Assembly: GCF_037042905.1 (NCBI RefSeq)
Contig: NC_087251.1
Span: 48,858,001-48,922,000, forward strand
Source: Lytechinus pictus
Taxonomy: Eukaryota
Direction of reading: 5' to 3'
Length of the DNA stretch: 64,000 nt
Position numbers and translations under genes: made by a program. Below, one piece after another: positions 1-64,000 of the stretch; within the stretch, counting starts at the first letter, position 1, and every line of letters starts with the position of its first letter. The notes under the pieces were generated by a model. That model saw nothing but the letters and a program-made list of their open reading frames with translations. It searched no databases and was not told the DNA's origin.

Positions 1-469
1 ACTTGGGGGGATTAACCAAAACCAAAAGTTTACTGCCCATGATCAAGCATCCATTTCCATTTATTTACTTTTTCTTGTTTTGTAATCTTGATATTGATCA
101 CATCTTAGAAATTATTATTAAACCCTTCCAGTACAAACAAATTTAATGAATTTATGTTTTGATGTGTGAAAGAAAAAAGCAATGCTATACATGTAGATAA
201 GACAGGAATACCTTAAAATAGAGCTATAAGGAGTTCCCCGGTCATTCATTTCAAACAGGCAGATGCACAGCCCATATTTTGATATGATTCCATATTATCA
301 ATTTTTTTTTGTTTTGAAAAGACTGCAAGCATGGATCGAGAGAAAGAAACAACAGAATTTGTTAGATTCAGTACGGATACCGAAGTGCTAGTTCCCTCAG
401 TCTTTCACAAGCAGGCAAATATAGTGCCCATATTCAATTATTTCAAATTTCAAACTATTCTTTCTAAAG

Positions 470-3400
470 ACTGCAATCATGGATTGAGAAGAAGCAACAG
501 CAGGAGGAAGAACGTGAAAAGCGGAGAAGGGAGAAGCTGGAGAGGATGCGCTCTACCCCCAAGCACTACTTTGTTGATCCAACCTATGACAAACAGAGAG
601 AGGCTGTTACGGAGAGTCTGGATGAAGCTGTGTCCACAGGTGCGCATGTTATGAACAAATCTCGTGCTACAGTCACACGAAACTGACTCCAAACTGACTG
701 CTTATATACCATTAGAAATAATGTGAAATGTTTGACTGGTCTGTAGTCGATTTTTTTTTGGTGTGCCTTTAAAGGGATGGTCCGGGCTGAAAGTATTTAT
801 AGCTTAATAAATAGAGTAGAATTCTCTGAGCAAAATGCCGAAAATTTCATCAAAATCGGATAACAAATAACAAAGTTATTGAATTTTAAAGTTTAGCAAT
901 ATTTTGTGGAAACAGTCGTCATGAATATTCATTAGGTGGGCTGATGATGTCACATCCCCACTTGTTCTTTTGTATTTTATTATATGAAATTAGGTTTATT
1001 CAATTTTTTTCCTCCAAGAACTAGAAAAATTGGATTGACAACTGATTTAGTGCATTAGATATTTATTGCTGCAACTTATTTCATTGTAAGGGAGACATAT
1101 TATTCACACAAGTATGAAATAAAGAAAAAATTATGATTTTATGTAATAACATAAGAAAACGGAAAGTGGAGATGTGACATCATCAGCCCACCTAATGAAT
1201 ATTCATGACGACTGTTTTCACAAGATATTGCTAAACTGTAAACTTCAATAACTTTATTTATTTGTCATCCGATTTTGATGAAATTTTTTGGCATTTTGCT
1301 CAGTGAAGTCTACTCTATGTATTAAGATATAAATATTTTCAGCCCGGACCATCCCTTTAAGCATTATGGACCAAACAGATACTGATATTAGAAGTAAACA
1401 TGAGAGCATTTTTATAAGCTACCAAAATCCTGATTATCCGAGAGAAAATTAGTCAGTAAAAAATCACTGCAAAATTCTTCATGATATTTTCCAATGTTCA
1501 TAAGTAAGAGCTTACTATAGATGATAGATCATTCAAGTATTTGGCAGGCAGATCATATATTCTTCATTTTGTAAGAGGTGCAAAATCCAAAATTTCTGGG
1601 ATATTTTTTCACCACTGTAAATTGACTGGCCTACCCTTCATACTTTAACATTTGCAATTAAATTTACAACATGGAAAGTTCCTCTTAAAAAAAAAGAATT
1701 GTAATTTGAAGGGGGAAAAAGTGTACTAATTGGAAGTAATGTATATAGCCTATGATAATATGATAACAATGATGTGCACTATGAACAAATATTTTAAAAA
1801 AAATGTGGCAGATATGTGAGATTTTGATTGAAAATCTGAAAATACAATGTGGTGTGTGATAATGTAAATTATCGCAATACACTTGAAATTTACATAGACT
1901 GAAGTCACCTTAAAGGAGAATGAAACCCTTGAAACCAGCTGAATCCATATCAAAGAGAAAAATCAAAGAAACATATTGTTGAAAGTTTGAGGAAGATTGA
2001 ATGAATAATAAGAAAGTTATGAGCATTTGAATATTGAGATCACTAATGCCATGTAGATCCTCCCATTGGCAATGCGACCAAGATCTGTGATGTCACACAC
2101 GTACAACTCCCTCATTACTTTAGTACTTATTTCACTAATATTCTCACTTTTATAGAGTCTATCACAAGGTGAGGTGTTCTCTTTATGAGAGGACAAGTAC
2201 AGATGTTTCACAACATTATATCATTGATGAATCGTTTGTCATATGATTAGAATGAGCAAAAAGAGATGTTTTGGGGTATATTTTCAGTGTCCAAAAGGGG
2301 AGAGTTGTTCATCTGTGATATCATAGATCTTGGTCGCATTGCCAATAAGAGAGGATCACCATAGCATTAGTGATCTCGACATTCAAATGCTCATAACTCT
2401 TCTATTGCTAGTCCTATTTTACTCAAACTTTTGTTGATCTTATTCTTTGATTTTTCTGCTTTCACAAAAGCTAACTTGCTCCAAGAGTTTCATTCTCCTT
2501 TAAGTTGGCAAAGTAAATGAAACTTCATGAAGATCTATATTCTTTGGATGCAGGTATTGATGTGGCAGGTTCTAGTAAAGACGAGGCATCTACCTCTGGA
2601 GGTGTTAAGAGGAAAGCAGAAACAGATAGCGATGATGATGATGATGATGACGAGGCTGAACTGAAAAAACACTGCATGTGGTAAGGAGCAAAGATCCCAT
2701 GACAAAAAAACTTGAGCAAAGGAAAAGTTCCCCAAGTCAAATCTGTTGGGAGGTTTGAAAAAAGCTTGACTTTGTAATACAAATCCAGCTGACAGGACTC
2801 GCATGACCACTAGGTGGTTCAAGATAGTGTTCAATGTTGTGACTCATGAGTCACACAAGTTATTGAAATAACTTTCCTTCTGATTTAATTTGTTAGTAAT
2901 CAATGGTGTTGTAGCCTGCATTCTGATTGAAAAGTATATGAATTATCTGGACAAAATGAACAGCCTTTGAATAAATATTTTTGTAAAAAAAGGCAACATT
3001 CATAGCATGACAACTACGTTAAATCATATCTATGTACATAAAATGCATTATTGACTAACTTAGTCTATCGTGAACCTCTCGCTTCAGTTTCTCTGTTCAT
3101 AACATGAAAGAAGTAAAGGGGTATCAAAATATGTTTTAAAAACCATTTGTGAAACATACATATATATTTGTGTACATAATAAGTAGGAAGGGATTGTAAT
3201 TTTTTCTGAAAATTGTGTAAATATTGAATACAGGCTTGGTATTGTAGAAGACGAGGAGGAAGATGATGAAGAGGAATTAAAAACCGGAAACCAAGATGGG
3301 GAAATCTCAGAAGACACATCGGCTCCATCAACATCAACCTCACCACCCTCTATATCACCTGTTGACATGGCATCAGAGGCGGAGATACAGGCAGCGGAGG

Positions 3401-4374
3401 ATTGTCCCGAGTCATCTACTGAACCAACTGCAAGTTCAAAGACCCTTCTGAGTAGTCTTCCTCCACCAAGAAGTGGGACCTCTTCATCAACAACAGTATG
3501 TGTATACCTTACTTGATGCCTCATTCACACCTATGGGACCGACTCCAAACCGACTGATGGTATGCTATTGGATGTAACATAATAGCTTTGGTCGTTCTAG
3601 AGTCAGTTTCGCTGGTGTGACTTTGGCTTTGCATTGAAATAGAAAAATGGCTGTGTGATCTTGTGAATTGAATTTAGGAAAATGACAATTGTATGGGACT
3701 CGGGATGTAAGTTTATAAGTATGGTAGGATGTGCTTCAATTTTTGCTTTATATCACTTTTCATATTTTTTGTGCTTTATGCAAAAGAATGCACTGTATTT
3801 TTATGATCCTTTTACTGGGTATGAATGAGTATTCAGCATGGAATTGAAGACAAAAATAATGCATAGAACATAACATTTTAATTAATAGGACGTGTTTTAA
3901 GGTAATCAAATTTCATCCTCAGCCTGAAATTATATACAGAATCATTGGTTTTTATACACTTTAGATGAAAAGTAAATTTGAAGAACGTAGTTAGGTAAAT
4001 TCCAAAGGTATGTGCTACAGTGTGAATTTAATTATTAAAAGGAGTGGAAAGAATGGGATTTCATTCACTTCCAGTTCTTCAGAACCTATGAACTTGAAAA
4101 AAATAGTAGTAAAACAATTTTTGTGCAATCTCACATCACACCCTTGCAGGAAGAAGGACCAATCAACCTTGATGACTATTCCTCTTCAGCAGACCTAGAA
4201 GACCTCGGCCTCGATCGCCTGAAGAGCGCTCTGATGGAGAGAGGAATGAAATGCGGCGGTACACTACAAGAAAGGGCTCAGAGACTGTACTCGGTAAGGG
4301 GTCTGGAGCCATCCGAAATAGACCCATCACTGCTTGCAAAGGCAGGCAAAGGAAAGAAGGGGAAAAAGAAATGA
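470..4374 (+). CDS. SDE2: SDE2 (replication stress response / splicing regulator), last four coding exons; 5' exons lie outside the window
   Basis: Exons 470-639, 2554-2680, 3234-3495 and 4150-4374 have AG/GT boundaries and compatible phases. They give [39 protein letters not shown]..., KKHCMWLG, an acidic/Ser-rich linker, and the C-terminal [44 protein letters not shown], which is the SDE2 C-terminal SAP-like domain. Confidence 0.93.
773..1356. mobile_element. Kolobok/T2-type MITE
   Basis: TTAA on both sides (769-772, 1357-1360); TIR AGGGATGGTCCGGGCTGAAA / TTTCAGCCCGGACCATCCCT; long internal inverted similarity; no ORF. Confidence 0.85.
1914..2499. mobile_element. Kolobok/T2-type MITE (family B, copy 1)
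   Basis: TTAA flanks; termini AGGAGAATGAAAC / GTTTCATTCTCCT; closely similar reverse-orientation copy at 45090-45673. Confidence 0.88.
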
Positions 4375-4987
4375 GCAGAGGATGATTGCTCGTAAGATAT
4401 AAAAAGAGAAGACAAGCGTTCAAACATGCTCAGGAAATGGAAGAACTGTACAAGTGAAAATTATATTACATTCAAGATACACCATATGTATCTCCTTTCT
4501 GCCTATTCAGAAGCGCAGTGTTATAACATGGAAAGGGGATCATTTGAAATGTAACGAGAACTAATATTCGATGGCATCTGTTTAATAGTGTTTTCTAATT
4601 AAATTTTGCTGAATTATTTTGGTACGTCATTCCCGGAACAAGAATATTTCATTTAACAATCAATTCAAGTTCAGGTATTTCTCTTCTCCCAAATAAATGG
4701 ACAAGTTTGTACACTTTGAAACCAGATGCAAAAAAAACATGACCCATTTTTGTATATTCAATTTGGCTGTTAGAATAAATATTGACATTTTATGTGATTG
4801 TTTGCCTGTATTTGAGAATCAAAGGGAATACTTTAGTTCCCTCGAGCTCCAAAAGAGCACATCTTGGATATCAGCAAGACCAAGGAGCATCCTCTTTATC
4901 AACTTTCTGTTCAGATTTACAAGCATTTTTTAAAATTCATATACATGTAAATAATAAATATATTTTGCTATTTCATACTTACTCGTT

Positions 4988-5410
4988 GGCCCGAATTCAC
5001 AAAGGTGGTTTTGAAAACCCATGGTTGAATCCATGGTTTATGCAAATTTCTTGTATAAATTACGCTTAATTTAGCGGGTATCAGGCACATGTATAAAAAA
5101 TGTCCAATGCTGATGTGCGCTTTTGTCAGTGCACCAAATTGACGCCTGTTACCATGATTAGATACGCTATTTTATTCACGAGTCCACTGTTTGAAGAGTG
5201 GACTCATGAATAAAAACAGTGGACTCATGAATAAAATAGCGTATCTAACCATGGTAACAAGCGTCACTGTGACAAAAGCGCGCATTAGAGTTGGACATGT
5301 TTTATACATGCGCCCGATACACGCTAAATTAAGCGTAATTTATACAGGAAATTTGCATAAACCATGGATTCAACCGTGGGTTTTTAAAACCACCTTTGTG
5401 AATTCGGGCC
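4988..5410. mobile_element. Fold-back MITE (~420-bp palindrome, Harbinger-like termini)
   Basis: GGCCCGAATTCACAAAGGTGG... / ...CCACCTTTGTGAATTCGGGCC; the arms pair almost to the centre. Confidence 0.8.
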
Positions 5411-5559
5411 TCTAAGTCTGCTATTAGAAAATTGATTAATGTAAACTTCCATTGAAATTGTTTAATTGTTCTGGCACCATGCATTATGTATATCTGTATC
5501 TGTTTGTGGAGAATTATTTGCTAGTGTGATGATGGTAAATGTCAGTTGGAAATCCTTAA

Positions 5560-6153
5560 AGGGGAATCCAGCCTTGGCCATAAAATGTTGTGTTGTAAAG
5601 GAAAAAATAAACTAAACAGAATGGTGAAAGTTTGAAAGAAATCGGACAAGCAATAAGAAAGTTATAGCTGTTTTAAAATTGAGATCTGTAAGACCATGTA
5701 GATTTCAAATTGGCAACTGGGTAAGTAAATTATGACAAGGGGCAAGGACAACTTTCCCATAGGCCATGTACTTTATTATCAGGGATTTGTGGTTTTCTCC
5801 TAAGTATCCATTCCCCTTGGGCAGTAATCTAAATATAAACCAGGTAGTATATTGTTTAATGTCCTCATGAAAGAAAAATATAATTTGAAATAAAACTTTT
5901 GGGAAAAATGACATTTCAGCCATAATATGTATTGGAGTACATGGAAGAGTAGTCCTTGCCTTACATCACTATGACATCCCATATGCGGCTAATTTGAAGT
6001 CTCCATGAGTATGGTGATTACCAATATTAACAACTTTTAAAAATTCATAACTTTCTTGTTCTTTGTCCAATAATGTTCAAACTTTCACCTATCAACTTGT
6101 CTGATTTTTCTTTTTCTTATAAAAACAAGTTTTTATTTGGGTTGGATTCCCCT
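5560..6153. mobile_element. Kolobok/T2-type MITE (family C, copy 1)
   Basis: TTAA flanks; AGGGGAATCCA / TGGATTCCCCT termini; reverse-orientation copy at 25368-25958. Confidence 0.87.
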
Positions 6154-6364
6154 TTAATCAAATATATATTTAAATTATGGTTAGCCGAGGTAAAATTACC
6201 CTCTGAACACACTGGCAGTTGGATAGTTTGGTCAGCATATGATGACGTACGTATGACAACCCATTTCTGTATTTAATTCTGTTTATTGGTATCCAACATT
6301 CCATTCTTGATATCTTAAAGTTCCCACAAAGTATCAATGTCATGAAATCATTTTGTGTTGTTAA

Positions 6365-6741
6365 AGGTATTGTTTAACTTTGTGAGCAGCCGATTTAAAA
6401 GATTCTCAAACCAAGATGAAACATGTGTACAAGTGCATGTATTAGAACTAATAAACCCTGAAAACAACCATTATTGAGAATGAAAAGCTAAAACTACAAG
6501 GCAAACCCCGATTTTGTAAATAGGCATCTTGTAGACGCCTAAATAGTACACATAAGTGTATGGGATGAAATTAAGATGGTGTTTTTGGTCACTTTATATT
6601 TCAATTTTTGAAGCACTAAATAATTATTTTCGAACGCAATTTTTTCTGGGCTTCATTTTTGTAACATATCACAGACACAGGTGACAAATGTGACCTTCTA
6701 GCTCAGATTTTTTTAAGTCAAACCAATGTTAACCAATCACT
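6365..6741. mobile_element. TTAA-flanked MITE with imperfect TIRs (Kolobok-like)
   Basis: TTAA at 6361-6364 and 6742-6745; AGGTATTGTTTAAC vs GTTAACCAATCACT. Confidence 0.6.
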
Positions 6742-9673
6742 TTAACATAAGGAAGTTCTTGATATCAATAAATACATGTAGGATTAAATGAGAAAATGGC
6801 TTGCCATTTGTATGATGGCATAGGCTGACTAAAACATCTGGGTGGGTGTTTCATAAAGCCGTTCGTAAGCTAGAGCAACTTTCAGAACGACTGGTGAACC
6901 TATCTTACGTGCTTAATAAACACCAATGAACATTTAATGGTAAATATCTTTATCACAAGAAAAGATCACAAGTCGTTCTTCATGTCACTCTTAACAGATT
7001 TAGGAAACAGCCCCCAGATGTGACACAAACCAATGAACACTGAATCTTTTTTTTTTAATTTTTTTTTGTAAAACGACACTTTGCAAAGAATTTTTAAGAC
7101 AGTAATATAAGAATTGAAAAATGGAAAACCCAGTTTTACTTCTAGTCAATGATTGCATAAAAAATCCACTAAATCAACAAAACATGATTGAGAAACCAGC
7201 TATTTTTTGTTATTTTTTTGTAAATATCTGTTTGAAAGCTTTATGACATGCCTACCTGGGGGAATCATCTCATATGGTTTGATGATTAAAAAGGATTGAT
7301 TTCTTTCTATGTACTTCATAATAGGGTTTTGATGTGTATTTTTAGAACCGATTGCATTTAAATGTGTATTTGTGTTTGGAACTCTTGTACTTTCAATTTA
7401 TGTTCACGTGTTTTCCAGGCAAAAAAAAGTATTTTCATTTTTTAGGACTATTTTTTACACCCTGTGGCTTAAGTTTGCAAGATTGGATAAGATCTAACAT
7501 TCATTGCAGTGAATTAACATTATCCAGGGGTCTTTTCAGCAAATCTGGAGCAAATTGCCTCAATCTCCCCATGTAATTTTTTACCTGGCGTTTTCTACTG
7601 CATATAGTATAAAGTTTCTTGGAGTAGTGTGTGCGCAGCGCTTTGTCAACGAAAGGAAAAGGCGTATATCAAATGACCTTTGGATTGGATCGTCTACTCT
7701 GTGTCACATTATTTTAAAACATTACTTTCAATTCAAATACTGGATTTATTTAAAGCATAACACAAAAGGGGTTCGTGTGAGAAATTCTTGTTCATCTGTT
7801 TAATCATAGTTTCAATAATGAAGATGTGAGAAAATAAACATTGAAAACACACAAACATGCCTTTTTGTGTTTTGTCATAACATTTTATTTTATTTTCAGT
7901 TTTCTTTTCAACTTATAATAGATAATATATATTATGTCAGTATCAGTGTCTCTTTTGGACATGAACATAATGTATTTCAATACCATATTTCAAATAAATA
8001 ATACATGTCAATAGTCAATACCATATTTCAAATAAATATATTTCTCTTCGGCTGTACATATTTTTTTACAATAATTCACTTGACATTGCAGGTTTATTTC
8101 GAACAAAAATGATGTGGCTTTTTGTGGCACAATAGCACAATTCTTAGCCACAAATTAATAGAATATATGATTGTTAAATAATAAGGAAGATTGTTAGGAA
8201 AAAAAGAGGAGGGGCTTAACAGGGCATAAGGCATATATCAGGAAAATCAGCTGAGATCCCTTGCAAAAGTCAAAGACGAGTGCAGTGTCGTCTGTGCGCT
8301 ATCTGATGCATTTCCTTGAGAAGCCTGGTCAATATAAATATTACCCTGTAATTTAGTATATGGGTCTGTGGGAAGGACCTGGAAGAGTGATCCATAATTC
8401 AGTGCAAAATGTGTCTATTCACAGTTGAAATGTCTTGCATAGGTAATAAATACTCAAAATCAATTTCAGAAACAAATTCATATAAGTAGAAGATTTTGTA
8501 TTGACAAAAATACATTGTTTAATTTGTACAAGAAGTACAAAACATTAAATCTATGATATCTCTAATTTACATAAATATTTGAAGAGAATAAATACTGTGT
8601 AGTTCATAACACAAATGAAAATGACCTATTCACATTTTATGATCTTTGGAAAAAGTATTCAAGGCATATACCCGTATGTATTCAATGAAATTGAAATTCA
8701 GAAATAAATAAATTAACATAAATACACATCTCATCAATGCTAGTAACAAATTCTTTTTACAAAATAAACTTCCAAATTTGAAAATACACTCTTTTCACAC
8801 ATAAATATCTGGTATCAATTTTAGATTACAGTTTATTTGAAAAATATCAACAAAAAACAAACTATGTACTCCGATACACCTTCCAATGCATACAACTTGG
8901 TTCAGTTGTAAAAAATCATGTGATCACCAAAAGATGTCCACAAATTTCCCATAAGTGAAGAACAATCATACTTGTTCCTATTGATTTACATTTCCATGGA
9001 AGCACCTTCAACTGTTGTATTCTTAATTTGGATAGGTGGTATTCAAGATAATTGGAGAGGCTTGATGAAATCTGAGTTGCAATAGACCTAAATGCTTTAC
9101 TGTCTTCAAAATAAAGCCCTGAAATTGACCCTAATTCAACTGGGCTATTTCAGACCAGGATATACTTCAGATCTCGGCCGCTGGAAATTTGCACACAAGT
9201 AGAACCTGATGTGACCTACAAGACTAAAAATTTTCAAAAAATTAATTGTTTATATTTTTTCATCAATTAAAAGATTAAGATGTGAAGTCTCTGATATCAA
9301 TCTGTTTTGTTAAATATAACAAATTTATTTCATAAAGGCTTCAATTATTTTTATATTGATTCATGAACCGTAAGAACTGAAATTGATGGAGTTTATAACA
9401 CAGAGCATATGGAGGAGCAGCTGGCATGTGACACTAAACCTTCACTGAAATGCTTCTCTCATTTTGATGCTTGATTTACACCAAATATCAGGGGAACTTG
9501 CACTATAAATAATAGATCATTAGACTATCCAAGTGCTTCAAAAAATAGTGAAGTCATTGTATAAACAAGAGCCTCTTAACAGCTTTAAAATGATAACTCA
9601 AATGACGTTCAGAACGTACATCAAATCTGAACTTAATCATTCCATTTTTTACTTGATGCCAAAGAAAAAGTAT

Positions 9674-12600
9674 TTAACTGTGACTACCGATGGCAGATTT
9701 CAGATGCAGAAATGTTCTGTCAGGAATGGTCTCCAGTATATCTAGAAAGATGTCAAAATGTGATTCCTCAGTCAGTAATGTGATAAAAAGTAAGGATATA
9801 TTTCATTTTCACATTGGAGATATTACAAAAGCTTGCATTTCATCCAAAGTTGTGTAGAAATCTTTTTTGACATGAACAGACTGAAATCTGAATTTAGACT
9901 TTTTCAACATATTTTGGCAATAGAAAACACCTTTATCATGAAGGAAAGGATTCAATATAGATGATGATACTCAAGACTTTTTTATCAAGCCATTGTGGCA
10001 TCCCTGCATGAAAGTTATTATCTATCCATTTCTTTCTCTTCAGACACTGAGTGGCATGAACATATCCTTTCCCAGGGGTAGCATCATGGTATTTTGATGT
10101 GGGAGGGAGGGGGGGGCCACTCCAACCTAAAGGTGACATTTTTTTGTCAATGGAATAATGGGAGTATTGTATAGTTAACCAACCAAAAACTCTTTCATGC
10201 TTTTCTTTCTTATTTTCTCCCTTTTCTCTTTCTTTTTTTCTTTTCTCAGTATGTAATGCATGATGGGTATGTGCCATGGAGGGACCCCCATTATACACTC
10301 AAATGTCCTTCCAAGGCATAGCATTTTTATCTTTTGAGAAAAAGAACAAAGAAGGCCGCTCCAAAGCATAGAAGGAAATCTGTTTCAAAGCTTTGCATAT
10401 TTTTTGTTACGCCGTCCTGGCTGCATTGATCCACTACAATGAGCTGCAATTTTGGTGAATAATGGCCGCAGTCCGCTGACCGACCATCGCCTCTGTGTGA
10501 GCGCACCTGGCGCCCATGCCGCCGAGCTAGCTGCACACACATATGCCCGTTCCATAGCGATGCATAGGCAATCACACGTAGGCGACCCATTCCAAGGCCC
10601 CCCGTTTTCACAAACATTTGTAGTTCCGAAGACCCTCCTTTTTACAATAAGCCCGCTCCAAAGCTCTCGATTTTTGTTTCACCCGTGGCACATACCTACC
10701 ACTTTTTTTTGGTTGAGTACCCCCCCCCCCCTGGGTTTCATGATGCTTTTACCCTATTCAATCAATTCATTTATTGTATTTCAGTATTTTTATATTCTTT
10801 TAATTTCACAACAGAATTTATTTTTTGACATTTTTAGCCACAGGATTATAAAAAATCTACCGTAAAAGAAGAATATTCTTGCCTTGAGGGTGTTGCCTGA
10901 TGTGCCTCATGTCAATCTTGCCCTGCAGTGTTGGTATCTGTGCAATGGATGAATGGATACTGTATCCTTGAAATGGCAATGTAGTTAGGACACACTCTGG
11001 AGTGGGTTCTGATGATTCAAGGTGTTGGTAGTTGAGACGCTTTCTATTACCAAGGCCTGCATCTCCAGCATGCTTCTACAATATGGATGAAGAATAAGAT
11101 TGATTTTAACCATTAACGTAAATGGAAATATAAATATATCAAACATTATCATTACCAATGGTCTAAGTTAAACTGGACTTCAAAATACAGTCCAAGGGAT
11201 CAATCTAAAAAAATGAAAGTAAAATAATTATCTTAGAGTTTGCAACAGCATAAATTAGGACATTTTCCTGTCAAAGCAAAGCTATTAATAAAGGTATTTA
11301 TCTACTCACAAATCTACAACACAATCTTATCGAAAAGTTGTGCAAAATCTTAAATTCCAACATGACACCTGGGGGGTGTTTCACAAAGATTTAAGTATGA
11401 CTTATATCGCACTTAAATGCCGACGTGTACCTGAAATGCAATGCGCAATCTAATTGATCAGTACGCAGTAGTGCGCATCCTCTTTGCATGATCTGACAAA
11501 TGTGGTTATGCCTTTTATACCGCACGGAACTAGGCATTTCAGTACGACTCTAAGTCATAAAATCTTAAATCTTTGTGAAACACCCCCCGGGATGGTTTTT
11601 CATAAAGCTGTTTATAAAGTAACGCATGACTTTACTCATGACTGGAACACGATCTAAGGTGCTAAGTCAGCTATATAGGTATATAAGAACAATCACCAAT
11701 CGTGCATAAACCTATCTGTAACTTACTAACAGCTTTATGAACGGCCATCTGGTGCTCTGCAAAATAGAACACCATCACAGATATCAAGATCACTACTACA
11801 GCAATGTAAGAGAACATTCTCTCAGCAACACCTTACCAAGATTCTTGATTTCTTTGGTAGCTGCTTAGAAGGTGTCCCAGCTTCAGGGCTGTGACGTTTC
11901 AGTTGGGTAGAAGGGGTCATTTCATTCACTCTCCTCTTCTCATCTGTCACTGGTGTCTCTGCCCCCAAATCCAAGTGCTGAGATGCCTGTAGACACATCG
12001 GCTAGCAGAAAATTAAAATAAAAAAAACTCTTTCTCTTACTTACTCTTAATGCCAGAACCTACAACCATCACCATGATGACACTTTTAATATCTGTTTCC
12101 TGATTGTCTACGCACTCAACACAAGAATTATAATTATTTATTGTTTACTGCAGTTATTGTTAATTAGAATTGTTATTGTGAATTGTAAATGATTGTTTCA
12201 ATCATTACTGTACATTAAAGTTAAATCCTCATTTATGTGCAATTCGGTTGGTTTTTTTTTATTAAGAATTCAATGGTAATTCAGCCTTCATGAGTGCAAA
12301 TATTGACAAATTATTAAGAATTCAATGGTAATTCAGCCTTCATGGGTGCAAATATTGACAAATTATATCTGATATCTGGATTTTATAAATTCCTTCTATA
12401 CTTGCTGCACCATCTTTAGACCATTGGTGATGTGAACTGATATGAGATGACAAAGTGGATCCTGATCAAATGACTGGTTGTTCACGCACATTAGACTAAG
12501 TTATTTTTTTTCCCTTTGCATAAATCAAATTATGACCGGGTGATGAGCAGCCATACGTAAAGTATAATGACTGGTCCCGATTTTGAAATGAGGGTAGTTT

Positions 12601-15600
12601 ATCAAATAGAGCAATGTTGTACATAGCAATGTTTTCCCAGCTTTTTGCCAGGAGCCCCGCTTTTAGCAGGGAAGTAAATCCTTGCCATTTGATAGACTTT
12701 CTCATAAAACAAATAATACATACTATTTTACTCAGGCAATAGTATCATACTCATTACCTTCCACACAGTTCAAATGGCACTGGTTCTAATTCTCACTAAT
12801 GCCCTTTCCGATGTTTGTTATTTGTGTACCAATACTCTTCATATTAGCATGGAATTCTTGATCCAACCCACCCCCCTTGAAAAAATTAACAAATTTAAGC
12901 CACTCTATAACCCTAAAAGGACTGGGCTATTTGAGATGTATTGAGGACTGAGGGGGTTCCCCTTCTGATCTCGGCCGTTCGCGCGATCGCGCCGAAATTT
13001 GACAAACACATTCTTTACCATATAAAATACAAGCTAGTGTAAAAAAAAATTCTGAAAATGATTATTTTTTATTTATTATGAATAAAATATGCAAATTTAG
13101 TCATGAAAAACATTATTTGCATGTTTAACACCCTATTTCACTTCAAATTTTCTTCTTTTTTTGCAGATGTCATCTTTGTAAACTAATTAAGAGGATTTTC
13201 ACAAAGAAAAATTGCAAAAGCCAATTTTTCCTTATTCATTCTTAATTTTTAGAATTTATGTATTTATTTGTTTTTTCATCTTTTGTTCTTCATTGTTTTT
13301 TTCAATGGAAATTATTACAGACCATTTTACAACTAAATTAAACCCTGAATCAATTAGGCACACCAATTAGAACGAAAAATAATCGCCCTTTTATGAATTT
13401 CATCTCCCATAGACTTTGTACACAAAGTATAAAAATGAGCCATTTTCGGCATGACATTGCCTCGTAAAAAGTCACGTGACGTCGCGATGGTATACCTGCA
13501 TGTCGCGAATTTGGTCTCAAAAATTGCGCGTCCTAAAATTTTGCGCGCTATCTCTTAGGGTTAACCTATATGAATAATCTACCATAAGCATGGTTCAGAT
13601 TTATTAAGGCAGAACTGGATTGATGTGTGGCCAAAATAATAACCTTATTTAGCAGACAAACAACAAAACACTGTTTCATACTGCATATTGTTTACATAGT
13701 AAAGGCCACTTCTAAAATTCATTTTGTTACCTTCAGTGTGCATTAATGGAAACTTAGCAAGGAAAACATACTGTAAACTTGACAAATTGTTTGACTGTGT
13801 ATGGAACAGCAGTTTTTTTTTTATCATAAAATTGTGTGCTTTTCCTTGCAATCAAGTCATCTGAAAATAGTATATACATGTAAAGAGTTTGGATATAACG
13901 AGGGGTGAAGTTCACTTTTAATTTCAAAATTTGGGAACTGACCTCGAAATCTAGCAACTTCTCTGTTGTTTCTCCAGGTCCTTCTGACAACTTTCGAGTT
14001 TGCTTCACCTCCCGATTCTTTTCAGGTTTCTTTGGTTTGTGTGTTATCACCAGATCATGATCCGGAGGCAGAGATACAGCAGATACATCAAACTAAAAAA
14101 GAAAGGAAAATTGGTCACAGTATATCCGAGTATATTTTTCTGTTGTTTTTATCAAATCATCATCATCCATGATCATGATCATTATCATCATCATCATCAT
14201 CATCAAAGGTGCTAAGACAAAAGGCATACAAGCAATTTGAAATTGTGTGTGATATATTAAACGTGTAGAGACCCTGTACACTGTACAATATGCGAGGGTT
14301 TCTATGCCTAAAGCTAAGCAATAGACGGTAGGGACTTTATGTTGTGCAAACAAAGGGCCCGTTTCTTGATATGAGAAGGTAGTGAATTAGTGATGACATC
14401 ATAAGACAAATTTCCGGCCTTGCTCACAAAGTTAATGGAATTTAAGATTCTTGAAAATAAGTCCAATTTGTAAAAGAAAAAAAATAATTCCATATATTTA
14501 TATTGTTGACCCATTTTATAAAACAAATGATGCATAGGTTCAGGTTTGTGACTGTAAGTGGCAATGCAGCATCTTGTAAAAATGCAACAAGTATACCTTT
14601 GAGTACATCCATCACCAGTAACACACACACACCTGTGAATTATTTGTGTATTTATTGTGCATGATAAAATATTCACTACTTAAATAATAAGCATTTCTGA
14701 ATAATTAATCAATACTTGTATATATTACTTACAGAAAGATCCATAATATGGCACCCATGGGCCTTCCTGGAATGTCTGCTTGACTTCTGGGGTGTACTGG
14801 TTGCCCTGACAGTCTCACCAGGACCCACAATACTGGCTTCTATTGCAGATGTCTGTTAGGATCAAGTGAAATAATAATAATAATAATATTAATAATAATA
14901 ATCATGATAATAATAATGATAATAATAATAATAATAATAACATTAATTATATTAATAATAAAAATACTAAAAATAATAATATTGATAATGATAATAATAA
15001 TAATAACAATAATAATAATAATAATAAGTAGTAGTGTGAAGTTCCTAGTTGCACTTGAAATTACTTGGTGCTTTTTGTTAGAGCAAAGTTATTCAAGAAA
15101 AAATACGGACTTGATCCTGTTTAGAGGAATAATAATAATAATTGGCTTTTATACAGCACGATATCAATCTATGACTGCTCAAAGTGCTTCACAATTATTA
15201 TTACCCAGTCACTGGATTCATAGCATTTTTAGCAGCCTCTTAGGCACACACTTGCCAAATCAACAATGACAATTTTTTCCCCTACCAGTACCCAATTACC
15301 ACCTGGATGAGAGTGGCAAAGTGTGGATAAACGCCTTGCAAAAGGACGTTAGGCCATGGTGGGATTCCAACACATGACCCTCTGATTACAAGGCAAGAGT
15401 CAGAATCGCTACACCACAGCGATTCCATAATGAGAACATATTCCAGTGACTTAAAACAATTGTCAAATTGCTTAGGTCATATCTTGTTTGTTTTTTTAAT
15501 TCAAACATGAAATGTCTTGTCTCAGTCTATTACTTTTGGGGGGTTGGTTGTTTCTAATTATTTAATTTTCATAAAAACATATATAAAATGTATAACACAT

Positions 15601-18600
15601 ATGACAATTACATTATATGCCAAACAAATAAAATTAAAGAAAGAACGAAATGAGAGAACTTAAGGCCTTTAAGGTTATGTGGGTACAAGTTCCCCCAATC
15701 AAAAACCTGATCACTTGATGACTAGGGCCGAGTCATGTACAAGAAATAGCAAAAATAAATGAATATCATTCATTCTATTAAGTTTTGAGCTTCTCACAGA
15801 GACTGGCTTTGACTTAGATTTAGGGATTAGTAGGTCAAGTCCCATGGAAGGAAAAAAAAGGATATACAATGAAACTTCGGTATAGATTGTAATGGTTTTA
15901 GATTTACAATTAGTCTACTCATGTTTCTAAAATATGGAACCATCAAGGCATGGGGATAAAATAAGTAAACATGTAAAGCATACTGCATACACAAATTTTG
16001 ATGATTTTGATTTCCTATAATTTCAGGGGAGATAGGAACCATAATCATGTAAAGGTGTTTATGTGAATAAGCTTTTTTAATGTGACCATCCCATAGACAT
16101 TATATCATAGATCCATGGGAAATATTTGCTTAAAATATTTTATTAGGGGTAGTCACATAAACAAGTGGAATGCCTCTGGCAGTCTCGCCTGCATTACGCA
16201 ATTTAATATAGCAGCAGTGCTAACTTTGAAAACTACTATAAAATAATAATTCACAAAAACATCATTCATATAATGACATAATACCACGTTCATTGACCAT
16301 AAATGACATTTGAACGGAGACTTAAGACTGTCAACTACACCCATGTCCACATTTCATTCACTCTATCCTTAAACTTTCAAAGTTATGATGGCACTTCAAC
16401 AATTACCCCAACATGGCCTTAGTTTATTGACCTTAACTGACCTTTGACTTGGTTTTATGACCTGAAACTCACAGGGGATGTTCGGTGATGCTTGATTACT
16501 CTTATATCCCAAGTTTTATGAACTAGATCCATAAACTTTCACAGTTAGGATGGTAATTCAACAAATACCCCCAACACGGCCAAAGTTCATTGACCTTTAG
16601 TGACCTTTGACCATGGTCATGTGACCTGAAACTCGTACAGGATGTTCAGTGATACTTGATTACTCTTATGTCCAAGTTTTATGAACTAGATCCATAAACT
16701 TTCAGAGCTAGGATGGTAATTTAACATATACCCCCAACACGGCCAAAGTTCATTGACCTTAAATGACCATTGACCATGGTCATGTGACCTGAAACTCAGG
16801 CAGGATGTTCACTAATACTTGATTAACCTTATGTCCAAGTTTCATGGACTAGATCCATAAATTTTCAAAGTTATGATAGTAATTCAACAAATACCCCCAA
16901 CTTGACCAAAGTTCATTGACCCTAAATGACCTTTGACCTTGGTCACGTGACCTGCAACTCGACCAGGATGTTCACTAATACTTGATTAACCTTATGCCCA
17001 AGTTTCATGAACTAGGTCCATATACTTTCTAAGTTATGATGTCATTTCAAAAACTTAACCTTCGGTTAAGATTTTGAAAATAATTTTCCCAACATGGTCT
17101 AAGTTCATTGACCCTAAATGACCTTTGACCTTGGTCATGTGACCTGAAACTCAGGCAGGATGTTCAGTAATACTTGATCAACCTTATGTCCAAGTTTCAT
17201 GAACTAGGTCCATATACTTTCTAAGTTATGTTGTCATTTCAAAAACTTAACCTTAGGTTAAGATTTGATGTTGACGCCGCCGCCGTCGGAAAAGCGGCGC
17301 CTATAGTCTCGCTCTGCTATGCAGGCGAGACAAAAAGCACTATAACAAATGGATAGGTGCAAACTCAAGTAGATGTCATAGGCCCATATTCCAAAGTCTG
17401 CACGTGCAACCAGAAAAACGTGTACATCATGTTGCAAAATTCCCGGGAATTTTCGTGGTGGAAACTTTCCATGGGAATAAACAGGAATTTAATCGCTAGA
17501 GGGTATTCATTTGTCTCGCAATCTACTATGGTCAACAAGGAAATTCGTGATCACTCTCGCAAAAAGTGTTCACTGGCTTTCTAGGAAAATCGTGATCACT
17601 CTCGCAAAAAGTGTTCACTAGCTTACAAGTTCACGAGCTTTCGAGTGCCGCTGCAACTCTTTATCAAGTGACGAAAATTATCTGATGACGTATTCTATTT
17701 ATACTAATCTCCGGGACCGTACGCACGAACGCGAGAACAATAGGTGGGCATTGATCCGTTGCGTCGGATGCGGTACGGCCGGTAATCCGTGTATGCAAAT
17801 AAGCCGGGGGTATATGCAAATACGCCGTGGGTCGGCAATATGCAAATTAGACAAAATTGGCGGGCTTGCTAGTTTCCCGTGGGCGGGGGCTGACTAGCTG
17901 AGCGGTCCCTCGTTCGGGGCCGGGAACGATCGGGTCGGCGTGCACTGCCAGGTAAGGGGGTATTGTGCTGTCGGATGGTTCGCATCCAGAAGTCGGGGAT
18001 GTCGATCCCGCTGTCTCTGTTGAAGTTGTTAGGACAAAGACGTATACTAATAGCCTCCTTAATCCTGCGTGTATACCAATGTCTCTCTTTGGCAATGCAT
18101 TGTACACCCTCCCAATCTGGATGGTGTTGCTTCTCCCAAGCATGTTCTGCCACCGCGGATGTGTCGGTTCGCTGTAACCGAACATCGCGCTTGTGTTCAG
18201 AAATGCGTTCAACTATCGGTCGGGCTGTTTCTCCGATGTAAGACCCGTCACATCCCTGGCAAGGAATGTTGTATACTACGCCATCACGTCTGTGATCAGA
18301 CGTGATCATCGAGACAGATCACCTCCACCGAGGAGCAACTGCTTAAGAAAGGCCTCGCCTTTGCCGTGTCGCCCCCGAAATTGCCCATTACCGAGATTGT
18401 AGCTAAGGTTGAAACCGCGGTCAAGTATATTGATCCAGTTTCGGCCGATGCCGCACGAAAAGATGTAGATTCCATTCTACAGAGAGCACGTCCTCCGAAA
18501 CCGAATACCACAAGAGAGATGCGTGATGCTCTTAAGACACTCAAGAATGATGATAGCATTACAATCCTCCCTGCGGATAAGGGTAGTGCCACAATCATTT

Positions 18601-21600
18601 TAGATAGTACCGCCTACGAAGACAAAATGACCGAGCTTCTGAGCTCTGGTCCGTATAAAATGCTAAAGAAAGACCCCACAGATCGAATGTGTCGCAAACT
18701 GACCAGTACGTTACTGGCACTAAAGAAAGACAAAGTTCTAGATGAGGCTACATACAAAAAGATAAAGCCCACACAGAAACAGCCACCTAGAATATACGGG
18801 TTGCCCAAAATACACAAACCCGGGATACCCCTCAGACCAATAGTATCATGCATAGGTTCATTTGCCTATAACCTATCAAAGTACCTGGCGGACATCCTGT
18901 CCCCTCTCACTAACTGCTCAGAACACACGGTTTCCAACTCCAGTGAATTCGCTGAATTCACATCGGAGCAGACAGTTAACGAACAGGAATCCATGATCTC
19001 TTTTGATGTAGTCTCCCTCTTCACTAACGTACCGATAGAGGGCGCATGCAGTACGGCCCTGCAACGCATGCAATCCGATCCCACATTATCAGAACGTACC
19101 ACACTTATGCCCGAACAAATAGCCGAACTCCTGGAGTTCGTCCTCAGATCCACATATTTTCTGTACAGAGGCTCTTTCTATGAGCAAACAGAAGGAGCAG
19201 CAATGGGTAGCCCAGTCTCAGCGGTTGTGGCTAACCTATATATGGAAGGTTTTGAACAGAACGCTTTGCCCAAGTGTCCTTCCACATGCCACCCTCGGGT
19301 GTGGAAGAGATACGTCGATGACACTTTCATAATCGTAAATAGATCCGAAACAGACAGCCTACTCTCATACATGAATAGCCAGCAACCGTCCATCCAGTTC
19401 ACTCTGGAGACTGAGCAAGGAGGGAAATTAGCATTCCTTGACACACTAGTCCAAAGACACGAGGGCGGGAAACTTTCCACCTCTGTCTACCGCAAGCCCA
19501 CTCATACAGACCAATACATACCATATGATTCTCATCACGACAAATCGGTCAAGAAGGGTCTCGTTAAATGCCTGTTCGACAGAGCAGCACGTATCATAAC
19601 TCACCCACCTGAACTCCCGAAAGAAAGAGCACACATACGTGGCGCCTTGTACAGCAACGGCTACCCACGCCGTTTTATCAAGAACACTTTCAAGAAAAAA
19701 CAACCACCAAGGGATCAGAAGGTTTTCAAGACTTGCACAGTCTTGCCATACATAGATGGCCTCTCACAACAACTTAAACGCCGATTAGAAGGTCACGGTA
19801 TCCGAACGGTTTTCCGCTCGGACACCACCTTACACAAACAGCTTGTACACCCCAAAGACCCTATCCCTGATCACAGACGTGATGGCGTAGTATACAACAT
19901 TCCTTGCCAGGGATGTGACGGGTCTTACATCGGAGAAACAGCCCGACCGATAGTTGAACGCATTTCTGAACACAAGCGCGATGTTCGGTTACAGCGAACC
20001 GACACATCCGCGGTGGCAGAACATGCTTGGGAGAAGCAACACCATCCAGATTGGGAGGGTGTACAATGCATTGCCAAAGAGAGACATTGGTATACACGCA
20101 GGATTAAGGAGGCTATTAGTATACGTCTTTGTCCTAACAACTTCAACAGAGACAGCGGGATCGACATCCCCGACTTCTGGATGCGAACCATCCGACAGCA
20201 CAATACCCCCTTACCTGGCAGTGCACGCCGACCCGATCGTTCCCGGCCCCGAACGAGGGACCGCTCAGCTAGTCAGCCCCCGCCCACGGGAAACTAGCAA
20301 GCCCGCCAATTTTGTCTAATTTGCATATTGCCGACCCACGGCGTATTTGCATATACCCCCGGCTTATTTGCATACACGGATTACCGGCCGTACCGCATCC
20401 GACGCAACGGATCAATGCCCACCTATTGTTCTCGCGTTCGTGCGTACGGTCCCGGAGATTAGTATAAATAGAATACGTCATCAGATAATTTTCGTCACTT
20501 GATAAAGAGTTGCAGCGGCACTCGAAAGCTCGTGAACTTGTAAGCTAGTGAACACTTTTTGCGAGAGTGATCACGATTTTCCTAGAAAGCCAGTGAACAC
20601 TTTTTGCGAGAGTGATCACGAATTTCCTTGTTGACCATAGTAGATTGCGAGACAAATGAATACCCTCTAGCGATTATTTCAATCCGCAATAATGAACCTA
20701 TTTAGTATTAAACAGGAATTTATCAAGAATTTTGGGAATTTTAAAGAAATGTTGGGAATTTTCAAAAAGTAGTAATTTTCTGATATTTATATACAGGAAT
20801 TGAAAGGGTTACCCTGGCAGATGATGCTTGATGGTGCTTTGTCAGCAAGTTTCAAGCCAAATATTATGCTAAGACAGTCAGACAAGGCAGAATTTCAATG
20901 AATTTCATGTAAAAGTTGATTTACTGTATTAGTGGCTGAATGGTATGTGCAATGGCAGTACATGTACACTGCAAATGCTTTAGACAAGGGATATACATTG
21001 TTCATGGAATGATGCCTATTGGATATTCTGATCTTTTTGCAGATGAGAATCATTGTTAATAATAATTATAACATTGTTGTTAGCATTATTATTATTTTAT
21101 TATCATTACTTTATTTCTCATTTATTTTTGCATAGCAGAAGTGGGAACTTGGTGCTGTTTGTTCCTTTAATTTGATGAGTATAAATACAGATCGCTGATT
21201 CAAGCTTTAAGTTTAATATTTCAGTTCAGTTAAATAGAAATAAACATTTTATTCATTATTTTTAAAATACTAGATCAAATTAAATGAAACTGATATGAGA
21301 TTGTCATTTAAAATCACAAAAGATATGAAATTGATAACAAGTTTCTCAATATCAATGAAGGTCAAAGGTCATTTGAGGTCAACAAATTTAGTGCATGTTT
21401 TTTTCTCCCTTTGTGAAAAATTATTAATCTTGATTGTTTCAAGGTCAGCCATCATATTGTTATCCCCCCCCCCATTTTTGAGGGGTGGAGGGAGGGGGGG
21501 AGTATCTCAAAAATAAATTAGCAATTTAACATTTTTCGTTCCTGGACCTGATTTTTCCCATTTAAAGACTTAAGCCAGTGCCGTAGCTGCTGGTGGGATT

Positions 21601-24600
21601 AGTCTGCTGTGCAAACCTAGTCTGCAGGCACAGACCCTGATTGAAACTTTGATCAACAAGTGGGTCTCCATGCGAAGACTAGCACATACAATGTAAAATT
21701 TTGCTGTTTCCTGAGTGAGAGGGCCTTCAGTACACAAGGCATGAGTAGGCTGCACATTCAGACCCTTACCTTGAGTGAAGACTTTGCACAGCAGACTAGT
21801 GTAGACCCTTCACTCAAGGAAAGCTGTCTGAATATGCAGCCTAAGGTTTTTGCCAATGATTTGTGTACAGAAGGTCCTTTTGTTTAACAGAAAGTTGTAT
21901 TCGTGCTAGTCTTGTGTGAAGACCCACTTGTGGATCAAAATTTCAATAAGGGTCTGTGCATGCAGACTACATGTAGAAGGCAATGTTCTCTTCACGTGTT
22001 ATTATGTAATGGCAGGTTTTCACATAAAAAACCCATATTAAAGAAAAAAGAAAAATAGTGTATTGCAAAGTTTCTTTTTCATGTTGAATTGAAAAGCTTC
22101 ATTTTGTACATATAATGCTCCATCATGTACTATAATGTATTTATGAACACTTTGATGAATATTTTATACCCTGGGCAATTTAAAGAATGAAGAATAGTTT
22201 AAATAAAAATGGAAAGTATAATATTTGAGGATATCAATTTATAACTTTGTATTGAAAAACAGAATATATCACTCTTTATGAAAAACGAAAATTCCCGGCA
22301 GCTGAAAATTCCCGAAACTTCCCATGGAATTTTTCAAAAATTTCCGGAAAGTTTCCAGCCCTTTGCAACCCTAACTTAGACCAAGGTCTAACTCTGTGGT
22401 AAAATTATGGGAAGCCAAAACTACTGCAAATCTGTTAACATTGTTTGTGCTTATGCTAAATTTGCTATTTTCTCATTCTTGAATACTAAAGAAAACAACT
22501 TTTGTAATTATTTCTTGACAGCAATGAGTGTAAAATAAGCAGATAACTTGAACTTGTACTGTTATAGATTCATGTCATTTGTGTCAGCCTTTAAATCAAA
22601 CCAGAATTCAAACTAGAGCTATCACTGAAAACGATTAATACCCCTACCCTAGGCCATTACCATGGCAACAATATCCAACACATTAAAAAAAAAACCATCT
22701 TGCCCATCTTTACCCCAAGACCTATGCGTGAGCAAAATATCATGAGAATTGGTTAAATACTGATGAAGTATTTCGAGCTGGAAGATTTTTGCCTATTTTC
22801 TGACATATAATATATTGTTACCATGGCAACATGATATCTAAATCATGCAAAAATATGTCCTGCACATCTTTACCTCAAGACCAATGTGTGAGCCACATTG
22901 CATGAGAAATAGGTTGAAATCTTATCTAGTAATTCGAACCGAAAGATTTTTATCTAATTTGGGGCATATAATGTTTTTACAATGGCAACACAATTTCCGA
23001 CAAACACAATATATGTGTTTTGCACATCTTTATCTTATAACCAATGCCTGAGCCAAATTTCATGAGAATTGGTTGAAAATTGTTGAATTAAAACTGCAAG
23101 TGTTTTACCCAATTTTGGTGACTACCTCATAACCTATGTGTGAGCCAAATTTCATGAGACTTGGTTGAAAATTGATAAAGTAATTAAAACTGCAAGTTTT
23201 TACCCAATTTTGGCAAAATACTATGTCGTTACCATGGCAACATGATTTCTGACACACAGAAAAATATATTTTACACATCTTTACATCAATACCAATGTGT
23301 GTAACAAATTTCTTGATAATTGTTTTAAAAACTGAGGGAGAAGTTAGAACTGCAATATTTTTGCCAAAATATACCTTTACCATGGCAACAAAATATCTGA
23401 CACATGCGAAAAAATGTGTCTTGCACATCTTTACCCCAACACCAACATGTGTTCCAAGTTTCATGAGAATTGGTTAAAAACTGAGGAAGTAGTTTGATGC
23501 GCAAGATTTGCAACGGACCGCCCACCCAACTGTACACTGATTCCTATAATTATACTCCCTTCAAACTTCTTTTGGGGGGTATAAATATGGGCCATAGTAG
23601 TCAATTACCTTTTTCAGAATGCTATTAGAAGCAGAACGATGAGGAAGGGATACATTAAAAGGAGTGCTCGTGTCGGCATCTTCCAGGTCTATCATTTCTT
23701 GATTGAATTTCAGCTGGAATGAAACTTGCTTCTTTCCATCCTGATGAAAAAAGAAAATGATGTGACATGGTAATCAATTCAATTCAATTTTCAAGACCAA
23801 AATAGCTCCATATTTCACCCTAAACTTCCTGGGTATTCTATTCGGACTAAAAGTGATCTTAGTATTGACCATACAGTCATGTTTTTGAGCAATTTGGGTC
23901 TGAAATTGACTTTATGATGTTGAGTAATTTTGTAACCATGTACCCAGGTGTAGCAAATTTGGTATAAGAAGTTGTGCGAGACCTTAAAGTAAAAAATCAA
24001 TCAGCGGCGCAGTAAAAAAAAATTGCGCAAAAGCTTTGTTGCGAAAAATGTTGAGGTGGGCCATTGTGCCCCCCCCCCCCTCCCCCGAGTATAAGGGTTA
24101 AAAAGAGAAAGGAAGAGGTGATAACAAATACATCACTTGAAAAAGAATGACGGAGACCATGGAGACCAATGCTCTCTTTTCATAAAAAAAAACCCAAAAC
24201 ATCTATGTATGCACCCCCCCAAAAAAAACAAGTGGAATGCCTCTGGCAGTCTCGCCTGCATTACGCGATTCAATATAACAGTGCTGACTGTAAAAACAAT
24301 TATTGAATAATTATTCACAAAAACACCATTCATATGATAATAATTTATACTATGTTCATTGACCCTAAATGACCTTGATCATGCAACCCGAATCTCATGC
24401 AAGATGTTCAATGATACTTGATTACTCTTATGTCTTAAGTTTCATGAACTAGATCCCTAACCTTTCAAATATTATGATGGCAATTCAACAAATACCCCCA
24501 ACATGGCCAAAGTTTGTTGACCCTAAATAACCTTTGACCTTGGTCATATGACCTGAAGCACGCATAGGATGTTCAGTGATACTTGATTATTCTTATGTCT

Positions 24601-27600
24601 AAGTTTCACAAACTATATCCATAAACTTTCAAAGTTAAGATGGCAATTCAACAAATATCCCAACATGGCCAAAGTTCATTGACCCTACATGACCTTTGAC
24701 CTTGTTCATGTGACCCAGCTCAGGCAGGATGTCTAGTGATACACCATTACCGATATGTCCAAGTTTCATTAAATAGGTCCATATACTTTCTAAGTTATGA
24801 TGACACTTCAAAAACTTAACCTTGGTTAAGATTTCAATGCTGATTCCCCCAACATGGTCTAAATTCAATTGACCCTAAATGACCTTTGACATTGGTCATG
24901 TGACCTGAAACTCAGGCAGAATGCCCAGTAATACTTGATTACCCCAATGTCCAAGTTTCATGAATAGGTCCACATACTGGTACTTTCTTATGCTGATATT
25001 TCAAACCTTTGTTAAGATTTCAATGTTGACGACGCAGCCGCCGTCGGAAAAGTGGCGACTATAGTCTCGCTCTGCTATGCAGGCGAGACAGAAAGGAAAA
25101 GAGGAAGTTCAAGTTTAAAATTGCTAAAATGGTTTGTAATGACATGTAATTTGGTCAAAGACCAGAACTGAAATTTAAAATTGGGATTTTCATGAATCAG
25201 AAATAGCAATTCCACATCTTCAGTAGATAGCAAAAAAGGGGGAATTGAAGGAGAGAACATAGAAATACTAAAAACATGGCTATATAAAGGTATATGTAAA
25301 GGAGAGGGGCTGATTGCATGCCTACAAAATTTTTATCAGAATTGCTAATATTGCCCATTCATGTTAAAGGGGAATCCAACCCAAATAAAAACTTGTTTTC
25401 AGAGGAAAAAGAAAAATCAGACAAGTTGATAGGTAAAAGTTTGAACAATATCGGACAAACAAGTTAAGAATTTAAAAAAAAATTGGTAATCACTATACCC
25501 ATGGAGACTTCAAATTGGCCGCATATGTGATGTCATAGTGATGTAAGGCAAGGGCTACTCTTACATGTACCCAAATACATAAAATGGCTAAAATGCCATT
25601 TTTCAGAAGTTATGCTTCAAATTATACTTTTCTTTCATGAGGACATAAAACAATATACTACCTGGGTAGGCTGGGTTATATTAAGATTTCCGCCCAAGGG
25701 GAATGGGTACTTAGAAGAAAACCACAAATCCCTGATAATTAAGCACACAGCCTTGGGAAAGTTGTCCTTGCCCCGTGTCATAATTTACTTACCCAGTTGC
25801 CAATTTGAAATCTACTCTACATAGTCTTAGGGATCTCAATTTCAAAGCATCCATAACTTTCTTATTGCTTGTCCGATTTCTTTCAAATTTTCACCATTCT
25901 GTTTTCTTTATTTTTCTCCTTTCAAACACAACATTTATGACCAAGGCCGGGTTCCCCTTTAAGTAAAAGTAATAAAATGAAAATAATTCTATATCTACAG
26001 TAGATTGGAAAGGATGTTTATAACTGTAGTGATTGAAATGAACCAACACCAATTCAACTAATGTATCAATATGAAATTCCATCAATTTCCTTTATTCAAA
26101 CACTGACATTGTCATATGTCCATTTTTCAATTGCTTGATATTCAAATCATTTTTTTCTCATTATGCCACTGCCTATGCCTGTGAATTGTAGTCCTGCCAT
26201 AGATCAGCCATTTTAGGTGAAATCCTTTGTAAAATAATTTGACTCAAAATATTTATAATTCAGTCAAATGAAAATCTGTATATTATTTGAATTAGATACT
26301 TTGGGTGACATAATATGAAAGTTTAGTAAACAATAAAACTGATTTTGTTTAGATATCTGAAGCTTAAGAAACTAGCTTACTCTACCCATGAGGAAAAGGA
26401 ATTCTCTTCAATGAATTTGAATAGTTAGTAATATCAGGCATGCCTATTGATAATACATGTTTTCATACCGATATTTCCTTTATTCAAATATGTTTGTTTC
26501 ACGAGAAATAAACCCACTAAAATATTATTCTGAATACAATTTCTAATCTGTTTTTCTACGAGGATAAAAGAGTATTAAGAACCATGGGAGGAAATACAAA
26601 GAGAGAGAGAGGAGCAAACCTTTGCAGATGATTCACCAATGCCTTCATGATGGTTAATCTTGGTTGGACTTTTCTTCACAAGTGGTACTTTCTTTCCAGC
26701 GATTTTAAGCTTAGTTTCATTCCCCGCTGCAAATAATTCAAGTAATAACAGCAACATTTATCATAGCATACAAAATATCTGTTGAATAAAAAAATGTACT
26801 ACATCGGCCATAAAGAAAATAACAGTAAAAAAAAAAGAAGATAACTGACATTATTGACACCTCCACACACACACACACACACACACGCACAAATAAATGA
26901 AATAAAGGGTCTTAAATTCATCCTGCAGATGACCATTTATTCTTTTATAAAACACTGCATATAAAGCCAAGCCAAAATTATGCAGAACGTGAAATTTACC
27001 AGTGTAGAATGTAGGCTAAGTCAAATCAATAATCTCAATCAAAGTACAGTCTATGCAAAATATGTTATCTAAAATGTCAAGCTTGGCTGATTTTATCACG
27101 TTCATTCTACATTTAAATTACTTTCTTGCAGTCTATTAAAAATAGTTGCATTTAACTAAAAAACAAAATCAAAGGCAATATTCTGAACATGCATTATGTA
27201 TGTGTTTTATTGGGGGGGGGGGGATACAAAACCTAAAACAACTTGGTATGTAGTATCGATTGTTTTAAGTCTGGCTAATAAGTTTTCTTGACAGTACACA
27301 TGAAACCATTTTGACAAAACTTAATCAAATGTCTAAGAAATATGGAAAATACATGATTTCATAAAATACCTAGTTTCTTCAAAGGAGATTCAGCAAGGCT
27401 AGAGCTACTTTCATCACTCAAAAGGCTGTACACTGATGTTGTAGTCATCTGAGCTTTCTTTCCTATCTTTGATAAATTTTGTTCACCTTCAAGTAATAAA
27501 TTACAACAATCATTTTATTAGCAAATGGAGAGGCAAATTCAAAGTATTGCATGATAAAATAATTTTTCAGAGATGTGGGAATAATAAAGAGAGAGAGCGA

Positions 27601-30600
27601 GAATGGAGAAAATTCAATAGAATCTGCATCGAACAGTTGTATAGACGTGATTACAAACAAGTGTATGAATACATTATTAGTTAATATAAGTACATAACAC
27701 ACAAGAGACTATAAATAACCAATGAAGGTTAGAAAGGGTGTGCCAAGGTACATATCAAGTTAAGGAAGATTCTCATCAAATTCCCATTAAACGGTGCATT
27801 TAAGATATACTTATAGACATTTCATAGCAGATAATGTATTGGCCAAAGGGCAGTTCCAAGGTAACGGAGTGACATTCAGAAAACAAATTTTTATCATTCA
27901 AACAAAGATATCACCCATATTTAAATAGTTATTTGCAAAGAAATGGTACCTGACAGTAGTTGCTAAAACCCACTTTTCAAAATAATAACATTCTTTATTT
28001 TGATCCACTGAATTACTGAGATATGAATATTCATAAACATGGTTATGGAGTGACGTAAAATGGACATGCATATTCGAGGAGAAAACAAACTCTGTAAACT
28101 TTAAATGGCAACCACAATGATTGGATTCTATGTTGTTCTAGCTTTAATACGTTGCATTACATTAAAAAAAATGTGTATTTTTTCATTAATCACAACTTAA
28201 AACATAAACCCATACCCAGTTACGGAGTGACATCTGAAATATTCACACACAGGCAGCGTAAAATGAACTTATATTTTAAAATTTTCTTTTGATATGATGT
28301 GAAATGATGACCTTCAGATTATCTAAAAGAAAATTTTACAAACCAAGCAATAGTTTTCTGTTAAATTGAAATTAAGTAAAAAACATTATATGAAGTCCCA
28401 TGTATAGAATTTTTTGTATGGTTTGGATTCTCCTATAAGGACATGCGTCAGAAAAAAAAATTGTGGCTAATTATGTTCCCCTTTTGTATTTACGAAATCC
28501 CATAAGAGTTTTGATAGAAATATTTGATCCAGATTTGAAATAGAGCCAATATAAATTTTTGGAAAATGTCCACTTTTGCTTGGAATTGCCCCAAACACCA
28601 CTTTGTTATCATGCATTGTATCCCTCCCAATTGTTCAATATGTAAAATTTCCTTAAATATTAAGAACACTTATTTGAACAATTATTAGATTCTAGCCCAA
28701 TAAAAATTCACAGATTATTGATATTTATTTCTTTTTTACCTTTTGAATGAGACTTTGAGTGAGAAGATTTCCTATTAGACATCTGTGACAATTTCAGAAT
28801 TCTGCTTGATACCGTGCTTGATTTTCTCTTTTGCTCTACAGAATAAGAATAAAATATACATCATTACAGGAAATAAATTCACAGATAAGCAAAATGCAAG
28901 CTTCCTTCTCTAAAGATGAAACATTATTGCAAAGTCCAATTAATGAAATCATGTAATGTATATAGGTACACTTGCTTTAAATCAAGCAGCTAAAACTAAT
29001 CCCCAAAGAATTACAAACTTTAGCTTTTTCTTTACCTTTATCAGAAAATGGTACTACATGAAACTCTCTTCTTATTCTTTTGCCTCAGAATGGGTACTTG
29101 CTTATAAAAGGAAGAAAATATGTACAGCAAAAATTACAAGGAAATACATTCAATAAATTTGTTGAAGAATTTTAAACCTTGGGCCTAGATTAAACTCCCT
29201 CAGTACAGGCAGAGATTATCTACGGCAATGTTTTTCTGAACAGCATGCATAGACTATATAATCAATGCAATTTCAGTAATCAAGGAAGATACATTCAATA
29301 AATCTTTCAAAGAATTTTCAACCTTGGGCATAGATTAAACTCCCTCAGTACAGGCAGAGATTATCTAAGGCAATGTTTTTTTCTGAACAGCATGCATAGA
29401 CTATATAATCAATACTATTTCAGTAATCAAGCATGGTTTATAGCCCCTTATAGTTTGTGAATTCAGGGTCCTGTAACACAAAGATTGGCGATTAATCGTA
29501 CAATTGATTTTCACAATTAATTGTACATCATATACAATGCAATCAATCGTAAAAAAAACATATTCTACGATCACTGCTAAGCTTTGTGTTACGGGACCCA
29601 GGTCTGTATGTTTTTACCTGGTAAATCTCTAGGGAGCTCGATATCAGAGTAGTCACTGATGGAGTCGTCACGGGTCTCTGCATTTGTAAGGGTTGTCTCT
29701 CCATCAGACAAAGTTGTACTTTCCTCCAAGAAATCTAAATCATAAACCAATTTCATTATGAATTAAAGTTGGCTTTAGATTTGAATTAGTGGTATTCTGG
29801 TAGCCATGGTACAGTTAAACCTGTGTTAAATTAGACCACACTTTTATGGAGTGCCCATTGTCAACCCATTCACCAATTTAAAATTATTCTTATCCTGCTG
29901 CAAATATTGTATAAAAAAAATAAATTGAGTCGTGAAATGGGAATAGGAAAATACAAAAATGTAATGAATTATAATGAATCAATTTGTAGATTATAATTGC
30001 AACGAATATCTACAAATATTATGAAGCCCAGCATTCCACAGAAATGTGGTTTAAAATTCTAATTTATCATCATCATCATCATCTAGTACAGGAAGAAGGC
30101 GGTGGCCTGTAATTCCCGGTCACTCCATCTATGGTTTTAGTCTGGTGAGTTTATTACTGTACGCATGCTGAGGAGTGGGAGTCATGGTAGATCAAAGCGA
30201 TGATCCCACCAATGTTTATCTACATGCCTTTTAAATGATTCTGTTGTTGGCAAGACGACTATACTTTCCGGGAGGCTATTCCAATCATCTATCCCTCTTC
30301 TGCTAAAAGACTTGCTGCGAATGTCCAGTCTACAGTGCTCTTTCTGAAGCTTCAGGCAGTGTCCCCTTGTTGATCTGCCTACTGATTTTGTGAAGAAGTG
30401 ATCTAGAGGGAGATTGATAAGTCCATGCATTAGCTGGTGCACGAAGATCATGTCTCCTCTTCTCCTCCTGTACAGCAGGGAGTACAAGTTCAATTCTTTG
30501 AGTCTGTCTTGATATGGGACATTCTTCAGCTCTCTGACCAGCTTGGTTGCCCTTCTTTGGACCCTTTCGATCCTCCTTGCATCTTCTTTGAATCTGCTAT

Positions 30601-33600
30601 GCCAGAGGATACTCCCATATTCAAGGTGGGGTCTTATTAGGGTTTTGAAGAGCAGAGGCAGAGTTGTCCTTGTGAGTTGAGTGAATGTCCTTTTCATTAT
30701 GGCGAGGAGTTGGTATCCTTTGCTAACTGCTGATGACACATGCTGGTGAAATTTCAGCTGACAGTCCACTATTACACCGAGATCCTTTTCGGCTTCCACT
30801 ACTTGCAAGTCTTTCCCATGCATATGGTAGCTTTTTCCAAGGTTTCTCCTGCCGATGTGCAACACTTTACATTTGTCATCATTGAAGGGTAATTGCCATC
30901 TCTCAGACCACTCAATAAGGTAATTCAGGTCGTCTTGAAGACCACTCGTCTGTGAAGGTGTATTTCCAGTACTATAGAGTTTCGTGTCATCAGCAAATAA
31001 TACCACTCTGCTATTTATTACGTCAGATGGGAGGTCATTTATGTAGATCAAGAAGAGGACTGGTCCGAGGACACTTCCTTGCGGAATTCCGCTTGTAACA
31101 GGTGACCAGTCGGATGATTCTCCATTAACAAAGACTCTTTGTACTCTTCCGATCAAAAATGCTCTAATCCAGTTCAGGAGTTTACCTTCTATACCATGTG
31201 CCTTTAGCTTGAGTAAGAGCCTTTGATGGGGAACGCTATCGAATGCCTTCCGAAAATCAAGGTATAGGACATCGATTGTTTCACCTTCATCTAATAACCT
31301 TGACCATTCCTCAAGAACATAAAGAAGTTGAGTGGCACACGTCCTTCCTGGGGTAAATCCATGCTGACTCTGTGTGAGTAGGTCATTTCTTAGCAAGTGC
31401 GTAACTATAACATCTCGAAGAATTTTCTCCATCAACTTTCCTGCAACGGACGTAAGGCTAACAGGCCTATAATTTGAGGCTTGGGTTCTACTCCCTTTCT
31501 TATGGATTGGTACTACAGTTCCCTGCTTCCAGTCCGATGGGAGTTTACCTTCCTGCATAGACTTGTTACAGATTAATGTCAATGGTTTAGCAATGGACTC
31601 AGCTAGCTCATATAATACTTTAGGATGCAACCCATCTGGTCCTGGTGACTTATTTGTATTCAAGTTTTTTAACTTTTTGCTGACATCTATCTCTTGTACT
31701 TTTACTTCACTTAGCGTGGGTAGGTCACTTCGCAAAGGAACTTGTATATCCGGTATACTGTCCATGTCCTCTCTAGTGAATACTTCGGAGAAATAATCGT
31801 TAAGAACACTTGCTATTTCACTATCTGATTCAGTAAGTTGTCCATTACCCTTCATGAGGCTTGTAATACGACCTTTACTCTTTACCTTGCTGTTAGCATA
31901 ACGCCAAAAAGCTTTGGGATTATGGCCAATGTTTTCAACTAGGTCGAGTTCAAAGTTGTTACTTGCTGCTCTTGTTTCTTTCCTTAATTGGTTCCTCACT
32001 CGTTTATACTGTCTGTAGTCGATTTCTCTCTCGTCTCTGGTCCTGTTCACATCTGAATATCGTTTCCAGTAACGCGTCTTCTTCTTAGACAACTTAAGTA
32101 TAGCTTTTGATACATAAATATTTCGTCTCTTATCCGTGTTACACTTGCGTACTGGTACATAATTTTCCACACCTTCTTTTATATTGTGAAACAATGAGGT
32201 CCAAGCTTGTTCACAAGTTTTGCCAGTAAAATCCTTATCCCAGTCAATTTTTTCAAGAGTCTCATTCATGGAATTGTAGTCCCCTTTCTGGAGGTTTGGG
32301 CGACTTTCTCTTTCTGGCAATTTGTCTTTTTCCTGAAGTATGTCAAGCTTGGTCAGTATACACACATGATCACTAAGTCCAAGTGGAGGTAAATAATCAA
32401 TTGAAGATATTAGGTCATCAGCTGTACATGTAAATGCAAGATCCAGAACGTTTGGATTTTGGCCATGTCTATATCGTGTAGGCTCATATATATGCTGGTG
32501 CAGGAATGCTTCCTGGGTGGCAGTGAGAAACATGTACGATGTATTATTGGAGGTCGAATTTACATGCGATCTTTTCCAGTTGATGTCCGGAAAGTTGAAA
32601 TCTCCCATTATCAAAAGATGCTTCTCTCTGTTTTCACTGGCCAACTCTATGAGTTCACAAAGTAACTTAGACTCGGGTTTAACCTAGGTTTAGTTATCAG
32701 AATACCACCTTATATGTAGACCATGAAAAACATATGAAATTTTTGCCAGCATAAATCCCGCAAACCTGTATTGCATTCTGAAATCCAGTTTAACTTGGCC
32801 TTGGTCCAACTTAAAATCCAATGTCATGGCTTAGGATGGCCTATTGATTCTCTGGGCCCCTCCTAATTGGCCTTGAATAATTGGTGCACACTTTTTCAAT
32901 TTTCCTATTTATGCAATACAAATATATGCCCCATTGAAAAGTGGTTTGCCTTGAAAATCTCAAGATTTAAGGCCAAACTGAAGGGAAGCTGCATATGCGA
33001 AAATTGTATTTACATTAAATCATACATGATGTTTACATTGCTCTTTGTCCATGCTTTCATCGTGGGGAAAATTGTTTTAATAGTTATGAATGATTAAGGT
33101 GTCAAATGAGCTGATAAATTGAACCTGTACAGTTGTGATTTGTGTTTCGGTTGGCATTCCAGAGTTATAACACAACTTCAAACCAGTTCACAACTGATGA
33201 AGCACCAATATATTATATAAATTAGTTGTAACACTACATTTTGTACAGTGAAACTACATGAGATATCAATAGTACACGCATGTACATACACTTACTCACA
33301 AGTCTAAATTCACGTTCCTTACATCTCTCGATATTGTCACTTCAGCATTGCTCCACATTTGAGAGCCAAATTTTTAAAGAACATGGACCCAAGTTATATG
33401 CTTGGAAAGTATAATAAAACAACAAAGAAATAAATTTGAATATCTTGAAAATATAGCTTTATTCAGAATTCTTCACTCGCAGATTGTCTGTATTAATGAC
33501 TGCAAATCTAGTAGTATGCCTCTCTCTCACGGTGTACCGCAGGGTTCTGTGGGCGGGCCCACTTTGTTTTCGATTTACTTGATTAGTTTGGGACATATCT

Positions 33601-36600
33601 TACAACGCCACAACATCAATTATCATATCTATGTCGTTGACATCCATCTCTATCTCTCCTTCAAACCAAATCAGGCTGATGCAACAAATGCAATCGCCCT
33701 TCTTGAGAATTGTTAAGCTGACATTCACTCCTGGCTGGATAGTCATTCATTGAAATTTAATCCCTCCAAAACTGAGTTCCTTCTATTTGGTTCAAGGGCT
33801 CAACTTTGTAAGGTCAAGTTGTCATCCATATCTTTTTCGGAGTGTACCATTAATGTGTCCCAGACGTGTCGTAACTCTCTTCTTTCACTGCGCCCTGGGC
33901 ACTCTGCCAAGTGGATTTGGCGCATTACAAATCACATATATTATTATTATTATTATAGTTATTCTAACTTGCATGCTTACTGTATGCCCTCCAACTCGAT
34001 TTTAAAACAAGCAGGGCCTTCTGTTTTAGCAATTCACAAGAAAGAGTTGAAGTCCAAAATATCGCGCACCTTACGTACGGGACACTCAGAGATTTTCAAC
34101 CTCTGAAAAATATTTTAAAAAGCATTTGAATTTTTCTGTTATATAGTATGATTGATACCTATGAAAAGAATATTGTTTTAAAGTTTGATGACATTTGACC
34201 TTGGATTAATTATTTTATCAACAAAAAGTACCAACTTATGCATGGGACCACAAAAAATTAGATTAAAAAAAGTTCAAGTTAAAAATTATCTGCAAGTATT
34301 TTATTGATGAACTTGTGTTTAGCTGTGAAGAAATGTACAATACTGAACATCATTTCAGTAAGTTTTAATAATTTAATTCAAAAGGATATTAAACAAGGCA
34401 TTTTTGTTGATGTAAAATTTATTACAAAAAGTACACCTTACGTCCCAAATGAGCACCTATGCTCATGAATGTAATAATGAATATCTCCATAGCTTCATAT
34501 TCAGATCTACAAATTAAATTACACTTTGTAAGAAAAAAAAAACGGACTTATAAGTGGTCACTACCCAAGTTATGCAACCAAATTAAAGCTATTCTTTTTC
34601 ATTTATGAGAATTAATTAATAAAATAAAAGACTGATTAAATTTCAACACCTAGTTTTGTTTTTTCGGAAGTCAAAGTAAATTCATTATAGAGCTTCTTAA
34701 AATATGATTGGTCAATGTTTGATAAAAAAAAACATAAAAAACATACTAAAATCCTTATGTATGGGACACCTGGTTCACAGAAATTGCATAATTTGCATAA
34801 TTAATGAACTGATCCTGTCTTATCAATTGCAAATTAAACCAGACCATAGAGGGTCCATGTCCATAAAGGAACTAGATCAAAAATAAACTGATATTAGGTG
34901 AATATTTTTAGATCATCCCATACGTACGGTGCTATTTCAAATTATGCAAATGAGGGCATCCATTGTTGCATAAATTTGCATGATTTACAATATTGAATTA
35001 CTGGAAATAGATTATTTAACTCTTTAGCTACAATATTATAGCAATTGTTTTTGCATTTAGTCGAGATGATTTTTTTTTACATCTGAGGGGACATTACCTT
35101 GGACTTGCCCATATATTTTGGGAGCATTTTCTCAACTATCATGTATACAATTGGCAGTAATGATATATTATTTTGACAGCTCCTGTAACAAAATAGTATT
35201 TTTACCATTGCTTTGATTTGTAAGGAATATTGTTTCAAAACTATTCATTCTAAATCATCTCCAATATCTCTTCAGGGATCAAAATATAGACCAGCCTTAA
35301 AAATTTTCCTTGAGTGTGAATAATGGGAGACATAACATTTGTTCCTGCAACAATTGCCCTGGGCTTTCTTTTGTCTAAAATGTAGGGTAAGGGTTGCAAT
35401 ATGGTTTAATATTAGGTTTAGGGTTAGGTTAAAGGAAGGGTATGTTAAACCAAGGGTTGAAGTTGGTCATTTGATTACTGTGTGGAATTTATAGTGGAGC
35501 AAATGTTGCCAGAGCAAATGTCATGGAACCAAATAATCTCATAATAATCTTACCTGAGAGGTAAAGAATGGAGTCGTCAATATCATCACTTGTATCTTCA
35601 TTAGGGGAAGTTCTAGCCATTGGAGAGTACTGTTTTCTGTATCTCATGCCCAATCCCTTTCCTTCTACTTTCAAAGGAGTTGGCTTCTGTAAACATAAGA
35701 AATTACTATGAAAGGATACTATGATCACCCCCTTAATCAGTCAAAATACAGAAAACAATTAAATATAAAGAATTTTTTTTTAAATTAATACATACTGGAT
35801 ATTAGCAAGGATTTTCCTTTTTTTAATACTTTCCTGAACACTCTTACAATACATATTTTTCATTAATAGGAAGAACAAAAGTTAGCTCATGGAAAGGTAT
35901 GGGTTGGAAGAAACTATTGTGAAAGTGGTAAAGAGAAGGGCATCGAGATGGATGGGCCATGTGTTGAGGGGGGATGATGAACCTATGAAAAGAGCATGGG
36001 ATCTGGAAGTGAATGGCATAAATAAAAGGGAATAGAAGACCAAAGATTACATGAAAGGTATGATGAAGAAGAAAAACAGCAAGTTTGGTCTGAACAAGGA
36101 GGATGCCGAAGGCAAATTAGTAGAAGGAGGAATTGTCATCATGGCGCGGAAGTCAGATACCTTTTGTAATAGCAAAAAATTACTAATATAAAATATAAAT
36201 TAAACAAGTGGAGCGGCTCTGGCAGTCTCACCTGCATTACATGATTTAATATAGCAGCAGAGCTGACTTTGAAAACAACTATAAAATAATTATTCACAAA
36301 ACACCATTCATATGATACAATACTATGTTCATTGACCCTAAATGACATTTGACCTTGATTATGTGACCTAAGACTTGTCAGTGATACTGGATTACCCTTA
36401 TGTCCACAATTCATAAACTATATCCATAAACTTTGAAAGTTATGACAGCATTTTAATAATTACCTCCAACATGGCCAAAGTTCATTGACCTTAATGACCT
36501 TTTACCTTGGTCATGTGACCTCAAACTTGCACAGGATTTTCAGTGATATTTGATTACTCTTATATCCACAATTCATAAACTATATCCATAAACTTTGAAA

Positions 36601-39600
36601 GTTATGATAATTCAACAAATACCCCAACTTTGGCCAAAGTTCATTGACCTTAAATGACCTTTGACATTGGTCATGTGACCTGAAACTCGCACATGATGTT
36701 AAATGATACTTGATTATGCTTATGACCATGTTTTATGAATCAGATCCATAAACTTTTGAAGTTATGATGGTAATTCAACAAATACCCCCAACTTGGCCAA
36801 AGTTCGTTGATCCTAAATGACCTTTGACCCTGGTCATGTGACTTGAAACTCAAGTAGGATTCCCTGGGGGCCACTTACATTGATGAGTGGATACCATGCA
36901 CGACCAAAAAAACATGTAAAAATTATGTCTTTTTTAAGATAGGACATGTTACATACGTAACATAATAAGGGTGTAAAAAACACTAAAATAATGGGAAAAG
37001 GGTATTTATTTCACTAGGTAAGCTATGTGTTTAGGGTTAAATTTGTGAGGGTATAAAAAGTTAAGACTAAAATGTTTTATAAAGGATATTCGTTTAATCG
37101 TTTTGCAACAGTCAAAACTACGTGTTTAGAGTACGATATGCGCGAGGTGTGGCTGTACTAAACCCAATGATGTAGTAAAGGTAAAACCAACGACCGACGT
37201 CCGTGACATAAAACAATAAAAATATCGCTGTACTTGTATAGGGGTTCAATTCAGGAAATACTTGCCGAGAGTATCGTTTAGTTTCCAATACTTGTTAAGG
37301 GGTGCATTTTCAGAATATGGAAAATACTTGTTTAGGGTGCTTTTCGAGACCCCATGGTCGCGCATGGTATCCACTAGTCAATGGAAGTGCCCCCCCCCCC
37401 CCCCCCCCCCCCCCCGGAGTAGGATGTTCAGTAGTATTTTATTACCCTTATGGCCAAGTTTCATGAACTAGGTCCGTAAACTTTCTAAGTTATGACATTT
37501 CAAAAACTTAACTTTAGGTTTAGATTTCAATATTGACTCCCTCAACATGGTCTGAGTTTATTGACCCTAAATGACCTTTGACCTTGGTTGTGTGACCTGA
37601 AACTTAGGCAGGATGTTTAGTAATACATGATTAACCTTATATCCAAGTTTCATGAACCAGGTCCATACACTTTCTAAGTTATGCTGTCATTTCAAAAACT
37701 TAACCTTCGGTAAAGATTTGATGTTGACGCCGCCGCCGTTGGAAAAGCGGCGCCTATACTCACTGTGCTATGCAGGTGAGACAAAAATCTTGCCACAAAC
37801 TATCTGGCTAAGTTATTTGTGAGAAAAAAAATATGGCAATATGCTGATGACAGATTTTTTAGATTGCTGCATTGCTCTCTCAACTGAAAACAAATTCTTA
37901 CCCTTCGTGATGACTTTTGTGAGACAGGTTTTGGCAAAATATTCATCGTGACTCTGGAAAAAGACAAATCAAACCATAGACTTATTTGCATTACTTGTCA
38001 TTTAAAAAAGCATGACAAAACCCAACAAAAATAGAATATCTCATGTTAAAGTTCATTTATTTCTTTCTGCAATTACTAAAAGATACATAGTTTAGTTTAG
38101 TTTATTGTTCTTTATTAAAAAAATCACACCCGTCAAAACCGACGGCCGGCCTAAGAAGGTCTATGATTGATGACATCAAAATGTATAAAAGTCACATACA
38201 ATTACATGAAAAAGGAAATCATAAGGTATTCACAAAGTAAACTTAACATTTTGGGAATAAATAGCACAAAAAAACCCAAAAATGGTGAAGTAAGAAATAT
38301 TATTTTTTGAATATATTATTTTTTTACGAAGAGTGAGAATTTCATTTGCATATCTGGCTAATGAGCAGCAGAGTGTATCAGAAGACATAATAAAAATGAA
38401 TTGTTGGTAAGTGGTTAAATCATTGAACTCAGGGTAAATGTGTTTGATAGTATTGAGTAGTGGCAATCTGTAAATTTCATAGGCAGGACAAATCATAAAA
38501 CAATGGAACTCATCTTCAATATTATCCGAATTACAAATGATACAGAAGCGTCCTTCATAAGGTATATTTTGATAATGACCAGTTTCAATTGCAATAGGAG
38601 CACAACCACATCTAAACAATGCAAGTGCACTTCTATTTGATCTATTTTGGCATTGAATAGTATAGCTTGAAGTGGATGATTCCTTAAAGTTAAGATATAT
38701 GTGTTAAGTTTGTTTTTTGCATTTGCTTTTCTCCTTACATCATCAAAAATACACTTTTTCCATTTATCCTCAATATATACTTCACAGGCATCAGAAACTG
38801 ACTTTACAAAGTTGTCAGTACTTGCAACATGAGCCAAAGGTTCAATATGAGTACATTGTAACTTTACAAATATAAACTCTTTTACCTTATAACACCAGTT
38901 TTTAATTCCATTATTTGCCAGTAACTTGGACCAAACAAAGATTTTACTTGGATAGCGCACAGAATTGAGTTTACTTAACTTACTCCACAACCTTACAACA
39001 GATTGAGTTTGGTGATAAAAAGGGGGATCCCAACACATTTCACCCATAACAGCATTGTTAGGTGTGCATCTACCAACCCCCAATAAAACCTACTGGGGTG
39101 TACATGCTCTAATAAATACACTATTCTATTGATAGAAGAAAACTCCTCTATGCCCCGAAGACCGCTAGCATATTGCAGGATTGGTAATACCATAGAGTCA
39201 TACAATTTAGTATAAGCGAACCGCCCATAAGTTTAAACTTACTAATAATAATGACTAAAGCTCGAGAAGCTGATTGAGCCAGCATTTTAGTACCCTTTTG
39301 AAATATAAAGAATTTGTCAAACCAAAGACCAAGGTATTTGTATGAGTCAACAATATCAAGATTGTGACCACTAAGGTGAAAAGAAAATTTTGTCTGTTCC
39401 TGGCTCTTCTGTCGAAAATGTACAATTTGTGTTTTTGAAGAATTTGATTAAATTCTCCATTTAAGGGCCCATGCGCTAACTTTGTCTAGCATACACTGAA
39501 GATCATTTTCACTTTCAGCTATAAAAACCACAATATCATCTGCATACATAAGCATATCAATTTGTGTATCCAGTACCTGAATACCTCTATTACATAGCCT

Positions 39601-42600
39601 TAAACTGTCAACTAGGTCATTTATAAACACATTAAAGAGGAGCGGGGATAACAGGCAGCCTTGTTTAACACCAGACTCCACCTGAAAGAAATCTGTTAAG
39701 TTACCATTGACATTAACAGTGCACATAGTTTCCTGGTAAAGAGCTTTGATACTATTATACAATTTACCATGAACACCAATTGATCTTAATTTGTGCCATA
39801 GCATAGTCCGATTAACCCGGTCAAAAGCTTTTTTTGCATAAAAAAAACATACAAAAGTATTCTTTTTACAAAGCTTACGGTTTTCAATTATTGAATAAAG
39901 ACTGTATAAGTGATCAAGACAGCCTCTTTTCTTTATACAAAACCCATTCTGCTCTTCCTTAAGAATACATTCTTTTTCCAAGAAAGTTGTCAGCCTATCC
40001 CTCATAATATCACAGTAAATCTTACATATCGCTGACATCAAGGTAATACCTCTATAGCTTAGGGGTTCACGTTCATCCATACCAAGTTTCAGGATAGGAT
40101 GTATTATTCCTTTTTGCCAAGCTCTGGGCGAAATACCATACTCAAAACAAAAGGAAAACAGAGTATGCAAAAAATGTATCGTAGAACTATTTTTTATCGG
40201 TTCAGCAACCATACCATCAATTCCTGCAGCTTTATTTAGTTTTGCTCTCCTAACAGCTTTAGATACTTCTGAAAATTCAATATAGGCAGGTTCAGTTTAT
40301 CACCTCGCGAATCAATGATCTGAGACTTTGATTCAAGACTTGATAATTGTTTTCTAATATCAGACAGGAATTCATCGTCAAAACCAGTACCACTATCTTT
40401 AAAAAGAGTGGATAAGTCTTTTTTCCATTTATCCATAACACTATCAAAATCTTCAGTAATTTCTCCCTCTTCATTTACAATTTCCATAGGAATTTTTGGC
40501 ACTTCATGTTTTCTTCTGAACCTATTCTACCTATCTCCTTCCAGAATGTACCTGAATCCTTGTTAACCATAGCATCAAGTGCATTATTAACCTTTTTATA
40601 TTGAAATGACCTTCTGGTTTGTTTTACAGCTTTGTCAAAAATTTTGTGTGCAGATTTATATTCAATAAACTTATTGCTCTTGTACAAAGGCTGCTTACAA
40701 TTTATCCAGGCCTTTTGCTTACTTTTAACTTCCTTCCACAGACATTGCAAGTTCTCATTCCACCAAGCTTTAGGGGAGTGAGGGAGACCTTTTTCACGAT
40801 TACCAATATTCCTTTTTCTGCAATGTCTGTGGACAGAATTTCAAATAACTTTTTTCAAATTCACTGTAAACCTCATCTAGATGTTCTTGAGTGTGTCACA
40901 ATTCAATTTAGTAGCAAGGTCATTAAAGTGCATTTACACTTTGATCATCAGACATAAAAGTATCATTTATATCACTAGGATAGTACATTTTAGCTAAATT
41001 CTGAGACCTCAATTCAGTATGTTCAACATAATCAGATTTGTTAGACATATATTCAAGGTTAAGCTTACTTACATACCAACACAAAATTGAATGATCAGGG
41101 ATTGAACCTAATGCGGGGATAGAATATTTTATTTGCTAAGAACATCAGCTACTCACAGTACTTTGAAGTTAGAGTATTGGTTGAGATCATGGTAAAGTAC
41201 TAAACAGTAATCTACAACTTATTTTCCTTTGTAAGACACACAAGTATAATCATCATTTGAAAATCTAACATTTAAATAGCACACATTAGAAGTTACGCAA
41301 AAGTCCACAAAAGAATTGCCTTGCGAGTTTGTTTCAAAGTCTAGAGTTTTCTGAGGCCTGACCGAGTCTATACCTTCAATAAAATCTGGTGTCTCACCTA
41401 TTCTAGCATTAAAGTCTTTGCAAAGTTGAATTGAACCCATATCTTTGTAACTATAGACTCCTGATAGTAACTTATCAAAAAACTCTTCTGCATGGCCTCC
41501 TCTGCTTGAGTTTTCAGGCGGAAGATAGCAAACACAAATATAAAATAAATCGTGTTTTTGTTTATTTTTCAGATGAATCCACATTATACCATCATACAAT
41601 TTCTCCACACATTTCAAAGAATAATGTTGAAGAACACGCCGATGAATCAAAAATCCAACTCCACCAGAGCCTTTCCTTGCTTTTTTGTGTAGATGTAAAC
41701 GGTTATGGCCAATCCAGAAATAATCAGGAATTGAAATTGCTTGACTTTTAACAAGATGACTTTCCACTAAGCTATTAATATCAAAATCACACTTTACCAA
41801 GATGCTTTTCTTTAATGAACATGCTTCTGACCAACCACCAACATTCCAACATGCAATGCTAAGCTGATAATAGCCGTCGTTACCCTATACATGTGGGTCC
41901 TCAGGGGTCACTTTCCCATCTGCTGGGGGGGGGGGGGGTTCTGGGTTCCTATATTCTGCACCATCAATGAAGAGTTTGCCATTTCGAAACAAAGTTTTCT
42001 TGCCAGCTTTGTACGCTTCAGCTGCTATGGGCTTCAGCTGTTGTTTAGCCATGCAATCTGCAGGTGTCTCATCCTGTTTGATGTAAAAGGAGGTCTTTGC
42101 ATCAAGTTTCCGCTTGGATCGTAAGATCCGGTCTCTAACCTCAACTGTAGAGACCTTGAAGATGATAGGTCTTATAGCCCCTTCCTTCCTTTTACCTAGT
42201 CTGTGGGCAATCTCGACCTCTGAGTCAATACTGAGGAAGTCTTTCAAGACATTGATCACAATCACTGACGGGACCTCGTCTTTCTTCTCAGGGCCAAATT
42301 TACAAAGTAACAAGTTGCATCTCCGTGAGTATCGCTCAAGTTTATTGTTGACAGCTTGAAGGTGACCAATCTTGGCTACACAGGTAGACATGTCCTTGGA
42401 CAAAAAGTTTACTGTTTTTTCAAAATCAGTTGTTCTAGCAGACTCAAACTCAATTGAGCTTTCCAGCTCTGCTTGTTTGGACTTACGCTCATGAATGCAG
42501 GCTTTCATAGATTCCTGACCAGCTAGTATGGACTTCAACGACCGACCTACTAATTGTTCAAAGCCCGGTTCATCTACAACAAAGCTCGCTGACCGAGACT

Positions 42601-45600
42601 TCATCTTATCTTTGTTTGTCCCGGCGTTCCCGCTAGCACGGTCTCGCAGTTCCATTGTCTCTTCGCTTCACGCTAACTCAAAACACAGTTAATGGGACTA
42701 CAAATAAAAATACACGCGCGACGAATAGTTCAAACTATCAGACCAATTACTCACAAAATATGACACAGATCTGTCAAAAGTTTCCACACCGTTAGTCCAC
42801 CTGATCCTCAAAATTCTGGGCAACAGATATCACACTGCTTTCCGATAAAAGTGATATTTATGTCAAATTAAAAAACTAAAAAGACATCAATCGCACAGCT
42901 CGTAGTGACATGACACCACCATGAGACCATGACACATATGTGCACAAAATCAATAAAGTTGAAAACAACAAGAACAAGTGGAATGCCTCTGGCGGTCTCA
43001 TCTGCATCACGCGATTCAATATAGCAGCAGTGCTGACTTTGAAAACTACTATAAAATAATTATTCACAAACAACACCATTCATATAATAATACAATACTA
43101 CGTTCATCGACATTTGACCTTGATCATGTGACCTAAAACTTGTCAGTGATACTTGATTACCCCTATATCCACATTTTATACATTATATCTATAAACTTTG
43201 AAAGTTATGACAGCAATCTAATAATTACCACTAAAATGGCCAAAGTTCAATGACCTTAAATGACCTTTGACTTTGGTCATGTGACCTGAAACTCGCATGA
43301 GATGTTCAGTGATACTTGACGACTCTTATGTCCAAGTTTTATGAACTAGACCTATATACTTACAGAGTTATGATGGTAATTCAACAAATACCCCCAACAT
43401 GGCCAATGTCCATTGACCTTTGACCTTGGTCATGTGACCTGAAACTCGCACAAGATGTTCAGTGATACTTGGTTACTCTATGATGGTAATTCAACAAATA
43501 CCCCCAATTTGGCCAAAGTTCATTGACCCTAAATGACCTTTAACCTTAGTCACGTGATGTGAAACTCATGCAGGATGTTCAGTAATACTTGATTAACCTT
43601 ATGGCCAAGTTTCATGAACTAGGTCCAAATACTTTCTAAGTTATGCTGTCATTTCAAAAACTTAACCTTCGGTTAAGATTTGGTGTTGACGCCGCCGCTG
43701 CCGCCACCGTCGGAAAAGCGGCGCCTATAGTCTCACTCTGCTATGCAGGTGAGACAATAAAACTAAACAACAATGAGCTGAAAATATGCGAAAGAGGTCT
43801 GTATATTTATAGAAGCAAGATTTGTTAAGCCCGGTGTCCCTCAACACAAAGGTCAGCGATTAAACATACGCTTGATTTTCACAATTAATTGTACATTGTA
43901 GTCAATGCAATCGATTGTGACCATATGTTATACGATGATTGCTAAGCTTTGTGTGACAGGCCCCAGATCACCTTCAAAACAGCAGCAAAATATGTACCTG
44001 TATAATTATGTGTTATATAATCAGAAATTAAACATCTGTATGGGCTCTCAACTGCATGTTATTTAACATTATGCCTATTGCCCTGCTGATCAAGAAAAAA
44101 TTTATACACTTAACTTCTGAAATTTTAAAATAATGACCTCTGTGAGCTTTGGCATTTGCCCGTATGTCCCCCAAATATAATCAGAGGATCATTATAAGCA
44201 TATTCACATGAGTGAAGTTAAAATTTGATCCCTCAAATGGCTCTTCAATTCTCGCTACCCCAAATAGCGATTTCGCCGAGATCCGGGAAAATCCCTGTAA
44301 CGTGCATTGCATTATGGGATAGCTTTTTCGGTATTACAACTTCCTGTTCGGAAGTCCAACGCACTGCATTTGCCATTTAGATCAACAGTGCCGTCATGCA
44401 CAACAACACAACGTAGCTTTCGCTCGGAAAGTTCGTGATCACAACCCTCTCTTTCACTAACAGTTTTACAGCCTTTTCTGCTAAAGTCACTAATTCTGCC
44501 TGACGCTTTCCATTGCATGGTATTCATCTGTCAGTTAAGATTTTTTTAAGTTCCGAAACTGATTTTTATCCATTTTGTGGTCGACGAAAAATTGAACGAA
44601 ATGAATGCTGAATATATTTAGTGTCTAGTTGAATACGATCATGATGTCAGGCCGGTCGCTAAATGCAAAATTTTAAGATATTCATTATTTGTTTGATTTT
44701 TTTATAACCAAATAAAAGCATGAATAAAAATTATTCTCACGTGAAATATATTTTTTATTTTTATTTATAATTCAAATGGAATCAAAACTGACCAAATGCA
44801 ATAAAAGGTATTATACTCTGTACATATTACGCTGATTGGCATCGATTTCAGCGTGGTGGAAAACTCAGTATCGCGAACCTCGCGCGAGCATGACTCTAAA
44901 CCGGAAGTGGTGATGACGACCCGACGGAGTGAAAATTATCTCGTCTCGCGCATTATGAGATTTTTGTTCCTATTTGGGGTAGCGAGAATTATCAAAAGAA
45001 CAATATACTTCAATGTACATAACGGCCTTTTATCTTAATATCCCAAAACTAATCAGATCATCCCATCTTTCATGTGAAACAAGTGTTAAAGGAGAATGAA
45101 ACTCTTGGAGCAAGTTAGCTTTTGTGAAAGCAGAAAAATCAAAGAATAAGATCAACAAAACTTTGAGTAAAATAGGACTAGCAATAAAAGAGTTATGAGC
45201 ATTTGAATGTCGAGATCACTAATGCTATGGAGATCCTCCCATTGGCAATGCGACCAAGATCTGTGATGTCACACACGTACAACTCTCCCATTCGGACACT
45301 GAAAATATACCCCAAAACATCTCTTTTTGCTCATTCTAATCATATGACAAACGATTCATCAATGATATAATGTTGTGAAACCTCTGTACTTGTCATCTCA
45401 TAAAGAAAACACCTAACCTTGTGATAGACTCTATAAACGGTGAGAATATAAGTGAAATAAGTACTAAAGTAATGAGGGAGTTGTACGTGTGTGATATCAC
45501 AGATCTTGGTCGCATTGCCGATGGGAGGATCTACATGGCACTAGTGATCTCAATATTCAAATGCTCATAACTTTCTTATTATTCATTCAATCTTCCTCAA

Positions 45601-46970
45601 ACTTTCAACAATATGTTTCTTTGATTTTTCTCTTTGATATGGATTCAGCTAGTTTCAAGGGTTTCATTCTCCTTTAAGTATCTTTCAAATGGTTCTTAAT
45701 TCGTTGCAAGAACAAAAGAGGTGCAGTCTATGGACAGAAGACACAAATAATAGAAAATGCCTCTGACAAAATACTTACATGCATTATTAAAGAGTGGGGT
45801 AGAAAATTTCATCACATTCAAGTGACTTGCTATTACCAAACTTTTTTAACTCATGGTTCTGGAAATGAGCACAACATAATCATAATCAAAAGTGATATTC
45901 TTCCCCAGTGATACAAGAAAGGAAGGAAATTGGATGCTTACTTTGATTCAAATGTATCAGCCAATTCTCCTTTATCCGGATCACCAGTCTCACTTTCTGC
46001 AATGGACTTGAGGGCTAAATAATACACGATAAGAAAACCTCAAGGGTTTAAAATTTCAACAAGAAAAAAGTGATTTGAACAGAAAGGCTTTACTAAATTA
46101 GTGTGTACATTTCTACAAGTTTTGCAGTATGGGGAACAACATTAACTCTTCTGAATCTGAATACAGGAATTAATATATTCAGTATTATGTCTGTATATTT
46201 CACCTAGTACAGGAGAGATCACTTATTAGAAAATGATAATAATAATTAATTATAAAAATAACAGTAAATTGGACTATATTGCACCAAATCCACTCTGTAA
46301 AGAGCTCAATGTGCTTTTCTTAAAATGTTAAAGGAAATTAAAGAGAATTGAACAAAAATGTATTTAGGTGAACAAGTAATTGACTTTGAAAGTAACTTCT
46401 GGAAAAGAAAGGTGAAAGAATCACTGCGGAAAAGGATTAATACAGTACTTAATAGAGACTTTGCATATACATTGTCTCAAGAACGAAAGCTCGCCCAAAC
46501 TAAGGTTGGTTGAAGCTTCAAAAAAATTATTTAATTGATAATCCCAAAGTTTTTTTGTATGTTTTAAGGTGGTTTTTTTTTCAAAGTTTCAGAAGTTCAT
46601 ATATTATAACACTAAGTAAATTTGTGATGAAATTGACTTAGACAATGTTATTCCTAAAGTGCATTAAAAAATTTACCATTTGAGAGAATTGACCATGTAG
46701 AACAAAATTATAGGAAAATAAAAGATTTTACCCAAAAACTACAGCTTTATTGAAAGAAATTTAACCATTCTTGGGTAATCTAAAAATGTCAATAAGTAAT
46801 CAGTCAATCATATCAGCTAGCATCATGGATGAAAAGATGACCCTTCACATACCAGTCACTTTTTCTTTCCGTTTTGCAGCTCTACATATTTGCAGTTCAG
46901 AAAATGCATCAACATCAGCCTTCTTGGAGACGGGCTTTAATCTAGAGTATGTGTTGAAAAAGCGAGGCAT
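9674..46970 (-). CDS. 14-exon gene for a ~546-aa disordered protein; candidate MEIKIN-like meiotic kinetochore factor
   Basis: Coding exons 5'->3': 46970-46853, 46014-45942, 37953-37902, 35686-35554, 29734-29618, 28835-28740, 27486-27370, 26726-26620, 23740-23609, 14852-14733, 14092-13943, 12001-11837, 11075-10883, 9741-9674. Total 1641 nt, all phases compatible, no internal stop; 12 GT-AG introns and 1 GC-AG. Starts MPRFFNTYSRLK and ends PQDILETIPDRTFLHLKSAIGSHS*. The gene model is well supported; the MEIKIN identity rests on short recalled motifs, so no symbol is given. Confidence 0.75.
10265..10736. mobile_element. Remnant of a non-autonomous DNA element with a C-run terminus
   Basis: Inverted pair GGTATGTGCCATGG / CCGTGGCACATACC followed by GAGTAC(C)n-TGGG; same style of end as the element at 36861-37417. 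Confidence 0.5.
11371..11751. mobile_element. Two abutting small Harbinger-like MITEs
   Basis: GGGGGGTGTTTCACAAAGATTTAAG / CTTAAATCTTTGTGAAACACCCCCC, immediately followed by GATGGTTTTTCATAAAGCTGTT / AACAGCTTTATGAACGGCCATC. Confidence 0.7.
12259..12365. repeat. ~52-bp tandem duplication
   Basis: TTATTAAGAATTCAATGGTAATTCAGCCTTCATG(A/G)GTGCAAATATTGACAAA twice. Confidence 0.9.
12911..13560. mobile_element. piggyBac-like non-autonomous element
   Basis: CCCTAA...TTAGGG termini with ATAA/TTAA flanks; related fragments near 9128 and 23818-24098. Confidence 0.55.
14869..15028. repeat. (AAT)n microsatellite
   Basis: Imperfect AAT run just upstream (in host orientation) of the acceptor of the minus-strand exon at 14852. 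Confidence 0.95.
15128..15422 (-). mobile_element. tRNA-derived SINE
   Basis: Minus strand reads TGGTGTAGCG (A box) ... GTTGGAATCC (B-box-like), then a conserved-core-like CCAGGTGGTAATTGGGTAC and an (ATT)n tail; a related core remnant lies near 47940-48060. Confidence 0.75.
16159..17336 (+). mobile_element. HINE/Helentron-associated (pearl/Tsp-like) element with ~162-bp internal tandem repeats, copy 1
   Basis: Starts AAACAAGTGGAATGCCTCTGGCAGTCTCGCCTGCAT; core repeats GACCTTTGACCTTGGTCATGTGACCTGAAACTC spaced ~162-192 bp; GCC microsatellite; terminal hairpin/subTIR GTCTCGCTCTGCTATGCAGGCGAGAC; sits in an A-run with no TSD. Confidence 0.8.
17631..17671 (-). ncRNA. Minimal type I hammerhead ribozyme (U3-A8 variant) in the inverted pLTR arm
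   Basis: Reverse-complement copy of 20495-20535. Confidence 0.7.
18306..20297 (+). CDS. Penelope-like RT-GIY-YIG endonuclease ORF (N-terminally truncated, otherwise open)
   Basis: LLKKGLAFA, PADKG, YGLPKIHKPGIPLRPIVS, SFDVVSLFTNVP, GAAMGSPVS, WKRYVDD, VYRKPTHTD, GVVYNIPCQGCDGSYIGET..RISEH. The frame is open from 18306 (SSRQIT...). Confidence 0.95.
   Translation, partial: SSRQITSTEEQLLKKGLAFAVSPPKLPITEIVAKVETAVKYIDPVSADAARKDVDSILQRARPPKPNTTREMRDALKTLKNDDSITILPADKGSATIILDSTAYEDKMTELLSSGPYKMLKKDPTDRMCRKLTSTLLALKKDKVLDEATYKKIKPTQKQPPRIYGLPKIHKPGIPLRPIVSCIGSFAYNLSKYLADILSPLTNCSEHTVSNSSEFAEFTSEQTVNEQESMISFDVVSLFTNVPIEGACSTALQRMQSDPTLSERTTLMPEQIAELLEFVLRSTYFLYRGSFYEQTEGAAMGSPVSAVVANLYMEGFEQNALPKCPSTCHPRVWKRYVDDTFIIVNRSETDSLLSYMNSQQPSIQFTLETEQGGKLAFLDTLVQRHEGGKLSTSVYRKPTHTDQYIPYDSHHDKSVKKGLVKCLFDRAARIITHPPELPKERAHIRGALYSNGYPRRFIKNTFKKKQPPRDQKVFKTCTVLPYIDGLSQQLKRRLEGHGIRTVFRSDTTLHKQLVHPKDPIPDHRRDGVVYNIPCQGCDGSYIGETARPIVERISEHKRDVRLQRTDTSAVAEHAWEKQHHPDWEGVQCIAKERHWYTRRIKEAISIRLCPNNFNRDSGIDIPDFWMRTIRQHNTPLPGSARRPDRSRPRTRDRSASQPPPTGN
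20319..20470 (+). promoter_or_regulatory. Putative pLTR Pol II promoter (3 octamer sites + TATA)
   Basis: ATTTGCAT (reverse ATGCAAAT) three times between 20319 and 20375, then TATAAATA at 20463-20470, upstream of the ribozyme. Confidence 0.5.
20495..20535 (+). ncRNA. Minimal type I hammerhead ribozyme (U3-A8 variant) in the Penelope pLTR
   Basis: Stem I UCAC/GUGA; core UUGAUAA(A); stem II GAGUUGC-AGCG-GCACUC; GAAA; palindromic stem III AGCU; predicted cleavage after C20531. Confidence 0.72.
21618..21969. mobile_element. MITE with TAG...CTA termini (Academ-like)
   Basis: TAGTCTGCAGGCACAGACCCT / AGGGTCTGTGCATGCAGACTA; ~70-bp imperfect TIRs. Confidence 0.6.
22610..23584 (+). mobile_element. 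HINE-like element of a second family, with CCATGGCAAC-core tandem repeats
   Basis: Starts AAACTAGAGCTATCAC; ~160-bp units with TACCATGGCAACA / TTTCATGAGAATTGGTT; ends in a CCCTTCAAACTTCTTTGGGGGG hairpin. Confidence 0.65.
24226..25091 (+). mobile_element. HINE/pearl-like element, copy 2
   Basis: Same 5' AAACAAGTGGAATGCC start, core repeats and 3' ATGCAGGCGAGAC end as 16159-17336. Confidence 0.8.
25368..25958. mobile_element. Kolobok/T2-type MITE (family C, copy 2)
   Basis: TTAA flanks; reverse-orientation homologue of 5560-6153. Confidence 0.85.
27848..28591. mobile_element. Non-autonomous DNA transposon with 4-bp TSD (Sola2-like)
   Basis: TIR GGGCAGTTCCAAG / CTTGGAATTGCCC; CAAA direct repeat on both sides. 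Confidence 0.65.
29144..29431. repeat. ~145-bp tandem duplication
   Basis: ATACATTCAATAAAT...CAGTACAGGCAGAGATTATC...CAGTAATCAAG twice. Confidence 0.9.
29467..29598. mobile_element. Small Harbinger-like MITE (CAG TSD)
   Basis: GGTCCTGTAACACAAAG / CTTTGTGTTACGGGACC flanked by CAG; related copy near 43833-43964. Confidence 0.7.
30067..32662 (-). mobile_element. CR1-clade LINE, 5'-truncated, young
   Basis: Intact ORF2 remainder, short 3' UTR and (GAT)n tail at 30067-30082. Apparently inserted into the arm of an older MITE (GGTATTCTG at 29791 ... CAGAATACC at 32698). Confidence 0.9.
30182..32644 (-). CDS. CR1 ORF2 (C-terminal part of APE endonuclease + reverse transcriptase)
   Basis: MGDFNFPDINW, LGLSDH, KSPGPDGLHP, NYRPVSLTS, YLDFRKAFDSVPH, GIPQGSVLGPVLF, FADD, EKDLGV, RPHLEY, ERVQRRATK, RRRRGDMI, TRGHCLKL; 820 codons with no stop. 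Confidence 0.93.
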   Translation of the reverse strand: MASENREKHLLIMGDFNFPDINWKRSHVNSTSNNTSYMFLTATQEAFLHQHIYEPTRYRHGQNPNVLDLAFTCTADDLISSIDYLPPLGLSDHVCILTKLDILQEKDKLPERESRPNLQKGDYNSMNETLEKIDWDKDFTGKTCEQAWTSLFHNIKEGVENYVPVRKCNTDKRRNIYVSKAILKLSKKKTRYWKRYSDVNRTRDEREIDYRQYKRVRNQLRKETRAASNNFELDLVENIGHNPKAFWRYANSKVKSKGRITSLMKGNGQLTESDSEIASVLNDYFSEVFTREDMDSIPDIQVPLRSDLPTLSEVKVQEIDVSKKLKNLNTNKSPGPDGLHPKVLYELAESIAKPLTLICNKSMQEGKLPSDWKQGTVVPIHKKGSRTQASNYRPVSLTSVAGKLMEKILRDVIVTHLLRNDLLTQSQHGFTPGRTCATQLLYVLEEWSRLLDEGETIDVLYLDFRKAFDSVPHQRLLLKLKAHGIEGKLLNWIRAFLIGRVQRVFVNGESSDWSPVTSGIPQGSVLGPVLFLIYINDLPSDVINSRVVLFADDTKLYSTGNTPSQTSGLQDDLNYLIEWSERWQLPFNDDKCKVLHIGRRNLGKSYHMHGKDLQVVEAEKDLGVIVDCQLKFHQHVSSAVSKGYQLLAIMKRTFTQLTRTTLPLLFKTLIRPHLEYGSILWHSRFKEDARRIERVQRRATKLVRELKNVPYQDRLKELNLYSLLYRRRRGDMIFVHQLMHGLINLPLDHFFTKSVGRSTRGHCLKLQKEHCRLDIRSKSFSRRGIDDWNSLPESIVVLPTTESFKRHVDKHWWDHRFDLP
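33465..33957 (+). mobile_element. L2-clade LINE remnant with internal deletion
   Basis: GVPQGSVGGPTLFSIY, degenerate YxDD (YVVD), KFNPSKTEFL, one stop, then a jump to a 3' end GCGCATTACAAAT + (TAT)n. Confidence 0.75.
36202..37786 (+). mobile_element. HINE/pearl-like element, copy 3 (interrupted)
   Basis: Same termini and core repeats as copy 1; split by the insertion at 36861-37417. Confidence 0.8.
36861..37417. mobile_element. Non-autonomous DNA element with G/C-run TIRs and 8-bp TSD
   Basis: AGTAGGAT at 36853-36860 and 37418-37425; arms CACTTACATTGATGAGTGGATACCATGC / GCATGGTATCCACTAGTCAATGGAAGTG. Confidence 0.8.
38090..42930 (-). mobile_element. Full-length but degenerate non-LTR retrotransposon (RTEX-like)
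   Basis: ORF1 at 42655-41885. Broken ORF2 has APE (GSGGVGF, CVCYLPP, DFNARIG), RT (YRGITL, KKAFDRV, GVKQGCLLSPLLF, YADD) and the C-terminal IETG..C..C..IEDEFH..CPAY motif. (TAAAC)n tail; possible TSD GA(T/C)ACATA at 38082-38089 / 42931-42938. The clade call is tentative. Confidence 0.85.
41885..42655 (-). CDS. LINE ORF1 (coiled coil + L1-type RNA-binding domain)
   Basis: LERYSRRCNLLL, IAHRLGKRKEGAIRPIIFK and FRNGKLFIDG motifs, directly upstream of ORF2. Confidence 0.8.
   Translation of the reverse strand: MELRDRASGNAGTNKDKMKSRSASFVVDEPGFEQLVGRSLKSILAGQESMKACIHERKSKQAELESSIEFESARTTDFEKTVNFLSKDMSTCVAKIGHLQAVNNKLERYSRRCNLLLCKFGPEKKDEVPSVIVINVLKDFLSIDSEVEIAHRLGKRKEGAIRPIIFKVSTVEVRDRILRSKRKLDAKTSFYIKQDETPADCMAKQQLKPIAAEAYKAGKKTLFRNGKLFIDGAEYRNPEPPPPPADGKVTPEDPHV
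42973..43757 (+). mobile_element. HINE/pearl-like element, copy 4
   Basis: Same termini and core repeats as copy 1. Confidence 0.8.
44251..44986. mobile_element. Non-autonomous DNA transposon with AATT TSD (Sola1-like)
   Basis: Perfect 17-bp TIR CTCGCTACCCCAAATAG / CTATTTGGGGTAGCGAG; AATT on both sides. Confidence 0.75.
45090..45673. mobile_element. Kolobok/T2-type MITE (family B, copy 2)
   Basis: TTAA flanks; reverse-orientation homologue of 1914-2499. Confidence 0.88.
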
Positions 46971-49290
46971 TCTTCCAATCTAGCCTTCAAGGTATACCGG
47001 TCATACTGATCAAAAATTGATAGTTTGTTTGGTAAATCTTGTTATCTGGGATCTATATTGTGAAGAAAGAAAGATTTAGGAGATGAGATTAAAAAGGGTA
47101 AAAATTGTATCTACATATACTGGGTGCTCTCATCGATTTTGCCCTGATATGCTAAAAAATGCCCTCGAAATTAAAAAGGAGCCCCTTAAAATCCCCATTC
47201 ACTGCAATTATCCAATGTAGTGAATTCAGGCAGTAGGTTGTCAAAAGGAGCCCCTGAACACATAAATATAATTTTTTGCCCGACTACATGTGATTTACAT
47301 GGCTTTTAATTATGCATTAAGTAACTTAAGTAACATATTACACATCATTTCATTCATTTCTCATAAACCAACATAGGAATTTACAATGAACAGCATATGA
47401 GGGAGCAGCTCAAAGTAAAATCATAATAATTGATACTTTATAATTCATAAATCTGTTAACCCCAGACTGAGTTTGTTGATGTCTGACTCATTTTTCTGCT
47501 TTTATCAAAACTAACTTGCCCTCAGAATGGCCTTTCCTTCTAGAGTTGCAAATGAAAGTCTAGCTCCCTTTTTCCATAGTTGTCAGTCATTTCATTTTTT
47601 TTTTTTTTTTTTTTTTTGCTGTTGACTTTGTTGCTGTTTTGATTTTATTGACATATGGATGCTTGACAGAGTATTGTTTTTATGTACCTCAAACATTCAT
47701 ATTCATGAAAGGCCAGTTTTCAGGCTGAAAAAATAAATATTAGGTACAAAAAGGGCAGAAGCCCCAATAACGATGATTCCAATGTGCCCATTCAGGTTTA
47801 TATGAGCATAATTGCATCAAAAAGACTTCTAAAGAAACTCAAGTTCACGTTTTGAGTCTCTGAATTTGTAAATGTGCTGTAAACAATAAAGAATATAGGA
47901 TTTGTATCCACCTTTTTAGGTGCTCAAGGCTCTCCTTTATTACCCCGGCTAAGCTAGTATACCAATTCCAGTACTCACAGCTTTTGGTGGAATTACACTG
48001 TACTTCCTGCCAGTACTCATTTACCTCACCTGGGTTGAGTGCAGCACAATGTGGATGATTTAGGGGCTATATCCCTACCTCCCACTAAACCATGGCATAA
48101 CAGGGCTAAATTGACTGTGTTAGATAGGTCTAGACTGGGCTTAGCTCACTCATCCAACATACAAGATTATAACCTTGTTCTCTGTTAGGACTCCCTGTGT
48201 GGTGAAATAAGGTTGGCAATGTTTGGCTTGTTTTCTCTTGTTCTCTGGAATAAACGCTTACTGGTAATCTTTTGCACTGACAGTTTCCATTATAGCTATT
48301 CATCATAGGACTTGACTCTACAGTAAATTGAATTTTTGGAATTATTTTTTTCTAAATGAAAAAGAGAGATTGTTTGGTTCCAATTCAGACCAACTTTACT
48401 ATCCACCAATAGAGGGCCCACACAAAAAATGTACATACATTTTTTTTTTAGCACTCTGGTGAATAAACAAAAGTTAGCCCTAAAGACCCTAAGATATTTG
48501 AAAAACAAATATCATTACTGAATGGAACCAAGTATTTTTGGTTACAAAAATGATATTTTATATGTTGCATAGCTCGATCTACCTACGATTCACCACAGAC
48601 AGGGAAGGTGCACTGTACAAGTGGCCTAGATACAACATTCTTTGAATTTATCATCTCATGATTCAAAAATTATCTGGGTCACTAAACACAACTACCGTAT
48701 TAGGGTTCTAGGTCTAGTAAAGTACTTCTCACTATATCTGACATCAACAGTAATTATAAGGCTAACTTAACTTTAATTATTTTTTCATTCCCACACATTC
48801 ATCTAAGATTAGACTTCCAAGATCGGTTTTATAACTGTTCATCAACATGGTTCTGACATTAAAAACACAATGGATCAAGATCTAACTGGATCTAGATATA
48901 TAGAGGTCTACAGAATACTAGCTCTAGAGCTATTTAAAAAGAGGTTGTAGAGATAGGATAATATTGTGCATGAAGAAAGTAGTTATTCTAGGGTCTAGAT
49001 CTAATTAAACTTTTTGATTCTAGCCAAAGTTATGACCAAGACCAAGTTAATTAGAATTTCTCAAAACAAAGAAAGCCTAACCCAAGGAAATTACAATTTG
49101 TAAAGAGAACATTTGGTCCAATATTAGACCAGACCAAGAAATTAGGAGTTCACTTCCCTGGTTAGACCTAACAAAGTTACATGTAACAATAGATCTAATG
49201 TTAAACAGCAGACTTTTGTTAATGATTCATTCCCTTTGCCTTTTAAGTTTTATTTTTGGAACTAATTAGAATAGAAGAGGTGATGATCTG

Positions 49291-49443
49291 GGGGCCCATT
49301 TCAAAAAGGGTTATAACTGTAATTTGCCAATTATGACAACTACCATGGTAACCTTGATTTTAATTGGCTGCTGAGCCCTGTTACTATGGTAGTTGCAATA
49401 ATGGCAAAGTTACAACAGTTGTAACTCTTTATGAAACGGGCCC
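49291..49443. mobile_element. Small Harbinger-like MITE (CTG TSD)
   Basis: GGGCCCATTTCA / TGAAACGGGCCC flanked by CTG. Confidence 0.65.
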
Positions 49444-49759
49444 CTGCACCTAATGTTAGACCCAGAAGCTAGACCGAATGCTTCAGTCTCTGTTTCATCA
49501 GTGTTTTTTTCTGCTGGACAATGTCTTGCTTCATTACGCCTCCTCCATAGGAGAAACCGAACAAGTCAAAATATGCTTCAAAGTTAAAAGTTGAACTATC
49601 CAGACCGAAGACTAAACTCGGAGAGTGAGAGATTTCAGTTGTCGAACATATGATTAATCTGTTGCCATGGTAAATGTATATTTTGGTGCATTTCAGGCCA
49701 AAACGGAATAAGCTTCATTATGGTACAGTTCTTTTTATATATTTTTACGAAATAAAGAC

Positions 49760-50530
49760 AAAAATCAATGTGCCCCGTCGGGGGGATTTTGCATTGTTAA
49801 TCCCCTAATGGTGGCTGCACAATAGCGAGCCGTCTGTGTATGAGAAATAAAAAAAAAAAGTTTTAAAAATCCTCGAAACAGAGATGGCTGCCAGCTGTCT
49901 ATGCGCACGCTCACTACTCACTAGCGGACAGTCCGCAGTGTGCGTGCGCAGAACTAGCTAACTGCCCCATTTGCGAACCCATAATGCATTGCAGTTCTGA
50001 TTAGCGATATACCCTATTACCATGATTACTATTAGGCCTAAAAAAGTTAATAAGAGCTGTCTTCCGCCGATTTTGACCTTGGCCTTTACTTGGGCGCGCT
50101 ACCGGGGCCGCCACGGCGTAACCTCAAATGCCTGACCGGTCGACCCGAGTCTATACCGGTGGACTCTACCAATGTTTTCTGACTTGGTTGCGGCCAATCC
50201 CTAACAAAGTTAATTCAAAAACTAGTTTCCCCCTGGCTGAAATTAGATTAGAAAACAAAAACCATTAAAACTCGATCCTAACCTTATTCTGATGGGTAAG
50301 CGTCCATCTTTCTGATGATCTCAGCTCATGGGATCATCAGTATAATGATTCAGCTACCCAGCGCAGCAGCAGGAGCATATAAATATGCAGGGCCTTCGTT
50401 CAAGTTCGTGAATTGGTATGATACCGTATACCGGGTACTGGTATGGCGCCTCAATTGAATCCGATATACCGTATATATGGATCGGAGGATCCGCGCCTTG
50501 CTGCTCGATATATATACCGAAAAGAGATTT
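49760..50530. promoter_or_regulatory. CpG-rich putative promoter of the minus-strand gene (possibly bidirectional)
   Basis: Local CpG enrichment outside recognisable repeats, ~3 kb upstream of ATG 46970; TGCGCA/NRF1-like words at 49900-49950; a plus-strand GTAAG donor at 50296. Confidence 0.45.
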
Positions 50531-51399
50531 TTTTTTCCGAAGATCTATTTAACTTCTTTCACTCAGATTCATTATCATTCATTTTGAGTAATGTGATTTG
50601 ATTTTCATTTATCTTCAAAGATTTCTGTATGAATAATTATTCCAAAAAGGCATTTGTGATTTCCTATTTGATATTTCTGGTTATTGTATAATTACAAATT
50701 GATTTCTTATCTTGGTCCTTGGATTTACATCCCGGGTAATTTATTACCTCACTATAAATGTTGTCCATGGATATGATACAATACTGGGGCGTTAGAGCCT
50801 ATAGTCTGAGCTGATTGATTAGACAAAAATGCAAAGGATTTATAAGACTGGTCTTTGTATTTGTAGGATATCAGGGGGCGGGGACGATTTCGAAAGTGTA
50901 GGGCGCGGTGGCTGAATACACACTGATGGACAGGAGCCCCCCCCCCCCCAGTCACTTAACATACAATCGGCGATCGAGCGCGAAATGCTCAGCTGGAGTT
51001 CAGTGAACTAAGCCACGGGGGAATAGGCCAGGGGCAGTGGAACGTATTTTCGTTTGGGGGCCGGGGGCGGCAAAGCCAGAAAGGGGCACTTATCAAAAAA
51101 TGGGCATTTTGGTGCAAACGGATATTTTCACCATGGATTATCATTTGAGTAAAGGAATTTTAGTAAATCCCTTTTAAGGTGATTTACATAAGGTACATAA
51201 GATTCAGTTCTGGACACAGGATCTTCTGTTCCTCTATAATGTCCAGCTCCTGGTGATAAACAGTGACGTCTGAAGAATTGGCGCGGTCCGGGGAACCTTC
51301 TAATAAAATTTAAATTCTGCATTACGCCACCAAAAATCAATCCTCTTTTCAAATTGTGATACATCCTTAGACTCTATACTATACAAGCTCAGGAAGACT

Positions 51400-53620
51400 A
51401 TTCCATAAGTTGCAGATTCTCAATGTAAAAAGTTCTTACGTGCATGTTTCACAATTTTTATTACGGTTCCAACAGGTGGCAAAACAGCTTCCTGCCGAGC
51501 AGATTAAATCTCTTTTTTAACTATTAAAATTACCGAGACATTTTATCCTATAACTTCCATCAATCCCTAACAATGTGTCTTCCATGGAGATATTCCCCAA
51601 AATCATTTTGACCTTAATATGTCCAATATTTGTTCAAAGTGCTTGAACATTCGGGCAACCTCTTAGTAAGTGATCAAAAATGTCAACTCCTTGATAACAA
51701 AACGAACATTTTGTTAGATGAAATATAACCTACTGTATAAAGTTTATCATTTATGTAAATAACCCCATGCAAATGTTTAAACTGAAAGTCCCTAAATTTA
51801 CAATGCACCAGGCGCGTAGCCAGGGGGGGGCGGTGGGGGCGGTCGCCCCCCCCCCCCAAAACGTCCCCAAAAAGAAAAAAAAAGAAGGGAAAAAAGAGAG
51901 GAGAAAAGGAAAAGCGAAGGGAAAAAAGGGAAGAAAGGTAGCTTTGTGGGTTTTTCCTTTTATTCTTTAATTTTTTTTCCAAAAAGAGAAACTCCTTCAC
52001 TCTTGCTCTAAATTTATATATATGAATTTTGCTTCCGCGCTGCGCGCGGATAAATGACAATATTGCAGTTCTCCTCTGCTTCCCTCACCCTTTCTCTAAC
52101 CCTGTTTTTCCACCTCAGCTATACGTCATTCTTGCCAGTTCAAGTTCAAATGTATACATGAGGGCATGGAATTAGAGTAAGGTTAGGCCGAAGTGTATGA
52201 AGTTTTTTTTTTTTTCAAATTGATCGCGCAACTTCTGATCGGGTCGACTCCGGGCGGGTCAAATCTTTATATCAATTTCTGCCATCACCTCCACTAGGCA
52301 ACTTCTCCCGCTTTTCAGCTCATTACTTAACAACCATAATTTGGGGGCAAGCAGGTTTCTAATTAAAAAAAAAAAAAAAGGTATAAAATTCGTGTCGTAT
52401 CAAATAAAAAAGTACAACATTTTTTTTAAAATCAAATTCTAATAAATTTCATGTCATTTCCCTGCACATTCATCTCCTGTCCTATTTTGCGCCCTCAGTT
52501 TGAAATTTTGAATGACATTTAAGTTTCTTTATCGTTCAAAATGAAGCGCTTCAAGATTAGTCAAAGATATTATACATCATCCTTTTCATATAATTTCAAT
52601 AAATCACAGAAGTTTCAACTTCAGTTTGAGCGGCATTTTCCTTGTAATGAAGTTCAATAATCTTAGAAAATCAATTGAATTAGAGCCAATGGGTATAGAG
52701 ATATCTGCATGTAATGAAACGTCCGACCTTTAAAATTTCAGAGTTTCATTGCTCTGCGCGGGGAAGAATATCTTCCTTCCGGCATATCTTCTTCTCCTCT
52801 GTTTTGCGAGTTAAAGATATGCACTGTGGCTAAATTGTAATAAAATCTGATCTTTTCGAAGGAAGCATTCAATATGACTTAGAGAATACCCTTTTCTCGG
52901 GACGCTTTTCTTTGCCAAAAAATTATAAAATGCATTAGCTTCCGCTAATTATAATTATATATATATTGTATAATAATTATATTATTATAATTTCCTCCAT
53001 TTTATCCCTTTTTGTGCGTTCACAATCACTTTTGAAAACAAGGTTCAAAATCACAATAGAGTCAACTGAATTGGAGCTGATACAGGTACTAGAGACAAGA
53101 GAGACGGCTTCTTTTCATTTTAATTTATGAAACACCGAAAGCTTCGCGCTTCGCGCGGGAGGGGGAAACTCCCCCTCCCTGCACCCACCCCCTAGGGAGC
53201 GCGCTTCGCGCGCTCTGTAAGTGTTGGCACGCTTCGCGTGCATTTACCGCCCCCTCCAAAATGAAATCCTGGCTACGCGGTTGCAATGCACGGTAGAAAA
53301 ACGAGGTCTCGTAAAAATATGCCGAATTTGTTTTAGGCCTACTGTTAAACTTGAGAAAATCCGATTGATTTTATGCATGTCATCCGTCTTTTTAAAACCG
53401 TTAATATAATATTTATATAATTGCTTTGAACAGATCTTGTCTATAGTGTTACATTTTCTTCCCAATAGTTCTAAAGATATATAATGGATGTCATGAGACT
53501 GATTATTTTGTAACAGATTAAGCCTGAATGACCGTTTCCTCCCAATTGGCAGAGCATCATACCATATATTTTCAAAATATCCTTAGAGTCCAAACCGCAG
53601 TTTGAAAAATAAGATACTGC
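51400..53620 (-). mobile_element. Degraded L1/Tx1-type ORF2 3' fragment, split by a hAT element
   Basis: Removing 51809-53291 rejoins IFTRPRFSTVH|CKFRDFQFKHLHGVIYINDKL, typical of the L1/Tx1 C-terminal zinc-binding region; boundaries approximate. Confidence 0.6.
51809..53283. mobile_element. hAT-type non-autonomous element
   Basis: TIR CAGGCGCGTAGCCAG / CTGGCTACGCGGTTG; 8-bp TSD CAATGCAC at 51801-51808 and 53284-53291. Confidence 0.88.
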
Positions 53621-54088
53621 ATGGCCTTAAGTGGCCGTTTCCATCGATCAAAATAAGTTTAAATATGTGTAAATGTTGCGAGCGCGAATCTCTAGCTCAA
53701 ACTTTTGGAAATTTCATGTAACGTTAGACATGAAAATTAAACATTCCGAGCAGATTTTGTAATCATGAAAGAAATGTGTCTCTAACTAAAGAATAAACGC
53801 AAGCGCGAAGCGCAAGCTGAAATGTTGATATGCTGACCAAAAAAGGAACCTTTTCAGGACTGCATTTAAGGGGCTTTCACAATCGCTCTTGCGATCGTTT
53901 GGGATCATTTGGTCGCAATATATGTTGCACACAATCGCAACGGTTGTAAGCAGTCGCACCACCAATTGTGAAAGGGGCTTTAGTGACTCATGATATCACT
54001 ACCTTTATATTGTTTCTCTGGCAATCACTTGACTTGCTACGAATATGATCTACCAATTCTACCGCGATATCTCAAATATCGATACTAG

Positions 54089-54364
54089 TGTAGTAGCGAC
54101 TGCCCTGGGGGCCTGGGTTCGGGGGTTTCCGGATGACATCGGAAGGGTTCGGCGGGGTTTCCCGACCTGTGACCCGGGGTCGCGGGTCGTTCTCCGCTCG
54201 GTCTCCGTTCAACCATCACACATGTGTTCAGAGCTCGAGAGATAAACATTGCTTTTACCAAACCTTCTGGAAAGTGCTGTTTTGGGACGGAATTCAACCA
54301 AGCCGGGCTGACTAGGTTCAGGTGAGTCGAGTATTTATCTTAACTTAGGTCCCGCGCGGCTTCA
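54089..54364 (+). repeat. 5' LTR
   Basis: TGTAGTAGCG...GCGGCTTCA; direct repeat of 59505-59780. Confidence 0.95.
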
Positions 54365-54935
54365 TTGGCGTCACGGACCGGACCTGTGACAAATTTGGGC
54401 CAACCCTAGCTAAAGAAAAGTAATTTGGTCGGGTCAAATCGGTAGGCCGGGAACAGGTAGCAGTGGGATTTCTGCGACCGAGGGCACCCGGGCTGTATTT
54501 TTCCCTTCCGTTTTCCCTTTCTTTTCTCGGTTTTCCTTGACTGTCACTGTCTGTTCTCTTTTCATTTGTATTCTCTATTCTCTTTTCGACGGATTTCCTA
54601 CTGTCTTCTTCTTGTGCCTTTGTTCGGTTGCCTTTTATTATCAATTTTACCCGAGGTTGCTTGTTGTTGTGCAGTGATTCGGGTTGATCGATCGCGCGGT
54701 GAGTGTGCACCGCGAGTGGTGACCCCGTTTACACTACCGCTTAGTTGTAGGCGGTGGGGGTTCGGGGTTTCCTGGCAGCCTTGTGCACCGATTTGTGTAG
54801 CACCCGTTATATTCGAATTGCTTTTCTGCGATAGTGCTTTGATTTATTGATTTATCGTTTCGATTATTGTGTTGATTGTTTGTTGCATTGTGTTGCGTGT
54901 GGACCCACCCACTCGGTGTAGTGGGGAGTCCGTTA

Positions 54936-54966
<31 letters not shown>

Positions 54967-55877
54967 ACAACAATTTTTTATTGAGAGAGTGTGGAGTGAT
55001 TGTGATTATTTGTTGGGTGCGTTTAGATTCAATTGTATTATTGTATTGTAACCGGTGACCTGATCGGTTAAATACAGCCTGTCGTAGAGGCTGTCAAGTG
55101 CAGGTACCTGGGCTGTGGATTTATCCTGAACTTGATGTAGTCTGACAATTCAGACTCTTGTGTACTGGTTACACCGGTGTTAATATTGCAAGGGTTTGAT
55201 TTTTGTGATATTTGTTAGATTTACAGTCAATTGGTAGGGTTATTGTTAATTAAGAGTTAGTTTATATAAATCAGACCCTATTGATGTAATTCAGAGATAG
55301 TCTGTATATCGGACTTTGGCTTTTAATAAAAAATATATTTGATCAGTTTTAGCAGTTCTATAATTTAGACTGACAGTGTTGTTACATCAACATTTAAGCT
55401 AGTCTTTACATCAGACCCTTGGTTGATCAAAATTAACAAGAGGGTTTATTACCCTAGTGGATATAATTTTTGGTTACCAATACAGAGTTTATTTTTTAGA
55501 AGGATAGTTATTACCAGGTACCTTGCACTCAATCAGATCAACGCCAACTATTGACTCGCGAACGTTCGGCCGGGCAACCGTTATTAAAATTATCTTCCGT
55601 GTCGTGTAGGCTTGGCGCACCGTTAGCTGCGATACAACCAAATATTATTAAAGACTTTTTGGAAACAACTAAAATAAAATATTATTAAAGGCTTTTGGAT
55701 AACTTTGGGTATAAAACAATAGTTAAGTATTACTGGATATATCAATATATATATCTATACAGGAATATAGTGGCCACACATATATATATATATATACTCA
55801 GCGGCAATTGTAGCTGTGTATAATTAAATTGCTACCCTTCTCTTTTAAGGGTAATTAGTCTTGGCTTATTTCAGTAC

Positions 55878-56024
55878 ATGGATGAGAATAATTCCGATCA
55901 GTTTGTTATTGAAATTAGGGGGAGGCTACGTCTTCTGCGATTTCTTTTATTAGCATACCGTGCGGGAGCAATTACAAGGGCGGAATTAATTCAAGTATTG
56001 GTGGATTTATTCTTTCCGCAATAG
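55878..56024 (+). CDS. 48-aa upstream ORF of the LTR element
   Basis: ATG..TAG encoding MDENNSDQFVIEIRGRLRLLRFLLLAYRAGAITRAELIQVLVDLFFPQ; starts 4 nt after an acceptor-like TTATTTCAG; below the ORF-track cutoff. Confidence 0.45.
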   Translation: MDENNSDQFVIEIRGRLRLLRFLLLAYRAGAITRAELIQVLVDLFFPQ

Positions 56025-56071
56025 GAATTACTGATTATTAATATATAAGCATAATCAGATTATTTGATGAA

Positions 56072-57691
56072 ATGGCGGAGTCAGGCCGACTCCCTATTAA
56101 TTCATGTTCCATGTTGGAGCTCGCGGCTGTGCCCGGCATGACTGCCGCGGGCCTTGCGGTCATCGCCGAGGCCAGGTCACACTATGGGACCATTACACCC
56201 GACCTGTTTGCGTCGGCCCCATTTCTTGGGGATATTCCGGTGGAGAGTTTCGATTTCGCACCTCCATCCGTATCCACCGCATCATCGAGCGGTGCCACGC
56301 CAGCGCGTCCCGTGGATAGTTCGGCAGCATTCCACTCTATGCCGGAGCTGCGTCCGATGGGGGCGAGCACACCCCGCGGCAACCAAATTCCGGATCCATA
56401 TCGGTTTGACTTCTATCCGCCTCCGGAATCCCACGGGAGCAATGGGAGGGCGAATGCCTCCGGCACAAACGGAACTAATCCGCGTGCCAATGCCACACCA
56501 GGCCCTCGCCCGAGAAGGGATAATCCCTTCCCTGGGGACGGTTCCGGTCATACACCGGATCCCCAGATGCCTCATGCAAATGCTGGGTTAGACCCACATT
56601 CGGCAAGAGATGCTTCACACCAGGCAAACCCTAGGGTATCTCTGCCCTATAGGGATATCCGAACTGTGCCCCACAGTGCACCGGTGAGTGGGTTTAGACC
56701 CCCGGTGGCCTATGCCATGGGCCGCCCTCGCACCGGTCTGTCTTTCCAAGGACTCCCCAAAGGTCTCTCATTTGATGGGAAGTCTCAATGGGATCCGTTC
56801 TTTCGGAAGTTTTCACTTCTCGCTGCTGACAGAGAGTGGGATGGCCAGGAAAGCTTGGCCCAGCTGTGTTGGTGTTTGGAGGGCAAGGCCCTTGCCTACT
56901 ATGACCGTATAGCAGCTCAGAATCCGGGAATGGATTACACTGTCGCCGTCAGAAAGATGGCTGCCCGATTCAACTTCTCGGAGCTTCCTGAGTCCTCTCA
57001 GTTAGAATTCATGGCCGCCAAGCAGGGGGCCGATGAGTCATTGGAAGAGTGGGCGGACCGCCTTCTGGAACTTGCAGCTAGGGCATTTCCAGGCAGTCCT
57101 GAATCCTTCCTCCAGCAACAGCTTGTATTGCGCATGTGCCAAGGAGCATATGATCGCAATGCAGGGTTCCAGGCCCTGAATCACCGTCCGAAGTCGGTGG
57201 AATCCGCGGCGGATGCTATCCGGTGGGCACAGCATTCCCACACCGCGGTTTTTGGTCGCTCAAAACCTGCAAAGGTTTCCTTAGCCGAAGTTGGGGATCA
57301 CTGGGAATGGGCTGCGAATCAGATTCAAACTACGCCTACCCAGCAGCGGAGCACCGCTGGATCTAAGTCAAGTCACCCACGCCCAATCGGCCCGGGCGAG
57401 GTGATGAAGCGAATGTTTGATTTTGAAGACTGCCTTGATTCCATGTCTAAGAATGTGGCTAGGTTATGCGAAGCTGTAGAGGCTTTGAAAGCACGTCCTT
57501 CCTCTGAACCCGGGGCATGTTTCAAGTGTGGATCCACCGGACATTACCTCAGAAATTGTCCAAAGCGCAGCTCCGGAAACACCAAGCCCTCAGTCTCCCT
57601 CATAGAGCTTGAGGAGGGAAACGAGGAGGGGTCGGGACTGATGGCCGAGTCTCGATCCAGGAGCCATTTGGCCGAATTGATTCCAGAATAG
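56072..57691 (+). CDS. gag: Gag (N-terminal HhH-like motif, capsid, CCHC zinc knuckle)
   Basis: FDGKSQWDPFFRKF..W..LEGKALAYY, MHR-like KQGADESLEEWADRLLELA, CFKCGSTGHYLRNC; 539 aa intact. Confidence 0.9.
   Translation: MAESGRLPINSCSMLELAAVPGMTAAGLAVIAEARSHYGTITPDLFASAPFLGDIPVESFDFAPPSVSTASSSGATPARPVDSSAAFHSMPELRPMGASTPRGNQIPDPYRFDFYPPPESHGSNGRANASGTNGTNPRANATPGPRPRRDNPFPGDGSGHTPDPQMPHANAGLDPHSARDASHQANPRVSLPYRDIRTVPHSAPVSGFRPPVAYAMGRPRTGLSFQGLPKGLSFDGKSQWDPFFRKFSLLAADREWDGQESLAQLCWCLEGKALAYYDRIAAQNPGMDYTVAVRKMAARFNFSELPESSQLEFMAAKQGADESLEEWADRLLELAARAFPGSPESFLQQQLVLRMCQGAYDRNAGFQALNHRPKSVESAADAIRWAQHSHTAVFGRSKPAKVSLAEVGDHWEWAANQIQTTPTQQRSTAGSKSSHPRPIGPGEVMKRMFDFEDCLDSMSKNVARLCEAVEALKARPSSEPGACFKCGSTGHYLRNCPKRSSGNTKPSVSLIELEEGNEEGSGLMAESRSRSHLAELIPE
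57616..57674 (+). other. -1 programmed ribosomal frameshift signal
   Basis: In-frame slippery heptamer G_GGA_AAC at 57616-57622, 6-nt spacer, 11-bp stem GGGUCGGGACU/AGUCUCGAUCC (57629-57658); the loop is complementary to downstream GCCAU or GGCCG. Confidence 0.8.
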
Positions 57692-58542
57692 ATTCACCAG
57701 TGCTGGCACGCGATCCTCTTGATACAAGTGCTGATGCTGAGTTATCATTGTGGTGCTTGTGTCCTGGCAATCATGGAGGACAGACGCCTGCTGGCGATCA
57801 TCTAGATCTGGAAACAGATATGAGAGATCTCAAAGACCTTGAGACAGATCTTGGGGATCTCATAGATCTCCATACAGATCTGAACGATCTCATAGATCTC
57901 AATACGGATCTTGGGGATCTCATAGATCTCCATACAGATCTGAACGATCTCATAGATCTCAATACAGATCTTGGTGATCTCATAGATCTCTCAACAGTTC
58001 GTGAATCAGTTACACCGGATACTCTGAATCAGAGTATACAACCCGGTGAATCTTCAGAGATTCTGTCTGAGAATGAACTGGAGGTGGACGCAGTTGTCTG
58101 CCGCCTTAATACCAGTTCCATGGCCTCTATACCTATGTCATCGGGAGGCCTATCCGAAGACTCCGGATATGAAGACTTGGAGGAGTTTCCTCTAAGCCTG
58201 CCCAAGACTGTAGGGCAAGAGCAGAGCTGTACGCTTAGCCCAGAAACTTCCGGGTCCGCTCCAACAACTCTGGATGCAATAGTTCCTCAGGAGGAGTGGT
58301 TTGCTAAGCGCCATGAAACAGTTTTGAAGCTGTTAAGTCTTGATGATTCTTTCATACAGCTAAAATCCTGTAAGCCAGGATCAGCCCATACTGGTGTCAC
58401 CAATATGTACTCGTCCTGCTGCATCACAGCAGGAAACCATTTCCGGAGGGGACATCCAGTGGCATTGCCTGACACCCGGCAGAGGAGGCTATGGGATCCG
58501 GGAATTAACAGACTTCCTAAGAAATCCTTGGGAAACACCTGA
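57622..58542 (+). CDS. -1-frame extension of Gag (~306 aa, acidic, repeat-containing; not a recognisable Pol)
   Basis: The frame of ORF 57700-58542 is -1 relative to gag and is open back to the slippery site. Confidence 0.65.
   Translation, partial: RGGVGTDGRVSIQEPFGRIDSRIDSPVLARDPLDTSADAELSLWCLCPGNHGGQTPAGDHLDLETDMRDLKDLETDLGDLIDLHTDLNDLIDLNTDLGDLIDLHTDLNDLIDLNTDLGDLIDLSTVRESVTPDTLNQSIQPGESSEILSENELEVDAVVCRLNTSSMASIPMSSGGLSEDSGYEDLEEFPLSLPKTVGQEQSCTLSPETSGSAPTTLDAIVPQEEWFAKRHETVLKLLSLDDSFIQLKSCKPGSAHTGVTNMYSSCCITAGNHFRRGHPVALPDTRQRRLWDPGINRLPKKSLGNT
57796..57990 (+). repeat. 30-bp coding minisatellite with 60-bp higher-order period
   Basis: GATCTCATAGATCTCCATACAGATCTGAAC alternating with GATCTCATAGATCTCAATAC(A/G)GATCTTGG(G/T); encodes TDLGDLIDLH/TDLNDLIDLN. 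Confidence 0.95.
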
Positions 58543-59504
58543 CTCGAATCAGGGACCGCTTGGGAGATAGATTGTCTCCAAGGAACACCCGTGAATAGTT
58601 CGGGAATTCCGGAGCAATGCTATAAGACGTTGTGATCCGGTTATTGGGACCACCGCTTATCTACATGAAGGGTTTGGTTTTTAGATTTTCGCGGTGAATG
58701 TCTTAGTAAATTCTCCCTTTTCTGAAGGATTGTCTGGGTAGGTGTTAACTCCTCATCTACACAGTAGGAAGGAAGTTGATCCTACAGGCACGGGACACTA
58801 TATGAATCCCACCACATCGTGGGAGTGGTGGGCGTGAGTCCCTAGAGGGGGATTCAATTGCATTGCATAATATCGCAGTGCATACCCTGAATGTTATCCC
58901 AGGGTTACCGGAACGATTCGGTTTTAGTGAATCCCAGGAAGATGGGAGTACTCAGAATACTGGATGAGTGTCTCTTATTGGAGATTGACTCCCCATACTT
59001 GCCGGTTCATGGCCTCCAGGGGCCAGACTCCCCATTGTATATTGGGGGGTCCTGCAGACAGAGCATATACTTTGTCACAACCGGGACGCCTTTCGGCTGT
59101 ATTTCCCGGGAGCCTGGCAATAGGCCGGGTTGTATCCAGGGTGCTTCCCCCAGTGATATAACTACTGGTGTGAGTGTTCCCTGGGTTTTTCCTTCAGGAG
59201 GCTTGGCCTTCTGGAAGGTTTGTAATCATTCTTTAGGCCACTTTGTTTAGAGTATTGGGAGATTGTTTGCGGCCTCCAAATTTAATGTTTTAAGTGGCCG
59301 GGTTATATTTGTTTTTGGCTAACCCATGTTTTAGGGGGTGGGTTTAAAAAAAAAAAAAAAAACATTATTGGACTCTCGGTGGAAATTTTTCGGGAACCAT
59401 TGTGGGTCAGTCGCTACTTTTTTCCACATTGGGTGGCAGAATTTTGTCCCCATTTTTATTTATTTTTTGGAAATGCGGCCAAAATTTTTTAAAACGGGGG
59501 AGCC

Positions 59505-59780
59505 TGTAGTAGCGACTGCCCTGGGGGCCTGGGTTCGGGGGTTTCCGGATGACATCGGAAGGGTTCGGCGGGGTTTCCCGACCTGTGACCCGGGGTCGCG
59601 GGTCGTTCTCCGCTCGGTCTCCGTTCAACCATCACACATGTGTTCAGAGCTCGAGAGATAAACATTGCTTTTACCAAACCTTCTGGAAAGTGCTGTTTTG
59701 GGACGGAATTCAACCAAGCCGGGCTGACTAGGTTCAGGTGAGTCGAGTATTTATCTTAACTTAGGTCCCGCGCGGCTTCA
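59505..59780 (+). repeat. 3' LTR
   Basis: Direct repeat of 54089-54364, followed by the CTAG TSD. Confidence 0.95.
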
Positions 59781-62700
59781 CTAGCTCAATTGATCGATCA
59801 TCTGTGTTCTCAATCGTGTCTGCACTTTTTACCGTACCTTACCGGTACGTACCGTACGTACCGGTATTTATTTTTGTCCGACTCCGAGACCGAGGAGATT
59901 TTAGACTTCTTTCTGATTCATGGTATTCTAGTTTTCTACACTTGGTACGTCATTTGAATATAATTGAGCTAGGTAGCATGAGCCTTTGTTTAACTTTTTA
60001 ATTTCTATATATTCAGTTTAATCATACTTTGAGTTGTTTGTTGTCTGTTTGTTAGTTCTTAATTTCTAGCGCTACCCCGAGCGCTGCATGGGGCTACTAG
60101 GGTACGGGTACATGGTACACGTTGGAGCCGACCCTGGCCGCCCACATGGTTGGCGGGTGCTTGATGGGTGCCCAGGTCAGGCCAGGAAGCAAGAGTATGC
60201 GCTATCTACGGAAGATCGAGAACAACTAACTTTAACGTTAGACCTTTATTTTAATTAGCATTTGACAACCATTCCAGTCTGTGTGAATTTATGTTGGTTA
60301 ACCCGAAAACAGTAGAAATAATGATATGTTCTCAAGGTTAGATCTAACGTTTGTAGGCCTAAAAATCTCCAGAACAGACCATTCATTCAATCTACCTTTT
60401 CTTGATAACATTGTCATGACATTGTCATTAGGCTAGCAAAGTACCAAGTCATACCGGTAGGTCCCCTAACTTCCTATCCTAGGACCTAGGTCTGCGTAAC
60501 GTTAATTCTAACTTCTACAGTAGTCATAGTAGGCCTACGACCAGGCAAAAAGCAATGAATAGGGCCTACCGGTAGATCTTTTTTTGTAAAAAAAAATCGT
60601 TTTTTTTTAATCTGATGGTCAAGAATCTCACCGTGAATTAGACAGAGTCAGAGATTACAAAAAAGTGCAACTTAGAACCCTAACCAACGAAAGTAAGCTA
60701 TAAAAAATTAGATCTAGGTCTATTCTTACATGACTGATGATAATTGATAGGCCCTGTTACCTGACTATGACCTCTATGTAGATTCTACTATATGTAGTCT
60801 AGATCTCTATAGTATTTAGGGTCTAGACTAACATTAACTTTAGGGCCTAGGCCCTAGATCTAGATTCTGACAATAAAGCCTTAATATTTACTTATTCAAA
60901 AGATGACAAATGGCCATAAAATTCAAATTTATTGAAAAATTTAAAGAATATAGGCTAGTATTAAGGCCTACGGCTACGGTAGATGTAATGATTGCTTTGA
61001 TCGATTTAACATGGTTTTACCTAGACGATTGTCATTATGTTTGTTTTGCTTAGTTGTTGTTTTTTAAGTTTTTGCTATTTCGTTTAATGAGTTGTAAAGG
61101 AGGTAGATCTAAATTATTCTTAACTTTGCAAGGAGCAGGTTAGAGCGTGATAGTACAAATTTATAAGCTTGGCTAGATCTGCGTTATGAACTATTTTCAA
61201 ATTTTGTTTTATACTGACACAGGCTATAGGAATACCTGTGACATTGAAACCTTTCATTTCATGGAGTTATCTCACAAAACCACACACAAAAATGGAATCT
61301 CCTGAAAGAGAAATGGAAGTGCTGGTTCAATTGCTGATTTGTTGGTTATTCTTCTGAGACTTTGCTCCACTAACCAGGCCTGCCACTAACCTCAGTACAG
61401 TGGTAATAGGGGATGGGGGTGGGCATCCAATAGATCCAAGACCAAGACAAAAAAACGGAAAAAGAAAACAGGAAATGGCTCAAATGGATCAGACGTATGG
61501 TAATTTTCTGAATATTTTGAAAAATCTGTCACAAAATTATATTTTCATTTTAGAAAGGTCAATGTCAAATAAAATAAAATAAAATATTTTTGATCGCTTC
61601 ACTTGCTCGGGACTTTTAAAGAAATTATGTCACAGACGCCCTTTTCCCCTCAAGTTTGTTGGCACTTTACGCCACTGCTCTGTATCACTTTTGATAATTA
61701 TTTCCCAGAACAGACAGTCATCTCTTTCTATACGGTAATATGTTGCCCATACTGTCATTACTTTTATTTACGTTCAATGAATTTCAATTATTGAAAATGG
61801 AATAGTTAGGTTGGTGCTGGATGATCTATCTATGTTTGACACCTTGATACTTTCATCTGTTCTGTACCTTGTTCCTCATGTTTGTTTGTTTTTTCTCCAT
61901 AGGGGATGTCATGACTAGTATGTCACAATCCCCCTTTCAGCTTGTTCCATGCTCTCCATGTATCAGAAGTGATCTCACTAATAAACACTCGCCAGCAGTA
62001 CCTTCTACACCAAATATAACCAATCGAAACCTAGCCGAAAGTCCGCAGATAGATATAACATGTAAGATGAAGAATATTTTAGGAAATCTTCTATATAGAT
62101 AAAAGTCGCCATTGATCATGATAGGAGGGGAAGAGTGTGGTTTTTTTTTGGGGGGGATGTAACATTATATAAGTGCTACTGACATTTTAATTCTAACTTT
62201 TACCATAATAATATAATCGTTTAAATGGAAAATATAGTTGAAAACAAGAAATTTTAGATGTGGTTGCTGGCTTATATCGGTTGTAATGTATCCTTTAACT
62301 TATTCAATATGAATGAACATTTTGTAACAAAATGAAAAAAAATTATAAATCAGCGTGGAAATCATAGAATCATGTACACTGAATTAAGAAAATAATGCAT
62401 TCAAATTAATTGTCAATAAACACAACACACGTTTGTGTGCTATAAATTGGGTACCGGTATTTGTCACTTTTCTAAATGACGAAAATCATATGAAGGAAAA
62501 TCAATTGCATTTATTCTCTTTTCAGAAGGAAGATAATTAGGATTTATTTTTTTCCTGAATTACATCGTATTACAATTATTTTTTATTAACATATTTAAGG
62601 TATAATTTGAAACATATTCATTGTTTTTCGTTGTTTTGATGTATAGCTCGTGGCGTACCAGGTACACCCATTCCGCCAACGAATCGTGCACAACAATCGA

Positions 62701-63464
62701 AGGATACACCATATATGGACTCAGGTAATAAACCATAATTGACAGATAACCACATTACTGGTAAAATTATATCATGAGAACACACTTGATTTGGCAAAAT
62801 TGAAATAATTGAAATCATATCCAGATAGAAGGCCTGTATATTAATGTGACGGTCGTTTGTTACTGAATGAATTGATGGCAGAACCAACTTCGTACCTTTA
62901 TTCCTATCTATTTCATAATTATATTCTCAGTATTAAACTTGTTCGTTTGTGAGTAGGCTTATGGAATCGTTTACTATCAGTGGTAGGAAATAAGACTTTA
63001 ACATTATCGTGTGAATAATGATAATGACAATAATTGTGGCTACTTTATAGCGCACAGGTTAATGTTTGAAGTGTTTATGGCACTTCAAGAAAGTGTACAT
63101 GAAATATTGAGGTAGAACAGAAATAGAAATTCTCCCGAACACAATATAATATTAAATCGTTAATGAGTTAAAATTATTTCCTCATGTTGACAAGTTTTTC
63201 ATCATCTTTTGTTTTGTTCTGTGTATATACATTGTATCTACATGTGTGTAAACCAGTGAAAAAATCCTTTATGGACAATAAAGTTGATTGATTGATTGAT
63301 AACGAATTTATTCATTCCAAAAATTTCAACAAGGTTACAAAGTAAAGCAAAATATAATATAACATTATGAAATGAAATAGAAACCTTCTGAAAAGCAAAC
63401 CTTGTTGTTGAAGGTTTCCTTCAATAAATAAGACATATTACTGCAAAAAACAAAGTTCAATATA

Positions 63465-64000
63465 CACAGTGCGTCCCAGAAAAAACGAAACCGAGATTTA
63501 GCGATGATTTATCATAACTTAATCACAAATAAAATAGACAAATGACCTACCAATGTAAAGCTTAGAATCTCCTCTTTCATCTGATATTACTTAGATTATT
63601 CCTCATTCACGCATGAGTGAGCAAAAACAATTTGAAGGAAGGATACCAAAAACTCATTTGGCGGGGGGTATATGAATTTAAAAAATAAAATCACATGTCC
63701 TAAAAGTTCAATATCTGCTCTTTAATTTGATACCTCAATTACAGAAAATGGTCAAGAAATAACAAAGTTCTGGTTATTTGAAATAAGGCTTGAATTTCCA
63801 TAATTTCATTAAATAAACTGTTTTCACCGGTTTCCACAGAAGCTATCGCATGGTTAACAAAAGACTTAATGCATGGCTGATCGTAAACAAAACGGAGTGT
63901 CGAGTGAGTTTGAACGATAGCCTGTAAAACCTCTTAATTTTATGAAATTATTGAAATTCAAAGCCTTATTTCAAATAACCAGAACTTTGTTTTTTCTTGA
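63465..64000. mobile_element. Tc1/mariner-like non-autonomous element, truncated by the window end
   Basis: TA + CACAGTGCGTCCCAGAAAAAACG start; internal inverted repeat AAAGTTCTGGTTATTTGAAATAAGGCTT / AAGCCTTATTTCAAATAACCAGAACTTT. Confidence 0.55.

Follow-up and report, generated by a model that had tools for sequence, protein, structure and literature searches.

Vertebrate MEIKIN was reportedly described by Kim et al. in 2015. The literature treats it as a vertebrate factor that has nothing but the polo-box motif in common with its counterparts in yeast and fly, and the MOKIRs (Spo13, Moa1, and Matrimony) have been described as lacking sequence conservation beyond that motif. Repo-Man/CDCA2, Ki-67, KNL1, and BubR1 are phosphatase scaffolds, disordered chains that carry docking motifs for PP1 and PP2A-B56. 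In the accessible sections of a preprint (bioRxiv 10.1101/2020.11.29.402537), the features of MEIKIN are a separase site, an STP motif, and two C-terminal hydrophobic motifs (ICCII and DIII) that bind CENP-C. The human protein, going by partial published descriptions, is 373 amino acids (aa) long, with the C-terminal motifs 33 aa apart and the D 6 aa from the end.

The window analyzed here, 64,000 nucleotides of the Lytechinus pictus genome, contains a gene on the minus strand with 14 coding exons, from an ATG at 46970 to a TAA at 9674. Spliced in silico, these exons gave 1641 nt (546 aa plus a stop) with 0 internal stops, as the earlier note had predicted, and the product equals RefSeq XP_063959054.1 (L. 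pictus LOC129264086, "uncharacterized") at 546/546 residues. Given this identity, the locus is an annotated uncharacterized gene and not the hidden one that had been announced; RefSeq and the window may have the same assembly as their source. Splice sites were GT-AG in 12 of the 13 introns, with donors agreeing with the consensus at a mean of 6.8/9 positions versus 4.4 at background GT sites, and with 71% pyrimidines at acceptors versus 49% in the background. Intron phases run 1,2,0,1,1,1,1,0,0,0,0,0,1. The last intron (9742..10882, GC-AG, phase 1), which lies within the D525 codon of PQD, needs a GC donor at 10882; read through unspliced, it gives HPQ-GKNILLLR-stop. Isoform pairs of Antedon and Diadema part at the equivalent place. 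The GC donor had gone unmentioned in the earlier note, one of whose eight quoted peptides (HPQDIL) crosses intron 13, the other seven being contiguous in the window. Read mapping covered 3100-14868, that is, 4 of the 13 introns. In X1, a run typed as RNA by tool guess, one contig spans the exon 12-exon 13 junction precisely as modeled and departs from exon 13 at the GC donor (10883), where 85 of its letters are still to come versus the 68-nt coding part of exon 14; no further junction of the gene was found among the best 15 of 314 joints in the mapped region. A candidate extra exon near 29100 was rejected, as every one of its three frames hits a stop within 27 codons and RefSeq does not include it. 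At its 5' end, exon 1 includes a 5' UTR part (46971..47051), called from the sequence, with a 5-codon upstream ORF from 47004; a likely acceptor precedes it, so at least one further noncoding exon should lie upstream. For a possible gene neighbor on the upstream side, Pfam matched nothing in the candidate exons at 61848-62725.

Orthologues are present in all five echinoderm classes, with protein lengths of 543-1059 aa (species counts omit the ENA fragments P0015 and P0018, the 140-aa fragments P0002 and P0004, the A. rubens pieces, and extra isoforms). Three of these loci are not named in the main text of the echinoderm unknown-gene survey PMC9552553. From N to C terminus, the conserved part of the protein is a string of short motifs: TYS[RK], LxxIxE, a separase site, RVxF plus SILK, STP, and PxC...PQD. 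As a prospective check, a search using only the central block, made after the motifs had been listed, brought in the Asterias and Antedon orthologues, and both have the N- and C-terminal motifs. Motif blocks spanning 113 of 546 residues hold 34 of the 38 invariant alignment columns, a figure that carries no test weight because the blocks were defined after inspection of the alignment. The L. pictus protein is predicted to be disordered, AlphaFold2 giving a mean pLDDT of 42.6 with 429/546 residues below 50 and a pTM of 0.16 (on a shallow alignment of 7).

All docking motifs were read from sequence. Exon 1 (coding part 46853..46970, aa 1-40) encodes NTYSR (aa 6-10, 46955-46941), a YSR/Pds5-type motif, and TYS[RK] was found near the N terminus in 9/9 species. 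The published Pds5-binding consensus, [RK][ST]Y[KSTGA][QRKA], is strictly satisfied in 4/9 species (5 counting a second Holothuria sequence); the L. pictus protein, with N at position 1, fails it, and Antedon reads KTYSR, the five letters of the Wapl motif. The Pds5-binding cohesin regulators Wapl, Sororin, Haspin, and ATRX resemble the family in this motif and differ in their folded domains, which are absent here. Exon 2 (45942..46014, aa 40-64) encodes LKSIAE (aa 41-46, 46012-45995), of the PP2A-B56-type LxxIxE, strict in 8/9 species. That the N-terminal motifs fit known Pds5 and PP2A-B56 docking motifs was missed in the earlier note, where they were set beside RVYTRKK and LSKIAE, presumably the human MEIKIN sequences. 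Exon 3 (37902..37953, aa 64-81) precedes exon 4 (35554..35686, aa 82-126), in which an acidic S/D/E-rich tract begins. The predicted separase site, DIELPR (aa 156-161, 29645-29628; cut after R161), lies in exon 5 (29618..29734, aa 126-165). The published separase consensus [DES]-phi-ExxR occurs exactly once per protein in 9/9 species, with E158 and R161 invariant; a single match of this kind occurs in 9-14% of shuffles. An LPE separase exosite directly after the site was rejected, since it is missing in Diadema and in every non-urchin.

Downstream, exon 6 (28740..28835, aa 165-197), exon 7 (27370..27486, aa 197-236), and exon 8 (26620..26726, aa 236-271) are followed by exon 9 (23609..23740, aa 272-315), which encodes a PP1-type pair not given in the earlier note: KQVSF (RVxF, at 275; 23731-23717), then SILK (at 311; 23623-23612), both conserved in 9/9 species. 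The STP of exon 10 (14733..14852, aa 316-355) is a predicted Plk1 polo-box docking site (aa 334-336, 14798-14790); S334-T335-P336 is invariant in 8/8 aligned sequences and STP is found in 9/9 species, although STP by itself occurs in 28-63% of shuffles and each motif singly is common. A second STP (aa 296-298) is present in only 3/4 urchins, being absent in Diadema. Exon 11 (13943..14092, aa 356-405) contains the end of an invariant SFD[VI]S.V.LP block, exon 12 (11837..12001, aa 406-460) a TP....KR block and a basic tract, exon 13 (10883..11075, aa 461-525) KRLxY, PECV (11000-10989), and the PQ of PQD, and the coding part of exon 14 (9674..9741) aa 525-546 and the stop. The C-terminal pair PxC[CIVS] plus [PA][QSE]D[IV] was found in 9/9 species, 32-43 aa apart, with the D of the second motif 7-21 aa before the protein end. 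The first motif reads CCI in only 2/9 species (Amphiura PECCIT and Antedon PQCCIE), and PECVL in L. pictus. Seven regions had been matched to MEIKIN in order, and six of them are conserved across echinoderm classes in that order; the seventh, LSQMSN in exon 6, is conserved in 4 urchin species only and drops out as a MEIKIN motif.

The four MEIKIN features known from the accessible descriptions have counterparts, in MEIKIN's order, in 9/9 species. This ordered pattern was present in 9/10 proteins, the exception being an Antedon isoform without the last exon, and arose 0-2 times per 20,000 shuffles of each protein, with motif patterns that were loosened after the family had been inspected; a chance rate of ~5e-5 per protein makes one four-feature match possible in a 25,000-gene proteome. 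As in MEIKIN, so far as the published portions describe it, a single conserved separase site lies ~150-160 aa from the start (in urchins; predicted cut site at aa 161 in L. pictus versus 154 in human), STP lies downstream, and a similar pair of short hydrophobic motifs, about 33-37 aa apart, sits at the extreme C terminus. Translation of a published MEIKIN primer gives PANASEI, so that in human an E stands two residues ahead of CC. Human MEIKIN intron 7 follows c.638 in phase 2 (exon numbers are printed for c.497 and c.664), versus phase 1 for intron 7 here, in a region that is unalignable. For Xenopus MEIKIN, a preprint (bioRxiv 10.64898/2026.09.11.750869) gives a predicted N-terminal KEN box; a degron-like N-terminal PL.NISN is found in 4/9 echinoderms and is absent from the L. 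pictus protein, in which there is also no FGF, FxF, or KEN. Compared with MEIKIN as partially described, the echinoderm proteins are longer (543-1059 versus 373 aa), have an acidic P6 in place of a Cdk-site serine and one invariant STP in place of three, and carry RVxF, SILK, SFDVS.V.LP, TP....KR, and KRLxY blocks without counterpart in those descriptions. The first six introns of human MEIKIN presumably have phases 1,2,0,1,1,1, as in the window gene; we also take human intron 5 to lie a few codons past the separase arginine and the last human intron to be phase 1, inside the D367 codon.

Because the conserved docking motifs align in order with those of MEIKIN, the gene is a plausible, though unproven, invertebrate MEIKIN counterpart, and we put at roughly 65% the probability that it is MEIKIN's echinoderm orthologue, acting as a disordered scaffold at meiotic kinetochores. 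The resemblance to MEIKIN pointed out in the earlier note is partly supported, by the four ordered features (as published in part), but no profile or language-model search linked the family to vertebrate MEIKIN, and no search of any kind found a significant match to it. A four-urchin profile run against 1.84 billion representatives gave 8 matches at E<=0.001, 0 of them vertebrate, and the orthologues of Antedon and Asterias were missing from its list too; in each of two word-indexed profile searches, no vertebrate protein was among 7,999 scored candidates. All named matches from the three profile searches were echinoderm, with no non-echinoderm bridge (hemichordate, amphioxus, or other) among them. 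These searches failed to recover orthologues already known from echinoderms, so their silence on other groups is weak evidence. ESM Atlas, queried with the whole protein and with aa 325-546, returned no MEIKIN cluster; its leads, a bacterial hypothetical (0.79) and TICRR fragments (0.75-0.76), lay below the Atlas chance level and were rejected. A text search with five short human motifs gave no MEIKIN paper by title among the matches listed.

An echinoderm-restricted cell-division scaffold that acquired its motifs independently, with no descent from a MEIKIN gene, is possible, although we consider it unlikely. Such a protein would act in mitosis or meiosis, using Pds5, PP2A-B56, PP1, and Plk1 to control cohesin or kinetochores, much as Spo13, Moa1, and Matrimony do. 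The exclusively echinoderm named matches, the shortness of the motifs, and the PP1 pair, for which the accessible MEIKIN descriptions have no counterpart, all speak for it, and convergence on such a design has a precedent in the MOKIRs because their sequences are conserved only in the polo-box motif. However, independent acquisition must also account for where the single separase site lies, for how the two hydrophobic motifs are spaced and placed at the terminus, and for the order in which all features occur, and the gap outside echinoderms counts for little when searches overlook known orthologues within them. The MOKIRs themselves resemble the family in being disordered, in having a polo-box STP motif, and in their proposed meiosis I role, but share only that motif with MEIKIN, whereas the echinoderm family shares several collinear motifs; Matrimony, moreover, has a SAM domain, and the L. 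pictus protein has none (Pfam negative).

Descent from another disordered cell-cycle protein is very improbable. Sororin or Dalmatian is suggested by the YSR motif (in Antedon with the letters of the Wapl motif), Repo-Man/Ki-67 by RVxF with LxxIxE, KNL1 by SILK with RVxF (both in 9/9 species), and a Treslin/TICRR tail by TICRR fragments as the top eukaryotic rows of both Atlas searches, at scores below chance. Pfam gave no relevant match for any of 13 exons searched singly (one hit, E 0.21) or for 3 whole proteins, no family at E<=10 for the L. pictus protein, and just 3 unrelated single-member matches (E 0.17-4.7) in the 7 orthologues of the alignment, and hence no Sororin, PP1-binding, RWD, kinase, or SAM model. 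Sororin/Dalmatian is further opposed by the missing FGF and FxF; KNL1 and Repo-Man/Ki-67 by unmatched Pfam domains. In KNL1, SILK precedes RVxF, the reverse of the order here. Repo-Man/CDCA2, Ki-67, KNL1, and BubR1 do resemble the family in PP1- and PP2A-B56-type docking motifs on a disordered chain, but here there are no matching Pfam domains and no MELT repeats, and there is a conserved separase site. Against PDB sequences, a three-urchin profile gave two chance matches (E 0.14-0.18) and the seven-sequence profile none.

If the gene is the MEIKIN orthologue, motif biology suggests how it might work. The C-terminal PxC...PQD pair would bind the C-terminal domain of CENP-C, a Cdk1-primed S-pT335-P would dock the Plk1 polo-box domain, RVxF and SILK would bind PP1, LxxIxE would bind PP2A-B56, and TYS[RK] would bind Pds5. 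Separase would cut after R161 at anaphase I, freeing 161 aa with the Pds5 and B56 motifs, and the remaining 385 aa would keep those for PP1, Plk1, and the kinetochore. A further-reaching version, which we put forward tentatively and think doubtful, makes MEIKIN at least as old as the deuterostome ancestor and a two-part switch, in which the N-half guards centromeric cohesin, the C-half holds Plk1 and PP1 on CENP-C, and separase parts them. TYS[RK] would then fill the Wapl-binding pocket of Pds5 while LxxIxE brings PP2A-B56, protecting cohesin directly, until one separase cut at anaphase I takes the protective half off the kinetochore. The Maier preprint (bioRxiv 10.1101/2020.11.29.402537) leaves the activity of the N-terminal Meikin fragment open; the switch, if real, would give that fragment a function and explain why uncleavable Meikin disturbs meiosis II.

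A true orthologue in all echinoderm classes would date MEIKIN to early deuterostomes and reveal the motifs retained by selection over roughly 480 million years, among them Pds5-, PP2A-B56-, and PP1-type motifs not assigned to MEIKIN in the accessible published descriptions. If the gene is not MEIKIN, it still encodes an unstudied conserved scaffold in which motifs for cohesin, kinase, and phosphatase come together. Meiosis is routinely imaged live in starfish oocytes, and with the Patiria miniata orthologue known (LOC119746471), localization, cleavage, and motif mutants are directly testable.

Expression of the window gene appears restricted, which may be a further likeness to MEIKIN. In 3/3 raw RNA runs, whose tissues are not given, depth was 0-3 in four repeat-free exon bins of the gene and, in the exon bins of SDE2 next door, 30-113 (X8 and X9) and 5-16 (X11); the spliced transcript is present in one contig set (X1, tissue likewise not given). 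On the single side identified, there is no microsynteny with human MEIKIN, the neighbor being SDE2 downstream here and FNIP1 in human. A probable long 3' UTR (7894..9673, minus strand) lies tail to tail with SDE2. Within it, X1 contigs cover 7942-8532, 8841-9164, and 9234-9578 at depth 6-10 (8.8 for the coding contig), X8 and X9 have low one-strand reads at 8209-8601, and AATAAA occurs at 9329, 8837, 8098, and 7894.

Spliced on the minus strand, 14 exons (46970-46853, 46014-45942, 37953-37902, 35686-35554, 29734-29618, 28835-28740, 27486-27370, 26726-26620, 23740-23609, 14852-14733, 14092-13943, 12001-11837, 11075-10883, and 9741-9674) gave 546 aa and a stop codon, in line with the 14-exon, 546-aa frame of the earlier note, and a six-frame search placed seven of the eight quoted peptides contiguously on that strand, with the eighth spanning the last intron. 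Twelve of the 13 introns were GT-AG and the last was GC-AG; models from L. variegatus and S. purpuratus likewise give HPQDIL across this last junction. A query with exon 13 recovered five proteins among nine candidates, every one from sea urchin. The best match, RefSeq XP_063959054.1 (Lytechinus pictus), was identical to the model at 546/546 residues, and the supposedly hidden gene is therefore already annotated, as 'uncharacterized'.

Other models of the gene differ. The N-terminus of the older RefSeq model XP_054757928.1 is formed by frame 42667-41885 (240/253 aligned residues identical), the first frame of a broken LINE-like element in intron 2 (~38200-42700, minus strand), and this model is apparently a chimeric annotation of the gene. 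RefSeq models of 140 aa from two urchins (P0002, P0004) begin at the exon 12 methionine, and the Asterias rubens orthologue model is split in two (P0024/P0025); these are likely fragments or haplotigs, and may alternatively represent a short C-terminal isoform. An upstream ORF of five codons (47004-46987, minus strand) ends 16 nt ahead of the start codon, and a putative acceptor near 47052 would imply a further non-coding exon upstream. A GC-richer stretch picked out by eye at 50100-50230, a possible promoter of the gene, carries a pair of CCAAT boxes (24 nt apart) plus a TTTGAA on the minus strand.

A three-urchin profile search gained Diadema, and a four-urchin profile run against 1.84 billion representatives gave eight matches at E ≤ 0.001, gaining Patiria (1e-19), Amphiura (7e-10), Holothuria (3e-8), and two unnamed short fragments. 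Searching with a profile of a 103-aa central block brought in two more species, Asterias amurensis (4e-20) and the crinoid Antedon (4e-14). Together with the urchins, these matches place the family in all five echinoderm classes (nine species, each counted once); the profile searches returned no named match outside echinoderms. Between-class identity was 28-30%, mostly within short blocks. AlphaFold2, run on seven sequences, gave a mean pLDDT of 42.6, and confidence rose somewhat at aa 21-40, 351-370, 471-500, and 511-540; these values fit a disordered protein, although the alignment is shallow.

Read from the N-terminus, the conserved motifs were TYS[RK] (in the first 30 aa), LxxIxE, exactly one [DES]-phi-ExxR (a predicted separase site), [KR]xVxF, SIL[KR], STP followed by SFD[VI]S, TP....KR, KRL-x-aromatic, PxC[CIVS], and, close to the end, [PA][QSE]D[IV] (in isoform X1 of Antedon). 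All occurred in 9/9 species except strict LxxIxE (8/9; Holothuria has Y at position 1) and KRL-x-aromatic (8/9). RVxF and SILK are PP1 docking motifs, and S-pT-P is the polo-box domain motif. Because the motif list was fixed before Asterias and Antedon were retrieved, both by the central block alone, the presence of N- and C-terminal motifs in 2/2 is a prospective check. The point of divergence between the Antedon isoforms is precisely PE|D; the short form then closes with GK-stop, the outcome that intron retention would have here. The Diadema isoforms part at a point with the same D next, and from both we infer an early origin within echinoderms for the intron that splits the aspartate codon of PQD. 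A degron-like PL.NISN was observed at aa 75-130 of starfish, brittle star, and crinoid models (P0014, P0022, P0016, P0027), and not in urchins or Holothuria.

Human Meikin, a 373-aa protein called a vertebrate factor, has a conserved ExxR (151-154) at which separase cuts; its STP sites (T251, T264, and T276) bind Plk1, and 333-ICCII and 367-DIII bind CENP-C (10.1101/2020.11.29.402537). The separase consensus is [D/E/S]-phi-ExxR, bare ExxR being common (PMC12609080, in part). In Xenopus MEIKIN, excerpts describe retained separase and STP sites, a predicted KEN box, and partial cleavage only (10.64898/2026.09.11.750869). A published MEIKIN primer (PMC11304724, in part) translates to PANASEI, consistent with E ahead of ICCII in the human protein.

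Four published MEIKIN features (separase site, STP, and two C-terminal motifs) have echinoderm counterparts in the order proposed in the earlier note, whereas LSQMSN has a counterpart only in the four urchins. The C-terminal motif pair lies 32-43 aa apart in echinoderms versus 33 in human, and the distance of the aspartate from the C-terminus is 7-21 aa versus 6. This ordered four-feature pattern, relaxed after the family had been seen, arose in 0-2 of 20,000 shuffles per protein, and with two N-terminal motifs added in 0 of 20,000, holding in 8/10 real proteins; shuffles, the only control used, are a lenient null. The human N-terminal motifs likened to TYS[RK] and LxxIxE are those quoted in the earlier note (RVYTRKK and LSKIAE), and the first six and last human intron phases, which may match, carry no weight as evidence.

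We consider the product very probably a phospho-regulated chromosome-segregation scaffold, and put the probability that the gene is a MEIKIN orthologue at roughly 0.65; since the direct sequence test was inconclusive, it is not filed as a MEIKIN member. Against orthology, no profile or language-model search with the echinoderm family reached a vertebrate MEIKIN, the human neighbour is FNIP1 versus SDE2 here, and the sole human intron phase compared (intron 7, phase 2; PMC13218795, in part) does not match intron 7 of this gene. Convergence on MEIKIN-like motifs, with no common descent, is the stronger rival, and we hold it to be rather unlikely. Membership of another family is improbable; Pfam, PDB, and ESM Atlas searches gave no usable match. 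Among the matches listed, including sea urchin, echinoderm, and amphioxus literature, titles and abstract openings held no report of an invertebrate MEIKIN orthologue, and earlier literature or orthology databases may already extend the family. Review excerpts (PMC7614391, PMC7617577) either give the MOKIRs a shared polo-box motif only or name only Spo13, Moa1, MEIKIN, and Matrimony as members.

As a MEIKIN orthologue, the protein would act as a kinetochore-tethered scaffold recruiting Plk1 to CENP-C during meiosis I, and one separase cut would re-tune it. LxxIxE is the PP2A-B56 docking consensus. The Pds5 consensus, to which TYS[RK] is assigned, is [RK][ST]Y[KSTGA][QRKA], with KTYSR in Wapl (PMC12264150, in part); it was matched in four of nine species, the window protein missing at the first position. 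In every species the predicted cut would part the Pds5- and B56-type motifs from those for PP1, Plk1, and CENP-C, which suggests, as speculation that we regard as doubtful, that cleavage might remove a cohesin-protecting half.

Four runs were aligned to 3100-14868, an interval with exons 10-14 of the gene plus the 3' end of neighbouring SDE2: three raw RNA runs (X8, X9, X11; 6%, 6%, and 25% of each used) and X1, a set of contigs that the tool guesses to be RNA. In the raw runs, SDE2 exon bins had depths of 30-113, 39-113, and 5-16, with its intron skipped by 75, 107, and 16 reads; bins with exons 10, 11, 12, and 14 of the gene had depths of 0-3, and exon 13 bins 2-4 on both strands, read as repeats. 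The gene was thus expressed far below its housekeeping neighbour in 3/3 raw runs of unstated tissue, a result neutral as to germline bias. A 954-letter X1 contig joins 12001-11837 to 11075-10883 gaplessly and stops at the GC donor, so that at least one of 13 junctions has direct support, and one further junction end is supported. By length only, its 511 letters before exon 12 fit exons 8-11 (509) and its 85 after exon 13 fit exon 14 (68 coding).

Intron 9 of the gene also holds a retroelement (17490-20676), presumably Penelope-like, which looks recent. Its 810-nt arms show 100% complementarity, and its reverse transcriptase frame is 663 codons long (18306-20297; RVT_1 E 5e-8). Intron 4 holds a minus-strand LINE (30182-32683) with an 833-codon endonuclease and reverse transcriptase frame. 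A plus-strand element at ~54090-59780 has, by eye, terminal direct repeats of ~280 nt; a frame of 549 codons includes a zinc knuckle (E 6e-6), and neither of the two frames scanned gave a reverse transcriptase match. Segments 61848-62102 and 62606-62728 (plus strand), possible exons of an upstream neighbour, had no match in a Pfam search. The end of SDE2 (329-4374, plus strand, 3' UTR to ~7800; PF13297, E 6.7e-29) lies tail to tail with the gene, its last intron confirmed by reads. Within its 3' UTR, an inverted-repeat element of ~600 nt (5556-6154) is skipped, with ends TT..CT, by 12 X8 reads, 29 X9 reads, and one X1 contig, and is probably a polymorphic insertion.

Follow-up and report, generated by a model that had tools for sequence, protein, structure and literature searches.

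How can an LTR retrotransposon without pol remain mobile, and why does it keep a frameshift signal leading from Gag into a frame that is not Pol? The question is raised by an element at 54089..59780 of a stretch of Lytechinus pictus DNA of 64,000 nucleotides (contig NC_087251.1, positions 48,858,001 to 48,922,000; the window, in whose numbering coordinates are given here). An initial annotation read it as a satellite-like parasite of an autonomous Gypsy element, making its own capsid and having kept or repurposed the Gag-Pol slot. Its features are the following.

54085..54088 (left) and 59781..59784 (right), no strand: target-site duplication CTAG, 4 bp
54089..54364, plus strand: 5' LTR, 276 nt, TG...CA
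54365..56071, plus strand: non-coding leader, 1.7 kb
54366..54381, plus strand: primer-binding site for tRNA-Ser(CGA), 14/16 nt complementary
56072..57691, plus strand: gag, 539 aa, with capsid core and CCHC knuckle
57613..58542, plus strand: ORF2 in the -1 frame, 309 open codons, 306 of them post-shift
57616..57622, plus strand: slippery heptamer GGGAAAC (-1)
57629..57668, plus strand: predicted H-type pseudoknot, starting 6 nt past the heptamer; 0/100 shuffles score as high
57803..57990, plus strand: 30-nt tandem repeat with five DLIDLx motifs
58093..58122, plus strand: VVCRLxxSSM, the protease start and last Pol-derived stretch; crossover point of subfamily C
58123..58542, plus strand: non-Pol tail of ~130 aa, present only in the 13-locus family and in database protein P0001
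58543..58733, plus strand: non-coding end of the cassette, common to subfamilies B and C
58703..59157, plus strand: decayed TatD-like ORF3 remnant of the autonomous parent lineage
59491..59504, plus strand: polypurine tract, directly before the 3' LTR
59505..59780, plus strand: 3' LTR, 276 nt

The marks of recent retrotransposition listed in the initial annotation (identical LTRs, target duplication, primer site, polypurine tract) were recovered: the LTRs are identical across all 276 nt and flanked by CTAG, and the primer-binding site, counted from 54366, pairs with the 3' end of the host tRNA-Ser(CGA) at 12 of its first 13 nt and at 14/16 in total. These features, with the short target duplication, are those of a Ty3/Gypsy derivative, and the gag is homologous to that of an element with the Pol order PR-RT-RH-IN (L034; 46% identity across 567 aa). 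The claim of an intact gag without RT or integrase also held: the frame begins with the ATG at 56072, its stop ends at 57691, a zinc knuckle is recognized by Pfam at Gag residues 482-498, and the closest relative is the gag of a truncated, protease-bearing copy (L004; 81-94% nucleotide identity in most bins). Protease, RT, RNase H and integrase are not encoded at 54089..59780, where Pfam and tblastn searches returned no Pol domain and nothing beyond VCRL..SSM. At the level of sequence, the element is shown to be a non-autonomous sea-urchin derivative of a Gypsy clade whose autonomous members are organized as gag / -1 frameshift / PR-RT-RNaseH-IN-PHD / ORF3 with a TatD-like nuclease; in one of them (L034), the Pol frame extends over 1415 aa and the two LTRs are identical. 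The available excerpt of a survey of marine Gypsy clades makes no mention of PHD (PMC6238403), and a literature search found no description of TatD-carrying Gypsy or other LTR retrotransposons. The ORF3 remnant of the window copy had gone unnoticed in the initial annotation.

The consensus of programmed -1 frameshifting comprises a heptamer of the form X XXY YYZ, a spacer of 5-9 nt and a pseudoknot downstream. All of these are found in the window copy: the heptamer G GGA AAC sits in the correct register, followed by a suitable spacer and a predicted pseudoknot. A lone hairpin downstream of the heptamer is unremarkable (z -1.6; 15/200 shuffles fold equally well); the H-type pseudoknot outscores 100/100 shuffles. 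Among the seven relatives tested, four pseudoknots beat all 100 shuffles, a fifth is equalled by 4/100 and two are not significant. The structure is backed in subfamilies A and B and in two Pol-bearing relatives, and the heptamer itself is present in 13/13 family copies. Heptamer register, pseudoknot and codon count bear out, as far as sequence goes, the predicted cassette leading into a ~306-codon frame, with a putative fusion of 517 + 306 codons = 823 aa. Translation and use of the Gag-ORF2 fusion are inferred.

The ORF2 tail was found at 13 loci (14 genomic matches), each of them a gag-bearing element, in three subfamilies with differing gags and LTRs. Hence, a one-off deletion of a full-length element, the counter-reading put forward together with the initial annotation, is rejected. 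The LTR pairs are identical in four copies and 85.8-99.6% identical in seven others, and 4-bp target duplications flank all copies whose LTR pairs were compared. Contigs from a second sample (run X5) cover gag and ORF2 with zero differences. In subfamily C, the tail is present and the DLIDL repeats are absent; since this subfamily spread without them, the repeats are dispensable.

In ORF2, the Pol spacer runs as far as the first strand of the protease, where it gives way to the 130-aa tail. Of the faint echoes of Pol reported in it, VVCRL stands, being the protease start in autonomous relatives, and VVCRL..SSM is the sole Pol-like stretch; KPGSAH does not, its likeness to RNase H being non-significant. 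In Pfam, nothing matches ORF2 at E<=1. An origin of the tail as an eroded RNase H was considered and rejected: motifs can be lined up by eye and hhalign chooses that region, but with an E of 0.3. A 41-sequence Pol profile (hmmsearch) did not match the tail. When the tail was compared with two Pols and three ORF3 pieces (20 comparisons), no score stood consistently above shuffles; counts as low as 2, 3 and 7 of 200 were confined to a single variant in each case. Capture of host DNA was likewise rejected, the genome containing no further match at E<=1. A homologue search yielded one match among 852 candidates, P0001, with a tail 54-61% identical, representing a fourth open variant. When 1.84 billion representatives were searched with a profile, 24 matches emerged, 23 of them resting chiefly on the 10-aa repeat and unrelated by Pfam; the ESM Atlas provided no usable match, and the viral and metagenome contigs searched contained no related loci.

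The acidity ascribed to the whole extension is strong only in ORF2 residues 61-127 (33% D+E, vs 12% in the tail). The window copy carries five DLIDLx motifs vs one in the protease-bearing relative L004, and DLIDL-like motifs occur in 2/51 Pol spacers examined. In retroviral Gag, the DLL / DLISLD motif binds the N-terminal domain of the clathrin heavy chain, and the amplified DLIDLx repeats look like the clathrin-binding DLISLD of M-PMV Gag; judged by this resemblance, a clathrin-binding role is a lead only, and a doubtful one.

The history of the cassette is most legible in subfamily C, which is 95-99% identical to the autonomous L034 as far as VCRL, 91-98% identical to subfamily B through the tail, and 94-97% identical to the autonomous 3' UTR and LTR; the primer site is common to subfamily C and L034. 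Over gag, spacer, 3' UTR, LTR and primer site, the subfamily stands at 94-99% identity to a young autonomous Gypsy element. Subfamily C, as its sequence reads, is a double recombinant in which the pol and TatD-like ORF3 of that element were replaced by the tail. The window copy, belonging to subfamily A, is also a mosaic, with an L004-like gag, a B-like ORF2 and an L026-like 3' end, and the A-B distance amounts to 2.14 substitutions per codon in gag vs 0.68 in ORF2. The 190 nt 3' of the ORF2 stop travel with the cassette. With good confidence, the cassette has moved between lineages via recombination. Crossover in homologous sequence gives in-frame junctions automatically, so the junctions are no proof of selection.

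The autonomous relatives (L031, L034/L035) have the gag family, frameshift signal, spacer, VCRL motif and 3' UTR in common with the tail family and differ from it in encoding the full Pol and ORF3. The autonomous partner expected to share LTR ends and primer site was found for subfamily C (L034/L035, intact and young) and not for the other two: the assembly yielded no intact autonomous element carrying the LTR of the window copy (subfamily A) and no LTR- and PBS-sharing partner of subfamily B. L031-type elements were rejected as helpers, their LTR ends and PBS being different. A PBS pattern search returned 18 sites, eight inside family copies and none linked to a known Pol locus.

The second counter-reading, that ORF2 is freely disrupted in sister copies, likewise does not describe the family. 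ORF2 is broken in 7/13 copies and open in 6/13, among them all four with identical LTRs, and its dN/dS is below 1; gag is open in 5/13, so ORF2 is broken no more often than gag. In a GY94 codon model of six copies, using a single tree, an assumption broken by recombination, dN/dS was 0.61 for ORF2 (p 3e-4). In subfamily B alone, the value was 0.51 for ORF2 (p 1e-4) and 0.39 for the tail (p 4e-4); the DLIDLx repeats gave 0.31, which unit shuffling may bias. The value for gag is 0.21. ORF2 is under weak, uneven purifying selection, with dN/dS of 0.5-0.6 vs 0.2 in gag.

A rival reading is that what counts is the RNA, or the frame being open: the cassette would hold a cis RNA signal (packaging, dimerisation, stability) or serve ribosome run-through, with residues nearly free. 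It accords with a dN/dS of about 0.9 in the non-repeat spacer and of 0.87 (p 0.65) in the tail when A is compared directly with B_C26 (0.73 for the whole ORF2, p 0.12; neither significant), with tail and non-repeat spacer covering 0.87-0.98 between A and B; with the final ten codons, which differ in frame among copies; with the joint movement of the 190 nt past the stop; and with AlphaFold, which predicted no fold (mean pLDDT 31.5, from 5 sequences). At the same time, changes in the B tail by codon position number 15/12/28 (p 0.005), and this third-position excess, together with the 0.39 limited to the ORF2 frame (read in its two other sense frames, the tail gives 1.3 and 1.6, neither significantly below 1), points to selection on residues. 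We regard the RNA or open-frame reading as unlikely.

The same data bear on whether ORF2 is a neutral relic of one old deletion or capture, open only as its founders were few and recent and hitchhiking as short pol-less RNAs replicate well. Such a relic would suit the seven broken copies and another pol-less derivative (L039, gag + protease), which also retains the frameshift signal, so that retention is common in the clade; it would also suit three RNA runs (~6% of each read, tissue unrecorded), in which next to no element reads occurred (mean depth <=1.2 in a few element bins and zero over gag). It is set against four diverged tail variants (54-65% identity), open in every case; against neutral simulations at 0.2-0.3 substitutions per site, in which 2% to 0.6% of the 2000 runs kept an intact frame, i.e., survival of <=2% at the A-B distance; and against the significant likelihood-ratio tests with clean non-coding 3' controls (dN/dS 0.8-1.4, none significantly below 1). 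The neutral reading is already disfavoured and we consider it improbable.

The reading preferred here, a helper-fed recombinant family with a useful Gag-ORF2 fusion, is rather probable as a whole. The parasite with a kept or repurposed Gag-Pol slot proposed initially is supported, neither of the two counter-readings having held. That the family is mobile and helper-dependent is very likely. The identical LTRs, 4-bp target duplications and recombinants suggest that element RNA would be co-packaged with the RNA and Gag-Pol of autonomous relatives, the presumed source of protease, RT and integrase. While the RNAs of a mixed particle are reverse-transcribed, the template may switch twice, near the protease start or in the spacer and again in ORF3 or the 3' UTR, which would swap helper pol for the cassette and give rise to new pol-less subfamilies with helper gag, LTR and primer site; the mosaics of A and C are observed, and template switching is their supposed mechanism. 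The element would make its own Gag and, by the retained -1 frameshift, a minority of Gag-ORF2 fusion, which we think reasonably likely to be made and of use to the element. ORF2 is probably a disordered tail acting via short motifs. By analogy with mouse IAP 1-delta-1, the fusion may enter the particle instead of Gag-Pol, with a modest cis advantage for its own RNA.

Alternatively, the fusion, and the B Gag, which lacks the CCHC motif with its capsid core strongly conserved, could spoil helper particles or draw them off, with parasite or host profiting, in line with an assembly devoid of an intact autonomous copy of the window copy's lineage. Jumping requires working helpers (four copies have identical LTRs), subfamily C has a young and intact partner, and no locus is fixed or specially conserved; we deem such interference very improbable. 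Returning to the helper-fed family, a bolder version is tentatively offered: the 0.7-0.9-kb cassette might itself be a retrotransposon parasite replacing pol and ORF3 of successive Gypsy lineages by double template switching and taking their gag, LTR, primer site and frameshift signal, its purpose-evolved, low-abundance Gag extension, possibly clathrin-recruiting via DLIDL, giving the element so converted the edge over its helper in competition for Pol.

The initial annotation knew of no such arrangement in animals; gag-keeping non-autonomous animal elements have nonetheless been described. In mouse IAP 1-delta-1, an internal deletion created a novel Gag-Pol fusion, reported to aid retrotransposition in cis (PMC6466679). 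It is likewise a non-autonomous animal LTR element with a novel Gag fusion, but a betaretrovirus-like ERV, its in-frame fusion made of gag and pol, whereas in the urchin family gag is whole, the fusion requires a -1 shift, the tail cannot be recognised as Pol, and the cassette hops between lineages. Zebrafish Bik-1/Bik-2 (BHIKHARI; PMC12067270) are recently mobile gag-only elements for which the reference genome yielded no partner; in the cited account, they are ERV-derived, have a host-essential role and no second ORF. Plant TR-GAG (PMC8704663, PMC13570524) and wheat RLG_Quinta (PMC11302176) also have LTRs, PBS, PPT and gag without RT or integrase, and are mobilised by an autonomous relative and reshuffled modularly by template switching. 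The urchin element resembles TR-GAG in its intact gag, missing RT and integrase, and signs of mobility, but the plant elements, as described in these sources, have one gag ORF and no retained frameshift into a second constrained ORF, and the urchin element has a second frameshift-linked, constrained, non-protease ORF. In wheat RLG_Sabrina / RLG_WHAM, Gypsy derivatives with Gag-protease, variants have the coding slot swapped for unrelated short ORFs (PMC9744471); there, the new ORFs are described as displacing gag-pro, whereas in the urchin family gag and the frameshift signal are intact and it is pol that is displaced. The literature search turned up no portable cassette taking the place of pol downstream of a retained frameshift.

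One genome shows the renewal of non-autonomous LTR families, a pol-less middle being passed between autonomous lineages, with one donor-recipient pair still legible at 94-99% identity. The family offers a natural test case of why gag-keeping parasites stay coding and of the role of the Gag-Pol slot besides enzyme delivery. If ORF2 were merely an open spacer, the case would be that of an animal TR-GAG with an unusually clear recombination history.

The element at window positions 54089–59780 carries the structural marks described in its initial annotation: the LTRs (54089–54364 and 59505–59780) are identical over 276 nt with CTAG on either side, the primer-binding site (PBS) is complementary at 14 of 16 nt to the 3' end of a host tRNA-Ser(CGA), and gag is intact, encoding 539 aa with a zinc knuckle. 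The −1 cassette claimed for it was recovered as well, the heptamer GGGAAAC (57616–57622) being in register and followed by 306 codons that extend the product to 823 aa; this extension (ORF2) has no Pfam match, in agreement with the reported lack of reverse transcriptase (RT) and integrase. Taken alone, the hairpin 3' of the heptamer is unexceptional (z −1.6); a two-stem pseudoknot outscored all 100 dinucleotide shuffles in the window copy and in four of seven relatives, and under this crude scoring it was not significant in subfamily C (see below) or the autonomous Gypsy copy L034.

A whole-element search of the assembly returned one sister at 97% identity and a set of relatives at 75–80%. When the copies were collected as initially proposed, the ORF2 tail (its last ~130 aa) proved common to 13 loci (14 matches, one copy being split by an insertion) and was not found elsewhere in the assembly. 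They fall into three subfamilies: A comprises the window copy and C9, B nine loci, and C two. LTRs and gags differ between the subfamilies, gag identity to A being 57% for B and about 51% for C. Four copies (C7, C9, C26 and C2:36.8M) have identical LTR pairs, and in seven more the pairs are 85.8–99.6% identical; for one of the 13 the search gave no 5' LTR, and another has an LTR in common with its duplicate. Target duplications of 4 bp flank every copy measured. Two copies at G000:C18:7.203–7.234 M (L008, L009, L045) have their 5' LTR and 3' flank in common and hence are probably a single insertion partly duplicated 21 kb apart, so about 12 insertions are independent. The gag of subfamily B (L017, 849–2417) no longer encodes the CCHC zinc knuckle, although two B copies possess identical LTRs.

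For frame retention, another suggested check, ORF2 was read from the slippery site: it is open in 6 of 13 copies (gag in five), and both frames are open in all four copies with identical LTRs, the breaks (single stops, frameshifts, insertions) being confined to older copies. Contigs of X5, a run from another sample (kind not given in the record), span gag and ORF2 with zero differences. Under the GY94 codon model, applied to ORF2 of six of the 13 copies (two excluded as near-identical, five as frameshifted or interrupted; one stop masked as X in two of the six), dN/dS was 0.61 (p 3e-4) for ORF2 and 0.51 (p 1e-4) in B only, 0.61 (p 0.013) for the tail and 0.39 (p 4e-4) for that of B, and 0.31 for the repeats, all these values being subject to few copies, recombination, drift after insertion and repeat shuffling. 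The non-repeat spacer (0.9) and the pairwise comparison of A with B_C26 (0.73; tail, 0.87) did not deviate significantly from neutrality. Other sense frames of the tail yielded 1.3 and 1.6, the antisense frame with common third positions 0.68 (p 0.07), and non-coding 3' sequence taken from the B copies used 0.8, 1.4 and 0.95; gag stood at 0.21 and its capsid core at 0.06 (three copies). In 2000 neutral simulations, a frame of ORF2 length was open in 2% to 0.6% of runs at 0.2–0.3 substitutions per site. Thus, the ORF2 frame has been maintained under weak constraint, much weaker than that on gag. That ORF2 represents a neutral relic appears improbable, and that only the open frame itself, or an RNA signal, matters is a somewhat less unlikely explanation.

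In three rRNA-depleted RNA samples, expression of the element is absent or very low: almost no reads fell on it, and none on gag, in about 6% of each run (tissue not given in the record). All RNA reads mapped were taken by a short high-copy repeat directly left of the insertion (53868–53982). Other repeats of the window are as follows:
18306–20294, RT frame of 663 aa (Pfam RVT_1, E 5e-8)
30185–32683, minus strand, LINE-type endonuclease–RT frame, confirmed by Pfam
38233–42667, minus strand, LINE-type endonuclease–RT frame
16129–17337, 24220–25095, 36172–37790 and 42942–43761, members of one dispersed family (at least four copies) that contain 163-nt units in tandem
The first overlaps perfect 810-nt inverted arms in an element (17490–20676) that may be Penelope-like. 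L048 and L050 have tRNA-like heads not called as tRNA and are probably SINEs.

The nearest gag relative, the truncated fragment L004, holds a true Pol start (spacer, EVVVCRL.TSSM, protease) in its −1 slot, and the autonomous L031 and L034 are laid out as gag / PR-RT-RH-IN-PHD / ORF3, with a TatD-like DNase at the ORF3 end. By comparison with these layouts, roughly the first 170 residues of ORF2 are the Pol spacer, cut at the first protease strand; in it, one DLIDL motif has been amplified to five or six. No source of the remaining 130 residues was detected in Pol, ORF3 or other host DNA. The database protein P0001, which carries no name, adds a fourth variant with an open frame (tail 54–61% identical), and structure prediction for ORF2 was uninformative (pLDDT 31.5). 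Downstream, 58703–59157 is a decayed TatD ORF3 (3' region against L026, nhmmer E 8e-79). Among relatives of Pol and ORF3 of this clade, those that carry a name belong to sea urchins or other marine invertebrates.

In L034/L035 (G000:C2:68.168–68.184 M, minus strand) and many other loci, Pol ends in a PHD finger, and the long ORF3 of this type ends in the TatD-like DNase (Pfam E 3e-33). ORF3 has 90 genomic matches, many open and adjoining Pol frames, and one Strongylocentrotus relative (P0145); nothing relevant on TatD in LTR retrotransposons was found in the openly accessible papers searched. L031 (397–6891), whose Gag starts with a helix-hairpin-helix motif, has gag and pol fused in a single 2165-aa frame; its sisters have separate frames of 730 and 1450 aa.

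The cassette replacing pol has apparently moved between lineages. Subfamily C is 95–99% identical to L034 in gag and spacer. At VCRL the match shifts to the B tail (91–98%), and the 3' UTR and LTR again follow the autonomous element, at 94–97%. The autonomous partner whose existence was anticipated was found for C, with common LTR and PBS (its own LTRs identical, Pol frame 1415 aa), and not for A and B, no intact element with their LTRs being present among the best-scoring candidates in the assembly. By similarity profile, the window copy is a second mosaic: its gag matches L004 at 81–94% in most bins (66–79% close to the gag end), its ORF2 matches B at 77–93% from the repeats onward, and its 3' end is L026-like; A and B differ by 2.14 substitutions per codon in gag vs. 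0.68 in ORF2. The LTRs of the two A copies (54089–54364 vs. L002/L003) are 89% identical, but their gag and ORF2 are nearly the same, with three differences in about 2.6 kb, which again points to recombination. Template switching between co-packaged RNAs, an established route to such recombinants (PMC13570524), probably generated the A and C mosaics.

Gag-keeping non-autonomous LTR elements are already known, e.g., plant TR-GAG (PMC8704663), wheat Quinta (PMC11302176), Sabrina and WHAM (PMC9744471) and zebrafish Bik-1/2 (PMC12067270); of the features described for TR-GAG, the intact gag, the lack of RT and integrase and the signs of mobility are present here, the single ORF is not, and an autonomous partner with the same LTR and PBS was found for subfamily C. 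A non-Pol ORF replacing pol behind a kept −1 frameshift and passing between autonomous lineages was not found in the literature (same search scope). The genome holds at least one further gag-keeping element, with gag and protease: L039 (G000:C3:55.207–55.213 M), the one copy analyzed in full from a second pol-less family with about 15 similar entries, combines a 578-aa gag, a frameshift signal (pseudoknot score reached by 4 of 100 shuffles) and an intact protease, and lacks RT. Frames of 785-aa gag paired with 216-aa protease also occur.

Retrotransposition of the element is almost certainly helper-dependent; interference with the helper would be a very improbable role. ORF2 DLIDL repeats resemble, in sequence alone, the DLISLD by which M-PMV Gag recruits clathrin (PMC3128127); of 51 related Pol spacers, just 2 contain DLIDL-like motifs, and subfamily C is without the repeats. 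The cis action reported for the mouse IAP 1-delta-1 fusion protein (PMC6466679) offers a precedent. On balance, we favor a scheme in which the element provides its own Gag and a predicted minority Gag–ORF2 fusion would most likely fill the slot normally taken by Gag-Pol, acting in cis on its own RNA.
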